From a virus, in the IMG/VR virus record IMGVR_UViG_3300007722_000007, positions 1 to 64,000 of that record: a stretch of 64,000 nucleotides of DNA. One strand, given 5' to 3'. Below, piece by piece: positions 1 to 64,000 of this stretch. Below the pieces are notes generated by a model that saw only the letters and a list, made by a program, of their open reading frames with translations, was not told where the DNA came from and did not search any database. How positions within the stretch are numbered: position 1 is the first letter of the stretch; each line of letters opens with the position of its first letter. Both the position numbers and the translations under genes were made by a program.

Positions 1-5
1 CACCG

Positions 6-380
6 TCATCGCGTCACCTCGGGTGCCAAAGTAAAGTTCCCCTGTATAAGTCTTGACACATCGCCGCCAGCATCAACGATTTCCAAATCATAAACGCCAC
101 TAGTTTCAATAGCTGCCGTTACCATGTCGCTCATGCTGAGGGTAATCCTGCCTATCGCGCCCTCAATCGCAATTCTCCCATTTTCGGTCGTAAGCTCGAC
201 CATCACGGTTGTCGATTCAATGGTTCTGCGAACCTGCATTCGGGCGGTAAAGTGTTCAAGGTTCATGACCATATATGTCGCCCCAGTAGGGTCGACAAGC
301 AGGTCTGGTTCCTGGACATCTAGTACGCGACCAAATGTAGAGCCGGCCTCACATAAAATGTTGTATATCCCAGCTATCAA
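6..380 (-). CDS. conserved phage virion-associated protein (BppU/Ig-like)
   Basis: 124 aa; N-terminal YNILCEAGSTF and C-terminal YDLEIVD...RLIQGNFTLAPEVTR resemble a common phage tail-region family; lies downstream of the baseplate and holin genes. Confidence 0.55.
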   Translation of the reverse strand: MIAGIYNILCEAGSTFGRVLDVQEPDLLVDPTGATYMVMNLEHFTARMQVRRTIESTTVMVELTTENGRIAIEGAIGRITLSMSDMVTAAIETSGVYDLEIVDAGGDVSRLIQGNFTLAPEVTR

Positions 381-448
381 AAGTCGCTCCTAGTCATCGT
401 CTCAATGAATTATATGCTAGGGAGTGCCCCCAAAAAGGACGGTCTATC

Positions 449-664
449 TTAAAGAATAGAACCGCTATCCTTGTTTTTGCCGACGTTCTTCAATCCCATC
501 GCCATTGCGACCGATGCCGCCAAAGCGACAACGCCGACCTCAAGATTTGCCGAATTCGTCAATGACTCAAATGACAAGCCGGTTGCCGCCGATGCGCCAA
601 GCCATGCTGCCACAAATACCTTAACTGCATTTTCTGCTGACTCTTTTAAGAACTTGCTGCTCAT
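449..664 (-). CDS. putative holin (r1t-like)
   Basis: 71 aa with two hydrophobic helices, an AENAVKVF motif similar to the ERAVKTF of r1t-type holins, and a basic C-terminus. Confidence 0.55.
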   Translation of the reverse strand: MSSKFLKESAENAVKVFVAAWLGASAATGLSFESLTNSANLEVGVVALAASVAMAMGLKNVGKNKDSGSIL

Positions 665-909
665 TATTCCTCCTCGGAATTACGGTTATTGTTGTATGTC
701 TCGTGTTCTCCGCTGGCGACAATATCAATCGCCGAATTAAGCATACCATTCGCCATCCATGGGGTCATGGAGCTAGAGACGGAAATAATCAATTCGGTCT
801 CATCGCCAATGACCTCGGCAACCATAATGAAATTGGAGATAACTTTGGTCGCCTTGGCGTCCTTAAGCATTTCATCAAATATGGAGTTTATTTCATCACT
901 GTTGTCCAT
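664..909 (-). CDS. hypothetical phage protein
   Basis: 81 aa acidic ORF, tightly coupled to its neighbours, GGGGG ribosome-binding site. Confidence 0.7.
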   Translation of the reverse strand: MDNSDEINSIFDEMLKDAKATKVISNFIMVAEVIGDETELIISVSSSMTPWMANGMLNSAIDIVASGEHETYNNNRNSEEE

Positions 910-918
910 ATGGCCCCC

Positions 919-2142
919 CTATGTAAAGATATGTTCAATTTTCACGCCGACCGGTTTGGCGTAGTTAACGGCTTCTACCACTATTGGCGAACTCGTTCCG
1001 ATCAAGTCTTCGGCGCCGCCGTATGTTTGGTCCCAGGGCGTTTCAATCAAAAGCGTAAATGGGCCGTATGGCTGGTGGGTGATTACCACTGCTTTTTCAC
1101 CAATCATTACTCGTTTAACTGCGGATTCAATTGCCGGAATGGTTCCAGCGGCCATGCCGTAAAATCCGTATTTTGCCTGCCATGACTGAAATTCGCGCTG
1201 TACTTCAGACGTATTGGTCGGCGGATCCAGTTCCCCGGACGCCGAAAATCTAATGGTATCTGGGCCATCAAGAAGACTGCTATTAAGTATAAACGGATCC
1301 GATGGATCCACCGATGAGTTTAGTTTTTTTATAGGCTCAGTTCCGGAAAACTGGATCAGCCACGGCAGGGCGCCATTGTCTACAAAATCCGGATCAACAA
1401 GTCTACTTTTGGCGGCGTCATCATCTGGGACATAAAACAAAAGGTCATTTTGGTATCTGTACCGATACAGGGCCTTAATCGATCTATCGGATGACTCAAA
1501 CGCCACGTCGACAAATCTTAAAAATGCATCGTCCGGCTCCTGCTGGTACGGCTGCGAGTTAACCAGGTGGTCCGGCATTTTCTTGGCCAGCTGGCGTGTC
1601 GCCTCCCCGTATTTCCAAAAATCATATTTCCCAGATACAACTGGACGCGTGAATAAAATAACATCTGATTGAGAATTGGGAGTAAAGGTAATCGTAATTT
1701 TTAGGTGTGGCCCGACGGAATTTCGCTGTATAAGGTTTATTTTTTCGCTTCGGACAATGCCCCATCTTGGGTTGTCAAGGCCCGTCTGTGAGATGCCCTC
1801 CGCGTTTGTGGCTGCGATTGTGTAGTTAGTTGTAACATCTGGGCCGAGACCCAGCGCATCGCCAAGAACTATAGCAATCGATCCGCCGGATGGCACCGCA
1901 GTGGCGAATGTTAATATAATATCTTCGCCGATATCCTCTTCATTAAGTTTTACAACATCTAAAGATAATGAACACGATGCGGCCGTAGGCGAAATCCGTA
2001 ATTGTTTATATGTCGTATCTGTAGAGAATTCCGAATTTTCCGTTGAGTCGACCGAGCAGTTATTGGAAATCCATAAACCGGATGCGTTTAAATTCTTTAA
2101 TTTTGACGCATCGGCGCTCAGGCGATTTATTACAGCAGCCAT
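919..2142 (-). CDS. baseplate wedge protein (P2 gpI-like C-terminal part)
   Basis: DPDFVDNGALPWLIQFSG motif resembles P2 gpI; directly follows baseplate J. Confidence 0.65.
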   Translation of the reverse strand: MAAVINRLSADASKLKNLNASGLWISNNCSVDSTENSEFSTDTTYKQLRISPTAASCSLSLDVVKLNEEDIGEDIILTFATAVPSGGSIAIVLGDALGLGPDVTTNYTIAATNAEGISQTGLDNPRWGIVRSEKINLIQRNSVGPHLKITITFTPNSQSDVILFTRPVVSGKYDFWKYGEATRQLAKKMPDHLVNSQPYQQEPDDAFLRFVDVAFESSDRSIKALYRYRYQNDLLFYVPDDDAAKSRLVDPDFVDNGALPWLIQFSGTEPIKKLNSSVDPSDPFILNSSLLDGPDTIRFSASGELDPPTNTSEVQREFQSWQAKYGFYGMAAGTIPAIESAVKRVMIGEKAVVITHQPYGPFTLLIETPWDQTYGGAEDLIGTSSPIVVEAVNYAKPVGVKIEHIFT

Positions 2143-3669
2143 TTACAGGGCCACAACAGTAACGCTTGCGCGTGGGAGTAATCCGATATACATAGAGCTA
2201 TAACCGGTGATCTGCCCGCCTGGGGCGACTTCTGAAACAAGTAGCTGATTCCCCGTATGGGAATCTGGATACGACGGGATCGAACCAACGACGGACGAGA
2301 TATATGCTACCCCGGGCGTGGATAGCGCCCTTCCCACAATATCGTACAGCCGCATTTCTGTCCCAAAATTCGCCCAGTTATTCGGGGATATATATTCTTC
2401 AATTTCTTCCGTTACCGCCGACACCACATCGGAAGAAACGTGTCCGGATAAAACGCTTAGGGTAATGGTCACGCCTATGTCGTACGTCCACGCATCTAAA
2501 ACCGTGAAATTAAGCCCGGCTTGTATCCTGCCCGCGACGTCGGTATAAATTGCTGTTTTTTGTGTACGGCCAATTGGCGCTCCATCATCTCCGGATACAA
2601 AAATAGTGAAGTTCCCAGCTATTTGATTGTTTGCAACATATGTTGATAAAAGCGTATCCATCATCACAACATCCACGAGCGGACCGGGATCTATTTCCGA
2701 GCTAACGCCATCGTCGTATGTCACGGTTCCGGTTGTTCCGTCTACCACCAGGGAGTCACTACTGACGGTGAACGTGCCACTTCTCAACGCTTCGGTATAT
2801 CCGTCCACGCCGTAAAATTGTGGAGTTATAATCCTGTATGTCGTTCCATCAATTGGGGGTCCTTCGGAAATAACCATTTCGGACGCCGCCCCAAAAGCCG
2901 CGCTGGTGGTTATTGTGGCTACCGTCCCAGAGTGCGTAGAGTTCTCCGCGGATGCCGAAAACTGCGCAGCTTGTACTAAATCATAAACCTTACACCGTTT
3001 TACGGTAGATGCGTATGTAAGCAAAATATAATTTTCAATTTGCGTCGCAGTAGTCAAAACCCTACTAAGACTCTGTAAATAAGTAACAGCCCTATCTAGA
3101 AATTCACTATCAGATTCGGCTGACGATCCGGAACTAACAGCGGATGTCGTTGTAACAGAGAATAATGTAGAGCTAGGGGAGGCCGGGGTTAGCTGTGTCC
3201 CGATTGCGATTGCCGGTATTACTCCGACAACCGATGACACTAGCGATCCGGCGACGGTTGTTTCTCCGGCGAGAGCAACAATGCCGTTTAATAGTACGAA
3301 TGGGTATTCAAGCGTTTGAACGCCGTCAAAAAAACTATAGATATATGTCGTAGACCCTTCCACGACATCCCCGGCGTCAAATAATTCAAATTCAACGTCG
3401 ACTGTTGACGATGTGGCGTCATCCCTGGAGACACCCAACATCGCCAGCACGCCTTCCATTAATCCGTCCGGCAACCTATTAATGGCCCCCATTGTCGCGG
3501 CGCCAATATACGCTCCGGCCTGTAGAAGAGCGTCCTCTATGGTCCCCGGCGTTGGATTAAATTCAGGAAGAGCCTCTTGCGCGTAGGTAACTGCATCTAG
3601 ATACAGGATCCCGGGCTGCTTGTCAAACTCGGTGAAATCTATGTATGTACTAAAATCCGGGGACGCCAT
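2143..3669 (-). CDS. baseplate J-like protein
   Basis: Typical J features: PEFNPTPGTIEDALL, GSSAESDSEFLDR and C-terminal TPGVAYI; baseplate operon context. Confidence 0.85.
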   Translation of the reverse strand: MASPDFSTYIDFTEFDKQPGILYLDAVTYAQEALPEFNPTPGTIEDALLQAGAYIGAATMGAINRLPDGLMEGVLAMLGVSRDDATSSTVDVEFELFDAGDVVEGSTTYIYSFFDGVQTLEYPFVLLNGIVALAGETTVAGSLVSSVVGVIPAIAIGTQLTPASPSSTLFSVTTTSAVSSGSSAESDSEFLDRAVTYLQSLSRVLTTATQIENYILLTYASTVKRCKVYDLVQAAQFSASAENSTHSGTVATITTSAAFGAASEMVISEGPPIDGTTYRIITPQFYGVDGYTEALRSGTFTVSSDSLVVDGTTGTVTYDDGVSSEIDPGPLVDVVMMDTLLSTYVANNQIAGNFTIFVSGDDGAPIGRTQKTAIYTDVAGRIQAGLNFTVLDAWTYDIGVTITLSVLSGHVSSDVVSAVTEEIEEYISPNNWANFGTEMRLYDIVGRALSTPGVAYISSVVGSIPSYPDSHTGNQLLVSEVAPGGQITGYSSMYIGLLPRASVTVVAL

Positions 3670-3670
3670 A

Positions 3671-3973
3671 TTAATCCTCTGTTGTGTAGTCTACGAATAT
3701 GCTGACATTTCCGCTATCCGAAATATCAAAACGTTCAATTGCGCTAACTCTGATCTGCGGCCAATATTGAGCCAATGAAGATCTTAGCCCATTTGGCTCT
3801 CCGGTATCAAATGTCGGGTCGACGGTTCCAAAGCCGGGATCAAGCGGTAGTTCTCCTGGTTCAATCCGCACCGTCAGGGCAATTACTTGGTCAAAAAAAA
3901 CGCGCTGAGAGCTGTCATAGACGGCCGCCCGTCCATTGCTCCCGAATGTCAGGGGAAATACTAAGGTTTGCAT
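3671..3973 (-). CDS. baseplate wedge protein, gp25/gpW-like
   Basis: 100 aa with EPGELPLDPGFG and YWPQIRV motifs; sits between the spike and J genes. Confidence 0.75.
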   Translation of the reverse strand: MQTLVFPLTFGSNGRAAVYDSSQRVFFDQVIALTVRIEPGELPLDPGFGTVDPTFDTGEPNGLRSSLAQYWPQIRVSAIERFDISDSGNVSIFVDYTTED

Positions 3974-4002
3974 ATAACTAGTGTGCCATCACAATCGGGT
4001 TT

Positions 4003-4401
4003 TTAGTGGGTGTGAGTATTCGGCGAGCGAAGGTCGATGAGGATCGTAAGTTGGGTCTGTAATGCCAATATTTGGTCGTCAACATATTTCTTATTAGCGG
4101 CATCCTTGTCCAGGGTGGGCGTATCCACGTTTGATAGACGATAATTCTGTCCGCCACTACCAAGGAGCACAAGATTACTCCGCTTCCCCTCAAGAAATCC
4201 CACGAGAACCGATTCGCCAACAACCGGATATTTTGTGAATACCTTACACGGACCAAAAATTTGGTTTGGCGATAAATTTGGGACATTTACATAAACGCCC
4301 CCGGATGTGCGGACCACCTTGGCGATATATGTAGCATTTGGGACGAGCAGATTTTGGGATCCCTTGCCGCGGTTTATTGGCGTAAAGCGTGCGTTTAGCA
4401 T
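4003..4401 (-). CDS. baseplate central spike (gpV-like)
   Basis: OB-like N-terminus (PVVGESVLVGFLEG) and C-terminal His-Thr-His metal-binding tip motif. Confidence 0.75.
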   Translation of the reverse strand: MLNARFTPINRGKGSQNLLVPNATYIAKVVRTSGGVYVNVPNLSPNQIFGPCKVFTKYPVVGESVLVGFLEGKRSNLVLLGSGGQNYRLSNVDTPTLDKDAANKKYVDDQILALQTQLTILIDLRSPNTHTH

Positions 4402-4406
4402 GGATC

Positions 4407-5906
4407 CTATTCCGTAACTGGCTTCTGTTGATCTTTGGGTTTTTCAGGAGTTTGAAATTGTATTTGAACCGGTTGATTGTTGAACTCATCAAAGCTTACG
4501 CTGCTAACCAAATAACCGCCTCTAAAAAATGGCGGCACTGATGTTAAGTATACGGTATAACCGGGGCGTAACAATTTTCCATTCGGCGAAGCAACCGATG
4601 CGCTACCGTTTCCCTGAAGGGCATTATTTTCAGAATATTCAACATTTGGCCATGTTGTTAACTCAAAAACCCCATTATCCGGAACGGGTGTTTGTATGAT
4701 TGTGGGGATGATCGGATTTCCGCCTCCGGGCAACAGAGCGTCATCATATAAAAAAAACGGTTCCTCAACCATGTGGGCGGGTATGGCTCCATTGTTTGGT
4801 TTATTGGGATCATAACGCAGATCAATATATTTTTGCGGCACCCCTTTGGGGCTAATCTTTGAAGACAGCCCGAATTTCCAGAGCATCCATGACTGTGATC
4901 CGTATATTAACTGCCCGTCACACTCAAAGGCGATATATGCGTTTTCGGTTCCGGAACTAGTGAAAACATTCCAGACACTTTCGTCTGTTGTGCTATTGCT
5001 CGCTTTAACCAGGGCCTGTTGTTTCCCTGATTTCCGTCCGGCAAAACCAAGGTTCATGGCTCGGGCTATTGCTTTTGCGTAGTCATATCCGTTTGTCCCG
5101 GCGATATTCTGAGGCCGTTTATCTCGCTTCATGAGTTGAACCGATTTGGGCCAACACTGAATATTCACAACAGGAGAACCGCCCTGTCCTGGGCCGGATG
5201 TCACACTCCCGATTTCATATTTTAGCCCGCGATAGGTGACATCTCTACGAACATCAAAATAGCGATTTTCTATCATCGTGTAGTCCGGGTCGTAAAACGA
5301 TAGTGCGATTTGGGACGATTGACCCCAGTCATAACTAACAGACAGAGATATAAGGCGCCCGGCCACCGTTCTTTGTTCCGTATCCGGGAGCCCTGAAATA
5401 TTGAAAATATTTAACACATCTTCTACGCTTGGCGATTCCGAAATTGAATAATCTTTTGCATTAAATGCCGTTTTTAGGCGAACCAGCTGAGCGGTAATTT
5501 TTTTGCCTTCCGAGATACTTAATAACTCGGCATAGACGGCGGCGACGTAATGGAGTGGCGTCGTACCCTTTGGGTCAGATCTTTTATGGTAATTAATTTT
5601 GTCTAATGTGAATTTACCTAAATGAAATCCATCCTTTTTATATTGCGCAAGGGCTTCAACCTGCGTGTAAATTTTTCTGCCGTTTGTGCTTAATAACGGC
5701 AGATTTATTTGTATTTTTTTGCCCTTTTCCCGTAAATTTATTGTCGCCGTTATCAGGGTGGAAAAATCTTTGCCGTTAGCATTGATTTTTGTGATTCCAT
5801 TAGCCGTGCTTGTTCGCACCTGTGGCCGTGATTCAAGAATCATATTTCCCCACTCAATGGGGACGGGCCACTTGGGGTATCCGGTATATATGGGTTCGCT
5901 GGACAA
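4407..5906 (-). CDS. baseplate hub protein (gpD/gp27-like)
   Basis: C-terminal LLRPGYTVYL...GGYLVSSVSF typical of hub proteins; upstream of the spike gene. Confidence 0.65.
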   Translation of the reverse strand: MSSEPIYTGYPKWPVPIEWGNMILESRPQVRTSTANGITKINANGKDFSTLITATINLREKGKKIQINLPLLSTNGRKIYTQVEALAQYKKDGFHLGKFTLDKINYHKRSDPKGTTPLHYVAAVYAELLSISEGKKITAQLVRLKTAFNAKDYSISESPSVEDVLNIFNISGLPDTEQRTVAGRLISLSVSYDWGQSSQIALSFYDPDYTMIENRYFDVRRDVTYRGLKYEIGSVTSGPGQGGSPVVNIQCWPKSVQLMKRDKRPQNIAGTNGYDYAKAIARAMNLGFAGRKSGKQQALVKASNSTTDESVWNVFTSSGTENAYIAFECDGQLIYGSQSWMLWKFGLSSKISPKGVPQKYIDLRYDPNKPNNGAIPAHMVEEPFFLYDDALLPGGGNPIIPTIIQTPVPDNGVFELTTWPNVEYSENNALQGNGSASVASPNGKLLRPGYTVYLTSVPPFFRGGYLVSSVSFDEFNNQPVQIQFQTPEKPKDQQKPVTE

Positions 5907-5921
5907 AATTTTCTCCTGTAT

Positions 5922-7634
5922 TTAGCCGGTTATCCTAAAGTACCCTCGTCGTTTTCCATTATCCAACCAGCCGTCGCCGGTCACCACGCTCTTAAACTCG
6001 AGTACAAATTTGGTATCGGCTATATCAAGGGGCATTTCCGTAATCCTCATATTTCGGTTAAATATATCCCACGCTGCTATGAACGCCCGTTTGCTCTCCG
6101 TATCCTTTGACAAATTGTCAAAGCTGCTTGCGCGTACCTGGTTCGCATCAAATGCTTTGTCCACAGTTGGCCATGGAACCTTTGTTTTTCCCAATATAAT
6201 ACTCTCCCACACATCGGCCCCCGACAGAACCACTCTACCCGTATTTGGATTTCTGTTGCTGAGGTTCATATTTGTCAGAACGCCTGCGTTGGGTATATTA
6301 GCTTTAGTAACCTGCATCCACCCATTAGCGAGTATCATGGCGCCATCAACTGCGGTCGGCGCAGATGCTTGGTAGGAGACGATGTACTGCCCCGCTGTTG
6401 TCGTCGCAACAACCCCCGCCACAACAAAACCTCGCCCGACTATACTGCTTGGGAATGCATCCGTTTGGGACGCAACGGTGATTATGCTTTGCGGCAAAAA
6501 ATTACCTATTTCGTCTGAAACGACCCGAATTTCAACATTTCCTTCCAGGTGTGCTCTTCGGTAGGCAATGACATTATACGACACCCCCTTGGAATCCCCT
6601 TGCTCCGGCTTTGGGCTGGATCCGGTAAGGCTTATGCCGGTGCCGAATGTCAATCTACCATCAACGAGTTGCATGTCTGCAATATAACCCGCAATAATAC
6701 CGGTAGGAAAAATATGGTTATTAACGGGATTTTGCAGATTAATAGTAATTTTCCCCTTTAATGCAACGGGCGTTACGCCGACATTCACGAGCTCGCTAAC
6801 CGTGGTAACCGAGGCGACCTTAATGCCCAATTTGTCAAAGAACCCCGGATCGCTAAGGGGGGTCGGAGTGCCAATGCCGGTTAGCCCTATAGTCACGCCG
6901 TCCGCTATTGTATTACCACCAGTTGTCAGTGTTGTAACAAACAGATTTAGTTGGTTCTGGCTTGGAAGTGTTATGGCGTATACTTTCCAGGTGGATCCAG
7001 TAGTAGTGCCACCACCGCGGCCACCACCGGTAGCAGAACTCCCCTTTGGAACAACATAAGAAAATTTCGGCAGCGACAAAAATCGTTCATTAGGTCTCGG
7101 GATGTTTTCTATAAGACTTATTGTGGCGGTGCAGGCCGTTGCTGCGCCGGCTTGATTTATTCTGGTGATGGTAAACCCAAGGGAATCTATATTCCAAGAT
7201 TTCCCCGACAGTAATTTATGAACATTTTTAAAAGTTACTGGTGTATTCTCATTGGCCATATCTTTTAGCAAATTTAGCGAATCATCGATTGATATAAATA
7301 AAGAATCGAGCGGATGAGCAATGACGAATTCAAAAGAACATCGTTCCAATTTGGCGTTGGCGGTATCCAATAATGGAGTATTTAAAGGTCTCTGTATTTC
7401 CGAATAGGACAGGCCAATGCCGTCGTGCGTAAATGATGAAATCCCAAAAGGAAATTCATAAAGCAGTCGAGCCGCTTTGCCAATAACGGTTGCCTGCTCC
7501 ATTGATCTAGCCTGCGGCCCGGCCATGGCAAGATCCCCGGCTCTTTTCGTTGATAGGGCGCTGGATTTAGCCGCCTCACGTGAGGGAATTAGGATCGTGA
7601 GCTCCGTGCTTACGCGTTCTCTGCCGAATGCCAT
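5922..7634 (-). CDS. tail tube initiator-like protein with beta-rich C-terminal extension
   Basis: N-terminal YEFPFG...YSEIQRP...LERCSF domain; immediately after the tape measure gene. Confidence 0.55.
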   Translation of the reverse strand: MAFGRERVSTELTILIPSREAAKSSALSTKRAGDLAMAGPQARSMEQATVIGKAARLLYEFPFGISSFTHDGIGLSYSEIQRPLNTPLLDTANAKLERCSFEFVIAHPLDSLFISIDDSLNLLKDMANENTPVTFKNVHKLLSGKSWNIDSLGFTITRINQAGAATACTATISLIENIPRPNERFLSLPKFSYVVPKGSSATGGGRGGGTTTGSTWKVYAITLPSQNQLNLFVTTLTTGGNTIADGVTIGLTGIGTPTPLSDPGFFDKLGIKVASVTTVSELVNVGVTPVALKGKITINLQNPVNNHIFPTGIIAGYIADMQLVDGRLTFGTGISLTGSSPKPEQGDSKGVSYNVIAYRRAHLEGNVEIRVVSDEIGNFLPQSIITVASQTDAFPSSIVGRGFVVAGVVATTTAGQYIVSYQASAPTAVDGAMILANGWMQVTKANIPNAGVLTNMNLSNRNPNTGRVVLSGADVWESIILGKTKVPWPTVDKAFDANQVRASSFDNLSKDTESKRAFIAAWDIFNRNMRITEMPLDIADTKFVLEFKSVVTGDGWLDNGKRRGYFRITG

Positions 7635-7635
7635 G

Positions 7636-10600
7636 TTACGACCGCTCTACTGCATTTTGTTGCGCCCGCGCGATTACGTCCATAACCTTTTGGGCAAGTA
7701 GCTCGGCTGATTGGCCGGGTCCCCCATAAACATTAACGGTAACCGGGGTTACTACATTATTCCCAGCTTTGGATCCCTTTACTCCACTGACTGATCGTGA
7801 TGTTCTTGTATCGCCCAGCGGTGGGACCACATGAAGGTGCCGAGTTCCACCAACTCCATGGAATTCAGCAAAGCCGCCAGAGTCATTAATCATCTTTGAA
7901 TACTGGCCGAGATTTTGGCCAACTAGGTCGTATGCGCGACCAGCTAAATGATCGGAACTTGGAGAGCCGAGCATATCCGTTCTAAATGAACTTGTAATTG
8001 AGCGACTTCCGGTGAGCATGGAATCGAACCTGGAGTGGGCACCGAGTGTCGCTCCAAGCGCCCGCGGTATCCGTGTGTCGCCCACGAGACCACGCCGTGG
8101 AGAATAGGTGTCGGGCGTAGGATTCCCATTCTGGTCAACCTTCAGCCCCTTCTGCCACCATGGCGGAGCATTTTCCCACCACTCTGGCTTGTCATCAAAT
8201 CCGACCGTCAGTGCATCCAAGAACTGCTGTCCCCATTCGGCCCCAAGCTTGGTGAGATTTTCGGCCACTAGCGCCTGGAATGAACGTTCTGCATTTAGGC
8301 CGGTAAGATCGCCGATAAGCCCGACCTTTGCCATTTCTTCCAAAATCTGATTGCCATCCATTGCTGAAACATCTTTGTTCGCAAGGAAGTCTTGAAGCAC
8401 TCCAAGTTTTTGAGGATCGCCCGTTATGGCGTTTTGTAACTGAGTGGTCACCCGGCTCATTTCTTGATTATCTAATTCAAAACCCCTATCGGCTAGTAGT
8501 CCGGCGACGCCCTGGGCCCCCACGCCGGCAGCACCAGAAAGACCCTTTTTCCCTGCCGCCGCAGACATATCCGCCCCTGACGCTAATACGCCACCGCCGA
8601 TGTCATATTTTGTATTGAATTGTCTTTCAAGTTCTTTATTACCGTCAAATAAGCCACCCGGCTTAAACATTGCCCCGCTGGCCATATCAGCGAACATCTG
8701 AAGTTGTTTCGCGGGATCATCGGCATTAATCAGTGAATTGTAATCAAACTGCGTTTGCTGGAAATCAATAAAATCATCAACGGTCGCATTGCCGCCAAGC
8801 TCCTTTAGGTTCATTGTTTGTTTTCTTACGGCTTCAGTGACGCCTCTACGCTTGCGGAACTTGTCAAGCTCCGCCATCGCCCCGACTCCGATATCCAGCA
8901 ATGCGAACTTAAGATCTTCGGCGGTCATTCTCATTTTTTTACCGAGGCGCTCAAACATATTGCCAACGGTTAACGATGTGTTAAACAGATCAATCCCACT
9001 CTTTTTCGCCATAGCGGCGGCGCCACGTCTATCAACTCCAAACCGTTGCATTAATAGTTTTATTCTTTCATCAAAATTATCAAGCGCCAACTTATTTTGT
9101 GTGTCTACGGATGAGCCTACCCCGGCGGTTTTATAGAACGAAGTGCGATCAAGGTTCGCGTTGGCCATGGCCGCCTGGGCGGCGGTTTTCCCTTCCGCCG
9201 TACTGGTGCTTCCAAAAAATCCCTGATCGTATAATTGTTGGATTCCTGCTTTCCCGCCCAGTCTTATGGCGGAATCGCGCTGTCCGCTTTTCCTCTTCAA
9301 GACATCCCGCGCGCCGGTTGTTGAAAGGTCTTTGTCCCTCAACATGGCGGTTACAACATCGCTCATAATTCCGGTATTAATACTGCTGGCAGCGGCCTTT
9401 GAAAGTTTTGTACGGTTACTTTTGACCATTATCGCCCCGGCCGCGGTGCCGATTAAGAAACCGGCGATTCTTGCTACGGCCTTTACCTGTTCCGGCATCC
9501 CGGATGTAAACGAGGCCGCGGTTGCGTATCCGGCCGCTCCGCCGCCAAGCATTCCTTTTGCGTAACTTGTTTGGCCCGCCATCATTCCGAGTCCGCCGCC
9601 AATAAGCATTCCTTTTCCACCCATGATCGAGCCCATTGCGGCCCCTGTGGCGGCATTACGCGTAGTTCTGTCTTGTATCTTGTCAAGTGCGCCGCTTGAC
9701 ATCAACATCATTCCGGCCATGCCTAGTCCAGGGGACATTTGTTGTCTTAGGCCGGCCTGCATTTGCTCGCCCCTGCCGCGCATTGCTGCGTTCATTTTCG
9801 TTTTAATGGCAAAGAACCGCGCGGCAGATGTCGATGGTGGGTTAAAGCCCACACCACCAAGACCAGTGGTCCCCCTATTCCTGAACGCATCATCAAATCT
9901 TTGGCCTCTGCCGGATCCCACCGCTGTGTTATATGCGTTATTTGAACGAAGATCTCTAAATCTGAGCTGTCTAATACTGGCATTTTCTGCATTCGCCCTT
10001 CTCAGTTGTGTCGTTATCCGGCGGTTATGCCACTGTTTCGCGGCCGCCCCACTGAGGCCCAGTGGCATGGCTGATTGGTTAACTGGCGAATTTGGGTTAT
10101 ACGGCGTTATGAAATTGCCTCGGACTTTGCTAAATGCCGTACCAGCCTGCATTTCTTTCTCGGAAAATTGACGGAAGCCGTATTGATTCCGGCCATTTAT
10201 TTCCCGCCAGCGACTGAGGGCCACCCCTGAAGCGACGTCATCTATTCCGCTGCTAAATGAACCTAGTGCACGCGTTCTGCCCCTACCGCTACCGAATATG
10301 GTTTGACTCATCGATTTTTGATTGCCTGCGACGGCCGCGGCGTAACGGCTAGCTCCAGCCGCTGGGTCATTTAGAACGGCCCCACGGAATCTCCTTCTTC
10401 TGCCTTTGCTCATAGCCATAAACATTCCCCCGGCTACCGCGGCCCCAGCGAATGGACCAAGCCCGGCAAATCTTGTTCCGCTTTTACCAGCACCCCCATC
10501 GGGAGCGAACTGGCCGCCAAATGCCTGAAATGTTCCAACAGCGCTAGCGACGCGCCCAAGCCCACGCAATAGCGCCGATAGCGCGTTAACGATCGCCGTA

Positions 10601-12015
10601 AGAACAGGCAATGCCTCTGTAAACGCCACCTTTAAGCCGGCGAAAAAATCACCGAGCGACGCAATTAGATTCTGCAACGCTACTCCCCATGTAAGAAAAG
10701 TATCTTTATTATCTTCAGCGAGGTACGCTAGCTTTTCAGCATTTCGGCCAAATACTTTAAAGAACTCTATAATTGCCGGTCCGAATGTTTTCGTAATGAT
10801 GGTTGACCCGGCTTTAAATTTTTGCAAAGATTCAACAAATTCGGAAAACGATTTTCTTAAGTCGGTCCATGTTTTTGCAAGGTAACCCGAAGCGCCCTCA
10901 ACCAATGGCAGGTATTTCCGAGTTAGTGTAACGACAAAGTTTCCAAGTTTTTCTCCGAGTGTTGTCATACCGGGAAGTAACTTCATTTTTGCGAACTCTT
11001 GCGTCACCCCTTGAATTCTTCTAAATGTATTTCGCAGCACTTTAAAATAACTTTCCAGAAGATCCTTAACTGGCTCAAGAAGACCTTCGCCGAAATCCGC
11101 AAACTGAATGGCCAATGATGCCGTATAAGCTTTGAATTGCCCAACTAGAGTTTGGGACATAAGCGCATTTTGACCTCCAAGGCCAGCCTTCGTGGAGATA
11201 CTCCCGCTGGCAAGATTTTGCATTATCCCGGCTGCGGACTTATCCTTTTGAGACCCAATTGCCTTTACGAATTCTGGACTAATTTGCTGAGCGGCGGCGG
11301 CTGATTTCGCTCCGTATTTTTTTTCTTTAGCCAAAATACCGATGAATGCGGCGATTTGTTGGGCGCTCTTACTCGGGTCGGCTGTTGTGGCGCTAAAATC
11401 AAGAGCCCCTGCGAGCGCTCTTCTTTGGGCCGACGTCACCGCCCCCTGTATCGCCATGACCTTGTATGCCTGGGTTAAGCCGACTATACCAAGAGTGGCC
11501 AAACCTGTATCTTTCGCAAAGCTTCGCATTGCTGAAGCCGACCGAGCCATCCCGTCGCCGATAGCGGCGCTCCCCTTATAATTAAACGCCGTCATAGCGG
11601 CGGTATATTCAACAAACGCCGCCAAACCGACAGATATCGCGGCGGTCAAAGATACTACGGCAGCAGCGACGCCACCGAGAGCTATCCCGTATGCCTTGGA
11701 AAGTGCCTGTCCGGTTTTAAGCAGTAAGTTAACCGACGCCAGTGTCGCTGCTGTTATTACAAACTCGGCGACAAATGCAATTGCCGTCCAGAACAGCATG
11801 CGCATTGACTTATTAAGTTTATTCATTAATCTTGAGCTAATAGAAACTTCCCTGTTAAGTCCTTGGTGCCCCTTCATGGCGCCGGACAGATTATTTCCGT
11901 AACTACTTAGCCCTCTATTCTGTTTTGACATTGCCGCGTTGAGGCCATTAACGGACGCCAAAACAGCGGAAAGACCCTTGGTGCTGAACTTTACGTCTAC
12001 ATCTACATCTGGCAT
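7636..12015 (-). CDS. tape measure protein with C-terminal M15/LAS-type peptidase domain
   Basis: 1459 aa, Ala/Gly-rich helical protein after the tail chaperone; SDHLAGRAYD (H-x6-D) plus HLH near the C-terminus. Confidence 0.88.
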   Translation of the reverse strand: MPDVDVDVKFSTKGLSAVLASVNGLNAAMSKQNRGLSSYGNNLSGAMKGHQGLNREVSISSRLMNKLNKSMRMLFWTAIAFVAEFVITAATLASVNLLLKTGQALSKAYGIALGGVAAAVVSLTAAISVGLAAFVEYTAAMTAFNYKGSAAIGDGMARSASAMRSFAKDTGLATLGIVGLTQAYKVMAIQGAVTSAQRRALAGALDFSATTADPSKSAQQIAAFIGILAKEKKYGAKSAAAAQQISPEFVKAIGSQKDKSAAGIMQNLASGSISTKAGLGGQNALMSQTLVGQFKAYTASLAIQFADFGEGLLEPVKDLLESYFKVLRNTFRRIQGVTQEFAKMKLLPGMTTLGEKLGNFVVTLTRKYLPLVEGASGYLAKTWTDLRKSFSEFVESLQKFKAGSTIITKTFGPAIIEFFKVFGRNAEKLAYLAEDNKDTFLTWGVALQNLIASLGDFFAGLKVAFTEALPVLTAIVNALSALLRGLGRVASAVGTFQAFGGQFAPDGGAGKSGTRFAGLGPFAGAAVAGGMFMAMSKGRRRRFRGAVLNDPAAGASRYAAAVAGNQKSMSQTIFGSGRGRTRALGSFSSGIDDVASGVALSRWREINGRNQYGFRQFSEKEMQAGTAFSKVRGNFITPYNPNSPVNQSAMPLGLSGAAAKQWHNRRITTQLRRANAENASIRQLRFRDLRSNNAYNTAVGSGRGQRFDDAFRNRGTTGLGGVGFNPPSTSAARFFAIKTKMNAAMRGRGEQMQAGLRQQMSPGLGMAGMMLMSSGALDKIQDRTTRNAATGAAMGSIMGGKGMLIGGGLGMMAGQTSYAKGMLGGGAAGYATAASFTSGMPEQVKAVARIAGFLIGTAAGAIMVKSNRTKLSKAAASSINTGIMSDVVTAMLRDKDLSTTGARDVLKRKSGQRDSAIRLGGKAGIQQLYDQGFFGSTSTAEGKTAAQAAMANANLDRTSFYKTAGVGSSVDTQNKLALDNFDERIKLLMQRFGVDRRGAAAMAKKSGIDLFNTSLTVGNMFERLGKKMRMTAEDLKFALLDIGVGAMAELDKFRKRRGVTEAVRKQTMNLKELGGNATVDDFIDFQQTQFDYNSLINADDPAKQLQMFADMASGAMFKPGGLFDGNKELERQFNTKYDIGGGVLASGADMSAAAGKKGLSGAAGVGAQGVAGLLADRGFELDNQEMSRVTTQLQNAITGDPQKLGVLQDFLANKDVSAMDGNQILEEMAKVGLIGDLTGLNAERSFQALVAENLTKLGAEWGQQFLDALTVGFDDKPEWWENAPPWWQKGLKVDQNGNPTPDTYSPRRGLVGDTRIPRALGATLGAHSRFDSMLTGSRSITSSFRTDMLGSPSSDHLAGRAYDLVGQNLGQYSKMINDSGGFAEFHGVGGTRHLHVVPPLGDTRTSRSVSGVKGSKAGNNVVTPVTVNVYGGPGQSAELLAQKVMDVIARAQQNAVERS

Positions 12016-12048
12016 GTGAACCTCTCGCCCCGCTGAATGGCCTTGTTA

Positions 12049-12237
12049 TTAGCGGTTATCCGCCTCCTGCTTGTGGCGATCAGCCTCTATTACTTTAGCA
12101 CAGGCGTAACGAATTATCCACTCATCGGTGGTTGAATCAAGGATCCGAATTGGGTCGGTACCCCACAATTCTCCGAGCCTGGCCGCCGCAATAACCCGCG
12201 GATCTTCGGTCAGCTCTTCAATTGCTACTTCGTAGGG
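12049..12237 (-). CDS. -1 frameshift extension of the tail chaperone (gpGT-like)
   Basis: Open -1 frame PYEVAIEELTEDPRVIAAARLGELWGTDPIRIL...ADNR* that has no ATG and fills the gap to the tape measure gene; A-AAC-CCT heptamer at 12234-12240. Confidence 0.75.
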   Translation of the reverse strand, partial: PYEVAIEELTEDPRVIAAARLGELWGTDPIRILDSTTDEWIIRYACAKVIEADRHKQEADNR

Positions 12238-12728
12238 TTTTCTGAACTCTCGGCCGTGATCGTGTCACCAAAACCGCACGCTTCAATAATCGCCAGCGCC
12301 GCGGCCTCAACGTGAGCATCCAGGCCAAAGAATTTTTGAACACAATCGGGAATTGCCTTGACGGTTCCCGTCATTTCAAGAACGGACGCAGAGGCAAAAG
12401 TCAGTGGCCATCCGTCGTCCTGTGCTTCGTTCCCGTTAAAGAAAATTCCCTTTGTCGTCTGTCCGACTACGGTGCATGCGAACCGCGTTGAATCCATGCC
12501 CTTTGGGCTGTCTCCGCCATTTTGTTTTTGCCATGCGCGCAGCTGTTGCTGCGTGACATTCGGGGACACGAGGAGCTTTACTCCCGAACGCTCCGGAACG
12601 TCAATGAAAACATCATGTCGTTCAACTTTTCGCGCAATCACTTGTTTCAATTGCTTGAGGATTGAATCCTCTGTCTCGACGGGGGCGGATGTTACTGATG
12701 GGGTTTCGTTGTTTTGGGCCATTGGCAT
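12225..12728 (-). CDS. tail assembly chaperone (gpG-like)
   Basis: Between tube and tape measure genes; ends in ...ENPTK over a slippery heptamer. Confidence 0.8.
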   Translation of the reverse strand: MPMAQNNETPSVTSAPVETEDSILKQLKQVIARKVERHDVFIDVPERSGVKLLVSPNVTQQQLRAWQKQNGGDSPKGMDSTRFACTVVGQTTKGIFFNGNEAQDDGWPLTFASASVLEMTGTVKAIPDCVQKFFGLDAHVEAAALAIIEACGFGDTITAESSENPTK

Positions 12729-12776
12729 AACCTAGCATACACATAGCAGGGACGGCGTAACTCGTCAGCCTACTAC

Positions 12777-12798
12777 AAACCGGCTTTCATGCCGGTTT
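12777..12798 (-). terminator. hairpin after tail tube gene
   Basis: AAACCGGC-ATGAAA-GCCGGTTT inverted repeat 3 nt after the tube stop codon. Confidence 0.5.
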
Positions 12799-12801
12799 TA
12801 G

Positions 12802-13257
12802 CTAAATACCGAACGCTACTGGTGCGGCCCTGCCATTGATGGCAAATGTCAACGCAAACGTTGCCGGGGCGCCCGAGGAAGAATCGCCATCTGGCTCGGT
12901 TAGGCCGACTAGCAATGCCCCCGAGTAGGAACGATCTGGAACCCCCGACGCGATATCGCAATTCAGTCTAAAAATCGTGATGTCGTAAAAAGCCCTGCCG
13001 ACAAGAGTCCGCAAGTTTCCGAGATGTGTCACATCCAAATCCTTGTCATAGTGACGAGTCATTGTGATATCGCCAGTTTCAGCCGGCGCACACAATAATT
13101 CCGGGAATTGTTGACCACCGACATAAAGCTTTTCAACGGCCGCGGTTATTTCACCGCCAGATACCTGGGCAAAATAGCCAGTTAAATCAGGATGGACACC
13201 TTCTAGTACTGGCTTGATTTTTGCCAGTAGTTGTCTTTGCGCGAATTTCAGTCCCAT
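12802..13257 (-). CDS. tail tube protein
   Basis: 151 aa directly after the sheath gene; FAQVSGG, DITMTR and EPDGDSSSGAPATFALTF motifs fit contractile tail tubes. Confidence 0.8.
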   Translation of the reverse strand: MGLKFAQRQLLAKIKPVLEGVHPDLTGYFAQVSGGEITAAVEKLYVGGQQFPELLCAPAETGDITMTRHYDKDLDVTHLGNLRTLVGRAFYDITIFRLNCDIASGVPDRSYSGALLVGLTEPDGDSSSGAPATFALTFAINGRAAPVAFGI

Positions 13258-13273
13258 TGCCTATGTCCTCCGT

Positions 13274-14725
13274 TTAACCGAGTGTTGAAACTAGGTTTGA
13301 TTTGGTTATTTCAACTTCTATCGTATCTCCGATGGAAGAAACGCGACAGCTAACCTTTGCCTTAACCACGCCAGTGGCTAACTGTGACAGCGGATTAATT
13401 GCATCAGAAACATTGACCTTATAACCGGGATCAATAAATTTGCCATTTAAATCGTACGCTGAGAAAAGACCACCAGATGTTGATAGCGGATCGAGTAGGG
13501 AGACCAGGACGGCCTGCACTTCGCCGAATAAAGATTGTCTTCCGTCAATGACCGAAAAAACCAGCGACTCAAGTTTCAGTTCCGCCTGCGTAACAATGTA
13601 ATTCAGTGTCTCTCTGGCGTTTATGTATCGGTAATTTGCGTTATCTGAGGATGCCGAACGCGCTCCGTATATCCTGACACCACCGGCTATCAATCTAATT
13701 GGATTGACGTTTCCGGCGTCAAGAAGATTACCGGCAGCCGAACCAATTGCATACTCCACTCCGCTAACAAATTGAGCCTGTGTCTTTATCCCGGCGTATG
13801 CGGCCCAAGAGCCGACCTGGTTATGTTGCTTAGCTCTCTTGCCTGCCACATAGCCCTCACACGGAACACTAATACTAATCTCGCCGCGTGGTATTTTTAC
13901 CCATGGATAAAACCAGGCTGCCCCGTCCGCACCAGCTGTTTCCTGATACTCATCCGCTTTGGCTATAGCGCCGCTTGATGTTTCGTCTTGTCCAAAGCCG
14001 AGCAACGCAACTCTATTCATGGACTTTGCGTGTGCAATCAATGCGTCATAGACGGTGTCGTCATACATACCCGGTGCACAAACGGCGCCCGGCCCTGTTA
14101 CTGACCCAAAAACCGCGATTGCTTCAACCACGTCGCCTGCGTCCATTGTTACAGCTCCATCGTCACCACCGGCGAATACTTGATCCGTTACGGTTGCTGG
14201 CAGTAGGGCGGATGCGCCGGGTACGGCAGAAACATAGATTCGTGCCTGCGCTGAGCTATTTATTTCGGATACGGCCTGGGCAACAGTCGTGAATGCCGGG
14301 CTACTGTAAACAATTACTGTATTACTTTTTACTTTAACTTTAAATGACGTTGTGGAATTTACAACAGATGCGGTCAGCTGGGTGTTTGCCCATGTGCCCT
14401 CGCCGGACGCCAGCAACTTAAGTGCCTCTAAGGCGACGCTATCCACCAACGAAGACGAAGCGGAAACGGCATCATCCGGGATTGCCCTTGAGATGAAGCA
14501 ACGTGTTCCGCCCTCTTGGAAAAATGTTTCAACCGTTTCGTATGTGTACGCCGTTGAGATGGAGTTCCCATAAAGCAGGATGTAGTCGGCAAGGCTTGAA
14601 ACCAGCAACGCTCCGCCCTGTGGGCCCTTTTCTGTTTGTCCAGCGACGAATAGGGCCGATGTTGGATTTGCAGTTGTGCCAGATGGGCCAGTTGCAGTTG
14701 CTGTTGTGAGTACGATACCGGGCAT
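13274..14725 (-). CDS. tail sheath protein
   Basis: MPG start after a GGAGG RBS; FVAGQTEKGP, FFQEGG, GNVNPIR...YGARS and YRYINAR sheath motifs. Confidence 0.92.
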   Translation of the reverse strand: MPGIVLTTATATGPSGTTANPTSALFVAGQTEKGPQGGALLVSSLADYILLYGNSISTAYTYETVETFFQEGGTRCFISRAIPDDAVSASSSLVDSVALEALKLLASGEGTWANTQLTASVVNSTTSFKVKVKSNTVIVYSSPAFTTVAQAVSEINSSAQARIYVSAVPGASALLPATVTDQVFAGGDDGAVTMDAGDVVEAIAVFGSVTGPGAVCAPGMYDDTVYDALIAHAKSMNRVALLGFGQDETSSGAIAKADEYQETAGADGAAWFYPWVKIPRGEISISVPCEGYVAGKRAKQHNQVGSWAAYAGIKTQAQFVSGVEYAIGSAAGNLLDAGNVNPIRLIAGGVRIYGARSASSDNANYRYINARETLNYIVTQAELKLESLVFSVIDGRQSLFGEVQAVLVSLLDPLSTSGGLFSAYDLNGKFIDPGYKVNVSDAINPLSQLATGVVKAKVSCRVSSIGDTIEVEITKSNLVSTLG

Positions 14726-14852
14726 TTTAATTTCCTCCATTTTCCTCGTAGTTAAGCGAGGAGTTCAGCCAAAACGATAATACCATTATGCAATGGGTTT
14801 ATTTAGCAACCAATTTTTTTTTTGTTGATTGTGTCCTATTGGCTAAACAAGT

Positions 14853-15179
14853 TTACACCACCGGACAGCAGCCCGGTGACGAATGCCCTATACCGCTGCC
14901 GACAAACGGCACATAGGCGTTCAGTTTCCTTTTAAGCACCGGCCTTATGTCGGAAAGGTAATCTCCTTCGGAAAATGGGATAATAATCGCCAGACCGCTA
15001 GAAACCGCCGCCATTCCGACCCTGTCCGACGGCTCAATGAGACATACAGCCCCAGGGGCCAGATGTCTACCAATCTCGGAAATCTCCAAAATACGAGAAG
15101 AGACATTCTGCACCTGTATCAAATTACTGAATTCAGCCGGCAATTGCAAGACAACCCCAGTCAGGGTATAGAAAAGCAT
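14853..15179 (-). CDS. hypothetical protein
   Basis: In operon orientation between the tail terminator and sheath genes; true start uncertain. Confidence 0.45.
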   Translation of the reverse strand: MLFYTLTGVVLQLPAEFSNLIQVQNVSSRILEISEIGRHLAPGAVCLIEPSDRVGMAAVSSGLAIIIPFSEGDYLSDIRPVLKRKLNAYVPFVGSGIGHSSPGCCPVV

Positions 15180-15188
15180 ATGGCCAGA

Positions 15189-15833
15189 TTAGGGAAATGT
15201 GACAACGGCCGCCAGGACGTCAGAATCCGCCAGTAACGATTCCTCTAGATTTTTTTGGTTTATAAAGAACCTGATTTCCTCAAGTTCGGCGATTGGCTCA
15301 CGCATTACTGGTTCTTCTATTCTTAAATCATACGAAATATACGCCCCGGCCAAAAATCGGTCACCCTTGAGTAGGGTCAGTTCTGAATACTCCTCACTTA
15401 CCGAGGACTCGTCGATAACGGCATCCCGCATCGGATTGGCCCGCTGCAGGCATGGGTGATCGAGAAGGGCCGATCTGACGACAACGGTGAGACGATCTCT
15501 CATAATCGTGGTCGCCTCTGGTCCGTCAGCCCGAGCCCAGACATATGTCCTCATTCCATAATTCACAAAATATTCGGGATCCCCGGTGGCGCTATGACCG
15601 GACCTAGTTAATTTTTTTGTAGATATAGCAACGGTTACTATTGTCGGCCACCTATCAAGGACAAGGGGTTCGTAGCCGATAATTTCTTCAAAGTCTGGAA
15701 GTTCGGAAGAACTAACCCCCCACGCATTTCTATATCTATTCAGTCGGAGAGGGATGTCGATCCGTAAAAAATCATTGACAAACTGTTTCGCGAACTGCGG
15801 GCCATACATTGCCTCAGTAATTACAACGGGCAT
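15189..15833 (-). CDS. tail terminator/neck protein
   Basis: Position between the morphogenesis gene and sheath; translationally coupled. Confidence 0.55.
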   Translation of the reverse strand: MPVVITEAMYGPQFAKQFVNDFLRIDIPLRLNRYRNAWGVSSSELPDFEEIIGYEPLVLDRWPTIVTVAISTKKLTRSGHSATGDPEYFVNYGMRTYVWARADGPEATTIMRDRLTVVVRSALLDHPCLQRANPMRDAVIDESSVSEEYSELTLLKGDRFLAGAYISYDLRIEEPVMREPIAELEEIRFFINQKNLEESLLADSDVLAAVVTFP

Positions 15834-16444
15834 CAGCCGACCCCAAATTCATCTTTTTCAAATCCGACAATCCATTTGCCGATAAGACCCGCAGCAAACT
15901 CCCCAAAGCCAGCTGGCTCAAAAACTATTTGGCGAGCGGGCATATGCCTTGTGCCGTACTGGTGAAATTTTGCATACTTAACAGGCGCCCCCCTAAAAAC
16001 AATTGACGTTGAGGATCGCGGAATATCTACCAGCCCGACGGTAAGACTGCTCAATAATTTTCCCGTTATAACCATGGGAACGGGGAATCCGTGGGCCAAT
16101 TTCCACGCTCCATAAGCAGGGCTTAATGGTCGCCATCCCCCAACCGGAAGTCCGTTCGTTGCAAAGTTTGCGGCATTTGATGTTCTGATATAAGCGCTGA
16201 AAGAAGGAAACAGAGGAGTTATTGTTTCGGCCTTTGCGAGCATTTTGCCCATAGCCGTATATATGGCTGCGAAATCTGGATCAAAGTCAACATCGTAGGC
16301 CTGTCCGGGCGATTTGCCGAATCCAGACATTCTGATTGATTGTTCTGTTCCTTTAATTTCCACCATCACCTTTGTCCAACTTGCCTTATTTAAATTGGAA
16401 CTAAGAGAGACAGTCATATCGTCACCCCTTGTGAATCTATACAT
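15833..16444 (-). CDS. virion morphogenesis protein (Mu gpG/neck-like)
   Basis: WRPLSPAY, TGKLLSSL and KYAKFHQYGTRHMPAR motifs; alternative start at 16417. Confidence 0.8.
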   Translation of the reverse strand: MYRFTRGDDMTVSLSSNLNKASWTKVMVEIKGTEQSIRMSGFGKSPGQAYDVDFDPDFAAIYTAMGKMLAKAETITPLFPSFSAYIRTSNAANFATNGLPVGGWRPLSPAYGAWKLAHGFPVPMVITGKLLSSLTVGLVDIPRSSTSIVFRGAPVKYAKFHQYGTRHMPARQIVFEPAGFGEFAAGLIGKWIVGFEKDEFGVG

Positions 16445-16445
16445 G

Positions 16446-17300
16446 CTACGAAATCCTTCGTCTGCGGTATTTGCGCATCGCTATTAATTCTTTTTCTAAA
16501 AACCCAGTTTCCAGGGGGGCGACATTTCGCGTAGTTAAATCTTTCATTCCAACAGTATCGTCGTGCATGTTTTGAATTTCCCGCGTGGCAGCCCTAAGTA
16601 CCATAATTTTAAAAACCTTTATCCCATCTCCATCTAGTCCGCCGGAATAATTAACCGTGACAATCTCATTTGGATAGCCGGCAAAAATTTCAACGCCGTA
16701 ACGATGCACGGTGTAGTCGCTACCGGTGGCAATCGCCGCTCCGCCCGATATGTATGCGTCGATAGACGCGGTATAAGCGACGGTGAATGTTGTTGCCGAC
16801 ACTGATGTTATCTGTAGATTTTGGATATTGTATTGCGTTGGAAGGGCACTAGTAATCCGCACATACTGACCTATGGTAAATGAATTGTCCGCTGTAAAAA
16901 CAATTGAGTCATCAACCTTGGACGCTTCCGTGACCGTCGCTACCTTGCGAATCGATTCTGCGAGAAAGAGATTCTCCCGCACGGAACCGGCAACCGAAAC
17001 GCTTAAAACGCTGATTACTGGTGAGTTGCGCAAAGAGATCATGTGACTTGGGGTGATGAAATTTGGCAAATTCCCCGATGTATCCAGGCTGATGTTGTAC
17101 ATAAATGTTGTTCCCGGAATGCCGGCGGAATGACTCGGGATAACATGCTCTTCGGTGACGGTAGTTGGTTGTACGGGCCGATTTAAAAATGATTCCAATT
17201 CACTCTGTAATCCAGCCAGGACCATCTCGGCGGCGTCTTCTTGACGTGCCGTCAGGGATATATCCATAAACGTTTTTAGCTCAGCGAGTGAGACGAGCAT
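16446..17300 (-). CDS. head-tail adaptor/connector
   Basis: MLVSLAELKTFM...ELESFLNR N-terminus and VTVNYSGG as in gp6-like adaptors, with a beta-rich insertion. Confidence 0.78.
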   Translation of the reverse strand: MLVSLAELKTFMDISLTARQEDAAEMVLAGLQSELESFLNRPVQPTTVTEEHVIPSHSAGIPGTTFMYNISLDTSGNLPNFITPSHMISLRNSPVISVLSVSVAGSVRENLFLAESIRKVATVTEASKVDDSIVFTADNSFTIGQYVRITSALPTQYNIQNLQITSVSATTFTVAYTASIDAYISGGAAIATGSDYTVHRYGVEIFAGYPNEIVTVNYSGGLDGDGIKVFKIMVLRAATREIQNMHDDTVGMKDLTTRNVAPLETGFLEKELIAMRKYRRRRIS

Positions 17301-17308
17301 AATTGTGC

Positions 17309-17581
17309 CTAACCTCTGCCGAGTAGTCTTCTTCTTGCCTCCGCCGCCAAGGTTCGGCCTTCGCCAGGCGCAGTTCTTTCTCTTCTGCCCTGACCGAATT
17401 GCAACCGATCAGCGAGCCGCCTAACCGCATAGGCCGTGGCCCTTCTCCACCAAGAAGGGCGCCTTTGTGATGCCGGTCTTGGGATAACCGCAAGACCCGT
17501 TCCGGTCAGTCGTCTTTCGGGGATGAGATCTACAGCTTCGGCAACAAGCTCCTCATCTTCTACGTCAGAAGGAAAATTCAT
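17309..17581 (-). CDS. hypothetical protein (Arg-rich C-terminus)
   Basis: GGAGG RBS upstream; fits the operon gap. Confidence 0.65.
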   Translation of the reverse strand: MNFPSDVEDEELVAEAVDLIPERRLTGTGLAVIPRPASQRRPSWWRRATAYAVRRLADRLQFGQGRRERTAPGEGRTLAAEARRRLLGRG

Positions 17582-17644
17582 TAAGACCTCCGGGTCAATG
17601 GCTACTTGGTATTTTACACCAATAGCACGTTTAAACCCAGCAGG

Positions 17645-18202
17645 TTAGCGATCCTTGTTGGGTGGCCGTTCAAGAACCGGTTGACCCGCCGGCGACTCAG
17701 CTTCTATTGGCACCCACGCACGAGAATAAACGTGCTCTTTGATTTTTCGCTCTTTTATGACCGATCCATCGACCAGCACGCCCATTTCCGAATTTGTGAT
17801 TGTTAATAGGTCTTTAAGCTCATCTTCGGTATATTTCCGTGAAAACATTATAGTCCTAATTGCATTGGACATTAGTTTTGTCACAATCTGCCCCCTCCCG
17901 CGGTTCAAACGCAGATGCATGACGATTGAGTCTATTTCATCTATGTCAAAAAATATGACCGGGACCATCCCGTCATCGCGCTCCAGAATTTGCTTATTCG
18001 TCTGCGCGCACACCCATCGGTGGAATCCGTCGATAATGTAACCAGTCGATAGTTGGACAATCAATGGGGATACCCACCCAATATCGCCCAGGGAACCGGA
18101 CAGTACCTTTAGATCTGGCTTTAATGTGTGGGTTGAGCGCCACGGCGCGGGCCTTATTGATTTGTAATTTACGAGTTTACTGGAATCGATGAGATTTATC
18201 AT
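17645..18202 (-). CDS. ParB/Srx-like protein (IbrB-like)
   Basis: GWVSPLIV, IIDGFHRW and HLRLNRGRG motifs. Confidence 0.8.
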   Translation of the reverse strand: MINLIDSSKLVNYKSIRPAPWRSTHTLKPDLKVLSGSLGDIGWVSPLIVQLSTGYIIDGFHRWVCAQTNKQILERDDGMVPVIFFDIDEIDSIVMHLRLNRGRGQIVTKLMSNAIRTIMFSRKYTEDELKDLLTITNSEMGVLVDGSVIKERKIKEHVYSRAWVPIEAESPAGQPVLERPPNKDR

Positions 18203-18214
18203 TATCCGATCATC

Positions 18215-19378
18215 CTATCGGCGCTCATCAATAATGTCAACGGAGTCCATATCGGCAAGGTCGGATGCTTCCTGTATCTGGATCGTGTAAGCCCTGGTCC
18301 CCGGTCCAATTGGGTGGGGGGATGTGCCAATAAATTCGTGAAGAAGTAGATTGCGAATTAACCAATGAACCGGATACGATCTCGGCTCCTTAACATTTTT
18401 TTTGCGGAAATCTCCCGCGTAAGCAAGGGCCCGCTGTTTGAGCCCTGGAGTCAATACATTTTCGTCGATACAATCCCTGACGCCGTCCCACCCCGACTGC
18501 GCATATCCCATTATGACCGCCTCAATGTCATAGTCCGCCCACAGCCTCCTCTGGGCATCTATGTGGGGATACACCGCAACCAGGTCATCATAAAATGATG
18601 GCTCCGTTGCGATCACATCCCCTATTCGCCTAATTGCGACGGCATGTAACGGTATCCCGACGCGGGTATTACTTCCTGTAGCGGCAGCCAAATCGTAGTA
18701 CTCGCAATATGGGGCATTATGTTCTTCGGTGATATATTTAAAAACATCATCAGTCGTCCAATCATAGATCGGCTTAGCAAACCGCAACGGGATATTGCGT
18801 TTTGACCTATACGGGATTACGATGTAGTTCTCGTGGAGTTTCTGCACAAGGGAGCGATACCTAATCATCGACTCGTTCGCGCGCACGCCTAACACGAATG
18901 CGACCTTGCCTCGTTTCCCTTGCATCGTATAATAATCAATTGTTTCCTTGATCGGCTTATCCGGATCTAGGCCAAAATCTTCGGCCCTTATTGCCCAACT
19001 CGGCATTACCCTAGTTAGTCGCCCCTCTTTTGCCCTGGCCGCCGACCACAATAGACAATATTGTCGCCGGCCAAGAACCCATACATCCGTTCCCTGGGGA
19101 AGGCAATACCACTCCATATCAACCCAATCGTAATTCCTAACCTCTTCAACAAATTTCACTATTGTCGGACTTAACATTTCTTCATCTCGGAAAATAACTT
19201 TTACTGGCCCAAGGTTTCGTTCTTCGTGAATTTCTTTTGCTAAGTACAAAATCGCCGTACTGTCCTTGCCCCCGGAGAACTGAATACATACGGTGTCAAA
19301 CGTGTCATAAATATGACGCATTCGTTGGCGCGCGGCTTCAAGGCAGGACATAGCAAGAAACATACGCTGGCGCGGCAT
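18215..19378 (-). CDS. PAPS reductase-family protein (IbrA-like)
   Basis: PP-loop QFSGGKDS, FRDEE, GVRANES..R and PIYDW motifs. Confidence 0.88.
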   Translation of the reverse strand: MPRQRMFLAMSCLEAARQRMRHIYDTFDTVCIQFSGGKDSTAILYLAKEIHEERNLGPVKVIFRDEEMLSPTIVKFVEEVRNYDWVDMEWYCLPQGTDVWVLGRRQYCLLWSAARAKEGRLTRVMPSWAIRAEDFGLDPDKPIKETIDYYTMQGKRGKVAFVLGVRANESMIRYRSLVQKLHENYIVIPYRSKRNIPLRFAKPIYDWTTDDVFKYITEEHNAPYCEYYDLAAATGSNTRVGIPLHAVAIRRIGDVIATEPSFYDDLVAVYPHIDAQRRLWADYDIEAVIMGYAQSGWDGVRDCIDENVLTPGLKQRALAYAGDFRKKNVKEPRSYPVHWLIRNLLLHEFIGTSPHPIGPGTRAYTIQIQEASDLADMDSVDIIDERR

Positions 19379-20163
19379 TAGAAATCCGCGTGCGTTTTTA
19401 TAAACTCAATGAGCTTTGATGCGGTTGTATCTCCGACATAGGCGACATCACCGCGAAGGTACCGTATAAAGTCATACCAATTGCGCTGTTGAGACGAATC
19501 GTCAAAAACTAGCGTATATTGAACTACTGCTTTTTCTCCGCCGCGGACACCGACAGCAGGGCTTCCAAGCGAGACGGCATCAGATTCATCCACGTCCGGA
19601 GATGCGACGTATACATTTTCATTATTTTGACCAATTTCAATATGGGGCGTTGCATCATCAATGGGTTTAAACGGATTAATTTCCGGAGGCGCCACATACC
19701 CGGAACGATTATCATTTTTTGAACTTCGGATTTCGTCAACAGAAAGTGACGCAATTTCAAACTCGTCCCAGCCAAGGTTGTCAAATAAACTTTTGTTCGT
19801 ATCTGCTAGTTCGTTTATTATGCTAATCAATAATGACTGATCCGTTTCGCCCAGTGCGCTTGTTCTATTATCAGCCAAAGCGAAAGCAACAGCCTTGCTG
19901 TCGTCAATATCAACCACCACGGCCGCAATCTGGTCCCAGCCGAGCTTTATTGCGGCCTGTAACTGGTGGTTGCCGGCGATAACCGTAAATGTGTCATTCG
20001 CATTTTTCGTGACAACGATTGGCTTCAGCTGTCCAAACTCCTCGTACGACGCCGCAATCGCAGTGACATTTCCATGCCGTGGATTTTTTTCTAATGGTAT
20101 TAGTTTGTTAATGTCAATGGCCATTTCCGCCAGCGACGGGTGTATGCCGTTCACGGTCGTCAT
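19378..20163 (-). CDS. ParB N-terminal domain protein
   Basis: NPR, FGQLKPIVV, VIAGNHQLQAA and ALADNRTS motifs. Confidence 0.85.
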   Translation of the reverse strand: MTTVNGIHPSLAEMAIDINKLIPLEKNPRHGNVTAIAASYEEFGQLKPIVVTKNANDTFTVIAGNHQLQAAIKLGWDQIAAVVVDIDDSKAVAFALADNRTSALGETDQSLLISIINELADTNKSLFDNLGWDEFEIASLSVDEIRSSKNDNRSGYVAPPEINPFKPIDDATPHIEIGQNNENVYVASPDVDESDAVSLGSPAVGVRGGEKAVVQYTLVFDDSSQQRNWYDFIRYLRGDVAYVGDTTASKLIEFIKTHADF

Positions 20164-20495
20164 ACCTGATGCCTCACGTTCGCATTGAGAGTCCGAAGGG
20201 CGTCTATGCCGGTACGTAGAGATAACAGCTTTTCGCGTTTGGCCCGAACAAGACCCTCCGATATTTTGTAATCGTAGTTCTCGTCACCCATCTGATAGTC
20301 GGCCCATGCCTCTCGCTCTCGGATTGAACCCTTTGCGCTGAGGTATGATTTGGCCCAATTGGACTTGTATGTTGCTTCTTTTTTTGCCGAATCGACCGCA
20401 AGCGTTTCAAACGCTTCCGTTTCGTCTTCAAGCGACTGGAGCAGTCTAAGAATTTCTTCCTCAACATCGACCTGACTAATCGGGCTATTCCTCAC
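20160..20495 (-). CDS. hypothetical coiled-coil protein (possibly UvsY-like mediator)
   Basis: 111 aa, helical; overlaps both neighbours; function is inferred from context only. Confidence 0.55.
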   Translation of the reverse strand: MRNSPISQVDVEEEILRLLQSLEDETEAFETLAVDSAKKEATYKSNWAKSYLSAKGSIREREAWADYQMGDENYDYKISEGLVRAKREKLLSLRTGIDALRTLNANVRHQV

Positions 20496-21033
20496 TGCGT
20501 ATCCTTTCGTAAACCACGTCTAATTGCTTCCAATCTACAGCCTTAAGTCCCTCTTTGTTGATGCTGGGCCAGCTGTAATTATTTACACCTAAGTGCGTTT
20601 GTGCCATTTCTTCCAGGATCCAGGCATCGCATCGGTCATCTCCACCTTTGCCACTCCAAATAATTCCCGTTCGCGCCGATACCGATGAAACCACTTCGGT
20701 CTTTGAAGCGTTCCCCCGTCCTGTGGCAAATTTCGCACGGCAGGTTGGCGGTATTTCTACAAATGGTATCCCGGCTCTAAATAGGCTTAATCTCACAACG
20801 CCGCCGAGCTCACCAATTGAAAAAGCCTGACCGCTTCGTGAAGCAAAAGAATAGCCCTCAATCAGCGCAACGTCAATAGCGTTTAGGGAAATAATTTTAA
20901 TAATTGATTCGGAGACTTCGTCTAGGCGCTCAACGCCATTCGTGCTGGGCGTTATAACTCCGGTAACCCCGGCGTGCGAATGACCCGTGGATCGTAATGA
21001 TAAATCTAGGCCCAGCAACCTTATATTTCGCAT
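20485..21033 (-). CDS. ruvC: RuvC-like Holliday junction resolvase
   Basis: LLGLDLSLRSTG, ALIEGY, ELGGVVR, KFATGRGNASK and DRCDA motifs. Confidence 0.88.
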   Translation of the reverse strand: MRNIRLLGLDLSLRSTGHSHAGVTGVITPSTNGVERLDEVSESIIKIISLNAIDVALIEGYSFASRSGQAFSIGELGGVVRLSLFRAGIPFVEIPPTCRAKFATGRGNASKTEVVSSVSARTGIIWSGKGGDDRCDAWILEEMAQTHLGVNNYSWPSINKEGLKAVDWKQLDVVYERIRSEE

Positions 21034-21039
21034 AATGGG

Positions 21040-21045
21040 ATACTA
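21040..21045 (-). promoter_or_regulatory. -10 element for a possible leaderless ruvC transcript
   Basis: TAGTAT 6 nt upstream of the ATG with no SD sequence; similar TATGCT 5 nt before the tail chaperone ATG. Confidence 0.35.
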
Positions 21046-21055
21046 GCCGCATTGG

Positions 21056-21092
21056 CAAAAACCCGCCGAACATCTAGCCGGCCCGGCGGGTT
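21056..21092 (-). terminator. intrinsic terminator-like hairpin
   Basis: Minus strand AACCCGCCGGGC-loop-GTTCGGCGGGTT followed by TTT. Confidence 0.6.
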
Positions 21093-21190
21093 GCATGTAA
21101 ATAAATTTACTTATGCGATTTGCCGTAGTTTGCCTACCAGATCTTTGACCACCTGCCCCTCGTTTCGGTTCGGATACAATTTGGCTAGAT
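21057..21190 (-). ncRNA. candidate ~130-nt structured small RNA
   Basis: Extended -10 TGcTACGCT (21197-21205); 5' ATCTAGCC is complementary to 3' GGCTAGAT; ends in the terminator; no credible minus-strand ORF. Confidence 0.35.
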
Positions 21191-21249
21191 AGGTAAAGCG
21201 TAGCATTTGAAAATAGACGATGCCGTAAATAATAATCTAAATATTCACG

Positions 21250-21318
21250 AAATAAATAGGACGCAAAAACCGAGTGAGCTCCCCCACCCGGTCTTTGCGC
21301 CTATAACGGTCCTAAGGC
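21250..21318 (-). ncRNA. candidate small RNA with 5' end antisense to 23S rRNA H69-H71 and a 3' hairpin
   Basis: -10-like TAAACT (21324-21329), then CCTTAGGACCGTTATAG, then a ~20-bp stem (21256-21304). Confidence 0.45.
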
Positions 21319-21408
21319 TCTCTAGTTTACACCCCCAAAAATATGAACCGATAAACAAAGTTATTCATTTTAAAAAATATGAGATGTATACTTGTTTATC
21401 TGCGCCTA

Positions 21409-21711
21409 TTATTCTTCCCAGCCGTGTTTAGCTAGACCCAAGTCAAAAGCTAATTGGGGTTGGTCCCCAATTCTGGAATGACACGGTCTACATACGCACA
21501 TTATATTTTCCTTATCCAAAATCGATCCGCCCTGCGACCGGCGCTTTATCTCGTGCAGATCAGTAGACGGATTGCGCCTGTACATCTTCTTTTCGTCATG
21601 CTGTGCAAAAATCGGGCACGCCTGGCACCATGGGATAGCGGCGAGCATTTCCACCACCAATTTCCGGCGCTCTATATATTTTTTCTGAGTTTTTTCAGAT
21701 CTCTGTTTCAA
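21409..21711 (-). CDS. HNH endonuclease
   Basis: CQAC...DLHEIKRRSQGG...NIMCVCRPCH. Confidence 0.85.
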   Translation of the reverse strand: MKQRSEKTQKKYIERRKLVVEMLAAIPWCQACPIFAQHDEKKMYRRNPSTDLHEIKRRSQGGSILDKENIMCVCRPCHSRIGDQPQLAFDLGLAKHGWEE

Positions 21712-22241
21712 TTGACCTCCCCATCTAGTATCTCATCAAATAACCACTCTCCGTCCAGCGACGCCCACAGGGCGGTATCCCATTGCGTCGGTTCAACATC
21801 ATGTTTATCAAGACATTTTTGATGCTCGATAATGGCCGCACGACAAATTTCCGTTAACGCATGAGCGTCGGCCTGATCATTCGTCTGAATATAAACTTCT
21901 AATAGATTTGTAGCTTCGGTGATACTTCTATCAATATGACGCCTAAAACTTTGAATCTTTCGCAACTTGGCCTTGTAATATATGTGCGTCTCGGCCAACA
22001 ACAAAACGCCGTCCACGCTCATTGAACTATAAAGGTCCGTGTCTGCGTCGTAGTCAGATTGGATGTCGTCAATTTGGTCATTGATGTTATTCAGCAATTC
22101 ATTTAGGCACAATACCCACCGGTCACAATTATCATGTAACCGCAGCAGGGCTTTTTGCTCGCCACTGGTTTTGTTTTTGACATCCTGCGCAACAAGATAT
22201 GCAAACGCATCGTCCGACATTTCGCGTTTAACCGTATTCAT
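21708..22241 (-). CDS. hypothetical protein
   Basis: ATG at 22241 with a GGGGGA RBS; the longer track ORF overlaps the upstream gene. Confidence 0.7.
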   Translation of the reverse strand: MNTVKREMSDDAFAYLVAQDVKNKTSGEQKALLRLHDNCDRWVLCLNELLNNINDQIDDIQSDYDADTDLYSSMSVDGVLLLAETHIYYKAKLRKIQSFRRHIDRSITEATNLLEVYIQTNDQADAHALTEICRAAIIEHQKCLDKHDVEPTQWDTALWASLDGEWLFDEILDGEVN

Positions 22242-22266
22242 ATATCCCCCACCATGGGTATTTAAT

Positions 22267-23058
22267 CTATTGCTTGTTCCAATATTCACAGACCGTAGTC
22301 TTAAAGTGACACCAGTTGCAAAGTATCGTTGGATTAGCCGGCCACTTATTCGTGTCAAACGCGGTATGTACGCGTTCGCTCACCGACTCGACCATTGTGG
22401 AAACGGAATCTACATCCGTCTGCGTTACCTCTTTAGAAAAACGAGTCGCGTCTTTTAGGTACAGTAGCTCAACTAAGTCGACCTTGACGTCTTCGGTTTC
22501 TGCCAAAACGATTGCATAAATAAGCAACTGAGGAAACTTATCATCCAAATAACGAGGCTTTGGGGTTTTCCCGGTTTTATAATCAGATACAGTCAGTTGA
22601 CCATTAATTGGGCCCCAGCGGTCGATAAATCCCTTGATCCGGATTCCGCGTATGTGTCCGTTCAGTTCTGTTTCAACACCACTTGGCACTATTGATTCGG
22701 GCGATTCAAGCTTAAATACATTCTCGATACACCACCACGAATTCCACAGAAAGTCATTTAGCTTTGTTTTGCCGAGATACGGACTAACCCTTTCGGCCCA
22801 GCCACCCTCTGCCCATATCTGAGATGATACAGCTTTTGCTGAAGCCTGATTACGCTCTGGACCCGGGATGGTTAAATAAAAATTCTCAAGCACATCGTGG
22901 ACAAAGTTGCCCATCAATGTCTGCATCGTCGGTGGCTCACTCATCTTGTTCACCCGCGAATACTTATACTTCAACGGGCATTGCACAAATGTAGACAGAG
23001 ACGACGGAGAAAAATATTCCGGCAATTCGTATGGCAGATCGCCGACTACGCCCGTCAT
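22267..23058 (-). CDS. PD-(D/E)XK RecB/Cas4-like exonuclease
   Basis: SPSSL..F.QCP, G..VH..LE, GFIDR, DYKTG, QLLIYA and C-terminal CNWC...C motifs. Confidence 0.9.
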   Translation of the reverse strand: MTGVVGDLPYELPEYFSPSSLSTFVQCPLKYKYSRVNKMSEPPTMQTLMGNFVHDVLENFYLTIPGPERNQASAKAVSSQIWAEGGWAERVSPYLGKTKLNDFLWNSWWCIENVFKLESPESIVPSGVETELNGHIRGIRIKGFIDRWGPINGQLTVSDYKTGKTPKPRYLDDKFPQLLIYAIVLAETEDVKVDLVELLYLKDATRFSKEVTQTDVDSVSTMVESVSERVHTAFDTNKWPANPTILCNWCHFKTTVCEYWNKQ

Positions 23059-23726
23059 GAAACGGCTACCGGAACTCCCCCGAGGGATATTATGGCGGCT
23101 TCCTCAATCAAAAACACGAGTTCTGCACTTGTAACCACGGACGGACCAGACGGAGCCGGCGCATTATTGCTAAATGTTTCCCATTTCTGACGCAATTTCT
23201 TTTTTCCGTCATCCGTGAGTTTCTGGGTCATACCAGTGAAATTGCTCCACAGAATTAAATGCTCCGGATCGACGGGTGGTTGTTCTGGGCGAGAGTATTG
23301 ATCGTCTATCACTTGCTCGATCTCTATCGCGTCATCGGAGCGGGCCAAGTATAAACCAACGCCAAGTGTCTGCGCCGCCTTTTTCAAAGCATCCGAAATT
23401 GCGCCCTTGAATTCATCACCCAAATCGACAATGATGCCGGCTTTAGTGCGCTTAATTTTTTGCCCACCAATTCCGTCGCGTATTACCTCCGCGGCCCCGG
23501 CGACGTTCCACACGAGACGAACATGAGCAATCACGAAATCGGGATCAATCGCATCGCGCTCGCACCTCTCCACCGTGAAGGACCATTGCTCGACGCCGAG
23601 AACTTTATTCAAACGGGTAATTATTTCGCTTACGGGGATGTAGGTAAAATTCGTTCCCCCCTTGTTTAGGGTCCGTTCCATTTCCGGCGGGAACACCTCG
23701 GTTAACTGCGAATATGTCAATGTCAT
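23055..23726 (-). CDS. Rad52/Rad22-family single-strand annealing protein
   Basis: TYIP...ITRLNKVLG..W and KGAISDALKKAAQTLGVGLYL motifs. Confidence 0.88.
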   Translation of the reverse strand: MTLTYSQLTEVFPPEMERTLNKGGTNFTYIPVSEIITRLNKVLGVEQWSFTVERCERDAIDPDFVIAHVRLVWNVAGAAEVIRDGIGGQKIKRTKAGIIVDLGDEFKGAISDALKKAAQTLGVGLYLARSDDAIEIEQVIDDQYSRPEQPPVDPEHLILWSNFTGMTQKLTDDGKKKLRQKWETFSNNAPAPSGPSVVTSAELVFLIEEAAIISLGGVPVAVS

Positions 23727-23776
23727 AATCTCTCCTACTTACTTGTTGGTGTTATATGTTAATAAACAGTCTGTAG

Positions 23777-24295
23777 TTACTTTACTCGCCGAACAATAAT
23801 GCTTGTCTTCGCTTCGCTTACTTCGCAGTATCTATCGGCGTTAATTCCGATTTTGGAAAGTTCCTTTACGCGCCAATACGATGGATTGCAGTAATCTAGA
23901 AGCTTTACAACCATGTCCTGCGGCGACATTATCACCTCTCCGGTCTGCATGTCAATAGCCATGTCGCCCAAGCGACTTGCTACATTTTTTGCAATCCCGA
24001 TGTGGTCCCACGTTTTTCGGTCGCTACCGGCCCGCTTTTCAATTTTTATTCCGTTGGGCGTTATGTACTCTGGGATTGTCCCCATTTTTGTGGAAATAAG
24101 GAATGTGGCAGTGTCGTAAACTATGGCCATATCGCTCTTTAGGTCGTTCATCTCAAGGATGATCGGATAAACATCGTCCATGGTCGCGGTCTTATCATCC
24201 GTCATCTGCGCCAGCATTCTAGAAAGAATCAGCAGGTCGTCCGCAACGGATTTAATTTTTCTACTGATTGTCTCAACAGTTACATCTGGAATCAT
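23777..24295 (-). CDS. hypothetical phage protein
   Basis: 172 aa with an RBS, in operon orientation. Confidence 0.7.
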   Translation of the reverse strand: MIPDVTVETISRKIKSVADDLLILSRMLAQMTDDKTATMDDVYPIILEMNDLKSDMAIVYDTATFLISTKMGTIPEYITPNGIKIEKRAGSDRKTWDHIGIAKNVASRLGDMAIDMQTGEVIMSPQDMVVKLLDYCNPSYWRVKELSKIGINADRYCEVSEAKTSIIVRRVK

Positions 24296-24321
24296 GGCGC
24301 CCCTAAGGCTTCGTGGTTATA

Positions 24322-26652
24322 TCAGATGATGATAACCGTTGGCCGCCTAAAAGGCAACCCCAAACCAGCTAAATGTGTAAAAGCTCCAACGGCGGAGTCA
24401 ACCTGGTCATCATGGCTACAGGCCTCAGGAAAGGACGACGCCTCGTCAAGCCAATCGCTAAGCCACGGGCCACGGACAAGCCTCACATTGCCGTTGGCGG
24501 CAGCCGCGGCAAATGGCCTGGCTCGGGTTAATTTATCCCCAGTCGAGCGAATTCCTAAAAAATCATGCCCTGGAAGAATATATCTGGCATATTGGTCGAT
24601 AAGGGCCTTCCCAGACGATCCGGGCTCCTGCTCCATACGCACCGCCACACTCGGTCCATCTTCGGCGGCCGTCTGGGCGACCAGACGTTCAACCTTTTCG
24701 CCCTTTACTCTAACTCGCTTAATATCCAATATGTAAAAAATGCCGGATTCAAATAGGCCGAGCGTGCCAACGGTCCAGTCTGGATCCGTGTTCCCGGGAT
24801 GGGGTTCGGTGGCGGCTAAATCCCAAAACCTACAAGCCCTAGCACCCATCCCAGCAGCTGGGACCTCTGAGGGGTCAATAATAACAAAGGATTCTCGGTC
24901 AAATAGGGTCCCCAATGTTGTTGCCCACCAGTCGCCCTCTTCTAGGCGGCGTCGCTCAATTGGATCTAGGGCCGCTAGGGCCATGCGATACGACTCAACG
25001 TCAATGCCGGGGTTATCCGTCAAAAGCGATGGTACAAATATCCGATTTGTAGTGTCGCCCTCAACGATAAATCGCTGCCTGACCCAATTCGGCGCAGGGT
25101 TTGATGCAGCGCGCATCCTCAATGGGACCTTTGACAGTTCGCCGCTAGCCGGTCGACGCAAACGGGAAAATAGATATCTGTAATCCGATTCCCGGATTTC
25201 CGTTACTTCGTCCATCCCAATGAATTGAAACTCCGAGTTTCCAGTCCAGACAACGCGTCCATTGTGTCTAGTTAAAAAGGTGTGATGAGGGGGAACAGTT
25301 AAGCAGTGAACGGTGCCGACGTAATGCTTGGCAACTATTGGTTGTCCATCGCCAAAAGAAATCATTCTATCTTGGTCGGCTGTTTCAAGTAAAAACACAT
25401 GGAACGCCAAAACATCGTGTTCTTTTCCATCGGGCGTAGTGGTGTGGTCCTGGCGCTCATTAAGGGTGGCCCTAAAGCCACAATGCTGTGCAAGCCTCAT
25501 CACGCCATCGGCCAACTCGCGCGAAACAGTTACATAGTGACCACTTTTTTCGGTGCGCCATGTTCCGTCCCCTTCAACCAAGGATTGCAAAAGAAGCCGA
25601 GCGTATTTTGTTTTCCAGGTAAAGACCTCGTCGGGAATCCGTTTGTGATAAGCGCCCTTGCCGGTATGTTCATCCAGCCAGTCGGCGAGTTTTGTATTTG
25701 TGAATACAAGATTCCTGGGGCTATCCCTGACATAAGCACCGGAATGTTCAAGCAGACTCACCAGGACATCCTTGTATGTCCTGCTGTGTCCGTCGTGGAG
25801 CGAAATTTGTATGGTTCCTTTATTAGTACACCCCTCCGCAATATGCCAACCAAGGAAAGTTGCCCAATTCTCTGCGCCGAAAATGATGTCAGAACTATGC
25901 TGTCTGCCTCGCGCCGAACTCGGGAACACGGATGCCCCCGTGTCAATACCGCCAATAAAATGACCCGCCTGTGGGAATCTTGCCGCTATTGGCAATTCAT
26001 CCGTTCTGTATTTGCGAAGTTTCTTTACCCTCTGCGTTGAAACCCACCATGTGTGGTCTGCGGTCACGGCGAACGAAACATCCGAGCCCTCTCTCGGACT
26101 ATAGATTAGTCCGTCGTGGTCATAGACCCACGTATGGGTTACCGATTGATAATCCCATTCTCGTGTTTCCGGATTCATTGAAGCGACCAATTCGCCAACC
26201 TGAATATCTTCTATTTTCCTCCATCCGGAAGTAGTTAAAACCTCTGTTCCCTTAATGCACGGGCCCTTATACCGCTGAAAGTCGTCCTTGTTATTAAGGT
26301 AACCAAAGGTTATTCGCGCCCCCGATGGGAAGGTGGCGATAAAGCTATTGTTGTTCCAGTGTATTTGGTCATTTTCGGCGACCCAGAATTTGAATCTGTC
26401 CATAAGTGCGCCGGGGAGAGATAGGTCCGAGAATGTCCGCCGGAACAAAATGGCCGAATAATTCGGCACGTCCACGTACTGTAGAGCACTCATGAGCAGT
26501 GCGGAACTTTTCCCGCCACCAGCTGCTCCACCAAATAGGGCTTCAAGCGCATAGGTCCGAAGAAAAACCTTCTGCGTGAGCGACGGTTCCTCTAGGCAAA
26601 ACAGCGACGGGCGCGGCTGTAGGTACTCGTAAACTTTCTCCCAATCAGTCAT
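24322..26652 (-). CDS. terL: terminase large subunit, intein-containing
   Basis: Walker A GGAAGGGKS, Walker B FIGMDE, ASNP, and nuclease motifs WDLA and HDDQVD. Confidence 0.95.
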   Translation of the reverse strand: MTDWEKVYEYLQPRPSLFCLEEPSLTQKVFLRTYALEALFGGAAGGGKSSALLMSALQYVDVPNYSAILFRRTFSDLSLPGALMDRFKFWVAENDQIHWNNNSFIATFPSGARITFGYLNNKDDFQRYKGPCIKGTEVLTTSGWRKIEDIQVGELVASMNPETREWDYQSVTHTWVYDHDGLIYSPREGSDVSFAVTADHTWWVSTQRVKKLRKYRTDELPIAARFPQAGHFIGGIDTGASVFPSSARGRQHSSDIIFGAENWATFLGWHIAEGCTNKGTIQISLHDGHSRTYKDVLVSLLEHSGAYVRDSPRNLVFTNTKLADWLDEHTGKGAYHKRIPDEVFTWKTKYARLLLQSLVEGDGTWRTEKSGHYVTVSRELADGVMRLAQHCGFRATLNERQDHTTTPDGKEHDVLAFHVFLLETADQDRMISFGDGQPIVAKHYVGTVHCLTVPPHHTFLTRHNGRVVWTGNSEFQFIGMDEVTEIRESDYRYLFSRLRRPASGELSKVPLRMRAASNPAPNWVRQRFIVEGDTTNRIFVPSLLTDNPGIDVESYRMALAALDPIERRRLEEGDWWATTLGTLFDRESFVIIDPSEVPAAGMGARACRFWDLAATEPHPGNTDPDWTVGTLGLFESGIFYILDIKRVRVKGEKVERLVAQTAAEDGPSVAVRMEQEPGSSGKALIDQYARYILPGHDFLGIRSTGDKLTRARPFAAAAANGNVRLVRGPWLSDWLDEASSFPEACSHDDQVDSAVGAFTHLAGLGLPFRRPTVIII
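25237..26262 (-). mobile_element. class 3 intein (342 aa) with LAGLIDADG homing endonuclease
   Basis: Starts PCIKGTEVLTTSGW; block B TADHTW, block F VHCLTV, ends WTGN|S; endonuclease motifs FLGWHIAEG and LLQSLVEGDG; removal restores RYKG-SEFQFIGMDE. Confidence 0.9.
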
Positions 26653-26724
26653 TTGTCTCCGCGTCCATCTTTAGTGATAGATTTAGACTACCGTGCCAAA
26701 AGGTCGCGGAAGTGAAAGAGGATA

Positions 26725-26913
26725 ATGAATATCCCCAATTGGGTTAGAACAGCACAGGCAAAGATACTGAATCGTGCAATGGTTGCCAATATTCTGATAT
26801 TTTGCTTTATACTGTTAGGTGGTATAGGTGCATTTTTAATTAACGTCCCCGCAGGATTTATCTCCCTTGGTGTTGCTTGTGGCGTAGTCGGCTTTTTGCT
26901 TGGGATGGAGTAG
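26725..26913 (+). CDS. small membrane protein upstream of portal
   Basis: 62 aa, two transmembrane helices, GAGG RBS. Confidence 0.7.
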   Translation: MNIPNWVRTAQAKILNRAMVANILIFCFILLGGIGAFLINVPAGFISLGVACGVVGFLLGME

Positions 26914-26922
26914 GCGTAAACA

Positions 26923-29142
26923 ATGGCGTGGAATTCATCACAGAACAAGGGTTTGCGTTCATCGCAATCCAAAAATGCCCATGTCGGGCTGGGCGCACCG
27001 GTTTCATATAACCCAGCCAATGTGGGTAGGCCGTACCGCGACTCTTGGGATATTGAAAGAGCCTATAAAGAGGGGTTCCAGAAAGTCACCTGGGTAAGTA
27101 GATGCATAGACGCAATTGCGGGAAATCAATCTCGCTTGCCGGCGATATTAAGAGCGGACAATAGCCCTCAGGGGCGCATTCTGCGCGATAAGGACGAATC
27201 AATCTTAAGTCTGTTAAATACAAAAGCGAACGTAGGGGAAAATTCCTTTGTTTTTAGATATCGTCTATCGTCACAATTGCTTATGTCTTCTCGTGGGGCT
27301 TTTATTGAAAAGGTCCGCGGTCGTAATGGCGAACTAATCGCCTTACAATTACTGCCACCGCAACATACTGCGCCCATCCCCGATCCGAGAACATTTGTTT
27401 CCGGCTTTGAGGTTGACATGCGTAACGGCACAAAGATAATCCTTAATCCAGACGATGTCGTTTGGATAAGAAAGCCGCACCCGCTCGATCCCTATCTATC
27501 GTTAACTCCAATGGAGGCCGCGGGAATAGCTATTGAAATAGAGAATTTAGCAAAAATCTACAATAGGAACTTTTTGTTGAATGATGGTCGACCTGGTGGC
27601 CTCTTGGTCGTGCGTGGAGAAATTGATGACGACGACAAAGATGAGCTAAGAAACCGGTTTAGGGGCAATATAAATAGAGCCGGGGCGGTTACGGTCGTCT
27701 CGTCGGATGAAGGGGTGGATTTTGTCGATACCGGACAGAGCCCGCGCGATGCTAACTATGTACAAATGCGCCAGTTGCAAAAAGAGGAGATTCTGGCGGC
27801 ATTCGGGGTCCCTGAATCGGTAATCGGAAACGCCGCTGGGCGAACATTCTCAAACGCCGCAGAAGAGCACAAGGTTTTCTGGAATGAAACAATGCTCCCA
27901 CACCTAGAGTTGCTTGCGCGTGGCCTGGACGAACTACACCCAAAGTACTATGTCGATTTTGACGTGACCGACGTGCCGGTGCTTGTTCTTTACAAACAAG
28001 AACGAGACAGATATCTGCTTAACGAATTCCAACAGGGGCTAATCAGTGGCAACGAATACAGGGAGGGAGCCGGCAGGAAGAATATTGATTCAGAATTAAT
28101 GGATGCGATGCTGGCGAATCCCAACCTAACGCCGATTGGCTATACCAATAAAAAGTTTGATCCGACCGTTCAGCAACAGGTGGACGCGCCCCTCCAGGGT
28201 GCGCCGGGCGCGCCACAAGCTCCCGGGGTTCCACCAATGTTGCCGCCCGCAACGGGATTCGGACCGGAAGTCGTACCACAACCGGCGGAGGGAATGACGG
28301 CAACACTAAATGCCGAAGCCATCGCCGCCCAACAGGCAGCGTCAATGGGCGGAATATCGGGAAAATCAGACGATGACATTACAACAAAAGACACGCCCAT
28401 GGATGAGTGGGCAACAAAAGCGGAAGAGTCATCCGACCGATGGACGGAAATTCTGGACAGCAGCTTAGAAAGATATTTTGAAAGACAGCAACGTGTGATT
28501 CTAGAGAAAGCGTCGGGTAATAAATCCAAAAAGGGACTTGAGGCAAAATCCTTAGATCCAGAGGCTATTTTTGATATTGCAGTCTGGAATAAACAAATGA
28601 ATCAAGATATGCGTCCGATTCTTTCGGGAATAATGAATGATGCGGCCGTAATCGTTTCCCAAGAGGCAAACATGCAAGGCGAAATAGATGAGCAAGACGC
28701 CAAGGAACATCTTGACTCCCAAATGGAGCGGTTTGAAAAAGTTAACTCAACAACAGCGGCCGAAATAGCCGCAGCCGTTCTTATCGCAACATCGCTGGAC
28801 GACGACGAGGACAGAGCGGGGATGCTGCAGGCCGCAGTGGCGGCGATTTTTGTAAACCTGCTGACAAAACGCCGTCGCACAATAGCTGAACATGAGTCCC
28901 AAACGGCATTTAACGCTGGCACCTATTACACTGGCAGGTCCATCGGCGCAATAAATAAAACTTGGATTTCGGAGAGAGACCCATTGGTGCGACCAGAACA
29001 CGTAGCGCTCAGTGGCAAATCGGTTGGGATGCTTGAGCCATTTAGGGTCGGTGATGATCTAATCAGATTCCCGGGCGATCCATTTGCACCGCCACATTTA
29101 ACAATTAATTGCAGATGCCGCTTGCGATTTGACATTGGATAG
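26923..29142 (+). CDS. HK97-type portal fused to a C-terminal MuF (head morphogenesis) domain
   Basis: Portal motifs WVSRCIDAIA, NDGRPGG and EEILAAFGVP; Pro-rich linker; MuF motif KTW...D..VR..H...FPGDP...NCRC. Confidence 0.92.
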   Translation: MAWNSSQNKGLRSSQSKNAHVGLGAPVSYNPANVGRPYRDSWDIERAYKEGFQKVTWVSRCIDAIAGNQSRLPAILRADNSPQGRILRDKDESILSLLNTKANVGENSFVFRYRLSSQLLMSSRGAFIEKVRGRNGELIALQLLPPQHTAPIPDPRTFVSGFEVDMRNGTKIILNPDDVVWIRKPHPLDPYLSLTPMEAAGIAIEIENLAKIYNRNFLLNDGRPGGLLVVRGEIDDDDKDELRNRFRGNINRAGAVTVVSSDEGVDFVDTGQSPRDANYVQMRQLQKEEILAAFGVPESVIGNAAGRTFSNAAEEHKVFWNETMLPHLELLARGLDELHPKYYVDFDVTDVPVLVLYKQERDRYLLNEFQQGLISGNEYREGAGRKNIDSELMDAMLANPNLTPIGYTNKKFDPTVQQQVDAPLQGAPGAPQAPGVPPMLPPATGFGPEVVPQPAEGMTATLNAEAIAAQQAASMGGISGKSDDDITTKDTPMDEWATKAEESSDRWTEILDSSLERYFERQQRVILEKASGNKSKKGLEAKSLDPEAIFDIAVWNKQMNQDMRPILSGIMNDAAVIVSQEANMQGEIDEQDAKEHLDSQMERFEKVNSTTAAEIAAAVLIATSLDDDEDRAGMLQAAVAAIFVNLLTKRRRTIAEHESQTAFNAGTYYTGRSIGAINKTWISERDPLVRPEHVALSGKSVGMLEPFRVGDDLIRFPGDPFAPPHLTINCRCRLRFDIG

Positions 29143-29225
29143 AGCGTTCCACAAATTCCGTAGTTTATTAAAACCGTTCCCGTCAAAAGCGGTTTATTAG
29201 TTTAATATTGTCTATTAAGGACCCC

Positions 29226-32200
29226 ATGACTGACACGCTCTCCCCCATTCGCGATTACGAGTACAAGTCGTTAACCGGTCAATTCAATATAGATGAAGCG
29301 CTTGGGATCATTGAATGCTTCGTGGCGGGCATTGGCAATAAGGATTCCGTCGGGGATGTATGCCTTCCGGGCTGTTTTACGAACTCGCTAAAAAGAAGAA
29401 AGCCACGGGTTGTTTGGGGCCACAATTGGAACGAGCCCATTGGGAAGGTCCTTGAAATATACGAGGTCGGCCCAAACGATCCGCGGCTACCGACAAAAAT
29501 GAAAAAGGCCGGCATTGGCGGACTTTATGCAAAGGTCCAATTTAATCTAAAAGCAGAAAAGGGACGCGAGGCATTTGCTAACGTCGGGTTTTTTGGGTTT
29601 GACCAAGAGTGGTCAATCGGCTACAAAACGTTAGATGCGGTATTTGATAGCACCCAGCAGGCCAACCTATTAAAAGAAGTAGAGCTGTACGAAGTCAGCC
29701 CTGTTCTCCATGGGGCGAATCAGTTGACAGGGACGATATCCATCAAGTCTGATGAGCCCGCCGCGGATCCTGCTAATAATTCAGCACTCGCCGGCCCCAA
29801 TGGTGCTGAGATGAAAAACCAAGTAACTGCGATTTACGAAGCGGTTACCAACCCTATTAATACCGTGGTTGGAAGAGCGGCGGATTTAACGCGGGCGCTG
29901 TCTGCGCACTTTGGCGGCCCCGTTCGCCTGGTTAGTGCCGACCACGATATTGCCATCTTTGAAATGGGAGCCGGACAATCTACGGAAACGATGCGGGCCA
30001 CATACCATTACGACGGTGATGAATTCATGTTTGGAACAGCGCAACAGGTGCGACCAGAAACAATTTATATTCCTATTCATTCTTCGCTGGGTAGCAGGGA
30101 AAATGGGGAAACAATCGCGCCCGGCATCACATTGGCGATGCTACCGGCAATCGGCCAAAATATTCTGGATGTGCTGACATTCTCGGCCGATAAAAAGGAT
30201 AGTTGCTGTGATGAGTGCGCTATCCACGGCGGCTCTTGCGGGGATTCAAAATCGGCGATGACCCTGTCCGAGTTCAAATTAGCGAACCCTGGCACCCATG
30301 TAATTATTAGTCCAACCGATCCGGTGGAATCGGCGGATATTTTTGACACAGTTAGAACGGTTAGCGAATATCACGGCTTCTCAATAAAAATTTTGACCGA
30401 GGGGATTGTTGTTCAAAACTACGACACCCTGCAACCAGATGCCATAACCGCAATCACGACCGTACTCAGCGGCATTGAGGCAAAGGGGCTACGACCAAGT
30501 CTCAATAGACGGCGTACAAACATGAACCCGATGACGGCCCGCAACGCCGACAATGATGAATTTGTCTTAGAGGGAATCCCGACAATTAATAGGGGTCGCG
30601 GGGTTATCGATCCAACGCCGGGGAGCGATGCAAATGTCCCCAATTTGAACCGAAATCGTCGCGGGGCCGAAATGATGCCATCGGTGCCACAGCCGCGCGA
30701 GGTCCCCGAAGAAATTCCTGAAGTTGCGCCAGCGATACCGCGTAGGAAGCCAGACGAAGAACCCGAAAAAGTTCCAGAAAAAGTTCCAGAAAAAGAACCT
30801 CAAAAGGAACCAGGGCGTCCACCACCGATAACCGTTCCACCAGAACGCGAACCATGGAAGACCCCGCCGCGCCCCGTGCCAAAACCGGAACCAGCGCCGA
30901 CGCCGCCACCAAGACCAGTAACGCCTCCGATTCCAGAGCGACCAAGGGTCCCAGATGCACCACCAGTGCCAGTACGGCCACTAGTCCCTGTCGGCCGGGC
31001 AAGCACGGCTAATCCGAGCGGGAGCATGAGCTCTTCTCTTGAGAGCATAGACACCGAGATGGATGCCATTAACCGACGATTAGCTACCGCCTCGCTAACT
31101 AACACCTTTGAAAATACGAACCGTTCAGCTCCGGAATTGATCCGGGACAGACGAAGACTACAGCAGCTGATCCAGCAGCGGTACGCAATTGAGCGGAGTA
31201 GAGGAAACGATGCAAGCTCATTCACTGGGGAAAAACTGCCGGACGCTGTTTCCGCGCGCGGAAACATTGGCGGCTCTAGGCAGGCCCAAGCGGAATTGGC
31301 GAGAAATATATACCTAGCTCGCCAGCACGGTGGGATGTCTCTCGATCAAGCATCACACGAATTTGGAAAAACCAGAGAAGAAATTAGACAGTTGGAAGTA
31401 CGCCACATAAGCTCGCTGCGGAATCTCGGCGAAACTCATCCAAATAGATTGTCGCGCAGAGCGCTGGACAATCCGTCCATCCCGCTTTCTAGCGATTCTA
31501 TCGATTTGTTGAAGCGCAGACTTGATGGGGAGACACTCGACGAAGCAGCACAGAGACTTGGGACTGACAGATATTCCGTTCGTAGATCAGAACAACTAGC
31601 CTTATCAAAATTGCGAAATTTTTTAGAATTAAATGACGATATAGATCTGCCAGTCGGAATGCAATTAGCAATTGACGCGCTGGCAATGGCGGAGGACGTC
31701 AGCGATTTAAAAGACGATAACGCCAATCAGGATTTAACGGATGCGGTACCCGATGTTGTATCGGGGAATTTTGGTACCGATGCCCCAACTGGGTCGATGG
31801 CGTCAATCTTGCGGATGTCATCAGATAATGACAATGAGCGGAGCGGGCCAGACGAAAAATTAAATAGACGCCTTTACGACAAATACGGCGATGACTCGAT
31901 TGATAAACTTGCAAAAGATAACGATCTTTCCAAGAATGAAACTATTGCGCGAATTCGTGGCCATGCAATAAATCTCTCAGCATCCGAGAGCCCGCGACGC
32001 GCCGAGATGCGCTCCCTTGTAAATAGACACCGGGATTCTGTAACGGAATCCGATAGAAGAATATTAAAATTACGCCTCAACGGCGCATCCCTGGTCGACA
32101 CAGCCGACGAAACCGGTTTATCGCGGGAGGAAGTACGGCAACGAGAACAAAAGGCTATTTCTAAGCTTAGGAAACTATCTGGGTTGGCGGATGATCAGCC

Positions 32201-35200
32201 AACGGTGATCCGGTCGACATTCGGAGCCGACGAAAATGGACCTTATATTGTTCAAGCACTGTCGGACGGAACGGAATCAACCCGCACAATCGGGCCAACG
32301 GAATTTGACAAACAGTTTAATTATGCATCCGCAACATCTTCCTTTGATGAATTCGCACGAATATTAGAGGATGATAATTTCAACAGCAGTCCAAGCGGAT
32401 CAATGAAATTCGGCACCAAAAAACACAGGGCCGGCGACTCGGTGGCAACTCTTAATAAAGACGGAGAATACGAGAACTACGACATACAAATTGATAGAAC
32501 GAATCCGGATAAACCGTTTATTCGCGCTCGGCGCGCGTCGTATCCGGAAATTGGACAAAAACCAATTCATGAATTAATTGGCGAGCGTATGCCAAACGGT
32601 CCAGAATTTGATGACGGTCAGAACACTTACTGGACACGCCACCAGGATCATCACGCATTTGTTTCGTCGGCAGAAGCTGATATTCTGGAAATCGCATCAA
32701 AAACAGGACCAATAAAATTTAAGGACGGCATAATCTCCGGTCATTATGTCGACGGTAATGGAAAGGAAATTAATTTCTCGATTACGCCGTCTCTTACTAC
32801 AGGTCGGGATAGCGGCCGGAATCTTGTTTTATTTAATTCCAGCGAAAGCGAATTCGGTATTCAGTTCCACAACGCCGGGAAGGTTGAAAACGTCGTCCCC
32901 AATGTCATTGAAGTGGCGATGTCCGATAAGGAAAAATTGGACGCACTTCTCCAGACCGGTACTGGAAAAAGGCTGGCTACGGCCGGGCGCGGATTAACTC
33001 ATCAATGGTGGAAGCAATCAACATGGCAATTCCGTTATGGAGGTAAAGACAGTGCCTCAAAGACCATCACAAAAGATCCACAGACGGATATTATTGCCCC
33101 AGACGCCGATGACCTAATAGCCAAAGCCGACAGGCTCGGTGTTTTTAACCCAGCCGTGGACATGGGCATTGATCCAAAATCGGATCAGGGCAAAAAACTT
33201 ACCGTTGTCACAAGCATCGCGAACCGATACAGCATGAGTGGGACATTATCAGAAAAACAGTGGGCCTATTTACGAAGCCTACTTAAAGGTTTTGATGACA
33301 GCGGTGTTGCGCCAAGTCGGCAGGGCGCAACAGATATCCCAATCCTCAGGGTTGACGGACCGGAAAACCTACCAGGGCCATCGGACGTGTCGCCAGAAGC
33401 CCCCGAGGACGACACATGGGCGGAGAAACTGGCAAAAGTGGATTCCGTTGATCTTTCCGATATGACGCGTAGTCATGTAGATATGGACACCGGCGAAATA
33501 ACGCGTTATGCAACGGTAAATATCGGTGATACCAGTCGCCAGTCAAACCGGTATGTTGTCGCGGACGAAAACGGCGTTCTTCGTAAATGGAATCATCCAC
33601 GCGGCGCAGATCAGCAGGGCTGGGAAAGAGGCGGAGGATTACATTGGCCGGCAAATGAGGTCGGTGATGAATACGATGAACTGGTAGAGCGTGTTAACTT
33701 CCAGCGCGGTCGGGTTCCAAACGAAGAAGCCGTGATGATAAGTAGTAAGCCGTGGGTAGAGGAAGCAAGATTGCGCAGGGCGTCCGGTGAAGATATAGAT
33801 GCCGAAGATGTTGAAGCTGAATATCGGGAGCTTGGACTTTACGGGATGGACATGACGCGACCGGACGGATGGGATGAAAGCGATACCCATATTACGATAG
33901 GCAGAAATAATACCACCGAGAGCATTGTTGATGCCGTGAGCGCCCATATTAAAACCGGAAAACCGTTGCAATTTGGCTACAATAAAAACGACGGCACACC
34001 AACGACGACGAGAGTTCTGCGTTCGGCGCGGATGGGGAAAAATCCGCATACCGGAGTCCACTATGTCATTGGCGGAGACGGCATAGACGAAAAAAATTAC
34101 CGAGTAGATCGGATAGTCGGCTACGATAAAAATTTAGATAAGAACGCAAGTAAGCCTAAAACTGATCCGCCGAATACGCGATTTAGTGGAGAACGGCAGA
34201 CCGGTGGCGGAAGCGGCGAACGTCGCCCGCGCGATAAGCCAGCCGATTCAGGCGAAGAAGCACGGCGAATACGGGAAGATGAGGCAGACCCCGGCGCCTG
34301 GGGCGACAATGTGGATAATGAAAACGACAGACGATCCAGGGAAAGGGCGCCTCGCGAAGAGAGAGCGCCTCGTGAAGAGAGAGAAGCGCCCAAAAAGGAG
34401 CGCTCCGGAAATACTGCGCCCCGCGAACGGGAAATGATAAGAGTCGGAACACGCGGGGTGATTGGAAAAACTATTGCCATTAGTGGCTCGGTTAATAATA
34501 AGGAAAAAATTGGTCAGTTATTGGATGCGGCTCGTTCTAATAATAGAGTCTCGTTTATGTACGGCAACAAACCGTATACCGTTTCGTTTCTTGATGTCGA
34601 GGCGGGCGCCTCATTATCGGAGTTCTCGGATCTGTGGTTTCTCCACGCTACTGATAGCGACGACAATATACGGAAAAAATTTGATGTCTCTGAGATAAAT
34701 ATGGATAGACCCAATGATCCGGTGGCGTCGGGTAGGGCGATCGGATCAATACTCACCGGCGCAGAGCGAACACCGGGTAGGCGGAATTTTGTCAATATTC
34801 CGCTGGGGGTTATGGTCGCCGACCATAACAGACAGAGGGAACAAGCGCGGATATCGCACAAAAAATCTACCGATTCCACCGACAATTCAATAAGCGGCTC
34901 CATGGACCTCACTCCGACACGAGTCAATAATTATTTTCCTCCGTCATACTGGACACCGAATAAGCATGATGCGAGATACGCAGCAATGCCCCGCGAAGAA
35001 CAAGACCAAGAATTGCAAACGATTATATCCAGACTCCATTCGGATGCCCCCATTGACGCGGCGCAGACCAATGACCTCCTGGATAGATTCGCGGCTATCG
35101 ATCGAGTTATGCGCACGGATGGCAAATCTTACGTCGATGAATTCGGCATAGAAATTGAGAGAGCCCCAAATGGGGAGTATTTGCTTACCGGCAACGTGGA

Positions 35201-37484
35201 TATAAGCGTCTTTGAAATGGCAAATCCGTCGGGTTCAATGGGGCGTTACGCAAGGCCAACTAATTCGTCAGATCGCGCAATGGATGATTCCTATAATGCG
35301 CAAATATACAATGAGCTGAATGATTTAATGTCGTCAACTTCCGATGCGGACGCAATAAGGCAACTTGCTCGTCGCCATGGAACGAGTGAGCATAATATAC
35401 GCAGGCGACTCAATGTGGTCGACAGGGAACGCGCACGTGAAATTTCCGCCCTTGACAGGGTCGGCGATATTCAGGATGATATCGATCGTGGGGATATATT
35501 ATTTGACGACCTAGAAATGACCCTTGATTTAAGCTCATCGGATTTTGACACAGTTAGGAATATCGACTACGTATTAGGCGAGCTCGATCTCAGATACAGC
35601 AGTAATAGCCCCAGCGGGAGCATGGCATTGCGACGCGGCGAGGACCTGTCAAGCAAAACAACGGACGAACTGCGAGAGTTATTTAATGAATCAATTGAAC
35701 AACTCTTTGGATCCGAGAGGCCTCATCCCAAGGATAACGCAACAAGATCAAGGTTTTTGCGGGACATTGAAAATATCGGGTCAGAAATTCAATCTAGATT
35801 CTTGGCCAGTCCAGAAGCCGTAGCAATTAGAAATAATATTAACGGGGATGACCCAAGCGGGAGCATGTCCCTGCATCCAAGTGGAGGTCAACCCAAAATA
35901 CCATTAAGCGGTAGCCGCCTAATCGATAGACGGCTTCAAAATGTGTACGGTCCAGATGATTGGGAATCTGTCGCTTTGCAAATAGGCGCAAGATTCACCA
36001 ACATGGAAAATAGGGACTGGGAAAACCCATCCATGGATGACCTGATGGATCTTCACCACCTACTAGACATGAGGGCCAGTGAAACAATCATAGTCGACGG
36101 CCTCCCGGAGGTTTTTGATGGATTTACCTATGATGTCCTTTCTATCGCCGGCGACCTAGATATAACGCCAGAGAATGTTGTTGGTTATGCGTCGCGGGGT
36201 CGCGATTTGGCCGAAATCAAGCAGATGGCCGGGATGTCCCCATTTGAGCGAGCAGAAAAAATGATCCTGATTGATAGGCGTAAGAAATTTGAAAACATGC
36301 TTGATTTGAAAAAACAAGAGCTCGGCGATGGCTACGACAGCTGGCTCGATAGCGCGGTAGAAATAAATAACGGAATTTCATTTGATGAGAACGGCAATCC
36401 GAGAGACCGGGATTACATAGAATCACGCGGTGGGCCGTATGGCGGGTTTTTCGTATCGCCCGAAACCGGCGAGCCGGCCGATTCTAAATTAAAAGACACG
36501 CTCGGAACTTTCCTTGAAGATCTGTATAACGCCCCGTCATATCAGCCCCCCGGCGGTCCTAGCGGGTCAATGGCCTATATCGAGCAACGTTACGACATTA
36601 GGCCGAATCCAGATGGTTCGTGGTCCATAATTGATACGCATAATAATAATTCGCCGACCGGAGAGGCATACGGAAGACGCGAGGATGCGCTAAGTGCGGC
36701 CAGACGCATGGATAGGGGGCCGAGTACGCAACGGGGCAGTTTGCGTGCGAGAAATTCTCCAAACCCACAAGCCACGCCCGATCAGGGGCCGTCACAAAGC
36801 CCGCCGGCGCAGACTCAAGATTTGACCCAAGAACAGCTGTCGTTTGATGACGGCCCATCTGGGTCAATGATGGGGAGATTGCCTGGAAGTAAATGGATTT
36901 CAAATGACCCTCTCCGCCGCCACGGAGAAGAAGTTACGAAGCGCCATGCCGAAATAGCGATACAGAATTATCATCGTGGCCCAGCTTCAATGCCATTCGG
37001 GGGTGCCGAGGATGCGAGTAATGAAATGCTATTCAAGGGGTGGGTGGTGGCGGACTCGTCCCTAGACACCCTTTTAGGAAGACTTGAATATTTGGATAAA
37101 GTCCATACGGGAGGTTTGGATAGGGGCCGCACGGGGGGCCTAGACAGAACCCGTATGGGTATTCCCGGGGAGCCATTTAGCACGCCGGAAATCAGGGAAA
37201 GTTACCCCGATACACCACTGGTGGATATGACTTCCGCCATCGTAACCGAAATTGGGCATGTTCTGGCATATCTTCTCAAACTACAACGAAGGCGTAATTG
37301 GTTCCATATGAACCTAAAACGGAGAATGGAAAAGACCAATAACTACCTTATGGCCGACCAATTTGATTCAATGAATGACAGCCGAAGCGGGATAGGCCGA
37401 GAGGAGAAAGACTCTTTGGTATCGGGTAAATTCCCACGGTATATATTGCCGTCTATCGTCAGCATGGTTGCGCAAAAATCATGA
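29226..37484 (+). CDS. giant prohead protease (HK97/S78 family) polyprotein with sigma70-r4 HTH and WYL modules
   Basis: N-terminal WGHN...WSIGY...YEVSPV..GAN protease; ~2.5k-aa extension with 9 xSGSM-type motifs; AAGGA RBS before ATG 29226. Confidence 0.88.
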   Translation: MTDTLSPIRDYEYKSLTGQFNIDEALGIIECFVAGIGNKDSVGDVCLPGCFTNSLKRRKPRVVWGHNWNEPIGKVLEIYEVGPNDPRLPTKMKKAGIGGLYAKVQFNLKAEKGREAFANVGFFGFDQEWSIGYKTLDAVFDSTQQANLLKEVELYEVSPVLHGANQLTGTISIKSDEPAADPANNSALAGPNGAEMKNQVTAIYEAVTNPINTVVGRAADLTRALSAHFGGPVRLVSADHDIAIFEMGAGQSTETMRATYHYDGDEFMFGTAQQVRPETIYIPIHSSLGSRENGETIAPGITLAMLPAIGQNILDVLTFSADKKDSCCDECAIHGGSCGDSKSAMTLSEFKLANPGTHVIISPTDPVESADIFDTVRTVSEYHGFSIKILTEGIVVQNYDTLQPDAITAITTVLSGIEAKGLRPSLNRRRTNMNPMTARNADNDEFVLEGIPTINRGRGVIDPTPGSDANVPNLNRNRRGAEMMPSVPQPREVPEEIPEVAPAIPRRKPDEEPEKVPEKVPEKEPQKEPGRPPPITVPPEREPWKTPPRPVPKPEPAPTPPPRPVTPPIPERPRVPDAPPVPVRPLVPVGRASTANPSGSMSSSLESIDTEMDAINRRLATASLTNTFENTNRSAPELIRDRRRLQQLIQQRYAIERSRGNDASSFTGEKLPDAVSARGNIGGSRQAQAELARNIYLARQHGGMSLDQASHEFGKTREEIRQLEVRHISSLRNLGETHPNRLSRRALDNPSIPLSSDSIDLLKRRLDGETLDEAAQRLGTDRYSVRRSEQLALSKLRNFLELNDDIDLPVGMQLAIDALAMAEDVSDLKDDNANQDLTDAVPDVVSGNFGTDAPTGSMASILRMSSDNDNERSGPDEKLNRRLYDKYGDDSIDKLAKDNDLSKNETIARIRGHAINLSASESPRRAEMRSLVNRHRDSVTESDRRILKLRLNGASLVDTADETGLSREEVRQREQKAISKLRKLSGLADDQPTVIRSTFGADENGPYIVQALSDGTESTRTIGPTEFDKQFNYASATSSFDEFARILEDDNFNSSPSGSMKFGTKKHRAGDSVATLNKDGEYENYDIQIDRTNPDKPFIRARRASYPEIGQKPIHELIGERMPNGPEFDDGQNTYWTRHQDHHAFVSSAEADILEIASKTGPIKFKDGIISGHYVDGNGKEINFSITPSLTTGRDSGRNLVLFNSSESEFGIQFHNAGKVENVVPNVIEVAMSDKEKLDALLQTGTGKRLATAGRGLTHQWWKQSTWQFRYGGKDSASKTITKDPQTDIIAPDADDLIAKADRLGVFNPAVDMGIDPKSDQGKKLTVVTSIANRYSMSGTLSEKQWAYLRSLLKGFDDSGVAPSRQGATDIPILRVDGPENLPGPSDVSPEAPEDDTWAEKLAKVDSVDLSDMTRSHVDMDTGEITRYATVNIGDTSRQSNRYVVADENGVLRKWNHPRGADQQGWERGGGLHWPANEVGDEYDELVERVNFQRGRVPNEEAVMISSKPWVEEARLRRASGEDIDAEDVEAEYRELGLYGMDMTRPDGWDESDTHITIGRNNTTESIVDAVSAHIKTGKPLQFGYNKNDGTPTTTRVLRSARMGKNPHTGVHYVIGGDGIDEKNYRVDRIVGYDKNLDKNASKPKTDPPNTRFSGERQTGGGSGERRPRDKPADSGEEARRIREDEADPGAWGDNVDNENDRRSRERAPREERAPREEREAPKKERSGNTAPREREMIRVGTRGVIGKTIAISGSVNNKEKIGQLLDAARSNNRVSFMYGNKPYTVSFLDVEAGASLSEFSDLWFLHATDSDDNIRKKFDVSEINMDRPNDPVASGRAIGSILTGAERTPGRRNFVNIPLGVMVADHNRQREQARISHKKSTDSTDNSISGSMDLTPTRVNNYFPPSYWTPNKHDARYAAMPREEQDQELQTIISRLHSDAPIDAAQTNDLLDRFAAIDRVMRTDGKSYVDEFGIEIERAPNGEYLLTGNVDISVFEMANPSGSMGRYARPTNSSDRAMDDSYNAQIYNELNDLMSSTSDADAIRQLARRHGTSEHNIRRRLNVVDRERAREISALDRVGDIQDDIDRGDILFDDLEMTLDLSSSDFDTVRNIDYVLGELDLRYSSNSPSGSMALRRGEDLSSKTTDELRELFNESIEQLFGSERPHPKDNATRSRFLRDIENIGSEIQSRFLASPEAVAIRNNINGDDPSGSMSLHPSGGQPKIPLSGSRLIDRRLQNVYGPDDWESVALQIGARFTNMENRDWENPSMDDLMDLHHLLDMRASETIIVDGLPEVFDGFTYDVLSIAGDLDITPENVVGYASRGRDLAEIKQMAGMSPFERAEKMILIDRRKKFENMLDLKKQELGDGYDSWLDSAVEINNGISFDENGNPRDRDYIESRGGPYGGFFVSPETGEPADSKLKDTLGTFLEDLYNAPSYQPPGGPSGSMAYIEQRYDIRPNPDGSWSIIDTHNNNSPTGEAYGRREDALSAARRMDRGPSTQRGSLRARNSPNPQATPDQGPSQSPPAQTQDLTQEQLSFDDGPSGSMMGRLPGSKWISNDPLRRHGEEVTKRHAEIAIQNYHRGPASMPFGGAEDASNEMLFKGWVVADSSLDTLLGRLEYLDKVHTGGLDRGRTGGLDRTRMGIPGEPFSTPEIRESYPDTPLVDMTSAIVTEIGHVLAYLLKLQRRRNWFHMNLKRRMEKTNNYLMADQFDSMNDSRSGIGREEKDSLVSGKFPRYILPSIVSMVAQKS
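30522..30620 (+). repeat. 33-aa shared motif, copy 1
   Basis: MNPMTARNADNDEFVLEGIPTINRGRGVIDPTP. Confidence 0.95.
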
Positions 37485-37619
37485 CAGCCCTATCCCGTGG
37501 TCCAATAATGCCATCCGCTGCCGCGGCAGTGAGAAAAGAGATAAACTTGATTGATAAATGCATAAAATTTTCACAACAATTACAGAGTTCAAGTAATAGC
37601 AGTAAATAGATACACAAAA

Positions 37620-39443
37620 ATGACCAGCGATAGCGATCACACCCCAAAAGGCGCTGTTATGGGTTATGCTAAACCTGCACAACAAAACGGAGGTAAAGCG
37701 AAATACAACTGCATGGTAACTGGAGAGAAAAAACAGTTTCCCTGCGGCGGTTGCTCCAATCCGAAAGGTTGTCTTTCAACAACCATGCAGTTCAAGGAGC
37801 AAACAATGGCAACGGACGAAAAGTCAGTCGTAAAAATCGGTGCAGACGGTGACTTAATTGAATGTGCAAAAGGATTAGACGTAAGTGAGTGTGGTTACGT
37901 TAAGGGTCAGTTAGCTTGTGGAAAATGTGGTGCTGTTGCGGTGTCAGTGAAAGTAGACGTAGTTGAGGAAGATGAAGCGCTTGAAATAGCCGAGGATGAT
38001 GAAATTATGAAAAATACGCCAGATAACGCAACACAAACTCCTACGCGTAAGCGCGGCTCACGCATTGCCCTTGAGGAAAAGGCGGCAGTGCGCGCATACG
38101 GAGATACTCTTACCGAAGAGGACGAAGCTCTTCTTGCCGAAGAAGAGAAGAAGAAGCAAAAGCTAAGAGATCTGGCCACCGAAGCCGAAGATGCGGCCGA
38201 AGCCGAAGATGCGGCCGAAGCCGAAGGTGTTGCTGAGACCGAAGGTGTTGCTGAAATCGCCGATGTGGCGTTGCCGGATCCGGCAACAGACACCGCCGAC
38301 ATAACTGGCGACGTGGCAGACGAGGCCTACGAGACCAGCCGCATACCGGCTGAAGAGGAACCGCAAATGGATGAAATTCTTGCGATGCGTTCGGCGCCAA
38401 GAAGAAAGAAGCCGGCCGCTCCAGTTGCGCCGGAAGCAGAAGATGACGCACTGGTTGACGAAACCGACGACGAAGTCCCTGGCAGACAAATAATGGAGCA
38501 AAGAAGACTCCGATCAATGGGATACAAATCGGGAGAGTTTGGTGCCGATGCCTTCGTGTGTTCACTGGAGCGCAAGGTCTACTCAAGCGGCGCTGGTGTT
38601 TGTGAAGGTTGCCCAGGCGGTTGCGTAAAAGAAGGATCAATGCCTGCGCTTTTGGAGATTGAAGGTCGCGCCGAAGACATGTTCAGCGGCAAGGTTCTTG
38701 ATTCCGGATACTCGGACATCGCGGATATCTTTGTTGTTGATGTTGAGCGCAAGGACGGGAAACCAATTGAGGCCTTCTTTGACGGCTCAACGGGCGAGGT
38801 TCTTGGTTGGCATATGCTAAATCAGGAAGTTCTTGAAGTCAAATCCGGATTCCAGCCAACCGAATTGATTAGTTTTTCGGAAGCGGCGTCTATTGCAACC
38901 AAGAGCATTCAGGGTGATGTCATGGCGGTTGAGGCCGATATCTTTGAGGGCTTTGATGCGTACGCCGTTGAGATAGAGGGCATTGATGGAAAATCATACG
39001 ATGTGTTCGTGTCTCTTGACGGCGATGTGCTTGGCTATGATGAGTACACCCAAGAAGAGGCTTCGTCTATTGAGGCCGAAGCCGCAGAGATAGCCCTTAA
39101 GCGTGCCTATTCAGACGAGCAACGCGCAGGACACGCATCCAAGGGGAATGCACTTCCGGATGGCTCTTTCCCAATTGTTGATGAAACCGATCTCCGTAAT
39201 GCAATTACGGCCCATGGTCGCGCCAAGAACGCAGACGTTGCGAAACTGCACATCATGGAGCGCGCCATGTCCCTCAAGCTCGAGAATTTAATTCCCGAGA
39301 ACTGGATTGACGAAGAAACAAAAAAGAAGTTTGCCTCTTCGGGGAAATCAGGAGAAGACAACTTCCTATCAACGCTTCTTGAATTTGAAATGCTCGCCCA
39401 GGAAGCCGATAATTCTTCAAGTATTTACAACGAGTCAGAATAG
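37620..39443 (+). CDS. acidic head-module protein: Cys clusters, two PepSY-like domains, C-terminal ALPDGSFPI (DUF6582-like) domain
   Basis: CxxC clusters; FFDGSTGEVLG and ISFSEAASIA...DVFVSLDGDVLG; ALPDGSFPI..DLRNAI.AHGR. Confidence 0.7.
   Translation: MTSDSDHTPKGAVMGYAKPAQQNGGKAKYNCMVTGEKKQFPCGGCSNPKGCLSTTMQFKEQTMATDEKSVVKIGADGDLIECAKGLDVSECGYVKGQLACGKCGAVAVSVKVDVVEEDEALEIAEDDEIMKNTPDNATQTPTRKRGSRIALEEKAAVRAYGDTLTEEDEALLAEEEKKKQKLRDLATEAEDAAEAEDAAEAEGVAETEGVAEIADVALPDPATDTADITGDVADEAYETSRIPAEEEPQMDEILAMRSAPRRKKPAAPVAPEAEDDALVDETDDEVPGRQIMEQRRLRSMGYKSGEFGADAFVCSLERKVYSSGAGVCEGCPGGCVKEGSMPALLEIEGRAEDMFSGKVLDSGYSDIADIFVVDVERKDGKPIEAFFDGSTGEVLGWHMLNQEVLEVKSGFQPTELISFSEAASIATKSIQGDVMAVEADIFEGFDAYAVEIEGIDGKSYDVFVSLDGDVLGYDEYTQEEASSIEAEAAEIALKRAYSDEQRAGHASKGNALPDGSFPIVDETDLRNAITAHGRAKNADVAKLHIMERAMSLKLENLIPENWIDEETKKKFASSGKSGEDNFLSTLLEFEMLAQEADNSSSIYNESE
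38181..38255 (+). repeat. 18-bp tandem coding repeat (EAEDAA/EGVA)
   Basis: GAAGCCGAAGATGCGGCC x2 plus two degenerate units. Confidence 0.8.
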
Positions 39444-39457
39444 ATCGGCGGTGCGGC

Positions 39458-42400
39458 ATGGCCGACGCCGAAAACACAAAATCCCATAACGACGTTCGTC
39501 AAAACCGACGAACACACCGTAAATCAAATTTTCTGACTTCGCAAAAGGGCATCGGTTCGCCAATCGGCGGCCCCCAGAGGGACATGAACCCCGCCACGGC
39601 GCGGAATGCAGATAATGATCTATTCGTCCTAGAGGGAATCCCGACAATTAATAGGGGTCGCGGGGTTATCGATCCGACCCCGACTGGCTCAATGGCTGGT
39701 AGCAAGCGCTCTAAGCGCCGCAAGGCTCGCAAGTTTGTCAACGATCTAATCGGCGACAGCGATGTTACTGATCCAGAATTTGACTCTGCGGATATTGACG
39801 AGGATACCCCGCTATCGCTATTGGATTACGAACAGGATAGTTTGTTCCCAGAAGACGATTTCATCGTACGGCGTTCTGGGGTGCCAGAGATTTTTGAGGA
39901 TGAACCTTGGGATGATTCCGTTGATTACGCTAGCGCCTGGCGGGAATATTTAAGAAATTCCGGCCTGGATGACACGATCGATCCGAATGATTTTGACATA
40001 GACGAATCAGACCTAGCGGCACTGCCATTTTATAAGCCCCAAAGTGACATACTCGGCAGAACGTATCCGGGAACGAGCGTAGCGAAGCCCTCATCGGGTC
40101 CCAAGAAATTTGACGATTACCATAATAAAACGAAATACGCTGGGGATAGATATGTAATCACGCAACAGGCCTTAACGCTGGCTAGACACCGGGATTTAGT
40201 CGCCAAATCACGATGGGACACAATCCACAATGCACACTACGACTGGTGGGCATTTCCGATTGACAGGGGCAGTGGAGGGTATGGAAATAAATATAATATC
40301 GCCGGCAAACCGCTTTCTAGGCTGAAAAGAAATAAACGATTTCTGAACAATGTGGCTGAGGCAATTCATATCCAAGCACTAGCCCTTGGTTGGGATATTG
40401 ACACAGATGACTACATCGCCGATATTGATTGGGATACAGGACAGGACCCATGGCTCGCATACCCAACACGATTTTGGAAAATGACTCGCTCTGCTCAAAT
40501 ACTAGGTCTAGATAAGGAATTTAACTCGCTCTTGTTATTGCAGGCTTCGTTAAGCGAGGGCGGAATCAGATTTGGTAGACGCGAGTACTGGGATAACCCG
40601 GGGCCCCCAGGGGATAGCACGCCGCTCAAAAAACGGAAATATGAATATGGCGACGGAACGGTTTCTGGGTCGATGGCCGGCAATAAAAAAAACACCGACA
40701 GCAATTGGAGAGGCGATTTTTCCGAGCAGTTGGCATCCGGATTTGTTGGCGGTATGGCCGGACTGCGCAAACGCATGAAAAGCGACTCATTAATTGCCAA
40801 TCCACTCCATGAGTATTTTTTACAACGGACCACATCCATGGGTGACAACCCGACCACCGGTCGGCGACCCAGCGACCTAGTGATAAATCCCTATGCTGGG
40901 GAAAACATAATCGGCGCCGCCGAAGCGCGCGATTGGTTTGATTTTGCGATCATGCTAAATGACACGCAATCGTGGGTGCTGGAAAACGCCAACAATGGGG
41001 AGCAAATAAATGATGGTTTATTTTTCCAGAATTCTTTCCCGCGGATGGCTTTGGCAAAACTATTGATGGGCCAGATGGGACGCGACGATTCCGAAATGAA
41101 TACAGTTGCAAATCTGCGACGCGCAGGAAGAAAGATGATGGCGGAAAATAATATAGACGGAGCCGATTTCCCTATTCTTGCTGGAGATATTGCAAACCCG
41201 TTTATTAAGAAAGTTGAATCTACCCCGAACGGCTGGTTAGTTACACGCCATGATGACGCCAGGAAGCTGTGGTTTTGGTTTAGGGACGAAAGGGAACAGG
41301 CGCTGGCGGACCTCGGCCGCGCAATAACTAAAGATAGACAGAAAAACAAATTAGCCGATCCAGCGCAATGGCTAGACGGATCAGGCGTTAAGGCATTTTT
41401 CAAAAATCGAGCGAGCAAGCAATCGCCGATAATCGGCCCGCTAGGCGGCTCGACTCCGAAACGAATGGAACTAAGTAAAATTACTTTACCGCCTGGGCGA
41501 TTTGCTAATAGGGACAAAATTGCAGCTCTGCGGAATAACGGCAATTTCAACAATCATGCCAATCCGGTTGATACTTGGTTAGATAATGTTTCCCGCGGGG
41601 ACGCACTGCTGAGTGGCCGCAGGCCTATCCCGTCGACCCGATGGCCGATGGACGAATTAGAGACCCGCGATTGGTTTGACTATTGGCTGATGCTGTCTGA
41701 CTCATTGCCGGAAATAACCGCACGAGATTTTGAGGTGCTAAGAGAAGCTGGGCCGCATATTAGAACTAGCCCGAATGAATGGCTACCCCAGGATGACGAA
41801 CAGTGGAATGAAAACAAACTGATTAACGAAACCCAACGGCGCCATGACAAGGTTAAATTTGTAATGGCCGAAGCACTCAAATATCTCTCTGCGCTTGCGC
41901 GGCCTGACGAAAATGATAATAACGATGTGGTTTGGGAAGACATGCGCAACGCCGGCCAGTCGATTAATCAACGATGGGGGATTGACGCACAAATAAATGC
42001 CGAAATAAATCTTGCGGAAATGCAAGGCAGGGATTGGCCATTTAGGGAATATGTCGCTCCGGAAAAATTGAACAAAGATGTAATTAAATTTGGGCAACTG
42101 GGTAATTTTGCCACTGCGACACCAGACGGATGGATTGTAAATACAAAACACGCAGATGGAGAAATGAAACCCCGTGCTTGGCGCATTTCTGATTCCGAAA
42201 GAGATTCCCTATACGACATGATCGGGGCCATATTAAATACGGGCGAAGAGAATTCTCCGCTTGGTGTCGATAATGCCACCGGAGACTCCGAATTAGATCT
42301 GGGCATGTTTCTGGAAAACCGAGCACAATTTTTCAAATCCGACGAACCGACTTTTAAATACTCAAATCGATTCGGCGACGATGACGATGCCCCCAGCGCA

Positions 42401-43231
42401 CGTTCTAGAATGTTGTCATATACAGACTCCGACCAGGCAGGCGACTATGTCGATGTTCGCTTACCGCATACAACAAGGCCCACCAGGCCCCACTCCAGGG
42501 AATGGGACACTAGCGACCTAAATGACTATGAGACAATTTTGGCCGATGGCAGGGTAACCCTATATGGTGACGATCAGCCTGACTTCCCAGATCAATATAA
42601 TGCAGGGGCCAACCCAATAACGCTTAGCCAAATCGGGATTAAAAACGGCCGATTGGCTGAAAATCTCAATCAAATTATCGGCCCGATGGATAAAGATGAG
42701 CGTAACGGAAATTTTGATTTTTTGATAATGCTCAATGACACCCTGACGCCAACCGCAGCCAATGCATTGGGCCGTTCGCCAAGCATTTTGATGCAGACCG
42801 TCTATGAAATGATTGGGGCAATGGCCCGCAACTCCGACCAAGTTGCTGGGGATGCGGATTCGCCAGCTGCGATAAATCTTGTCAGAAACACCAATATCGC
42901 ACTCGCGCAAATGATTGGGCTCAATAAGGACGGCGGGATGCGCAGTACCCGCCGCGGCTTCTTGATTCCTAAAAACTATGGGGGAATTAGGGAGTCCAGG
43001 AATTGGCGGATTGACGAAAATGAGCGGACCGCATTGATGGACGAAATAGGAAAGATGCTAAGATCTGATGGGACACTTGATCTGGAAGCTCTGGCCAAAT
43101 TTCTAACATCTCGGAGAAAGCGGTTTTCCCCAAAATCGCGCAGATTTATTAGCCCTGAGGCAATAAAGGAACGCCGCCGACGCTACTTTGACGAACGGTA
43201 TCAGAGGGACAAGAAAAACAATGAACAATAA
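39458..43231 (+). CDS. giant multi-module protein (OGFr/DUF1810-like module plus a triplicated unknown domain)
   Basis: 1257 aa; 33-aa tag, two xSGSM motifs, HYDWWAFP, three WFD..ML.D repeats. Confidence 0.75.
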   Translation: MADAENTKSHNDVRQNRRTHRKSNFLTSQKGIGSPIGGPQRDMNPATARNADNDLFVLEGIPTINRGRGVIDPTPTGSMAGSKRSKRRKARKFVNDLIGDSDVTDPEFDSADIDEDTPLSLLDYEQDSLFPEDDFIVRRSGVPEIFEDEPWDDSVDYASAWREYLRNSGLDDTIDPNDFDIDESDLAALPFYKPQSDILGRTYPGTSVAKPSSGPKKFDDYHNKTKYAGDRYVITQQALTLARHRDLVAKSRWDTIHNAHYDWWAFPIDRGSGGYGNKYNIAGKPLSRLKRNKRFLNNVAEAIHIQALALGWDIDTDDYIADIDWDTGQDPWLAYPTRFWKMTRSAQILGLDKEFNSLLLLQASLSEGGIRFGRREYWDNPGPPGDSTPLKKRKYEYGDGTVSGSMAGNKKNTDSNWRGDFSEQLASGFVGGMAGLRKRMKSDSLIANPLHEYFLQRTTSMGDNPTTGRRPSDLVINPYAGENIIGAAEARDWFDFAIMLNDTQSWVLENANNGEQINDGLFFQNSFPRMALAKLLMGQMGRDDSEMNTVANLRRAGRKMMAENNIDGADFPILAGDIANPFIKKVESTPNGWLVTRHDDARKLWFWFRDEREQALADLGRAITKDRQKNKLADPAQWLDGSGVKAFFKNRASKQSPIIGPLGGSTPKRMELSKITLPPGRFANRDKIAALRNNGNFNNHANPVDTWLDNVSRGDALLSGRRPIPSTRWPMDELETRDWFDYWLMLSDSLPEITARDFEVLREAGPHIRTSPNEWLPQDDEQWNENKLINETQRRHDKVKFVMAEALKYLSALARPDENDNNDVVWEDMRNAGQSINQRWGIDAQINAEINLAEMQGRDWPFREYVAPEKLNKDVIKFGQLGNFATATPDGWIVNTKHADGEMKPRAWRISDSERDSLYDMIGAILNTGEENSPLGVDNATGDSELDLGMFLENRAQFFKSDEPTFKYSNRFGDDDDAPSARSRMLSYTDSDQAGDYVDVRLPHTTRPTRPHSREWDTSDLNDYETILADGRVTLYGDDQPDFPDQYNAGANPITLSQIGIKNGRLAENLNQIIGPMDKDERNGNFDFLIMLNDTLTPTAANALGRSPSILMQTVYEMIGAMARNSDQVAGDADSPAAINLVRNTNIALAQMIGLNKDGGMRSTRRGFLIPKNYGGIRESRNWRIDENERTALMDEIGKMLRSDGTLDLEALAKFLTSRRKRFSPKSRRFISPEAIKERRRRYFDERYQRDKKNNEQ
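39584..39682 (+). repeat. 33-aa shared motif, copy 2
   Basis: MNPATARNADNDLFVLEGIPTINRGRGVIDPTP. Confidence 0.95.
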
Positions 43232-43329
43232 CCGAATAATACCCATCGGCACCCTGTTCCAATTGTCATACGGTATTCCTATGCTAATTTGTTATCGGGT
43301 CTATAATTGGATCACGCAGAGATGCAGTG

Positions 43330-46300
43330 ATGCCATTAACCAGAAAGCTGCTATATAAAATGGGCTTCCCACGATCCTCAATTCCCCTAAACGCCAAGAT
43401 TATTGCATCTAGCGACTCTAAAACCATCTACCAAATGCCGGATGGGTCAAGATTTTTACAAAACGGAATAACTGGCGAATTGAGTGATTTAACCGCATTT
43501 GATACCGACATATTACGCACATCAACAGCGAGTATCGTTGATAATTCAAATATGGACTGGGCCAATAAAAGAATTGTGGATATGGCCGGGAAAAGTCTAG
43601 ATGATTGGTGGAAAACCAAATCCGTCTCCCAGTCTCCCAAGCGACAAAAGCCAAAAACAAAGCCGGAAGAGGAGTATAAATATATCCCAACAACCACCTT
43701 TGAGGCATGGGCTTCAAAATGGAAACCAGGGGACTCGCTTCCGCTGTCCCCGCCAGGCATGTCGCTCAATTTGTGTCAACACTCGGGCGGGGGTTCGCCA
43801 TTAGAGAGTTTCCGTAATCCAACCGTTGACGAAGTACTCAACCGAATGTGGCTTCCCGATGAGAGGTACGTTCGCGTCGCCGAACCGAGACAGGGGTTAT
43901 CGGAAAAAGGGATTTTAGGGGCGGGATTAGGTATGGGCAGAAGAAACCTTCTCGACTTTGATCTGGCTAGGCGAAATTTGCAGACCGGTTTTGGAATTTG
44001 GCGCGATGGTTTGAATAAACTCCGTTGCGGCCCAGGAAGCCCGGCCGCGAATAGGTTTACAAATATTTTTGGTCTCGGATGCGATATCCCCGGCGGCGGC
44101 GACGGCCCCCTAGATAATATTGCTGCGGCCATTCCAAATTTGAATGCGCCGAAACCCAATGCGCCGGGTCCGAAATCACCCAAAACACCCAAGCAAGCCG
44201 TAGAAACAATGCGCGAAATATTAGGGAGAACGGGTAACAGAGTTAGACCATTACGCGTTAGCCGCACGGGAGAAGAGGTATCTGGGTCAATGGGCGCCGA
44301 TGACGGCGACGCGCGGGCAGTCCGAATATTACCCCGTGCGACCATGAGACAACGTATGTTTGACTACGCCGCCCGTCTCGTGCGGCCCGTAAGCCGCGTT
44401 ACGGACCGAAAGAAGGAATGGTTGAAATCGAACCCAGACGGAAGACCGTTTGATGCGAGTATCGCCTTATATCATGAGACTCTAGGAAGACACGGCGGAA
44501 ATCCAAATTTAATGCATGCACCGGTATCAATTTTAAATACGAAAACGGACGTATACGGAGAGGTTGAGCTTTTTGATCCGCGCACCGGAACGTACCGGTT
44601 CATGAATCAACAGGACTTGATTGAGGGATGGGACCCGGATATAGCAAAATGGAGTACGAATAATGCCTCTGACCCAAAAATTGCAAAACAGCTTCGTGAA
44701 AAATTAAGAAATTCAATGTCGCTACAATCTGGCGATCACCCTTTTTCGTTAAGGGAATACGATCAAATTATATCTAATATCGGCACCATTCTCGATGGCT
44801 TTTCTGTCGCAATAGAAAGGACAGCGGGAGAAAATGGCTCCATCCCAGCAATGATGCTCACGGGCGTTTCTATTGGCGACGTACTCGGAGGAGGATGGTC
44901 CGATACGGAGATGCTAAGAGCGCAAGTGCGCGGGATGAAGCCCGTAGAGCGACGGGGCAACGCCGAAAATATGCTCAACCAATTGGGGATACAGACACGA
45001 TGGTCCCAGCGCGACGCAAGCCCATTCCTAACCGCCGATGACCTTGCCGCGATTTGGCCGGCCTTTCAGGCCGATGCGAGAGGCCGACTTGGGGCGGGCG
45101 CCACCGACGACGAAGTGGATATTGGGGCAAGCAAACTTTGGCAAGATCCCGATCAGCGTAAGAAGATTATGGCACGTGCTGACGCGCCAATGGCCGGTCA
45201 GATTGTTATTAACCCAAACGCGCTTACGGACGCTGCCCTTAATCGCTGGCGACTAACCGCGGGCGAACATTATTTGGCGAGCGGACGGCCAAATAACAAT
45301 TCGGATCTTTTGCACTATACGGCCGCCCACGAAATGGAACATCTCGCTGATTTCGCTCGCAAAGTGCAAACTCTGATGGGCATTGACGACACGAAGTGGT
45401 CGGATTGGGTCAGGGGACAACGGCCGATTAATCTAGACGATGCCGCTGATGGCTCAATAATGCGACAGGCGATAGACAGATTGAAAACGCAATGGCGCAG
45501 TATGGCGCCAGCGACAGAGAGAATAAGCGCATTACTTGAATTTTATATGATTTTCATTAGCACCAGTGGTAATAGCCCAAGAAGCGCAGAACAAATAATG
45601 AGGGATAGCGGTGCAACCAAAAAACAAATCGCCGAAATGTTTGAGAGAGTCAATGACGCAATGGAGCGAATCGGCATTATTGGCGAACACGATTGGTGGA
45701 AAAAAATCTATGCCGACGCAATGCCTGGGGATATAAACTCTCCAAATAAATCCACGGGGACACAAAATGCCTCGGGCCACCTCGTGAGCGAAGACGATAT
45801 TGGTATTATGATGGACTTTCTTGGTTCCATCTACGGTCAAAGTAATACTACCGAGATGGTAGCGGAGTTGGGCGCACTGTTATTTCAGGGCGGAAATGGA
45901 ATGAAATTAATTAGGGATTTCGTAAACGGGCCGGAAAATACGGACGGCATATCGATGGCTGAATTTCTTGATGTCATAGAGGCAATTTTTGGTAAAGCTA
46001 GGATGCCGAGTTTGGATGAGGGATTGTCAACGGGCGGATTGACATATAAATCAGCGCTCCCGACTACAAGGCAGACCAAAATACAAACAGCCGGCGGATC
46101 AACTCCATATAATTACACAAATGCGAAAGTATTATATTTTACAAAAGTTACAGATATTGTCTCTAGTAAGGTTCTTGGTCGTGGCCTAACCGGGAATAGA
46201 ATGCGTTCGGGAATCGTCTATGACCCGAACGCCCGAGACGGCGACGGGGACGGCATCCGACAGGATCGCACGCGATGGGAACGTCCGGTTGGCCCTCGTG

Positions 46301-48573
46301 CGCCAGAATTGGTGCATATTGGCGCGTTGAACGAGAACCGAAAAAATAGGCGCAGGCGTGGTGCATCTAAAATCCGAGGAAGACGCGTGAACACTACGCC
46401 AAGTTTCGCATCAGTCGCCTCTCGGCGGAATTATGACAGTGCGCCCACCGGAAGTATGGCACTCGGCCCCGGCAATCCGCTTGCCAGAAGCACCGACAAT
46501 GATTGGCTTGTAGATCTTGACGCATATAAAAGTTTAATGCTTAGAATTGAAGACAATATTGATCAAAAATTCAACGGCAGGCCGCGAACTATCGGCGACG
46601 TACTCGACAAACTTGCCACCGCCAAAGACGGTCTCGGCAAGCGAAATATTAATTTAGATCTCGTCCCGGCGTATTGGTTAATACCCGCAATGAGCGCCAT
46701 GAAATCGGCCCTCGGAGGTCGCTATAGCGGAAACGACACCGTGGTTTCCCCAACCGAGCTCGGAGCGTATTATTCATTGATGCATCACCTAGATCAATAC
46801 CCTGAAGCCTTTCAGGATATTAGTCTAATATTCTCTCCGTCAAGCATGCCCGACGCTCCGTCATTTGACGGACCAGTCGGCGCAACATCGGTTCGCCCGA
46901 CATACGAAACGGCAGCAATGTCCGATGGGTCAAATTTCCGACCAGAATTTCACAGGATGCTGCCGGGCCTGAGGGAGGGGTTACCGTATCCGGATATGGA
47001 AAATTCCCCTGTCGTCTCCGAGTCCGGGGCGGGCGATTTAACCAAATGGGAGTCCACAATTCAGCCGCGACTGAGGCGTGGCGTGAAAACCGTCATTGTT
47101 CAAATACCAAGCACCACATCTGGCCACGGCAAATACCCATCGTTCCAGAACATGAAAGATGGTAACTCGTTTGAAATACAGCTTGATCAAATCGGAGACC
47201 GAAACATCGGCGTTTTCATAGACGAAATGTACAGATTGCTAGAAAATAATAGCGAGGGAGGCCAACTAATAGACAATGTCGGCTCCGTTGTTCTAACGCA
47301 ACTTATCAAAGATGCTGCGGATAAATTTGACAATGCTATGCGTTCCGCAGAATCAAATCCGTCAATGAGGGGACAGATCGTTTCCGCCGCAACCGCACGG
47401 GCGGATGCCGACCTAGATGAAATAGCCCAGGCGGCTTCATTTTTAATTGCGACCCACGAGTTCGGACACGTTCTTGATTCGGTCGGAAACTGGAGACGCT
47501 CCCCGCTGGCAGCAAATCAACACAGTTCTCGTGGGCTAAATACCGTAGGGGAGTTCAGAAGAACAATCACTGAACTTTCGGCGATTGAGGACGGTCTTGA
47601 TTCACCGCTCGCCAAACCATTGTATAATTCCCTAGCGTCGACATTTGTTTTTGAGCATGTCAATGACGCGCTAGCGTCACACTCCGCATTCAAGGAGATG
47701 ACGGGAATCCTCCAACAAATGAGACAGCAATTGGATGAGTTTGGATCCGTGTTGTCCCTCTTTGATTCAATGGCCACGGACGCCAGAAATAACGGCGCTG
47801 ACACCAGTGCCATGTTTGAGAATAGCGGACTTGCTTCTATTATGGGGCAAACGCCGATGGACCTATTGGCAATTTTCAATTTATCCGTGTCATCTCAGGA
47901 GTCGGCGCTAGACCAAATGCGCCTCATGGACAGGGTCATGAGAAGCCAATATGATGTGGCCGCTGAAAGACTGCGTGAACTATATGAAAAAGTTACAGCA
48001 CTAGTGCCGGTATATCATTGGATAAATAAACAGTCATTTGATGTGAATAACATAGGGCGACAAATGACCGACATACGGACCACTAATCCAAATGCGATTG
48101 CTGAATTTATGCAAAATTTTGGTAATGACGTTTACGGAAAATCAGCGTGGTTTGATGATGACGGTCAGTTCAATGAGCGGAAATATATTATATCCGCGTT
48201 AAATAAAATGGCAGATCCTGATAATTATCACCGGATGCTCAGCCGTGTCAATGACGGACTGATCATGCAGGGCAACAACGGTTGGAAAAACCTTGGCGAT
48301 GACGACATAGAGGCACTCGTAAAATTGATCCCGTATCTGTCTACGTATGCAGGGCCCGCATTTTATCCAGACCAAATCGCAAACCCGGAAAATTATCCAG
48401 GATCCAACTCTGAGGCCTATGCTGAAATGCATCTCGCGCAAGTGCTAGCGGCAACTGGCACGCTTGACCATTTTGACGAAATAGAGCGAGCGCGTATTGA
48501 GAAAATATATAAACGCATGATTGATTGGGCGCGGAATTTAATAGAAGACGGGATGGTAGATAGTGGAAATTAA
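43330..48573 (+). CDS. giant protein with two zincin (HExxH) metallopeptidase modules
   Basis: AHEMEH + SIYGQSNTTEMVAE; THEFGH + STYAG...NSEAYAE; start uncertain. Confidence 0.78.
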   Translation: MPLTRKLLYKMGFPRSSIPLNAKIIASSDSKTIYQMPDGSRFLQNGITGELSDLTAFDTDILRTSTASIVDNSNMDWANKRIVDMAGKSLDDWWKTKSVSQSPKRQKPKTKPEEEYKYIPTTTFEAWASKWKPGDSLPLSPPGMSLNLCQHSGGGSPLESFRNPTVDEVLNRMWLPDERYVRVAEPRQGLSEKGILGAGLGMGRRNLLDFDLARRNLQTGFGIWRDGLNKLRCGPGSPAANRFTNIFGLGCDIPGGGDGPLDNIAAAIPNLNAPKPNAPGPKSPKTPKQAVETMREILGRTGNRVRPLRVSRTGEEVSGSMGADDGDARAVRILPRATMRQRMFDYAARLVRPVSRVTDRKKEWLKSNPDGRPFDASIALYHETLGRHGGNPNLMHAPVSILNTKTDVYGEVELFDPRTGTYRFMNQQDLIEGWDPDIAKWSTNNASDPKIAKQLREKLRNSMSLQSGDHPFSLREYDQIISNIGTILDGFSVAIERTAGENGSIPAMMLTGVSIGDVLGGGWSDTEMLRAQVRGMKPVERRGNAENMLNQLGIQTRWSQRDASPFLTADDLAAIWPAFQADARGRLGAGATDDEVDIGASKLWQDPDQRKKIMARADAPMAGQIVINPNALTDAALNRWRLTAGEHYLASGRPNNNSDLLHYTAAHEMEHLADFARKVQTLMGIDDTKWSDWVRGQRPINLDDAADGSIMRQAIDRLKTQWRSMAPATERISALLEFYMIFISTSGNSPRSAEQIMRDSGATKKQIAEMFERVNDAMERIGIIGEHDWWKKIYADAMPGDINSPNKSTGTQNASGHLVSEDDIGIMMDFLGSIYGQSNTTEMVAELGALLFQGGNGMKLIRDFVNGPENTDGISMAEFLDVIEAIFGKARMPSLDEGLSTGGLTYKSALPTTRQTKIQTAGGSTPYNYTNAKVLYFTKVTDIVSSKVLGRGLTGNRMRSGIVYDPNARDGDGDGIRQDRTRWERPVGPRAPELVHIGALNENRKNRRRRGASKIRGRRVNTTPSFASVASRRNYDSAPTGSMALGPGNPLARSTDNDWLVDLDAYKSLMLRIEDNIDQKFNGRPRTIGDVLDKLATAKDGLGKRNINLDLVPAYWLIPAMSAMKSALGGRYSGNDTVVSPTELGAYYSLMHHLDQYPEAFQDISLIFSPSSMPDAPSFDGPVGATSVRPTYETAAMSDGSNFRPEFHRMLPGLREGLPYPDMENSPVVSESGAGDLTKWESTIQPRLRRGVKTVIVQIPSTTSGHGKYPSFQNMKDGNSFEIQLDQIGDRNIGVFIDEMYRLLENNSEGGQLIDNVGSVVLTQLIKDAADKFDNAMRSAESNPSMRGQIVSAATARADADLDEIAQAASFLIATHEFGHVLDSVGNWRRSPLAANQHSSRGLNTVGEFRRTITELSAIEDGLDSPLAKPLYNSLASTFVFEHVNDALASHSAFKEMTGILQQMRQQLDEFGSVLSLFDSMATDARNNGADTSAMFENSGLASIMGQTPMDLLAIFNLSVSSQESALDQMRLMDRVMRSQYDVAAERLRELYEKVTALVPVYHWINKQSFDVNNIGRQMTDIRTTNPNAIAEFMQNFGNDVYGKSAWFDDDGQFNERKYIISALNKMADPDNYHRMLSRVNDGLIMQGNNGWKNLGDDDIEALVKLIPYLSTYAGPAFYPDQIANPENYPGSNSEAYAEMHLAQVLAATGTLDHFDEIERARIEKIYKRMIDWARNLIEDGMVDSGN

Positions 48574-48961
48574 TACAAATAAGACCGAGAAGCAATTTAT
48601 TGAATTGCTGGAACGGATTGCCAAAACGCCCGTTTCGGAATTGGCCGATATGGCCCAACCGGGCGGACCAGTGTCATATAGCCCCACCGGCAATATGGCC
48701 GGGATTGTCGACAACTTTTCGCCAAGTCCACCAAAAATGCAGTGGGCGGGCGATCTGTTTAAGCGGATGATCGGTGACCAGAATTTCCAAAAAATGACTC
48801 CCGCCGTAAAGGCGTGGACTGTGCGAGACTTAATGGAGAAAGTTAACGGATTGGAAGCGAAGACCCGTACGGCACTCGGGTCCCCAATAGACATATCTGA
48901 ATCACTAAAAAATGGCGATTTAGCCCTTGGTGCCGACAAGGCAGCGAAGGATCTGAAATGA
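48563..48961 (+). CDS. hypothetical protein
   Basis: 132 aa, overlaps both neighbours; contains a degenerate PTGNM motif. Confidence 0.6.
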   Translation: MEINTNKTEKQFIELLERIAKTPVSELADMAQPGGPVSYSPTGNMAGIVDNFSPSPPKMQWAGDLFKRMIGDQNFQKMTPAVKAWTVRDLMEKVNGLEAKTRTALGSPIDISESLKNGDLALGADKAAKDLK

Positions 48962-49611
48962 CAAGCGAACAAGGGCCATTGGGCGGATTTATGGCCATTA
49001 ACATACATGAACAGCCGAACGCCGAAGCCAGCAACGGAGTTCTAGATATCCTTGATGCGATGGGGGACTATGTCTCAACCGAGAGCAAGGTCGCTATTGA
49101 CGCCATTCCCCAGGAACGCGTTACCGGTGATGTTCTCCGCGGATACGGACCACGACGAGGGAATTTAGAGAGATTGCTCAGGTACTGGCGACCAATAATG
49201 AAGAAGCCGGGTGGTTTCCGTAGATGCCGGGTGATACTGGCCGACCATCCAGAACTATATCCACTGGATAACATCTGTGCCTGGCTACACCACGAAACAA
49301 CCGGATTATGGCCAAACGAGGGATGCCATCACCCAGGGATGAAAAATTGTCGCAAGAAACTGAAGGGAGCGGTGCGGGGTTCAATTTGGAACGATAGCGA
49401 ATTTGACGACAGGATAAAAAAGATTACATCCCGTTCCGGGCGAAAAAGTGCTCAGGCGGGATTTGCAGGGACGGATGATCCATTTGTCCCGGTTTTGACC
49501 GAAGCCGACTGGGGCCACGCCATTAAGGTCCTTCAAGATTTTTCTGAAATGGAACCAGATTTTGTAAATTACGTTTGTGATGACAATAATTGGGAGCTCG
49601 AGTTTGAGTAA
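48958..49611 (+). CDS. head-module protein with Cys/His motif
   Basis: GNLERLLRYW...GGFRRC...CAWLHHETTGLWP resembles motifs in phage head-associated proteins. Confidence 0.65.
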   Translation: MTSEQGPLGGFMAINIHEQPNAEASNGVLDILDAMGDYVSTESKVAIDAIPQERVTGDVLRGYGPRRGNLERLLRYWRPIMKKPGGFRRCRVILADHPELYPLDNICAWLHHETTGLWPNEGCHHPGMKNCRKKLKGAVRGSIWNDSEFDDRIKKITSRSGRKSAQAGFAGTDDPFVPVLTEADWGHAIKVLQDFSEMEPDFVNYVCDDNNWELEFE

Positions 49612-51688
49612 ACGACATGAAGCAGCGGAGTGCGTTGGCTGTATCAAGTCCGGGGAATCCCGGACTCGCAAGCTCATGCCGGCGATGGCAATTTCTCGAC
49701 CAAACATTTATTTATTGCCCCTTCTGATTCTTAACGATAAACAAAAGGCAATTGAATTTAAATGCGCCCAAATGACGGCAGCAGGGAAAAACATATCGGC
49801 CTACGATCAGAGCGTGCGTTTTAAGGCCGACATAATCAATATAAACCTTCCCTCAACTCAGGAACTAAAGTCAGTTGTTGCTCCGATCGTTCCTGGTGGG
49901 AGGGCAAATCCAATACGCTCAACGGCATGGTCTCTTGCCATCCCGGGTGGCCGCGGTGGAGCCCCAAACGTACTTGCACGCACGCTTCCCGGACAGGTTA
50001 AGCCGACACGCGGCTTTCGGTGCCCGGAAGGATTTCAATTTGGGGGCAGGTTTACGGACAAATATTACAGCACATGCGGCAAACAGCTTTTCCAGTTAGC
50101 GCTATCTATCGCCAATCAATTACTGAATGTAGGCACCATCGCGGCGGATAATTCACCACGGGAAATTTCAATAAATGGCAGACCGGTGCAAGCCTTAAAG
50201 CCCAATGGTCAAACGTCATCAATACGGCGCCCGAATATTTTAATACCAAAAGTGGGGCGAATGAATTTCGCTCTTTACAAACAAGCAATCGGTAATGTCG
50301 TTGCCGAAATGTCTACCGTTAATCGTCGACTGGCACGAATGGTAAGGCGGGATGGCGTTGTTTTGACACCGGTTGTTTCCGCAAGTGTGTTACGCACCGT
50401 TCCGGACTCGCGGGATATGGAGGGGGCCTCATATATTATCAATGCCGTCACCCCGTCAGACATCGGTCGTTCCGAACTTGGAATGCTGTCGAATACCGGA
50501 GTTACCCAGCTTCTCTACGTCCTGCCAGACGGATCATCTATTTCATTGCGCAAAAAACGAAACCTATCCCCTGGGGAAAGTCGCAAACTCGGGAAAACCA
50601 TCGCAAGCGCAGAATCAATGCGAGCTAGTTCAAACCCGGCAGGTCGTCTTGAAATGATTGCCGCAGAAATGAATGGGGCCATGGCGTATGAACAGCAATT
50701 CGTGAATGCATCTGGCGCGAATGACATAATTGAAGTTAATGTACCTGGATCAAAAACGCCAAAGCAAATGCGTCGCTGGTATGCGGAGGCCTTCAAAAAA
50801 ACAAATGTCGCTAAAATTAAAAAGGTGAGAAAAACGCAAATTGAAGACGAGGCGGGGTTTGTTGAAAGTCTTGACGAAGCGCTTAATCTAATTTCAAATG
50901 GTGGGCAAATAGGGAATATCCGGCCACATATCCGCGCAACGGCTTTGGCAAAAAGCTCAATTGTCGACTCCAAAAAAATAAATTCTAAAATTACCGAGCA
51001 CAGTCTCGATCGCCAAAAAATTCTTGAAGTTTCGCCGACCACGGAATTTGAACATCTCGGGGCAATGTTTTCATCCGAGGTCCAGGCACATTTAGGACTA
51101 GCATCAACAGACATTTGGTTCGCCGGGACCGGAACCCGAAGGCCGTATTTGGTTTCTCTTCCGGAAGATGCGATTTCCGGTGGCCGTTCGGCAAGGGGAT
51201 CTGGTTTGAAATCGGCAAATCCATCGGATATTGCGACCCTGTTTATTGCGGACCTTTTAACCGACACCAGAATGCGTAATCCGTCATCCATATTCACGAT
51301 CGACACGGGGGCGGCCGTACGAAGCTTCGGTTCTCCGGTCATATCCGCAGGACTCGCCGGACTATCGATAAAAGAAAAAACCGCACGTATCGGCATGCCG
51401 ATAAATAAATTACTTTTAGAAAATGATAAATTAACATATCGTTATTACTTCGCCGAAATCAACGCAAGACAGAAGAAGATAGTGCTTGAAATGCTGGAGC
51501 GCCTACTGAGCAAAGCCAACAATTTCAATTTCGCAGATTTCGCCCAAAGACTCACAATTGACGGAGAACTTACAGACGCCGAACGGAACCACCTCACGAT
51601 ACTTAAACAACTATACGAAACGCGTGTTCGCCGGCTGTTAGGGTCCGTCGGCGCAATTAAGAATTTTATCGGTGGCGCAAATGAATAA
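49604..51688 (+). CDS. large protein with RC..GGRFT tag and a possible degenerate HipA/PI-kinase-like C-terminal domain
   Basis: ~695 aa; RCPEGFQFGGRFT; ADLLTDTRMRNPSSI; TTG start inferred from a GGGAG RBS. Confidence 0.6.
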   Translation: MSKRHEAAECVGCIKSGESRTRKLMPAMAISRPNIYLLPLLILNDKQKAIEFKCAQMTAAGKNISAYDQSVRFKADIININLPSTQELKSVVAPIVPGGRANPIRSTAWSLAIPGGRGGAPNVLARTLPGQVKPTRGFRCPEGFQFGGRFTDKYYSTCGKQLFQLALSIANQLLNVGTIAADNSPREISINGRPVQALKPNGQTSSIRRPNILIPKVGRMNFALYKQAIGNVVAEMSTVNRRLARMVRRDGVVLTPVVSASVLRTVPDSRDMEGASYIINAVTPSDIGRSELGMLSNTGVTQLLYVLPDGSSISLRKKRNLSPGESRKLGKTIASAESMRASSNPAGRLEMIAAEMNGAMAYEQQFVNASGANDIIEVNVPGSKTPKQMRRWYAEAFKKTNVAKIKKVRKTQIEDEAGFVESLDEALNLISNGGQIGNIRPHIRATALAKSSIVDSKKINSKITEHSLDRQKILEVSPTTEFEHLGAMFSSEVQAHLGLASTDIWFAGTGTRRPYLVSLPEDAISGGRSARGSGLKSANPSDIATLFIADLLTDTRMRNPSSIFTIDTGAAVRSFGSPVISAGLAGLSIKEKTARIGMPINKLLLENDKLTYRYYFAEINARQKKIVLEMLERLLSKANNFNFADFAQRLTIDGELTDAERNHLTILKQLYETRVRRLLGSVGAIKNFIGGANE

Positions 51689-54600
51689 GTTCCAGCTCGT
51701 AATAGATGGGTCAAATAATTCCGCGTATGGGGTGATTGCCACGATCGCCAACGCAGATAAATACATCGGCAATATGTCACACGGTGCAGATTGGGCTAAG
51801 TGGGCTGGAAAATCGGGTTTTAGGAAGCTGGAGATAATCGAATCACTTGACATGCACTTGTCCCTTGGCGATGTCATCCCGTTATCTAGTGATGAAGTTT
51901 TGAAATTAAAAAGCCTGCTTAGCGATAGCGCGTTTGGGGCACTGAGTAACTTTGTCGAACAGAATCTATTATTAACCAAAAATAATCCAGAGCCAGAAAA
52001 TCTGATTGAGGACGACGAGCCAGAATACGAACTTGTTGCCGATTGGCCAATTACCGATATCGCCCTAAGTCTGATCGAGGTTCAGTTTAAGATGAACGCC
52101 GTTCACTACAAGGCGAAGTCGTTCATTTCGGACTCATCGGCATCTTCTTTTTCACTTAGCACAAAGGGCGTGCGAGCAATGTGGGACCCTAATTTTCCTG
52201 GTGGTGGCAGATGGCGCTGCCCTCCAGAAAGTGGATACACCGCCGGCCAATTTACCAATAGATTTGGGCGGGGGTGTTTGCCCGGCGCAGCTCGCAGAAT
52301 AGGCCGAAGAATGCTGTCCCTTGCTGATGCCGGCGTACTAAAGCGGACCCTAGGAGACCGTGGCGGGATACTTGAGGCCAGGGGATTTTTAAGGGACGAG
52401 CGTGGACTGGCCGCCGCTGGGAGACGTTCGGCCAACCGGATTGAAAGACAGGGGCGTCGCACCGAAAGGCGCATTGCGGGATTGGCCAAAGATACCGATG
52501 ATTTAAATAATCCAAATCCTCAGCGCCCAGCCGCAAATCGGTCAGAACGACGCAAAAAACGAGGCAACAGACTCGCCGCGTTTGCTGATCGGCTGACAGG
52601 AGAGCGGGTAACCCCAAGAAACAATCAAGCGAACCAACCAGATAATCTCGCAGATGAATCCCCTGTAACTGTTTCCACGGCGCGCATGAATCGGAGAATT
52701 AACAATAGCGCCAAGCCATTAGAGCTTGAACCGGGCACGGTATTAACCGATGAAAGAAACACCACCGATCAACTATTACTCGACCAGGGTTTCGCCGAGA
52801 TTGAGCGAAGTTTAGATGAGATTGAACAAAGTTTAGATGATAATAAACTCCGTAGAAAAAGGCGAAGCAAAACTCCAGTACGCCCACACATAATTGACAG
52901 AATCAGTAAGCGTCGCCAAGACGGCAGATTGCGGATTTCCGATGTGCGCCCCAGGGTCAGGGAAACCCGCGGCCCAGATAATATCGGGCCGCGAGAGACA
53001 ATGCGCGAACGAGCCGCCTTACGGCTTGAAAGACTGGCCCAAAGATTAACGGCCAGAAATAACCGTACGGTTACGCCGAACACAACTATCCAAAGTCCGG
53101 AACCGGCGGTCAATAGCCAATTAGGGCAACGGGCGCGGATGAGGCAGGTAGTGCTAAGTAAGGATAGTCCACGGCGGGTACTGTACGGCAATATCATTCC
53201 GTCGCAACGCACAGCGCGGAATCTAAAGGGGTGGGAAGCATATACCGCTATCGAGCAACAATCATTGGAGGCGTCAGCTACGAAAGCGCAAAAGCGCCTC
53301 ACTGACGGCTGGAGGACGCGGTTGGGGCTGTCTCCGGCCGACAATTTGGACGAAGACGCAATTGACACATGGATGAAGGCATTAACGGTACGCCAGCCCC
53401 GAAAAGCCGCCGTACTCCAGAACCAGGCTCACAACGCCGTTATCCTTGATGATTTCCTTGACCCAATAACATCTAATACATCCAAATTAAAAACTGAAAA
53501 TTGGGCCGCAATCAAGCCGGCCATGAGAGAGTGGATCATCGCTGATGCCGGTTTAACGGCCCCAGCGCGTGTATCCCCAAAATCACGTAAAACGCCCGTA
53601 CCGAATAAGCCTCCGCAGCGACCTCGGCTAGTACGGTCTGGCGGTCAGCTTGCATTGCCGCCAGGGCCAGCGCCGACACAGGGCAATCTTGTTCCGGACG
53701 CCGACGTGGTGGATGACGAATTGGTATTTGATACTCAGCCGGAGCCAAACAACGAACTTGCACCAGTCGGGGTCGATGTAGTTACAAGCACAAATGAACA
53801 CGGGACAATTGACGCTGCAGAAAACGCCTTGTTCATATATGAAGAAAATACGAAACTATACAGAGACCCGATTTCCGGCATGTATAAAGAAGACTATAAA
53901 GACTTGCCGATAACAATAGATACGGAAGTGAACACAATGCAGCCGTTGCCCCTGATGCAGCGGAAAAAGAAAAATGGGGCCATCGTCTCGTATCCGAAAA
54001 TTCGTAATCACCAAGGGTTTGTTGGTGGCAAGGCCGTCATAGTGCAGCTGTCACTCGCTCCAAACACAACAAGGCCCGGAGAGGGTCACAGCGTTTCAAC
54101 ATGGGCCGAAGCAAGAGGGGCTATCTGGAATGATTTGCCGGAAAGCGTTAAACGCGAAAATCCAGGAATAGAAATCGTAGAAATACCCAGAATAAACGGA
54201 GTACAGCAAACAGCCGACACCGTTAGTTCATTTAATAGCTCTCGGCGCTCAAGCTACCGCAATAGCACGGAAATGGCGGGAACCGATATTTCAACCCAAG
54301 ATGTATTTCTTAGAACGCGAACAAGCTCGTGGAATTTTGGCCACACCGATGTCGCTATGGTGATCTCTTCCGTAAACACGGCCCTTGTCAGCAATCAACC
54401 ACAAGACTGGATGAAGGCCTGGGCGAAACTTAAAAGCGTGCACGCCGATGCGACTAGAAAGCTGGAAGCTTCCCTCACCGAGTGGAGAAGGCCGGACAAT
54501 AAAAATAATTCCCGCCAGCGTCGCGAGTTCGTGCTTGCCGGAGACCTAGCGGAGACCGTTGAGGCAATTATAGAACGAGTTATGCCTTCGGTTTTTCCGA

Positions 54601-56117
54601 TAATCATTAGTGGCGCACGGAGCGAAATGGAAGAGAGCGCAAAGCTCAGAAATAAACTTGCCGTTCGCCGGACTAGGGCGCAATCCGAAGGGCTGAGAAT
54701 CGTCGGCGGAGTCGATCCGGCTATATTATTCCCGCCAAAATCTGCCGATGGAGTTTACATAAATCGTACCCCAGCCGAAATTGATGCGTTATATGAAAAA
54801 AATAGAGCTTTTGGGTATTTTGAGCAACTGCCCCTTGTCCTAAACCCCGGCGAATCCTATGTGGCGACGGAACTAAACGATTCCCAAATAGATTTTATGG
54901 ATACCGTACAAAAAGCCCGTGACGCCTCACACGATTACCGTACCGGACTCGCACTGGAAGACGCCCATCAACAACGAGCTCAGCATCTGGCGACTCTCGG
55001 CCAAAGTGGATTTAATGATTTACCAGTACAGGTCACCCTTGAAGAAATGGAATTATTGCTTAAAACACTGGACAGTGAAGGGCAGCCGATGTACATACCT
55101 ATTGTCCGCGGAATCAGCAGAAGGGGCAACGACGATAGGTCGCCACGCGAAATGGCGCAAGAATATATTTCCGGGGATAGATTTATTACTGCCGGCCAAG
55201 GGGGATCCGCCGGCGGAGAAGGGGACAATTTTTCCACCGCATCAAACCCAATTGGCGGATACGACCCAGGCGACGAAGCGCGCGGTTCAATCCTGGCATT
55301 GATACCGCGTTCATCGCGTCTGAGCACCACGCAAGAAGTAGAAAAGATTGCCACGCATGTTCGGGATATCCATAAATTCATTAATAGATCCATCAACCAC
55401 CCAAGCGAACATGTTCAACCTTCTGGTGTAAGTGAGCGCTATGAGACGGATCCATCTGCGGGAAGGCGGACCGCCTGGGAGAACCTGTATCCGAATGAAA
55501 CCGCACGACCGAATATGCCGGCGATCGTTGAGTGGGATGATTTTGATGGTTTGCACGCCCTTCAAAAAGCAGTCATGGTCGCCATTCTGTCCGACGGCAT
55601 GCACTTAGCTGACTCTTCGGAATTTTCATTCTCAGTCTACGACAACCCACGCGATGATTTCCCTAGCGCCTCCGAGCCGATCGGTGGTCTAGAGTGGTTT
55701 AAGAACACTCGGGCAGAAATTGTCGGATGGTATATACAGCTCGAAATTAAAAGGAATGCGCTGTTGGCTTCCGGCGCAGAGACATCAGAACAGCAGCAGG
55801 CAATAAGTCGCCTCGTTAACGCGCAGACATATCTCAATTTCCTTACCGACGAAGTGACAATGAGCCCAATTCTCGGATACGACGCATATCTGTCGGGCGG
55901 AGGTAATAGTTTCTCCATAGACAAAGATCCACGACGGCTATTCCTTTCAATGTTCCCAGGCAAATACGGAATGTACAACCACGTCATGGTGGTCAATAGG
56001 TCGGCCTTAATCGTGCTGGATTCGCCCATTTCCTTGGCGTCTGCCATGGAATTTATGGACTCCTTCGGGGTTATTATGCCAAACGGCGAGACAATGCATA
56101 TCTACAAGAGCAGGTAG
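51681..56117 (+). CDS. giant protein with putative C-terminal ADP-ribosyltransferase-like domain
   Basis: IVRGI...GQGGSAGGEGDNFST...ILGYDAY...HVMVVNRSALIV. Confidence 0.65.
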   Translation: MNKFQLVIDGSNNSAYGVIATIANADKYIGNMSHGADWAKWAGKSGFRKLEIIESLDMHLSLGDVIPLSSDEVLKLKSLLSDSAFGALSNFVEQNLLLTKNNPEPENLIEDDEPEYELVADWPITDIALSLIEVQFKMNAVHYKAKSFISDSSASSFSLSTKGVRAMWDPNFPGGGRWRCPPESGYTAGQFTNRFGRGCLPGAARRIGRRMLSLADAGVLKRTLGDRGGILEARGFLRDERGLAAAGRRSANRIERQGRRTERRIAGLAKDTDDLNNPNPQRPAANRSERRKKRGNRLAAFADRLTGERVTPRNNQANQPDNLADESPVTVSTARMNRRINNSAKPLELEPGTVLTDERNTTDQLLLDQGFAEIERSLDEIEQSLDDNKLRRKRRSKTPVRPHIIDRISKRRQDGRLRISDVRPRVRETRGPDNIGPRETMRERAALRLERLAQRLTARNNRTVTPNTTIQSPEPAVNSQLGQRARMRQVVLSKDSPRRVLYGNIIPSQRTARNLKGWEAYTAIEQQSLEASATKAQKRLTDGWRTRLGLSPADNLDEDAIDTWMKALTVRQPRKAAVLQNQAHNAVILDDFLDPITSNTSKLKTENWAAIKPAMREWIIADAGLTAPARVSPKSRKTPVPNKPPQRPRLVRSGGQLALPPGPAPTQGNLVPDADVVDDELVFDTQPEPNNELAPVGVDVVTSTNEHGTIDAAENALFIYEENTKLYRDPISGMYKEDYKDLPITIDTEVNTMQPLPLMQRKKKNGAIVSYPKIRNHQGFVGGKAVIVQLSLAPNTTRPGEGHSVSTWAEARGAIWNDLPESVKRENPGIEIVEIPRINGVQQTADTVSSFNSSRRSSYRNSTEMAGTDISTQDVFLRTRTSSWNFGHTDVAMVISSVNTALVSNQPQDWMKAWAKLKSVHADATRKLEASLTEWRRPDNKNNSRQRREFVLAGDLAETVEAIIERVMPSVFPIIISGARSEMEESAKLRNKLAVRRTRAQSEGLRIVGGVDPAILFPPKSADGVYINRTPAEIDALYEKNRAFGYFEQLPLVLNPGESYVATELNDSQIDFMDTVQKARDASHDYRTGLALEDAHQQRAQHLATLGQSGFNDLPVQVTLEEMELLLKTLDSEGQPMYIPIVRGISRRGNDDRSPREMAQEYISGDRFITAGQGGSAGGEGDNFSTASNPIGGYDPGDEARGSILALIPRSSRLSTTQEVEKIATHVRDIHKFINRSINHPSEHVQPSGVSERYETDPSAGRRTAWENLYPNETARPNMPAIVEWDDFDGLHALQKAVMVAILSDGMHLADSSEFSFSVYDNPRDDFPSASEPIGGLEWFKNTRAEIVGWYIQLEIKRNALLASGAETSEQQQAISRLVNAQTYLNFLTDEVTMSPILGYDAYLSGGGNSFSIDKDPRRLFLSMFPGKYGMYNHVMVVNRSALIVLDSPISLASAMEFMDSFGVIMPNGETMHIYKSR

Positions 56118-56126
56118 ACTTAGATT

Positions 56127-56552
56127 ATGGATACGCAATCAATTGCTGAACTTTTCAAAAAAGCAACGCTCCGCGCAGAGGCTTTATCAGACGACGATAC
56201 GGCCGTACTCGACAATGCCACAAATGAAATTAAGGAAGATTATTACGCCTATGACAATCTGGCCAAATATCCGCCATTCTCCTATAGAGCGCTGGGTGTA
56301 GGGCGACGCTACAGGGAGTTGCTCTTAGGCGAATTGGCTGCTTTCACACGCGGGATAAAGGAATATGATTCATTTGCCGCCATAGACGCCGAATACGAAA
56401 TAGATATAGAGGAAGCCAATTCGTACCGTAAATTATACGACACCCCAGAGGCGGCGGCGATGAGCTATATGCGCCATATCGGCATTAAGCCATCAAAACA
56501 GGAACTTCAAGGATTCACAATTTGGGTCGGCGACGCAGAGATACCGCGATGA
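56127..56552 (+). CDS. small acidic hypothetical protein
   Basis: 141 aa, starts 9 nt after the upstream stop; ATGA-coupled to the next gene. Confidence 0.7.
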   Translation: MDTQSIAELFKKATLRAEALSDDDTAVLDNATNEIKEDYYAYDNLAKYPPFSYRALGVGRRYRELLLGELAAFTRGIKEYDSFAAIDAEYEIDIEEANSYRKLYDTPEAAAMSYMRHIGIKPSKQELQGFTIWVGDAEIPR

Positions 56553-57091
56553 ATGACGGGAATCAAAAAAGACAGGCGTTAAAAATCGCCAGGTATATGG
56601 GGTGCTCCGGCGTCCACAAGGGCAACAAGGGTGAGTGGATGCCGTGCGCCGATCATGATACCCTACAGAGACTTTCGCAAGCCGCGGAGAGCGACTCATG
56701 GCTGAAAAAACAATCGGCAAAATCTGGGCAGTACGGTACCGCCGGAACCGTCCAAAAACGTAGTGCGAAAGGGGGAGGACGTAGCCCAACATCCGAAAAT
56801 CAAATTGGCAAAATAGGGGGAACCAGGAAATATTTGGCCATAAAAAGAAATAAGCCAATTGTGCTCCCCCGATCGGCGATAATTCAACGTCTTGGCAGTT
56901 TGGACAACGGTTCCCCACGAAGATCAAAACGCAAGGCGCGGGGTGCCAAATGGGAGCGTTTAACCGAACGCGGGGTAATTGGCTTGTCGTCCCTGGACGG
57001 CGGCGGAATAGTTTCCGCGAGTGCACTTTCAAAAATGTTTAGCGTTTCTGACGGCAAAAGAAAATACTTAAATCAATTCCCCACAGCGTAA
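56549..57091 (+). CDS. basic hypothetical protein with GCxGxH...WMPC motif
   Basis: ATGA overlap start; motif shared with the next ORF. Confidence 0.7.
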   Translation: MNDGNQKRQALKIARYMGCSGVHKGNKGEWMPCADHDTLQRLSQAAESDSWLKKQSAKSGQYGTAGTVQKRSAKGGGRSPTSENQIGKIGGTRKYLAIKRNKPIVLPRSAIIQRLGSLDNGSPRRSKRKARGAKWERLTERGVIGLSSLDGGGIVSASALSKMFSVSDGKRKYLNQFPTA

Positions 57092-57126
57092 TCTCACGCT
57101 ACCTTCCCGCGTTCACCAATATTATT

Positions 57127-57135
57127 GGTACGATA
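57127..57135 (+). promoter_or_regulatory. extended -10 promoter candidate
   Basis: TGgTACGAT in the intergenic gap ~33 nt before ATG 57169. Confidence 0.35.
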
Positions 57136-57168
57136 AACGCACACGAAGTATTCTGACGCAGGGATAAT

Positions 57169-60100
57169 ATGGCCGAAAATACAGACACTGGTGACTGCTG
57201 TCCCATCGCCCCAGATGATGGCGCCGACCAGATAAATCAAAAATCAGTAGGATTCGGGCCTCGCCGAGTTCGGTCCGACGGCCACGATGTCTTTGTCGAT
57301 AAAGAGTCCGCCCGGGAAAGATCTCGCCAGCTCGGCTGCATCGGGATTCGTCAGTATAATTCTGTTTCTGGGGGATTTGTTTGGATGCCGTGCTCTAATG
57401 AATCAGATTACCGACGGGTAACCGGAGTGGGAGTTTTAGCCGGACGAAGATCAGAGCGGGATTTGTCTAGACGTATTGCCAGAATACTAAAGAAAAAAAC
57501 CGACGAAGTTAAGGCACTTGGTCCACCGATCGGCGGACCTCAACGGGATATGAATCCAGCTACGGCGCGAAATGCCGATAATGACCCATTTGTCCTAGAG
57601 GGAATTCCAACGATAAATAGGGGTCGCGGCGTTATCGACCCGACCCCCGGCTCGGACGTCGCCATCCCCGCTCCGTCAACGCCTGACGCGCCAGAATTAA
57701 GCGATACCGCTAATCGAGCAAGCGATATTGATGGCCCCGATCTACCGACACGCCCAGATCCGGGCGCTGCCCCTAGTGATAAACCGTCCATAGCGCGTTC
57801 TCCTAAAAAGCCATCAACGCGCCGAGCGTCAATCGCTCCGACAGACTCCCTGGCTCCCAAAATTGACACCGAACCCAGAAGGAACACAGCTAGAGATACT
57901 GTACCTGCCGCTACGGGAGCAATGCGTGGCGACAAGGTCACTCCGGCTAGATTCATATTACCGGAGAATGACGAACTTGTTCGTCGCGTAAAAGGCGCAA
58001 TTGCCAAATGGCTTGATGGAACCCCGGAGCGCGAACGCAGTAATTTGCTTCAGCGGAATGACAGAAGTGGGCGCAACAATTTCTTCGCCCAGATGTACCA
58101 AGACGACGCCGCGCGGTCGACGCTGCGGAGTTTCATATGGGGTGATATAGAAACCGCAGATGCGGCGGTTGCCTATTGGGGTGGCCAATTTGCGGATTCG
58201 GCAGACCGCGTCATCACCAAAATCGATACCGGGACGCTTAACGAGGCCGACTACGTGGATGCTTTTAGGTTATACCAAAAAGCCGTCTCTCAGGCGCCTG
58301 ATTTTTCACGGGGGATCATGGACACGTACGCAGTGGCTGATCCCGGAATTGACGAAGAAGTTTTATTTTCCAACCTGTCCGGATGGACGCTGCCAACAAC
58401 GATTGAAAGCATGACCCCGAATACCACTCCACTTCAGTCATTTGGGGCTCAGGGGATTATAGCGATAACGGATATTTTTAGGGCGGCGGTTAGCCAATTA
58501 AAGTTTCCCGTGCAACGCGAAAATGCGCAAACCTTTCCGGAGGGGAATAAACTTCGTGCCGGTTTTACCGCAAACCGCGCCGTCTACCCGCATGACTATG
58601 GAAATGTCTTATTGCGACGCCTGCTCGATGTATCAAATTCCGTCCGTAACGCTAATAGCGAGCCAATACGCGAAACCATCCTTGGGTCGGCCCTGAATTC
58701 ATTCGCAATGTATGTCGCGGCGCATGGCGTTCTGGTCCATGATTCAGATTTAATGGATAGCTCATTTGGAATAATGAACAATCTTCTTGAACAGTTACTA
58801 GCTGACAAAGAATCAACTGCCGTACTAGCAAAAATGGGACAATTATTTGATTTGCTAGATACGCATCTTGTTGATTATACCGAAGCTAGAAGAAGAGCGC
58901 GCTTAGAAATAATTGCCGCTGCGAAAGAAAATGGATTATTGAGGAAAAGTGAGGACTTATTTGATAACGATGTGCCGCTTGCTGTCGCAGAGCATCTTGA
59001 CAACTCAAAACAAGCATTTTCTACAAGAAATGAGCATGTCGCCGCGGTTATAGCGCCGATTGGCGAAGATAAGTTGCGAAGAGTAATGCGGGACATTTTC
59101 GCGCGCAACAATTATTTAGACGGGAGCACGATAGAGAAATATTCCCCAGCTTCTCCCGGTGACGCCATAGCTCTCGCTTCCGAATTAAATCCCCCGCAAA
59201 GGGACAGGAATATTACCAGGCTCAGCACGGAAAACGCAAAAGCATTTGAATCTATTACCTCATATCTCTATTCTGATAATCCAATATTTTTGGTCGACAA
59301 CAACGACCAAATCCAACTATGGGCAAATTTATTGCAATACGGCAAACGCCGAATGTTACACCGCACCCTGAAACAAATGAGCCCCAAAAAACGCGCTGAG
59401 TTTATGGCCGTAGACCCTGAGACGGCCGATGTCCTTCTTGACTCGGCCAAGGAATCATGGCTATCCCACAGACAGATCAACGAGGGGTTCGGCCCCGACA
59501 ATTATCCGCTTGATGACAATATCAACGCCACGCTGACAAACTATCCGATCGAGGATGTTCATTACAGAATCCCGCAGCGCATTACGGATAGCTCCTCTAA
59601 TCCGCTTGTCCTGATAGCTAACGCCCTGCGCCTTCGCCAGTATCAGCTGGACCGAGTCAACAATAACGATTATACAAATTCCATACGAGCCTTAATCGAC
59701 GGCCTTCTCGGTGGCAATCCAAAACAATCAAACAAAATTTTTGATTTAATGATTCTGCCATCGCCCGCCGCGCTTTTAATTGACCGCTACGCGAATAGCA
59801 TCCCCAACTTTTTACACACGCTGGGAGAATATGATAACGACATTCAGGGCAACAATCGTGGTCAATTTAGAAATAATGATTCGGTATACCCCAATACAAT
59901 GACGGCCCTTGGGGTTTTGGGGGACGCAAAACACGCACTTGCCGGGCTTGCCGGGAACATGGATGAATATGCCAATATGGCGTCACGGCGAATGGTGCTT
60001 ATTACGGACGATTTAATTGATCGAGAAAATTACGACATTGATCCACTGGTTGAAAACTACCTAAACGCCGCCCCTTTTGGGTACGGTCCGAGTGGATCCA

Positions 60101-63100
60101 TGGTCGGGCATATCGGCCAAAACTATCCCCGTGACAAAAGGGAATCTGGATCCTGGAGCCCTGTGGCCGACAATATTAGGACGGAGATCGCGCGGGGGTA
60201 TCAATTCCCGAAAAAAAGAAATGGATCCATGCGGATATCCCTGGGCTCGCGATACCGACAGGCGGAGCTTGTCCGGGAGGCGGCAGAACTACTAGACACG
60301 ATGTACGAACGGGCGAGAAACGGAACGCTTAGATTGGAAGATTATGCGACATCGTATGATCAAAAAACCGAAAAATTAAAACTGGATGCCTTTAATCCCA
60401 AGACGCCAGCGTCCGTACTCAAAGGAGAAATGAGCCTATTCAGGGCCATCACCCTGGTGATGACCGCCGCATCAGTTGGTGCCCGCACGCCAAAAGATAG
60501 AGATTTAATCGACGGCTTGACGCAGGAAGTTTATCAATGGGCCGACCACTTCCTCCCGTTCTATTCATCAAAACGGCCCTTTGTTGGGAGTCTTCCACGG
60601 AAAATTTCGTCAACGGACCCGACCGGCTCAATGGGCGGCATACGAAGTCCCAGAGAAAGATTTGCTAAGTTAAAAAATAGCAAATACGCCAGTCTTGAAT
60701 TGCGCTGGGCCGCATTTGATGCCGCGGCAAGTGATCTAATTTACGAATCCGCCGCATCGGTACCGATATCCAATAAGCTACTGCAACTTGAAACCCTTCT
60801 TGACGACCTAATTAACGAGCAGTGGGCGCAGGCCAGCGGGCTCAAAACCGCACTTGAAATAATTTCAAGCCATGTCGACGACATGATCCAGGGCGGTCTT
60901 CCATTGCGCTTAACTGCGGAACTTACTAGATCATTTGATACCTTCGCCGGCCGCATGCGAAAAAAATACCAAGACGACCCGCTCCTAGCTTCTGCGTTTT
61001 CCAGTGTGAATCTATACTCGGTACGGAGCCGTAGTAAGCGTCGCAGGGGACTTAAGCCGATAGAGCTACTTAATGAGCGCCTAACAATGCAGAATAGCCT
61101 ATTGGATGATGCAATTACAAATAACCAGACCGCACGGGCCGAAAACTTGCGGGTGGCGATTAGCGTAACCGTCCGTAACATCAACGAAGTAACGCCTCCT
61201 CCCCGGGGGGCGCCGAAGAAGTTTGAATGGGAGGGCGACGATGAAACCCCCGTTTCTGGCTCCATGGCCGGTCGTTATTCACCACATCAGCTAACACTGT
61301 CCAATTTGGTCACGGGGTTACATGATTCGCCAGAGTTTGCCAAACATTGGCAAAGCATGGATGACAATAATGAATTATTTTGGAAGTATCGGTTGGAGTC
61401 GCAGCAGGAACCGGCAGGGCTTTCTAGTATTACGTTCAACTGGACCGACGAAGTGTCCAGAAACGCATATTTACGATTACTCACATCGGGCAAACAGTTT
61501 CCGCCGATATATCGCACTCCCGGCGGAAGAGATGGGGCTATTTTCCCGAAATCATCGTTACATAAAAATTCAGAGATGGCAAAAAATATAAGTGAGTATA
61601 TTGCCGATGAACTCGGAGTCGGAATGTACATACGGGGGAGGTATCCATATTATGCTGACATGTTTAGCACCCTGGCTACATTTTCGCTTACTCCGTCTAG
61701 CGGTGTTGCTGGATCAAAGGCCGTAAGCGATATTCTGTCGTATCACTCCGAGGAACTGAATCCAACCCAGTTTGCATACAGGTTTGAAACCTGGATTCGG
61801 GATCCAGATATGGTTATGGAGAATGCAAAAACCGGCAAGGAAACCGGCGTGCGGAAATTTTTCAATAACGACCGCATCAAAATGATGATGGAATTCAACA
61901 AACGAATTGATGGGCTTTACGACATCATAGAAGAAAAGGCTCCGCAACAAACGTTTGATAATTTCAGACCGCGAAGAATCCCCGGGCGGTACGACGGGGA
62001 TATTTCGTCGTCATTAAAAACAACGGCATTGCAAACAATACTTTCAGCGAATTTAGAAACTGACTCCGAAACGGTACATTCATTAACAAAACGAGTGAAC
62101 GCGCAATTGAACCGATGGAATAATTTTGATTTCGCAACAGCCGAAGATATTGTTAATATTTTGGCGGCAACCGAACCGAGCCTCTGGAATAAAATCAAAA
62201 TCGACCTAGACGCACCGGTTAATCCGCTGAGCGGAATACCCATAGAAGAACTCGATGCGAATAAAGATATTTTGTCGATCATTATGGACGACTATAAGAA
62301 TTTGTCATTTTATGAAATAAAAGAACTATTAGCACAGGGATCCCACGCTGATCTCTATGATGATGAAGCCATTCGCGCGTTGCTTTCGGAAATGGGCGTA
62401 ACGGACCTTCAGGTTAGAGATACCGCAAACCCGTCTGGGTCAATGACACAGGGTGCGGGAAACGACGAGAGTTCAAATATTGACTGGTGGAAGATCCCCG
62501 ATCCGGAAAAAATGGCGCTACTACGGCAAGACTTTGATCGGCTACATATTCTTAGGGCCAATAAGAAGGCACTTGAAATGTCGCCCGATGAAGAGCGCCA
62601 ATTCAGGGTAACGCAATGGAAAAAATCTCAATTAGAGAAAATAATTGACGCCGACTGGGTCGCGCTCGGCCCATTCCCGAAAACAAATGCCCTAAGGGAT
62701 TTACATAACCTTGCGCTGGAGGCCACCGATTCAGATGTAACCTTTTCGGGTAAAATTTATGGTTTTACCGATAGTCAAATATCCACAATATTTGATGAAA
62801 TATCGTCTGGGCTCCCAAACTCGACCGATATTAAGCGACGTGGGGAATTTGTCGACCATATCAATGGTCGGCTATCCGTTCGTGGAGATGACGCACCAGC
62901 CATAGTGCCGGACATTTGGGCCCCGGAACCAACGCGGAATGAATTACTTGAGTTTACAACCCCCAAAGAGGCAGCCGAAATTCTCGGTGAAAATTTTGAC
63001 TTTGACCGTGCGTTTTTGGCACAACTTTTGAACGGCCCATCATCGGAAATGTCGCCCGAAATTAGGACGGAATTACTTCGGATAACCAATGATCGTGCCG

Positions 63101-64000
63101 ACGGCGACGCTGATCCGGCCGCTGTCCAGTACGCTCCAACTCCGCAACAGCAAATGCAAAATTTCCTGATTAATAGTATAGACGAATCCGTTAATTCAGC
63201 CGAGGATTTTGTCGACAGTTTGTCACGGGAACAATTGTCTGTTATTTCCGATCACGTAAGCTCTGGGCAGGGGCAACCTCGGACATTAAGTAGAGAGGAT
63301 AACGAAGCCGAACGGACAGAGCAATTCAGACAGCAGTCCGCTTTGGGTATTTCGCATTATTCCGCTACCCAAACTGGTAGAAACCAATTACGCACGATCG
63401 CATCTTTGATGAAGGAAAATACAAAAGTTCAGCTCGCCGATGATGTAATTGATAAAATCATTTTAAGTGCAAGCCAAGATGAGATCTCCTTTGACGCCGC
63501 GCTTCGGGCGTTATTCCCAATTGATAACTATAACGATATGGGTGCAATATGGTTCCATGTAGTCAAACCGCTAACGGGTGTAGATAGCGACATCGCACGC
63601 GAACTGCAAGATGTTGCAAATGAGTCGACAGCACGAATGCGACGACACGCGTTCGTTTTGGCAATTCACGGGAATAAAGCCAAAAATGAACTTCGGCACA
63701 CGCTCTATAATTTTGTCAAGAAGTACCCCGTTGACGGCGTCGGATCGGTTCGTATTGCTGGGTCAAACGAGACCACCAATGACATTGCCGATCTTTCGGC
63801 GGATGACCAAAATATAATTCGCTCGATTCAATTTGACACAATCAGTTCATACGATGGTACGACAGAATCCGCAAATCGGATAATAGGCGCGTTGACGTCT
63901 CAACAAATTGAACGACTATTTGAGAAATTCATTCTGCCGGCGCTTCATAAAAGTAATCCCGGCCTGGCCAATAAAAGGTCCATCAACCAAGCCAGAATAA
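57169..64000 (+). CDS. giant multi-module protein, >2277 aa, truncated by the window end
   Basis: ATG GCC GAA AAT at 57169; no stop seen in this frame and no terminated ORF in the track; carries the WMPC motif, 33-aa tag and four xSGSM motifs. Confidence 0.88.
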   Translation, partial: MAENTDTGDCCPIAPDDGADQINQKSVGFGPRRVRSDGHDVFVDKESARERSRQLGCIGIRQYNSVSGGFVWMPCSNESDYRRVTGVGVLAGRRSERDLSRRIARILKKKTDEVKALGPPIGGPQRDMNPATARNADNDPFVLEGIPTINRGRGVIDPTPGSDVAIPAPSTPDAPELSDTANRASDIDGPDLPTRPDPGAAPSDKPSIARSPKKPSTRRASIAPTDSLAPKIDTEPRRNTARDTVPAATGAMRGDKVTPARFILPENDELVRRVKGAIAKWLDGTPERERSNLLQRNDRSGRNNFFAQMYQDDAARSTLRSFIWGDIETADAAVAYWGGQFADSADRVITKIDTGTLNEADYVDAFRLYQKAVSQAPDFSRGIMDTYAVADPGIDEEVLFSNLSGWTLPTTIESMTPNTTPLQSFGAQGIIAITDIFRAAVSQLKFPVQRENAQTFPEGNKLRAGFTANRAVYPHDYGNVLLRRLLDVSNSVRNANSEPIRETILGSALNSFAMYVAAHGVLVHDSDLMDSSFGIMNNLLEQLLADKESTAVLAKMGQLFDLLDTHLVDYTEARRRARLEIIAAAKENGLLRKSEDLFDNDVPLAVAEHLDNSKQAFSTRNEHVAAVIAPIGEDKLRRVMRDIFARNNYLDGSTIEKYSPASPGDAIALASELNPPQRDRNITRLSTENAKAFESITSYLYSDNPIFLVDNNDQIQLWANLLQYGKRRMLHRTLKQMSPKKRAEFMAVDPETADVLLDSAKESWLSHRQINEGFGPDNYPLDDNINATLTNYPIEDVHYRIPQRITDSSSNPLVLIANALRLRQYQLDRVNNNDYTNSIRALIDGLLGGNPKQSNKIFDLMILPSPAALLIDRYANSIPNFLHTLGEYDNDIQGNNRGQFRNNDSVYPNTMTALGVLGDAKHALAGLAGNMDEYANMASRRMVLITDDLIDRENYDIDPLVENYLNAAPFGYGPSGSMVGHIGQNYPRDKRESGSWSPVADNIRTEIARGYQFPKKRNGSMRISLGSRYRQAELVREAAELLDTMYERARNGTLRLEDYATSYDQKTEKLKLDAFNPKTPASVLKGEMSLFRAITLVMTAASVGARTPKDRDLIDGLTQEVYQWADHFLPFYSSKRPFVGSLPRKISSTDPTGSMGGIRSPRERFAKLKNSKYASLELRWAAFDAAASDLIYESAASVPISNKLLQLETLLDDLINEQWAQASGLKTALEIISSHVDDMIQGGLPLRLTAELTRSFDTFAGRMRKKYQDDPLLASAFSSVNLYSVRSRSKRRRGLKPIELLNERLTMQNSLLDDAITNNQTARAENLRVAISVTVRNINEVTPPPRGAPKKFEWEGDDETPVSGSMAGRYSPHQLTLSNLVTGLHDSPEFAKHWQSMDDNNELFWKYRLESQQEPAGLSSITFNWTDEVSRNAYLRLLTSGKQFPPIYRTPGGRDGAIFPKSSLHKNSEMAKNISEYIADELGVGMYIRGRYPYYADMFSTLATFSLTPSSGVAGSKAVSDILSYHSEELNPTQFAYRFETWIRDPDMVMENAKTGKETGVRKFFNNDRIKMMMEFNKRIDGLYDIIEEKAPQQTFDNFRPRRIPGRYDGDISSSLKTTALQTILSANLETDSETVHSLTKRVNAQLNRWNNFDFATAEDIVNILAATEPSLWNKIKIDLDAPVNPLSGIPIEELDANKDILSIIMDDYKNLSFYEIKELLAQGSHADLYDDEAIRALLSEMGVTDLQVRDTANPSGSMTQGAGNDESSNIDWWKIPDPEKMALLRQDFDRLHILRANKKALEMSPDEERQFRVTQWKKSQLEKIIDADWVALGPFPKTNALRDLHNLALEATDSDVTFSGKIYGFTDSQISTIFDEISSGLPNSTDIKRRGEFVDHINGRLSVRGDDAPAIVPDIWAPEPTRNELLEFTTPKEAAEILGENFDFDRAFLAQLLNGPSSEMSPEIRTELLRITNDRADGDADPAAVQYAPTPQQQMQNFLINSIDESVNSAEDFVDSLSREQLSVISDHVSSGQGQPRTLSREDNEAERTEQFRQQSALGISHYSATQTGRNQLRTIASLMKENTKVQLADDVIDKIILSASQDEISFDAALRALFPIDNYNDMGAIWFHVVKPLTGVDSDIARELQDVANESTARMRRHAFVLAIHGNKAKNELRHTLYNFVKKYPVDGVGSVRIAGSNETTNDIADLSADDQNIIRSIQFDTISSYDGTTESANRIIGALTSQQIERLFEKFILPALHKSNPGLANKRSINQARI
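57550..57648 (+). repeat. 33-aa shared motif, copy 3
   Basis: MNPATARNADNDPFVLEGIPTINRGRGVIDPTP. Confidence 0.95.

Follow-up and report, generated by a model that had tools for sequence, protein, structure and literature searches.

Trans-encoded small RNAs of the RybB, OmrA/B, and prophage DicF type base-pair through a 5' seed and carry a terminator hairpin, and the natural small RNAs known from bacteria and phages have mRNAs or other small RNAs as their targets. Pairing with pre-rRNA is known from U3, from the C/D box and H/ACA snoRNAs, and from the guide sRNAs of archaea. In 23S rRNA, the segment that makes intersubunit bridge B2a contacts tRNA, release factors, and the recycling factor. 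A synthetic PNA directed against helix 69 blocks translation and growth of E. coli (Kulik 2017, as cited in PMC12828698), and the neighboring helix 70 is cleaved by MazF-mt6 in free 50S subunits and not in 70S ribosomes (PMC5408214). Our search of the full-text literature turned up no sRNA from a phage or a bacterium with complementarity to 23S rRNA. Here we describe a phage locus with a candidate for such an RNA.

The window, by which we mean the whole stretch of 64,000 nucleotides that was analyzed, covers the initial 64 kb of a viral contig of 74 kb from IMG/VR whose completeness is estimated at ∼50%. It contains genes for tail sheath, baseplate, portal, and large terminase, and its source is an uncultured tailed phage whose host is probably an actinobacterium. 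The nearest cultured relatives of the portal protein (35–45% identity) come from phages of Streptomyces, Gordonia, Brevibacterium, and Mycobacterium, and these actinophage relatives make an actinobacterial host likely; the actinophage marker WhiB was sought across the 74-kb record and none was found. On the minus strand, from 26.6 kb downwards, the genes run in the order terminase, Rad52-like annealing protein, PD-(D/E)XK exonuclease, an unknown gene, HNH endonuclease, and then, across a 375-nt spacer, RuvC-like resolvase, ParB-like, and PAPS-reductase. The large terminase (24322–26652, minus strand; 776 aa) is split into N- and C-terminal halves by a LAGLIDADG domain, which resembles an intein with a homing endonuclease. 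On the plus strand, 3' of the portal gene, a run at 29208–63999 holds very large ORFs of 2758, 1257, 1748, 1481, and >2277 aa; no PHROG match was obtained for the 607- and 1257-aa ORFs or for two smaller ones tested from this run.

Judged from its sequence, the HNH–RuvC spacer contains a non-coding small RNA gene of ∼65–70 nt on the minus strand, extending from ∼21317 to ∼21250 (Table 1). The original prediction had placed a 17-mer on the plus strand at 21301–21317, a −10-like TAAACT 6 nt upstream of it on the minus strand, and a G-U-containing hairpin of ∼20 bp behind it; the letters of the 17-mer read identically in the sequence, the hexamer is where it was said to be, and the hairpin has 19–22 pairs, G.U pairs among them. 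On the minus strand, the hairpin folds with −41 kcal/mol (z = −6.4). Bases 1–13 of the 17-nt stretch, which we call the seed, are predicted to be unpaired (P 0.75–1.0), and bases 14–17 are predicted to join the base of the stem. The hairpin is probably an intrinsic terminator that ends the transcript; in the window it is followed by a U-rich tail, whereas across the family only some members have a clean U run, and a large subgroup has a weak one. The RNA gene is not coding, as each reading frame is open in at most 16 of 73 family members. Neither box C/D (RUGAUGA, CUGA) nor H/ACA motifs are present in the small RNA sequence. A repeat or scaffold of the CRISPR, omega, or bridge guide-RNA kind is likewise absent, the scaffold being one plain hairpin, and no effector gene for such a guide adjoins, the HNH and RuvC genes co-occurring also without the RNA. 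Many hairpin loops of the window's layout (type A; alignment A1) have a GGGARAC-like sequence in common despite variable stems, and this loop could be a protein-binding or loop-contact site.

Table 1. Features of the HNH–RuvC spacer and its flanking genes, in the order of minus-strand transcription
Feature	Position in window	Strand	Basis or remarks
HNH endonuclease gene, 100 aa, upstream neighbor	21409–21711	−	PHROG 15522 (1.5e-15); Pfam HNH; syntenic in relatives
TAAACT, −10-like box of the small RNA gene	21324–21329	−	6 nt upstream of seed
5' seed, 17 nt, exact complement of 23S rRNA 1914–1930	21301–21317	−	Sequence identity; conservation
Long hairpin, 16-pair core common to the family	21257–21304	−	Folding and covariation
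U-rich tail 3' of hairpin	21250–21259	−	Terminator scan
Second conserved RNA in the spacer, own box	21057–21205	−	Terminator at 21055–21090; invariant block 21147–21153
TAGTAT box, 6 nt before RuvC ATG	21040–21045	−	TAnnnT box 5–7 nt before start in cassette-carrying relatives
RuvC-like resolvase gene, 182 aa, downstream neighbor	20485–21033	−	PHROG 159 (1.4e-27); Pfam RuvC; syntenic in relatives

The 17-mer had been assigned to about position 1914–1930 of 23S rRNA in E. coli numbering, and comparison with the annotated E. coli gene bore this out: it is identical to positions 1916–1932 of the annotated 2906-nt gene, which are 1914–1930 in the standard numbering. The matched segment, invariant in bacteria, takes in half of the loop of helix 69 (its 3' side) together with that helix's 3' strand and reaches the first bases leading to helix 70. 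It is also the core of the homing site of I-CeuI in 23S rDNA, a site of ∼26 bp in all. Identity with 23S ends at exactly 17 nt on both sides. This is the longest rRNA match within the window (the runner-up has 14 nt), and the window holds no second site for the seed at up to 3 mismatches. The original prediction cautioned that a lone 17-mer match would have a chance of a few percent, and the arithmetic agrees, with ∼0.03 expected in 64 kb; a chance match is ruled out because the 17-mer unit is conserved across relatives, as described below. The duplex of the seed with 23S 1914–1930 is predicted at −30.6 kcal/mol, and opening the target in an isolated 23S fragment is predicted to cost ∼5 kcal/mol, helix 69 itself being worth −7 kcal/mol.

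Covariation of the hairpin supported a structured RNA. RNAalifold gave 16 pairs, 14 of them with compensatory changes; 99.5% of 735 cells were paired, 0 of 500 shuffles matched the observed values, and shifting the pairing partner abolished the covariation signal. About 22% of the stem cells are G.U, and as such cells are mismatches on the plus strand, they fix the transcribed strand as minus. In 56 unique upstream regions of relatives, we found G-T-A-n-n-n-T at −13 to −7 and, within it, TAnnnT at −12 to −7, counted from seed base 1. Because this box stands at the canonical −10 position, the RNA would start at the seed or at most 3 nt before it, and the small RNA is predicted to have its own promoter with a defined 5' end. 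Thus, the G.U pairs and the register of the −10 box both support the earlier suggestion that the minus strand is the one transcribed here.

The exact 17-mer was found in at least 117 IMG/VR viral contig stretches. Among the matches listed, 105 of 117 have the small-RNA layout, 92 of them as type A and 13 in a second arrangement, type B; the remaining matches listed are 11 stretches in five small groups and one real 23S gene (L176, a true bacterial LSU rRNA, with the motif in antisense). We also collected loci independently of the 17-mer, by RuvC protein search with two queries and 80 loci for each. The unit of seed and hairpin lay between HNH and RuvC in 51 of the 80 loci related to the window (RuvC 56–67% identical to the window's) and in 32 of the 80 retrieved with the RuvC of a more distant family member (49–100% identical to that query). 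It was single-copy per locus, always on the RuvC strand and at the HNH–RuvC junction. The original prediction would have been undermined by a 17-mer that was not conserved at the syntenic locus, and in relatives we find it kept there. Across 46 distinct family members, every seed column is either invariant or conserved to 90% or more, and the hairpin varies in sequence and length. The unit is absent in 29 of 80 and 48 of 80 relatives and is therefore dispensable. Where it is missing, HNH abuts RuvC directly, and five related contigs without the unit at this junction had no copy elsewhere, which together indicate an optional cassette.

Seed changes in remote relatives are of two kinds: A8G, C1U, A16G, and C9U keep G.U pairing with 23S, and U15C and U12C break pairing. 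One lineage has its first four seed bases changed, and the seed variants in the family keep only 11–14 contiguous 23S matches. The first locus set had suggested wobble-only variation; this was contradicted by U15C and U12C in the second set, and in view of these mismatches we claim no wobble signature. We also considered U15C as covariation with the host and searched one genome per species (∼185,000 species, 596 Gb) for 23S rRNA with G at 1916, the partner of U15C. The search returned 22 matches, of which 4 were real 23S and 18 were chance 17-mers (∼280 expected by chance, as an estimate). With G at 1916 in only 4 of ∼185,000 species, host covariation was rejected, and this rarity makes U15C a tolerated true mismatch with 14 contiguous pairs left.

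The same core is found in unrelated phages. Type B follows an endonuclease V gene and has a TATACT box, a small covarying 5' hairpin, the seed, and a terminator, with 18–19 contiguous nt complementary to 23S; in one member the complement is 28 nt long and includes a single U.G, and others resume past a 1-nt bulge. A 5' hairpin, the seed, and a terminator also make up type E, near endolysin, thymidylate synthase, and ribonucleotide reductase genes, with 23 nt (1914–1936), and type F, between NrdA and a DNA polymerase gene, with 20 nt and an extension on the other side (1911–1930). The antisense strand precedes the hairpin on the same strand in types A, B, E, and F, and a clean T run is present in B, E, and F. 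Counted as promoter/terminator settings, at least three others in unrelated phages carry the 23S complement, extended to 20–28 nt. Extensions that track 23S in both directions are not explicable as a protein-binding motif that merely resembles rRNA; together with the independence of the settings, they indicate a selected feature tied to 23S. The gene neighbors vary by lineage (HNH and RuvC, endonuclease V, or NrdA and DNA polymerase), and we saw no conserved protein partner. The anatomy of the gene, its strand, its conservation, and selection on the complementary stretch itself are evident from these alignments.

Other stretches resembling 23S were also observed. In one type B locus, ∼190 nt past the RNA (L142:3880–3895), 16 nt are identical to sense 23S 2445–2460 in the peptidyl-transferase region; no such stretch occurs in the other type B members, and it may reflect chance (∼0.01 per locus) or a second rRNA-related element. 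In three phage contig groups (L107:10980–11180, plus strand; L146:6430–6629, minus strand; L082:2440–2642, minus strand), 22–25 nt of sense 23S lie inside tRNA gene arrays. These stretches, 1912–1933 or 1912–1936, have the same orientation as the tRNAs and cover nearly the whole I-CeuI site, and in L107 and L146 the sense 23S piece is followed on its 3' side by ∼200 nt that are conserved and apparently structured. A group I intron was suspected in all three groups; Rfam gave no match on either strand, and no downstream exon piece is present.

We consider the chances slightly better than even that the small RNA acts in trans, pairing with 23S 1914–1930, stopping helix 69 from forming or docking, and delaying 50S maturation or subunit joining. 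Transcription from the TAnnnT promoter would begin at the first seed base or within 3 nt of it, and the first 13–17 bases, being single-stranded, would pair with 23S rRNA 1914–1930. Helix 69 would then be unable to form or to make bridge B2a with the 30S subunit, and 50S maturation or subunit joining would be held back, shifting host translation in the phage's favor. In the mature ribosome, position 1915 is an m3-pseudouridine, which is incapable of pairing, and 1919–1925 lie in the helix 69 stem. This modification and the closed helix would make the mature 70S a poor target, and the partner would most likely be nascent 23S rRNA, late pre-50S particles, or free 50S subunits. The cutting of 50S and not 70S by MazF-mt6 and the effect of the PNA both fit this choice of partner. 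Because a phage needs working ribosomes, plain inhibition would be costly. Expression of the small RNA, its pairing with 23S in the cell, and the resulting effect are what we infer from the comparisons above. The original prediction was of a phage sRNA that pairs with host 23S rRNA, either to alter ribosome assembly or translation or to guide an enzyme; pairing agrees with the strand, the −10 box, the free seed, the covarying hairpin, and the synteny, and the guiding role is left with no apparent enzyme partner.

The spacer also contains a second conserved RNA with its own box (Table 1). A covarying pairing joins its 5' end (ATCTAGCC) to its own terminator loop. The invariant block and its flanks complement the last 12–16 nt of 16S rRNA, including the anti-Shine-Dalgarno sequence, with one bulge or mismatch and one G.U, and in all members tested it is this block that gives the best duplex with the 16S tail. 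In energy, the duplex is only modestly better than shuffles (−18.3 versus −13.7 ± 2.4 kcal/mol; 46 of 1000 shuffles were as good), and taken together these features are suggestive of an anti-16S RNA. After the block we found neither a start codon at Shine-Dalgarno distance nor an ORF, and the second RNA had no Rfam match. Relatives with the RNA cassette (loci L002–L081, around position 2990) have a TAnnnT box before the RuvC ATG or GTG; in relatives without the cassette, RuvC is preceded by a GGGAG Shine-Dalgarno sequence. A TAnnnT box only 6–7 nt before the start implies a leaderless mRNA, and, judged from 21031–21045 (minus strand), the RuvC message of the window seems to be of this kind.

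The second RNA and the leaderless RuvC start lead to a bolder reading, which we regard as doubtful: a two-RNA device against the host ribosome, in which one RNA would grip the 50S subunit at helix 69 and the other the 30S subunit at its anti-Shine-Dalgarno tail. The two would keep host subunits out of initiation led by Shine-Dalgarno sequences, or halt new ribosome assembly, and leaderless phage messages such as that of RuvC would still be read. If true, the device would be an RNA-only counterpart of the MazF-mt3 toxin, which cuts both regions.

Several other explanations of the anti-23S RNA have to be weighed against interference with helix 69. The RNA could shield exposed single-stranded 23S from ssRNA-specific defense nucleases (abortive infection toxins of the MazF/RelE type) or guide a host or phage enzyme. 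Actinobacterial toxins do cut the neighborhood of helix 70 and the 16S anti-Shine-Dalgarno sequence, and only where these are single-stranded (PMC5408214; see also PMC12274833 and PMC12620021); the adjoining second RNA complements the 16S tail; and the closest cultured portal relatives are actinophages. We nevertheless think this unlikely, as the type A seed stops at 1930 and leaves the UUCCU cleavage site near 1940 uncovered, a 17-bp duplex would itself abolish helix 69 function, and a guide would be one with neither C/D nor H/ACA boxes and with neighbors that vary between lineages in place of a conserved protein partner. Somewhat less probable still, and quite unlikely in our estimation, is a cis element only, with the hairpin as terminator or processing site for HNH/RuvC, the 5' stretch as a protein-binding or promoter-proximal signal, and the 23S identity incidental or a relic of captured rDNA. 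The unit does sit at an operon boundary, its hairpin is only ∼20 nt away from RuvC in compact relatives, and seed bases 14–17 join the base of the stem. However, relatives that join HNH and RuvC directly need no terminator there, and RuvC has its own TAnnnT box after the hairpin, placed for a leaderless start, which weakens the idea of a cis-acting leader. Moreover, 17 or more nt recur in unrelated phages with other promoters and terminators, extending along 23S, and decay would be expected of a relic, whereas no part is more conserved than the seed.

It is also conceivable that the RNA does base-pair but is really directed at an mRNA, a tRNA, or another phage RNA with part of the sequence in common. 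Seeds of 7–12 nt suffice for such pairing, no more than 11–14 contiguous matches survive in family variants, and all base-pairing sRNAs of bacteria and phages that we know of target mRNAs or other sRNAs. Still, 17 invariant bases far exceed what an mRNA seed needs, the independent extensions of 20–28 nt track 23S exactly, the window offers no second site even with 3 mismatches, and no other complementary RNA in any host comes near 23S rRNA in abundance, all of which makes a different RNA target very unlikely. Most improbable of all is a role at the DNA level, as a homing-endonuclease target or decoy (an alternative that the original prediction had raised), an attachment site, or the cut site of the neighboring HNH enzyme. 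Its attraction comes from the I-CeuI core, from the adjoining HNH gene and the LAGLIDADG intein of the terminase, and from the 22–25 bp of I-CeuI site in the tRNA arrays of other contig groups. Yet selection is strand-specific, with ∼22% G.U pairs, wobble-type seed changes occur, and the −10 box keeps exact register with the seed in a promoter/terminator layout. Only 17 bp of a ∼26-bp site are present, and no intron-like RNA lies beside the unit; HNH is present and unchanged in relatives without the unit; no integrase is nearby; and reference bacterial genomes have no copy.

Database searches did not place the anti-23S RNA in a described family. The Rfam comparison proposed with the original prediction gave 0 matches in the window at the gathering score and only chance-level ones at E ≤10 in 21000–21450. 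In blastn searches with the 851-nt spacer and the 64-nt unit, cultured phage genomes had no homologue, and reference bacterial and archaeal genomes had no copy of the seed with the first hairpin bases, so that there is no lead to a prophage or host. We conclude that the RNA is probably of the base-pairing small RNA kind and that, as far as we found, rRNA as its target class would be new for bacteria and phages. What selection keeps here is an exact complement of a highly conserved, functionally central rRNA segment, that of intersubunit bridge B2a, with the same core in several unrelated phage backbones. If pairing occurs as predicted, it would represent a new route of host takeover and a natural proof of helix 69 as an antisense target; it would also provide a simple universal tool, since a target alike in all bacteria would make it usable in E. 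coli or Mycobacterium smegmatis.

In its plan, the phage RNA resembles the RybB, OmrA/B, and DicF type, with which it shares a predicted promoter of its own, a conserved seed at the very 5' end that is predicted to be single-stranded, a 3' stem-loop (followed in the window by a U-rich tail), a length of 60–80 nt, and the lack of coding capacity. It differs from them in that its predicted partner is rRNA and not mRNA and in that its seed, with 17 invariant bases, is longer than usual. Like snoRNAs and archaeal guides, it is a small RNA with 10–20 nt complementary to a conserved rRNA segment and is predicted to act in ribosome assembly; unlike them, it has no C, D, H, or ACA boxes and no partner protein genes, it belongs to a bacterial virus, and its likely effect would be interference rather than maturation. 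With the I-CeuI site, it shares that site's core, whereas a transcribed, strand-specific RNA is indicated here and only 17 of ∼26 bp are present. The anti-helix-69 PNA (Kulik et al. 2017, as cited in PMC12828698) has the same target helix and is man-made, shorter, and not RNA. Two toxins of Mycobacterium, MazF-mt3 and MazF-mt6, have the same pair of sites, namely the part of 23S around helix 69/70 when the 50S subunit is free and the anti-Shine-Dalgarno tail of 16S, and MazF-mt3 hits both, as the two adjoining phage RNAs would (PMC5408214). These toxins are protein endonucleases that cut, whereas the phage RNAs would only pair, at a 23S site ∼10 nt upstream of the toxin's.

What the first reader, a model, noticed from the sequence alone, without database searches (positions are those of the whole stretch)
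29226..64000. Candidate phage polyprotein system: 17 copies of [P/V/I]-[S/T]-G-S-M separate effector modules in four giant head-module proteins
Seen: the motif starts at 31014, 31785, 32391, 34890, 35226, 35610, 35853, 36558 and 36855 (protease ORF); 39680 and 40661; 44278 and 46444; 60088, 60619, 61252 and 62431. Degenerate forms are PTGNM (48683) and ATGAM (57910). Codons vary between copies (e.g. CCG AGC GGG AGC ATG versus CCA TCT GGG TCA ATG), so selection is on the peptide rather than the DNA. I did not find it in the tail, recombination, terminase or portal ORFs, and chance expectation is well below one copy. In the protease ORF it yields segments of 257, 202, 833, 112, 128, 81, 235, 99 and ~209 aa. 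It falls in linkers between recognisable domains, and the Met is usually followed by a small residue, like a natural N-terminus. Established: phage 'polyvalent proteins' and protease-processed internal head proteins (T4, phiKZ) exist. Inference: xSGSM is a dedicated processing site that releases many packaged effectors, cut by the fused prohead protease or the neighbouring zincins, and lets modules be swapped as cassettes.
Basis: partly seen in the sequence, partly recalled or inferred. Interest (0 to 1): 0.95.

Follow-up and report, generated by a model that had tools for sequence, protein, structure and literature searches.

The report
Junction-peptide code in phage head polyproteins
An uncultured lake-type myophage strings about 28 protein modules into four giant head-region proteins joined by the peptide Pro-Ser-Gly-Ser-Met; related phages keep their own version of it at the same joints, so it is most likely a protease cutting signal, though no cut has been measured.

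Summary
All 17 stated copies of [P/V/I]-[S/T]-G-S-M are present. The fourth ORF runs past the window (57169-73482 of the 74,450-bp contig, 5437 aa) and adds 7 more. That gives 24 copies in 11,200 aa, against about 0.04 expected and none in 12,033 aa of the other ORFs. Codons vary, so selection acts on the peptide.

Homologues at 27-47% identity keep the motif at the same joints as P-x-G-x-M. Related phages use their own dialects: GPVGxM, VSGKM, DSGAM and RGARS. Modelled sites lie in low-confidence coil between helical blocks. Pfam domains (sigma-70 region 4, Clp_N, NUDIX, Zeta toxin) each fit inside one inter-motif segment. Whole modules are gained or lost at the motif.

The best reading is a proteolytic junction code. 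The most likely cutter is the prohead protease that heads the first polyprotein; it has a T4 gp21/assemblin-like fold and invariant His72/Ser136/His168. Cutting would happen on cargo brought into the procapsid by a shared tag.

Cleavage, the scissile bond, the enzyme and packaging are all inferred. Internal translation starts and DNA-level signals are rejected.

This scan had already noted the same system in a relative (the DSGAM phage) and similar ones elsewhere. I found no published description.

The parts
26923..29142 (+). Portal protein fused to a MuF-like domain; start of the head module
   Evidence: PHROG portal 2.7e-95; Pfam Phage_portal 1.2e-49 and Phage_Mu_F 5.8e-07
29208..37484 (+). 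Polyprotein 1 (2758 aa). It has an N-terminal S78 prohead protease followed by 9 junction motifs, which give 10 segments. Sigma-70 region-4 HTHs lie in segments 2 and 3.
   Evidence: Homologous over its full length (about 35-47% identity) to 2200-3800-aa protease polyproteins of relatives
29208..29750 (+). Prohead protease domain (residues about 1-180). Candidate catalytic residues are His72 (29421), Ser136 (29613) and His168 (29709).
   Evidence: Pfam Peptidase_S78 scores 41.1 bits against a cut-off of 21. H72, S136 and H168 are invariant in 23 relatives. The AF2 model best matches T4 gp21 (5jbl_B, Z 10.2, rmsd 3.1 A over 125 residues), followed by herpesvirus proteases
30525..30620 (+). 32-aa shared tag (NPxTARNADNDxFVLEGIPTINRGRGVIDPTP), copy in polyprotein 1; candidate procapsid-targeting peptide
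31014..31028 (+). Junction motif PSGSM, site 1 of polyprotein 1. The other eight start at 31785, 32391, 34890, 35226, 35610, 35853, 36558 and 36855 (15 nt each).
   Evidence: All nine align with P-x-G-x-[M/I/L/V] in 10 homologues
37620..39443 (+). Conserved 607-aa acidic, Cys-rich protein without a motif; a scaffold-like candidate that follows the protease gene in relatives too
   Evidence: No Pfam or PHROG hit
39458..43231 (+). Polyprotein 2 (1257 aa). The tag lies at 39587-39682 and runs directly into motif PTGSM at 39680. The second motif, VSGSM, is at 40661.
   Evidence: Site 75 aligns with DSGLM and NVGAM sites of phage G001
43327..48573 (+). Polyprotein 3 (1748 aa). Motifs lie at 44278 and 46444. 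Two HExxH motifs lie at 45328 and 47455. A tag-like DPNARDGDGDG...ERP element lies at 46222-46287.
   Evidence: The HExxH modules are supported only by the motif and a weak Atlas lead (zincin-like cluster, score 0.87). Site 1040 aligns with VSGRM of G001
48563..48961 (+). 132-aa ORF with degenerate PTGNM at 48683 (residues 41-45); a possible short leader plus cut site
57169..64000 (+). Polyprotein 4, which runs on to 73482 of the contig (5437 aa). The tag lies at 57553-57648 and the degenerate ATGAM at 57910. Motifs in the window start at 60088, 60619, 61252 and 62431; 7 more lie beyond it. The C-terminal modules are Clp_N, an unknown one, NUDIX and Zeta toxin.
   Evidence: Six of its sites align with DSGAM-type sites in L117/G001

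Best explanation
The pentapeptide is the junction signal of a head-cargo polyprotein system.

Proposed mechanism (steps 2-5 are inferred, not shown):
1. Four giant proteins are made whole: 2758, 1257, 1748 and 5437 aa.
2. Each carries a copy or variant of one short tag, which would bring it into the assembling procapsid.
3. A phage protease then cuts at or next to each P-S-G-S-M. The most likely enzyme is the S78 (HK97/T4 gp21/assemblin-fold) prohead protease that forms the first module of polyprotein 1.
4. This would release about 28 separate module proteins. They include sigma-70 region-4 HTH proteins, a Clp_N module, a NUDIX enzyme, a Zeta-toxin-like kinase, HExxH modules and many of unknown fold.
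5. The pieces would stay in the head and enter the host with the DNA.

The motif is a clade-wide code with genome-specific dialects. This implies a trans-acting reader encoded by each phage.

The scissile bond is unknown. Candidates are G|S (register [P/V/I]-x-small|Ser, as in assemblin V/L/I-x-A|S), S|M, or M|small.
For: Shown here:
- Enrichment: 24 copies against about 0.04 expected, confined to four ORFs.
- Selection is on the peptide.
- All 9 sites of polyprotein 1 are islands of conservation in 10 homologues at 27-47% identity. Examples are P2007/G2009/M2011, P2550 and M2554, which are invariant.
- Every site of polyproteins 2-4 that a homologue covers (8 of 8) aligns with a G-x-M-type site of phage G001/L117, mostly DSGAM/DSGSM.
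- Each genome has one dialect. This phage has S before M at 24 of 24 sites. G001 has more than 30 DSGAM-type sites in six giant ORFs. G002 has about 19 RGARS sites.
- 6 of 6 modelled sites lie in coil with pLDDT below 50 between helical blocks. Such segments cover 40% of the model, so the chance of this is about 0.004.
- Flanks are acidic and polar upstream, basic downstream, and depleted in hydrophobic residues.
- Every Pfam domain lies inside one segment.
- Typical relatives encode a stand-alone protease and separate 500-1000-aa genes without the motif.
- A 627-aa protein of L094 consists of tag plus Zeta toxin. That equals the two ends of polyprotein 4 without its ten middle modules.
- P0010 has a 100-aa insert flanked by SPRGA|M and SPIGT|M.
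- The protease looks intact: Pfam S78 is above its cut-off, H72/S136/H168 are invariant, and the fold matches T4 gp21 at Z 10.2.

From the literature: head proteases of this fold cut many head proteins at short motifs, for example SPN3US gp245 after A-x-E at 14 sites in nine substrates (PMC10052503).
Against: - No cleavage product, virion proteome or packaging has been observed; the phage is uncultured.
- The protease domains are 75-83% identical in phages with different dialects, including M versus R at the key position. I could not point to a matching change in the protease.
- Relatives that lack the motif carry the same protease, so the protease does not predict the motif.
- The major capsid protein shows no clean copy of the motif. 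It has only a conserved [G/S]-[A/V]-N-M-[P/A] near residue 125.
- The models are of modest quality: mean pLDDT 56 and 60, from shallow alignments.
- Three large neighbouring ORFs (607, 703 and 1481 aa) have no motif at all.
Confidence: 0.55

Rival explanations
1. The sites are cut, but by the HExxH (zincin-like) modules of polyprotein 3 or their equivalents. This would happen in the head or after injection, as Iyer et al. proposed for the metallopeptidase domains of polyvalent proteins.
For: There are two HExxH motifs in polyprotein 3. A weak Atlas lead points to zincin-like, M90 and ATLF clusters. Relatives also carry HExxH modules on tag-bearing proteins. Many zincins prefer a bulky hydrophobic residue just after the cut, which fits S|M and the M-to-I/L/V changes (the preference is from my own knowledge). 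The autoprocessing idea is in PMC5512222.
Against: No Pfam, PHROG or PDB sequence match supports a peptidase fold. The HExxH modules themselves sit behind junction motifs like any other cargo. The RGARS dialect has no hydrophobic residue at that position.
Confidence: 0.13
2. The motif is not cut. It is a conserved hinge or docking peptide between modules, read by a binding partner such as the capsid inner surface, a chaperone or the ejection machinery.
For: The sites lie in exposed coil. One dialect per genome fits any trans-acting reader, not only a protease. No cleavage has been shown.
Against: In typical relatives the equivalent proteins are separate genes, so function does not need a covalent chain. 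A hinge does not require five fixed residues at 24 sites. The first module is itself a protease of a family that cuts head proteins at short motifs.
Confidence: 0.12
3. The sites are cut by a host protease after injection, or in the cytoplasm before assembly, and the phage motif mimics a host recognition site.
For: Different dialects could track different hosts. The phage protease domain barely changes between dialects.
Against: No known bacterial processing signal matches P-S-G-S-M (from my own knowledge). The motif is restricted to head-module giants next to the protease gene.
Confidence: 0.06
4. The conserved Met marks internal translation starts, or the motif is a DNA-level signal such as a recombination site or ribosome-binding site.
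For: A Met followed by a small residue resembles a natural N-terminus. GGGAGC before ATG at some sites resembles a ribosome-binding site.
Against: Synonymous positions are free and there is no conserved purine tract. The upstream P-x-G is conserved as protein. In relatives the Met is replaced by codons ATA, CTT and GTA, which are not start codons.
Confidence: 0.02

Closest known systems
Prohead-protease maturation of head-internal and ejection proteins: T4 gp21 (L/I-x-E, with capsid-targeting sequences on the internal proteins) and phiKZ gp175 / SPN3US gp245 (S/A/G-x-E; 14 sites in nine substrates, PMC10052503)
   Same: A protease of the gp21/assemblin fold, encoded in the head module, would cut many head-resident proteins at one short motif. 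A shared peptide would target the cargo into the procapsid.
   Different: In those phages each substrate is a separate gene that loses a propeptide, and the residue before the cut is Glu. Here up to 12 modules share one chain and one tag, the motif is P-S-G-S-M with no Glu, the protease is itself module 1 of a polyprotein, and the motif changes dialect between close relatives. Cleavage is unproven here.
Polyvalent proteins of phages and conjugative elements (Iyer, Burroughs, Anand, de Souza, Aravind 2017, PMC5512222)
   Same: These are giant multi-domain phage proteins that combine unrelated effector-type domains. They are encoded next to virion genes, are predicted to be packaged and injected, and are suspected of being processed by a peptidase domain.
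   Different: In what I read of that paper (keyword passages; the term 'linker' does not occur) it describes no conserved junction peptide, and it proposes the zincin-like domain as the processing enzyme. Here a defined, positionally conserved junction code is visible and the chain is headed by an S78 prohead protease. Most modules here have no Pfam match.
Herpesvirus assemblin-scaffold polyprotein (UL26/UL80; cuts at (V/L/I)-x-A|S release and maturation sites)
   Same: An N-terminal protease of the same fold is fused to downstream capsid-interior protein and acts inside the procapsid. [P/V/I]-[S/T]-G-S has the same register as hydrophobic-x-small|Ser.
   Different: Assemblin has two sites and one scaffold product rather than 9-12 sites releasing unrelated modules. 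The DSGAM and RGARS dialects do not fit the hydrophobic first position.
Polyprotein processing in other viruses (picornavirus-like 3C sites; ASFV pp220/pp62 and adenovirus G-G-x sites)
   Same: One translation product is cut at a repeated short motif into many functional proteins by a virus-encoded protease.
   Different: The proteases and viruses are unrelated, and the products there are replication or core-shell proteins. My literature searches found no such system in tailed phages.

Membership tests
Peptidase S78 (HK97-type caudovirus prohead serine protease; assemblin/gp21 fold) | Sequence match to the family model above the curated cut-off | tested here: met
   PF04586 scores 41.1 bits against a cut-off of 21, residues 34-177. 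PHROG_80 head maturation protease, 4.2e-28
Peptidase S78 (HK97-type caudovirus prohead serine protease; assemblin/gp21 fold) | Conserved catalytic His and Ser (plus a third residue) | tested here: met
   H72 (WGHNW), S136 (EWSIGY) and H168 (VLHGAN) are invariant in 23 relatives. Calling them catalytic is by analogy and was not mapped residue by residue onto a solved structure.
Peptidase S78 (HK97-type caudovirus prohead serine protease; assemblin/gp21 fold) | Fold of T4 gp21 and the herpesvirus proteases | tested here: met
   The AF2 model (pLDDT 60) gives 5jbl_B Z 10.2, rmsd 3.1 A, 125 residues aligned, then herpesvirus proteases at Z 5-7.6. Foldseek E-values were weak, 0.01-0.1.
Peptidase S78 (HK97-type caudovirus prohead serine protease; assemblin/gp21 fold) | Cuts capsid, scaffold or cargo proteins inside the procapsid | not testable with these tools
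   Needs biochemistry or virion proteomics.
Polyvalent proteins (Iyer et al. 2017) | Several unrelated effector-type domains in one phage polypeptide | tested here: met
   Sigma70_r4 (three copies), Clp_N, NUDIX and Zeta_toxin, plus HExxH modules, in chains of 1257-5437 aa
Polyvalent proteins (Iyer et al. 2017) | Encoded among virion (head) genes | tested here: met
   They lie between the portal-MuF gene (26923) and the major capsid gene (73822 of the contig)
Polyvalent proteins (Iyer et al. 2017) | Signature zincin-like metallopeptidase or other 'large polyvalent protein' domains | tested here: inconclusive
   No Pfam hit. There are only two HExxH motifs and Atlas leads below 0.9: a zincin-like cluster at 0.87 and an LPD1-bearing cluster at 0.83.
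T4/phiKZ-type protease-processed internal head proteins | Recurrent short motif on several head-module proteins | tested here: met
   24 copies in four proteins, plus 2 degenerate ones
T4/phiKZ-type protease-processed internal head proteins | Motif of the x-x-Glu type, cut after Glu | tested here: not met
   The motif is P-S-G-S-M and no Glu is conserved. The system works like this family but is not a member by specificity.
T4/phiKZ-type protease-processed internal head proteins | Shared capsid-targeting peptide | tested here: inconclusive
   A 32-aa tag is near-identical in three giants, with a DGDGDG...ERP variant in the fourth and in tag-plus-toxin proteins of relatives. Its targeting function is untested.
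T4/phiKZ-type protease-processed internal head proteins | Presence of the processed proteins in virions | not testable with these tools
   The phage is uncultured and no proteome is available.

The most novel reading that the evidence does not exclude
A clade of lake myophages has turned its head module into a programmable cargo loader. One capsid-targeting tag brings in a chain of up to 12 unrelated effectors. A prohead protease then frees them at a junction peptide. The genome-specific dialect of that peptide (PSGSM, GPVGxM, VSGKM, DSGAM, RGARS) co-evolves with its reader, so modules can be shuffled as 'module plus junction' cassettes, and co-infecting relatives may not process each other's cargo. 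More than half of a phage genome would then encode injected proteins.
Probability: 0.25. Interest if true: 0.85.

Novelty: new variant of a known kind. Interest (0 to 1): 0.7.

Why it matters
- **Processing question:** if the joints are cut, this would give the first defined processing code for phage polyvalent or cargo polyproteins. How such giants are turned into working parts has been an open question since 2017.
- **Protease range:** it would show that an HK97/gp21-fold prohead protease can run a true polyprotein strategy in a tailed phage.
- **Annotation:** the motif gives exact boundaries for about 28 modules, most of unknown fold. That yields a ready catalogue of candidate host-takeover and anti-defence proteins.
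- **Scale:** about 44 kb of the 74-kb contig (29208-73482) is taken up by this region.
- **Engineering:** the tag plus junction peptide would be a simple design for loading foreign proteins into capsids.
- **Testability:** it can be tested with a two-plasmid assay, without culturing the phage.

Tried and rejected
- **Internal translation starts:** rejected. Synonymous sites are free, there is no conserved ribosome-binding site, and the Met is replaced by ATA, CTT and GTA codons in relatives.
- **DNA-level repeat or recombination site:** rejected, because the codons differ.
- **The exact motif in relatives:** x[ST]GSM is almost absent from 80 related loci. It first looked unconserved, until gapped patterns showed P-x-G-x-M dialects.
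- **PSGPM after the protease domain in relatives (about residues 246-292):** it lies inside a conserved inserted domain that is missing from this phage, and it keeps the same spelling in phages of different dialect. It is probably not a junction site.
- **Motif on the major capsid protein:** the N-terminal RGKM is not conserved as G-x-M. Only [G/S]-[A/V]-N-M-[P/A] near residue 125 is conserved, and I treat it as a lead only.
- **Co-variation between dialect and protease sequence:** no convincing specificity-switch residue was found. The domains are 75-83% identical.
- **Cultured relatives (Gordonia Chidieberevirus phages):** they have separate cargo-like genes between portal and protease (RNA ligase, VIP2-like ADP-ribosyltransferase, a 969-aa HNH protein) but no recurrent motif.
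- **Sequence searches of the HExxH modules and the protease against solved structures:** nothing useful.
- **Foldseek on the protease model:** gave no match at E of 0.001 or better. The VIA re-alignment did.
- **Literature searches:** four searches found no description of such a junction code.
- **Complex prediction:** no job was sent, because an enzyme-substrate pair is a poor use of it.

Full report
**Observation**

Every copy lies in one of four + strand ORFs: 29208-37484, 39458-43231, 43327-48573, and an ORF starting at 57169 that runs off the window.

The window is the first 64 kb of a 74,450-bp contig. On the contig the fourth ORF ends at 73482 (5437 aa) and carries seven more copies. 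The total is therefore 24 copies in 11,200 residues.

Composition predicts 0.035 copies. In 2000 shuffles the mean was 0.042 and the maximum 2. The other ORFs of the contig (12,033 aa) hold none; they include the tail, recombination, terminase and portal genes and three large head-region ORFs of 607, 703 and 1481 aa. The degenerate PTGNM (48683) and ATGAM (57910) are also present.

At the DNA level the third codon positions carry 0.2-0.6 bits, both serine codon families are used at both serine positions, and there is no conserved purine tract.

**Setting**

The region is the head module of a myophage. The minus-strand genes include a tail sheath and a baseplate wedge. The terminase contains a LAGLIDADG insert. 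The portal is fused to a MuF-like domain.

Polyprotein 1 begins with a Peptidase_S78 domain scoring 41.1 bits against a cut-off of 21. His72, Ser136 and His168 are invariant in 23 relatives. An AlphaFold model of the domain (pLDDT 60) is closest to the T4 gp21 capsid protease (5jbl_B, Z 10.2, rmsd 3.1 A over 125 residues), followed by herpesvirus proteases at Z 5-7.6.

The major capsid gene starts only at 73822, after the fourth giant. About 44 kb of the 74-kb contig therefore lies between the protease and capsid genes.

The closest cultured relatives by portal and protease are actinobacterial myophages, the Gordonia Chidieberevirus group. They have ordinary separate genes in this position and no recurrent motif.

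**Conservation of the motif**

IMG/VR holds at least 228 contigs with a related protease. The exact motif is nearly absent from them. Gapped-pattern counting showed that relatives which also have giant ORFs carry an equivalent motif:
- GPVGxM in L014, L033 and L034
- VSGKM in L001
- DSGAM in L117/G001
- RGARS in L118/G002

Polyprotein 1 is homologous over its whole length to 2200-3800-aa proteins. In an 11-sequence alignment all nine of its sites line up with P-x-G-x-[M, rarely I/L/V]. Several of these positions are invariant although the surrounding linkers are poorly conserved and rich in indels. The most distant homologue (27% identity) uses P-S-A-G-M in the same register.

For polyproteins 2-4, every site covered by a homologous alignment (8 of 8) falls on a G-x-M-type site of the other phage, mostly DSGAM or DSGSM.

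Each genome is internally uniform:
- This phage has Ser before Met at 24 of 24 sites.
- G001, a 109-kb contig, has more than 30 DSGAM-type sites in six giant ORFs, including a 3750-aa protease polyprotein.
- G002 has about 19 RGARS sites.

One spelling per genome, combined with conserved positions between genomes, is what a trans-acting reader encoded by each phage would produce.

**Position relative to folds and domains**

I modelled residues 1880-2758 of polyprotein 1 from an 11-sequence alignment (mean pLDDT 56). All six sites in that stretch lie in coil segments with pLDDT below 50, between helical blocks at pLDDT 70-86. Such segments cover 40% of the model, so the chance of all six falling there is about 0.004.

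The flanks are acidic and polar upstream, with no basic residue at positions -8 to -5. They are enriched in Lys and Arg at +3 to +5 and depleted in hydrophobic residues.

Every Pfam hit lies inside a single segment:
- S78 in segment 1 of polyprotein 1
- Sigma70_r4 in segments 2 and 3
- Clp_N in the 173-aa segment of polyprotein 4
- NUDIX in the 312-aa segment
- Zeta_toxin in the last 283-aa segment

**Modules as units of change**

Typical relatives encode a stand-alone 670-730-aa protease protein, a scaffold-like acidic protein, and then separate 500-1000-aa genes without the motif.

A 627-aa protein of L094 is an N-terminal region plus tag plus Zeta toxin. That matches the two ends of polyprotein 4 without its ten middle modules.

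L033 and L034 carry two extra modules relative to this phage and L014, each ending in its own GPVGRM. P0010 has a 100-residue insert flanked by SPRGA|M and SPIGT|M.

These cases support cassette-like gain and loss at the motif. I did not test this against shuffled breakpoints.

**The tag**

Three giants share a near-identical 32-residue peptide, and in polyprotein 2 it runs straight into the first motif.

Polyprotein 3 has a related DPNARDGDGDG...ERP element just upstream of its second motif. The same kind of element sits on tag-plus-toxin proteins and on the protease protein of relatives.

In HK97 the C-terminal part of the protease targets it to the procapsid (my own knowledge, not checked here). 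A targeting role for this tag is an inference.

**Mechanism and its limits**

The best reading is that the giants are brought into the procapsid by the tag and are cut at the junction peptide by the S78 protease. This would release about 28 proteins that travel with the DNA.

- **Shown:** the motif, its enrichment, peptide-level selection, positional conservation with dialects, its linker location, its agreement with domain boundaries, module indels at the motif, and an intact-looking protease of the right fold.
- **Inferred:** cutting, the enzyme, the scissile bond, packaging and injection.

Points against the S78 assignment:
- Protease domains are 75-83% identical across dialects, including Met versus Arg at the key position, and I could not find a matching substitution.
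- Motif-free relatives have the same protease.
- The capsid protein shows only a loosely similar, conserved [G/S]-[A/V]-N-M-[P/A] at the expected end of its N-terminal assembly domain.

The HExxH modules are a fair rival, given the published idea that such domains self-process polyvalent proteins (PMC5512222). Their peptidase nature rests on the motif and weak Atlas leads only.

Internal initiation is excluded by the ATA, CTT and GTA codons at the Met position in relatives.

**Comparison and novelty**

The system works like the prohead-protease maturation of internal and ejection proteins in T4 and in phiKZ/SPN3US. In SPN3US the motif is A-x-E, with 14 sites in nine substrates (PMC10052503).

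It differs in several ways:
- Many modules share one chain.
- The motif contains no Glu.
- The protease is itself module 1.
- The motif changes dialect between relatives.

It fits the definition of polyvalent proteins (PMC5512222). In the passages of that paper I read it describes no junction peptide, and the term 'linker' does not occur in it. Four literature searches found no description of such a code.

This scan has already noted the same system on other DNA. It noted the DSGAM phage, which is the G001 relative I reached independently (e1-6003272, e1-6003297), and analogous junction motifs in unrelated jumbo phages.

I class it as a new variant of a known kind. It is interesting because it is testable and because of its scale, but it is unproven.

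Noticed in passing
window 30525-30620, 39587-39682, 57553-57648; variant at 46222-46287: A 32-aa tag (NPxTARNADNDxFVLEGIPTINRGRGVIDPTP) is near-identical in three giants. Polyprotein 3 and many relatives carry a DPxAxDGDxDG...ERP version, for example on tag-plus-Zeta-toxin proteins and on the stand-alone protease of L001. It is a candidate procapsid-targeting peptide.
   Followed up: partly
window 24322-26652 (-): The large terminase subunit is interrupted by a LAGLIDADG-type insert (Pfam LAGLIDADG_3, residues 351-405), which looks like an intein or homing endonuclease.
   Followed up: no
window 37620-39443 (+): A 607-aa protein is conserved after the protease gene in relatives. It has a Cys-rich N-terminal part (CAKGLD..ECGY...CGKCGA), a long acidic stretch and a conserved C-terminal half. 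It has no family hit and no junction motif. It is a possible scaffold.
   Followed up: partly
window 48958-49611 (+): A 217-aa ORF is homologous to the Cys/His-rich middle domain (CAWLHHETTGLWPNEGCHHPGMKNC) that forms part of the stand-alone protease protein in typical relatives. In this phage it is a separate gene far from the protease.
   Followed up: partly
contig 73822-74448 (beyond the window; L081:17823-18449) and L082-L119: The major capsid protein has an N-terminal helical region of about 125 residues. After it comes a conserved [G/S]-[A/V]-N-M-[P/A]-[S/A]-P, which is a candidate maturation site ending in Met like the junction motif.
   Followed up: partly
L118, L122, L124 (IMG/VR contig 3300020193_000086): A relative with a 75% identical protease domain uses a different junction peptide, [D/E/N]-R-G-A-R-S-x-S. 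It has about 19 copies in its giant ORFs, with Arg where the other dialects have Met.
   Followed up: partly
window 56522-57091 (+) and 57169-57500 (+): A DUF3721-like motif lies in a 189-aa ORF (32.9 bits, above the cut-off) and, more weakly, at the N-terminus of polyprotein 4. The same N-terminal region precedes the tag in many relatives' cargo proteins.
   Followed up: no
window 18215-20163 (-): A gene pair encodes a PAPS-reductase-like protein (PHROG_2302, 1.1e-72) and a ParB-like nuclease or partition protein (PHROG_723, 4e-39).
   Followed up: no
L120 (Gordonia phage ChisanaKitsune, MZ820089.1 record positions 10744-22410): In the nearest cultured relatives the space between the portal and protease genes holds separate genes annotated as RNA ligase, VIP2-like ADP-ribosyltransferase toxin, a 969-aa HNH protein, minor tail proteins and lysin B. 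This may be an unfused counterpart of the cargo island.
   Followed up: partly

Follow-up and report, generated by a model that had tools for sequence, protein, structure and literature searches.

Results

A peptide repeated in the giant proteins of a phage head-gene block

The window, a 64,000-nucleotide stretch (positions 1 to 64,000) of the IMG/VR record IMGVR_UViG_3300007722_000007, is a contig of an uncultured tailed phage (myovirus). Its genes run from a portal protein with a MuF domain (portal-MuF), through an S78 prohead protease fused in a 2758-aa protein (g2758) and a series of giant multi-module proteins, to an HK97-type capsid gene (Table 1). TerL (24322-26652) and portal-MuF lie directly upstream of the giant-protein block.

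Table 1. Positions of the head-block genes, tags and tag-2 cassettes, numbered from the first letter of the window
Feature	Position	Strand	Description
Portal protein, C-terminal MuF domain	26923..29142	+	Candidate tag receptor
g2758 (2758 aa)	29208..37484	+	S78 prohead protease (aa 16-193), middle domain, tag, then modules
Tag copy 1 in g2758	30483..30626	+	K426-G, 12-aa spacer, core 30522-30620
g1257	39458..43231	+	Tagged, putative cargo protein; two [ST]GSM sites
Tag copy 2 in g1257	39545..39694	+	K30-G, core 39584-39682, TGSM site directly after
g1748	43327..48573	+	Tag-2 protein fused with formerly tagged protein
Tag-2 cassette in g1748	44023..44082	+	RC-x9-RFT-x6-C
Decayed tag in g1748	46168..46290	+	K948-VLG ... 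DxDxDG-like loop; second half of tag lost
Tag-2 cassette in g703	50018..50077	+	RC...FT...C
Tag-2 cassette in g1481	52215..52277	+	RC...FT...C
g5437 (5437 aa)	57169..64000 in window	+	Tagged giant, extends to contig position 73479; 12 GSM sites
Tag copy 3 in g5437	57511..57654	+	K115-A, core 57550-57648, after DUF3721-like N-terminal piece

The modules of these proteins are set apart by [ST]GSM sites, of which 24 were observed against 0.24 expected; g2758 alone has nine. The joints are conserved, as a 30%-identical orthologue keeps them at aligned positions in the form P-x-G-x-M. Sigma-70 region 4 (Sigma70_r4) and WYL domains are found in g2758, and Clp_N, NUDIX and Zeta-toxin domains in g5437, with each of the five confined to a single module, while g1748 has two HExxH motifs, one per half (aa 668 and aa 1377). 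Two features of polyvalent proteins are therefore present: several unrelated effector-type domains on one polypeptide (g2758, g5437 and the HExxH pair of g1748) and a portal-terminase neighbourhood with MuF association. From gene position and domain content, we infer that the tagged proteins are packaged in the head.

Near the start of g2758, g1257 and g5437 lies a shared sequence of ~45 residues, hereafter the tag. The original prediction, made from the DNA letters, was that these otherwise unrelated proteins carry near-identical copies of a 33-aa core. Translation and alignment bore this out, as 31 of the 33 columns are invariant. The upstream extension PIGGPQRD is common to copies 2 and 3, a K-[G/A] site lies 12-13 aa ahead of each tag (at aa 426, 30 and 115; ~12 aa had been proposed), and the first [ST]GSM site (aa 603, 75 and 974) follows the tag in every case, in agreement with the placement ahead of the first module that had been described. 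In an all-against-all BLASTP comparison of the large proteins, the tag was the sole match among the three carriers (46-55 aa, E 1e-14 to 1e-22), and at the BLASTP level they are indeed otherwise unrelated. In g2758, the S78 protease comes first, then a conserved middle domain, the tag and a Pro-rich linker.

The consensus is NP-x-TA-x-[DN]AD-x-D-xx-VLEG ... GRG-xx-DPTP, usually with K-[AS]-L-G upstream, and 14 residues are invariant over 31 diverse copies. Pfam, PHROG and PADLOC revealed no family over g2758 aa 426-475 or g1257 aa 30-80, nor did Pfam over g5437 aa 115-165, and literature searches returned no description of this tag. A Ca-binding loop had been suggested. Residues D/N1, D3, D5 and V8 of an EF-hand loop are conserved, and the full EF-hand/DxDxDG pattern was not found in the tag, as position 6 varies and Glu, which is invariant, falls at position 10 instead of 12.

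The tag is maintained by purifying selection. Between copies, 15-22 of 99 nt differ, nearly all synonymously, with 10-17 synonymous codon changes and 1-2 nonsynonymous ones; dN (0.01-0.06) is far below dS (0.67-3.0). Since a run of 46 nt is identical between copies 1 and 2 and the first half is enriched in their differences (Fisher p 0.005), this run is probably one short gene-conversion tract.

Tagged genes lie between portal and capsid genes in related viruses

A search of 1.84 billion (1.84e9) proteins with a tag HMM gave 37 matches, of which 35 were true tags. The carriers are large: 33 of the 35 have at least 850 aa, with nearly all in the range 850-6391 aa. Each polypeptide has one tag, in frame, and in all 35 representatives it is N-proximal (median start at residue 61, median relative position 0.03), although it may sit up to 570 residues in. 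No tag match and no prophage copy was found in 185,579 prokaryote genomes, and tblastn with the tag against cultured phages (INPHARED) returned one chance hit and no true tag. In IMG/VR, 40 of 42 pattern matches were true.

Genomic context was taken from the IMG/VR loci and from whole records. Every tagged gene of genomes G001, G006, G008 and G010, and likewise of G011-G013, which are more distant, is found in the interval from the portal/protease to the capsid gene; related viral records have 2-6 tagged genes each. The neighbours of the remaining loci are mostly portal, protease, TerL or other head-block genes. Thus, the HMM search proposed with the original prediction recovered the motif in viral contigs, in genes of the portal-capsid interval, and the broad occurrence in non-virion proteins that would have spoken against an address tag was looked for and not seen.

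The protease chain carries one tag copy in most genomes. The protease protein of the G012 clade has no tag; therefore, the tag is not universally required of internal head proteins. In G000 and in G006, a copy resembles the others of its own genome far more than orthologous copies from different genomes resemble one another; in G008 and G010, two distinct tag subtypes occur side by side.

Decay and exchange of the tag

A divergent relative of the tag had been noted in g1748, at 46219-46287. Here the original prediction stood in part: the segment has no significant tag-HMM match, but its position and orthology support the assignment, as orthologues in three related genomes have a full tag there. 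Metallopeptidase orthologues that stand alone keep the tag in full, whereas at the fusion point of g1748/h1759 it has decayed.

A second cassette, tag 2, is present in g1748, g703 and g1481. Its slot in g1481 is within ~30 residues of the tag-1 site in the G006, G008 and G010 orthologues. The tag behaves as a swappable cassette, with the unrelated tags 1 and 2 alternating in one slot. Decay on fusion and exchange of the two tags both agree with an address label; each case represents one evolutionary event (the G000/G001 clade versus the G006/G008/G010 clade).

Putative cleavage sites and structure models

The capsid protein, which is homologous to HK97 gp5 (E 1e-50), has a conserved EFK-[AS]-L motif, and mature HK97 gp5 begins SLGS. 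K-[AS]-L-G lies 12-13 residues upstream of the tag in most copies and is absent before several protease-linked copies. Because of these absences, and because the HK97 cleavage position aligned on the capsid protein falls ~28 residues downstream of a cut after the K of EFK-[AS]-L, the assignment of the cleavage site is uncertain. We also considered whether the tag is a copy of the capsid protein N-arm and rejected this, since only K-[AS]-L-G is in common and the tag HMM misses the capsid protein even with filters off.

AlphaFold2 gave no fold for the tag alone with 31 aligned copies (pLDDT 56.7), which suggests a flexible, probably unstructured linear motif and is what a docking peptide would be expected to show. 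The model of g2758 residues 1-481 with 11 orthologues (mean pLDDT 37.5, tag region ~27-30) was too poor for in-cis docking to be judged. Considered as candidate receptors, g607 and g217 yielded only weak leads in the ESM Atlas.

Discussion

We lean towards a model in which the tag is a modular address label that marks large, multi-module polyvalent effectors for incorporation into the assembling procapsid. The tag is confined to viral contigs, those of one group of uncultured myoviruses, sits N-proximally on 2-6 carriers per genome, all encoded in the portal-capsid interval, and precedes modules typical of injected effectors. All comparative checks that we ran agree with a label for cargo addressing or handling, which supports in part the address-tag proposal of the original prediction; the likeness to the T4 capsid-targeting sequence (CTS) that it drew holds in role only.

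As we envisage it, a single kind of receptor within the procapsid would be recognized by every tag copy. Given the great size of the cargo proteins, this receptor would more plausibly be a low-copy site, such as the twelve portal-fused MuF domains, than the capsid delta domains, which number in the hundreds. Once assembly is complete, the HK97-like site just upstream of the tag would be cut by the S78 protease between K and [AS]LG, and that enzyme or packaged zincin peptidases would dice the chains at their P-x-G-x-M joints. A single tag could in this way load a dozen modules, which would be delivered along with the DNA.

A more elaborate version, which we put forward as speculation and consider rather doubtful, is a two-letter loading code. 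Tags 1 and 2 would be interchangeable, each docking a different procapsid receptor (such as portal-fused MuF for one and the capsid delta domain for the other); no free-standing cargo chain could do without one of the tags, and one tag would load up to about a dozen modules, to be diced in the sealed head at P-x-G-x-M. If so, roughly one third of the genome would be spent on injected protein cargo.

Other functions for the tag must be weighed. It could be an exosite that recruits the S78 prohead protease to cut the adjacent K-[AS]-L-G, with no role in loading, an activity that would also be compatible with an address label. The spacing of this motif before most tags, its resemblance to the start of mature HK97 gp5 and to the conserved motif of this phage's capsid protein, and the fact that a cut in g2758 would release the protease from the cargo all point this way. 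However, the capsid protein, which is the only certain substrate, has no tag, the K site is missing in several protease-linked copies, and many tags begin just 15-30 residues from the N-terminus, where a cut would take off a trivial peptide. As an exosite would also leave unexplained the decay of the tag after fusion and its replacement by tag 2, we think it unlikely to be the tag's sole function.

We give somewhat less credence to a role after assembly, either as an ejection or translocation signal through the portal and tail or as a binder of a common host target or membrane after injection. The tag is N-proximal on every cargo chain, its surroundings are flexible, Pro-rich or basic, and its Asp-rich DxDxD loop and GRG could conceivably bind metal or nucleic acid. 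Against this, the g1257 family has a P-x-G-x-M joint directly after the tag, such that a cut in the head would part the tag from the cargo before ejection, and a host function exerted per module is not expected to decay on fusion.

We likewise consider improbable a co-assembly role, homotypic or heterotypic, in which tags would bind one another and so gather every cargo chain, the protease polyprotein among them, into a single internal body. The likeness of the copies within G000 and G006 would be expected if copies had to match, and the protease chain is tagged in most genomes, but two distinct subtypes coexist in G008 and G010, the G012-clade protease has no tag, and AlphaFold shows no self-folding or strand-forming unit. 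Finally, a recombination cassette that has no role as a protein and was disseminated by gene conversion or module shuffling would account for the identical run in copies 1 and 2 and for homogenization within genomes, but is disfavoured and highly improbable, as dS is near saturation with so low a dN, the invariant residues persist over the 31 diverse copies, and every copy is in frame and N-proximal.

Only a few model phages have experimentally established capsid-targeting signals, which, being short and poorly conserved, are hard to recognize by sequence. The tag is long, sharply defined and present on several proteins per genome across a whole group of uncultured phages; therefore, cargo becomes predictable from sequence alone. 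If the address reading is true, ~28 kb of the contig (three chains, 9452 aa in total) is injected payload, and many effectors joined in one chain can be loaded by a single label. The decay and exchange of the tag yield concrete, falsifiable predictions, and a portable tag would be a candidate for loading foreign proteins into HK97-type shells.

Comparison with known systems

Among cultured phages, Streptomyces phage Gilgamesh (gp46-gp53 block) is the nearest relative, at 35% identity for both portal-MuF and the capsid protein, and it has a 4624-aa protein between portal-MuF and the capsid gene. Its gp48 lacks both the tag and [ST]GSM joints, and similarity between it and the giant proteins of the window was not detectable. 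When an analogous shared motif was sought in this phage, HPRD..GRF occurred only once in the 42-kb region examined. Phage HK97 has an S78-family protease and an HK97-type capsid protein with a delta domain, as does the phage described here, and the region of its protease downstream of the catalytic domain reportedly directs encapsidation (Duda, Oh and Hendrix, 2013, cited in PMC7411985). The difference is that the region after the protease here bears a peptide also present on other proteins. Encapsulin cargo-loading peptides, which are short (~10 aa), conserved and usually C-terminal, direct cargo into an HK97-fold shell; their sequence is unrelated to that of the tag, and encapsulins have no portal, protease or DNA.

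In the sections of Iyer et al. (2017; PMC5512222) that we searched, the polyvalent proteins of phages and conjugative elements are MuF-linked effector chains encoded beside portal and terminase genes, with zeta-toxin kinase and metallopeptidases among their domains; their packaging and injection are predicted. Those sections contain no shared address peptide or conserved inter-module joints and, relative to the arrangement that they describe, MuF is fused here to the portal and not to the cargo.

The T4 CTS is a short N-terminal peptide common to several head-packaged, injected proteins (IPI-III and Alt), and is tied to a cut by the prohead protease (PMC7411985). The tag is likewise a short peptide on the N-terminal side of several proteins, whose location in the head is inferred from gene position. 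However, the CTS is ~10-20 aa, loosely conserved and at the extreme N-terminus, while the tag is ~45 aa, strongly conserved and up to 570 residues in, on carriers of 850-6400 aa. The protease type and site rule also differ (L/I-x-E in T4; here, an S78/HK97-type protease and a tag flanked by K-[AS]-L-G and P-x-G-x-M), and neither sequence similarity between tag and CTS nor an adjacent L/I-x-E site was found.

P1 DarB is a 250 kDa multi-domain antirestriction protein of an HK97-like, scaffold-less head, in which the N-terminal 30 residues suffice to load a reporter; no common consensus was found by the authors among the Dar proteins (PMC9024508). The tag resembles the DarB signal as an N-terminal element on a giant multi-domain protein, and differs in being one conserved sequence on 2-6 proteins per genome in many genomes. 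We read the tag as belonging with the known capsid-targeting signals, on polyvalent cargo proteins.

The tag is maintained at the protein level

The 33-aa peptide was present at all three noted sites, with 31 of 33 positions invariant, and the PIGGPQRD extension upstream was common to copies 2 and 3. The carriers g2758, g1257 and g5437 (window proteins named by their length in amino acids, containing copies 1, 2 and 3) are otherwise unrelated at the level of BLASTP, as the tag is the sole region of similarity among them. Pairwise comparison of the copies gave 15-22 changes in 99 nucleotides, almost always synonymous, with dN of 0.014-0.06 versus dS of 0.67-3.0; therefore, it is the protein sequence of the tag that is maintained. 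A 46-nt run is identical in copies 1 and 2, with differences clustering elsewhere (p 0.005), and occasional gene conversion probably contributes to tag likeness. In an identity matrix, tags were homogenised within G000 (in the clade of the window) and within the related viral genome G006, while in two other relatives, G008 and G010, they grouped by orthologue and held two subtypes. Fourteen residues are invariant across 31 diverse copies, including D-x-D, V-L-E, G-R-G and D-P-T-P. A Ca-binding loop, as suggested, would agree with D1, D3, D5 and V8 but not with G6 and E12.

Using a profile built from the three copies, we searched 1.84 billion representative proteins (E ≤ 0.001) and obtained 37 hits, 35 true and two false on inspection. 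The true hits are mostly very large (33 of 35 reach 850 aa or more, with a median of 1853 and a maximum of 6391 aa), and the median tag start is residue 61, the latest residue 528. When IMG/VR was searched with a back-translated pattern of the GRG..DPTP end, 40 of 42 places were true tags, often several on one contig. No copies were found in prokaryotes (185,579 species, one genome each) or cultured phages (50,697 records). We found no description of the tag in the literature and no family describing it in Pfam, PHROG or PADLOC.

Tagged genes lie between the portal and capsid genes

The 64-kb window opens an IMG/VR viral contig of 74,450 bp, estimated as ~50% complete. The minus strand contains a contractile-tail module (sheath, tube, baseplate wedge), recombination genes and ParB/PAPS-reductase genes, whose arrangement, with a PAPS-reductase-like gene flanked by ParB-like nuclease genes, suggests a DNA-modification module. 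In the large terminase, a LAGLIDADG_3 match sits between the ATPase and nuclease halves, probably an intein or homing-endonuclease insert. On the plus strand, the portal-MuF gene is followed by g2758, in which an S78 (HK97-type) prohead protease makes up the first ~190 residues, then by g607, g1257, g1748, g217, g703, g1481, g141, g189 and the 5437-aa giant g5437, which extends past the window end. Directly 3′ is the capsid gene, truncated by the contig end; a full-length orthologue of its product matches HK97 gp5 structures (E 1e-50). By portal-MuF and capsid protein, the nearest cultured relative is Streptomyces phage Gilgamesh.

Several smaller features were noted among these genes. Tandem 18-nt repeats in g607 encode acidic AEAEDA-type units, and the protein is well conserved over its C-terminal 300 aa, where relatives are 63-78% identical; as a lead only, g607 maps to viral clusters of the ESM Atlas with PepSY, a peptidase-inhibitor domain, in 12-14% of their members. 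A DUF3721-like motif in g189 exceeds the Pfam cut-off, and a weaker one lies ahead of the tag in the N-terminal piece of g5437. In the alignment of g2758 relatives (A5), ten relatives have a highly conserved ~110-aa insert at the protease/middle-domain boundary (columns 240-350) that g2758 lacks; all of them have a conserved four-cysteine cluster, CC..C...C, after the middle domain.

Gene order is as in the window in G001 (complete, 174 kb), G006, G008 and G010, where the 3-6 tagged genes share a strand and are all located between the portal-MuF and capsid genes. In a more distant group, whose ~800-aa protease protein lacks the tag, two tagged genes lie between portal/protease and capsid genes; this placement rests on G011 and G012 (complete, 138 kb), as no portal or protease match is present in the fragment G013 and no capsid match in the fragment G014. 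Most other tag-bearing loci have portal, protease, terminase or other head-block genes as neighbours. Broad occurrence in non-virion proteins, which would have spoken against the original prediction of a capsid-targeting signal, was therefore not seen.

Positions of features in the window and beyond (nt)
Feature	Position	Strand	Remark
PAPS-reductase-like gene between two ParB-like nuclease genes	17645-20163	-	
Large terminase with LAGLIDADG-type insert	24322-26652	-	LAGLIDADG_3 match at aa 350-404
Portal protein with C-terminal MuF domain	starts at 26.9 kb	+	
Tag copy 1	30522		g2758
Tag copy 2	39584		g1257
Tag copy 3	57550		g5437
[ST]GSM joints	31020-36861, 39686, 40667, 44284, 46450, 60094-63999 and beyond window		
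g607	37620-39440		18-nt repeats at 38161-38268
Tag 2 cassette, RC-x(8-10)-[RQ]FT-x(6)-C	44023-44082		g1748
Tag 2 cassette	50018-50077		g703
Tag 2 cassette	52215-52277		g1481
Tag remnant	46168-46290		g1748, aa 948-988
g189	56522-57091		DUF3721-like motif
Weaker DUF3721-like motif	57300-57405		g5437
Clp_N, NUDIX and Zeta-toxin kinase modules of g5437	contig 70.7-73.5 kb, beyond window (L087:13500-16311)		

Carriers resemble modular cargo

The four giants contain 24 [ST]GSM sites versus 0.24 expected from shuffles, and the motif never occurs in other head-block proteins. The G001 giants, only ~30-40% identical, have P-x-G-x-M at the aligned positions, which marks the joints as conserved. Each module holds a single Pfam or PADLOC domain: sigma-70 region 4 and WYL in g2758, and Clp_N, NUDIX and Zeta-toxin kinase, each between two PSGSM joints, in the last modules of g5437. 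Joints that delimit one Pfam domain per module are probably processing sites. Such domain mixtures beside portal/MuF genes characterize the polyvalent proteins, which are predicted to be packaged and injected (Iyer et al.; PMC5512222), and the tag carriers look like cargo of this type.

K-[AS]-L-G precedes most tag copies, mature HK97 gp5 starts S-L-G-S, and an EFK-[AS]-L motif after the delta domain is conserved in 5 of 5 capsid proteins of the group. These motifs fit a putative S78 protease cut just upstream of the tag. Counting against this assignment, profile alignment of the capsid protein places the HK97 cut ~28 residues downstream of this motif, and the K site is missing from several protease-linked copies. 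Directly after the tag, the g1257 family has a P-x-G-x-M joint, while g2758 and g5437 have a long Pro-rich or charged linker. Either the S78 protease or the packaged HExxH peptidases may cut the joints.

The tag is incomplete at one fusion point and alternates with another cassette in one set of orthologues

The second HExxH motif of g1748 lies in its C-terminal half. G006, G008 and G010 encode this half as a gene of its own (~950 aa) that has a full tag close to the start; the window and G001 have it joined to the upstream protein. The proposed divergent relative in g1748 indeed occupies the slot of the orthologues' full tag, but only K-V-L-G and the Asp-rich loop are left and the VLEG...DPTP half is gone. 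This remnant is best read as a tag that was no longer needed when its chain became part of another protein; in the alternative reading, the tag was gained on fission.

Orthologues of g1481 have a ~200-residue conserved N-terminal domain in common, followed by the tag in G006, G008 and G010. The window and G001 have another 20-aa cassette with two cysteines, RC...[RQ]FT...C (tag 2), in this slot, within ~30 residues. Large proteins that lack the first tag, g1748 and g703, also have this cassette near their start, as do their orthologues. Because each is one evolutionary event, the fusion and the swap are suggestive, not statistical.

A model for tag function

Modelled by itself, the tag has no predicted fold, which would suit a docking peptide. 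We lean toward a model in which the tag would dock to a common receptor in the procapsid, each free-standing cargo chain would be loaded once through it, and the loaded chain would then be processed. Alternatively, the tag may serve as an exosite for the protease, as a signal for ejection or on the host side, or as a motif that bundles cargo. A neutral recombination cassette is disfavoured, as dN/dS speaks against it. If the tag docks cargo, a low-copy receptor such as the portal-fused MuF is, we infer, more plausible than the capsid delta domains, because the cargo chains are 0.1-0.7 MDa.

Like the window, Gilgamesh has a giant gene (4624 aa) between its portal-MuF and capsid genes; unlike in the window, this gene lacks the tag. 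For phage P1, a consensus was sought among the Dar proteins and none was found (PMC9024508). In role, the closest known cases to the tag are the T4 CTS (PMC7411985) and the N-terminal signal of P1 DarB (PMC9024508).
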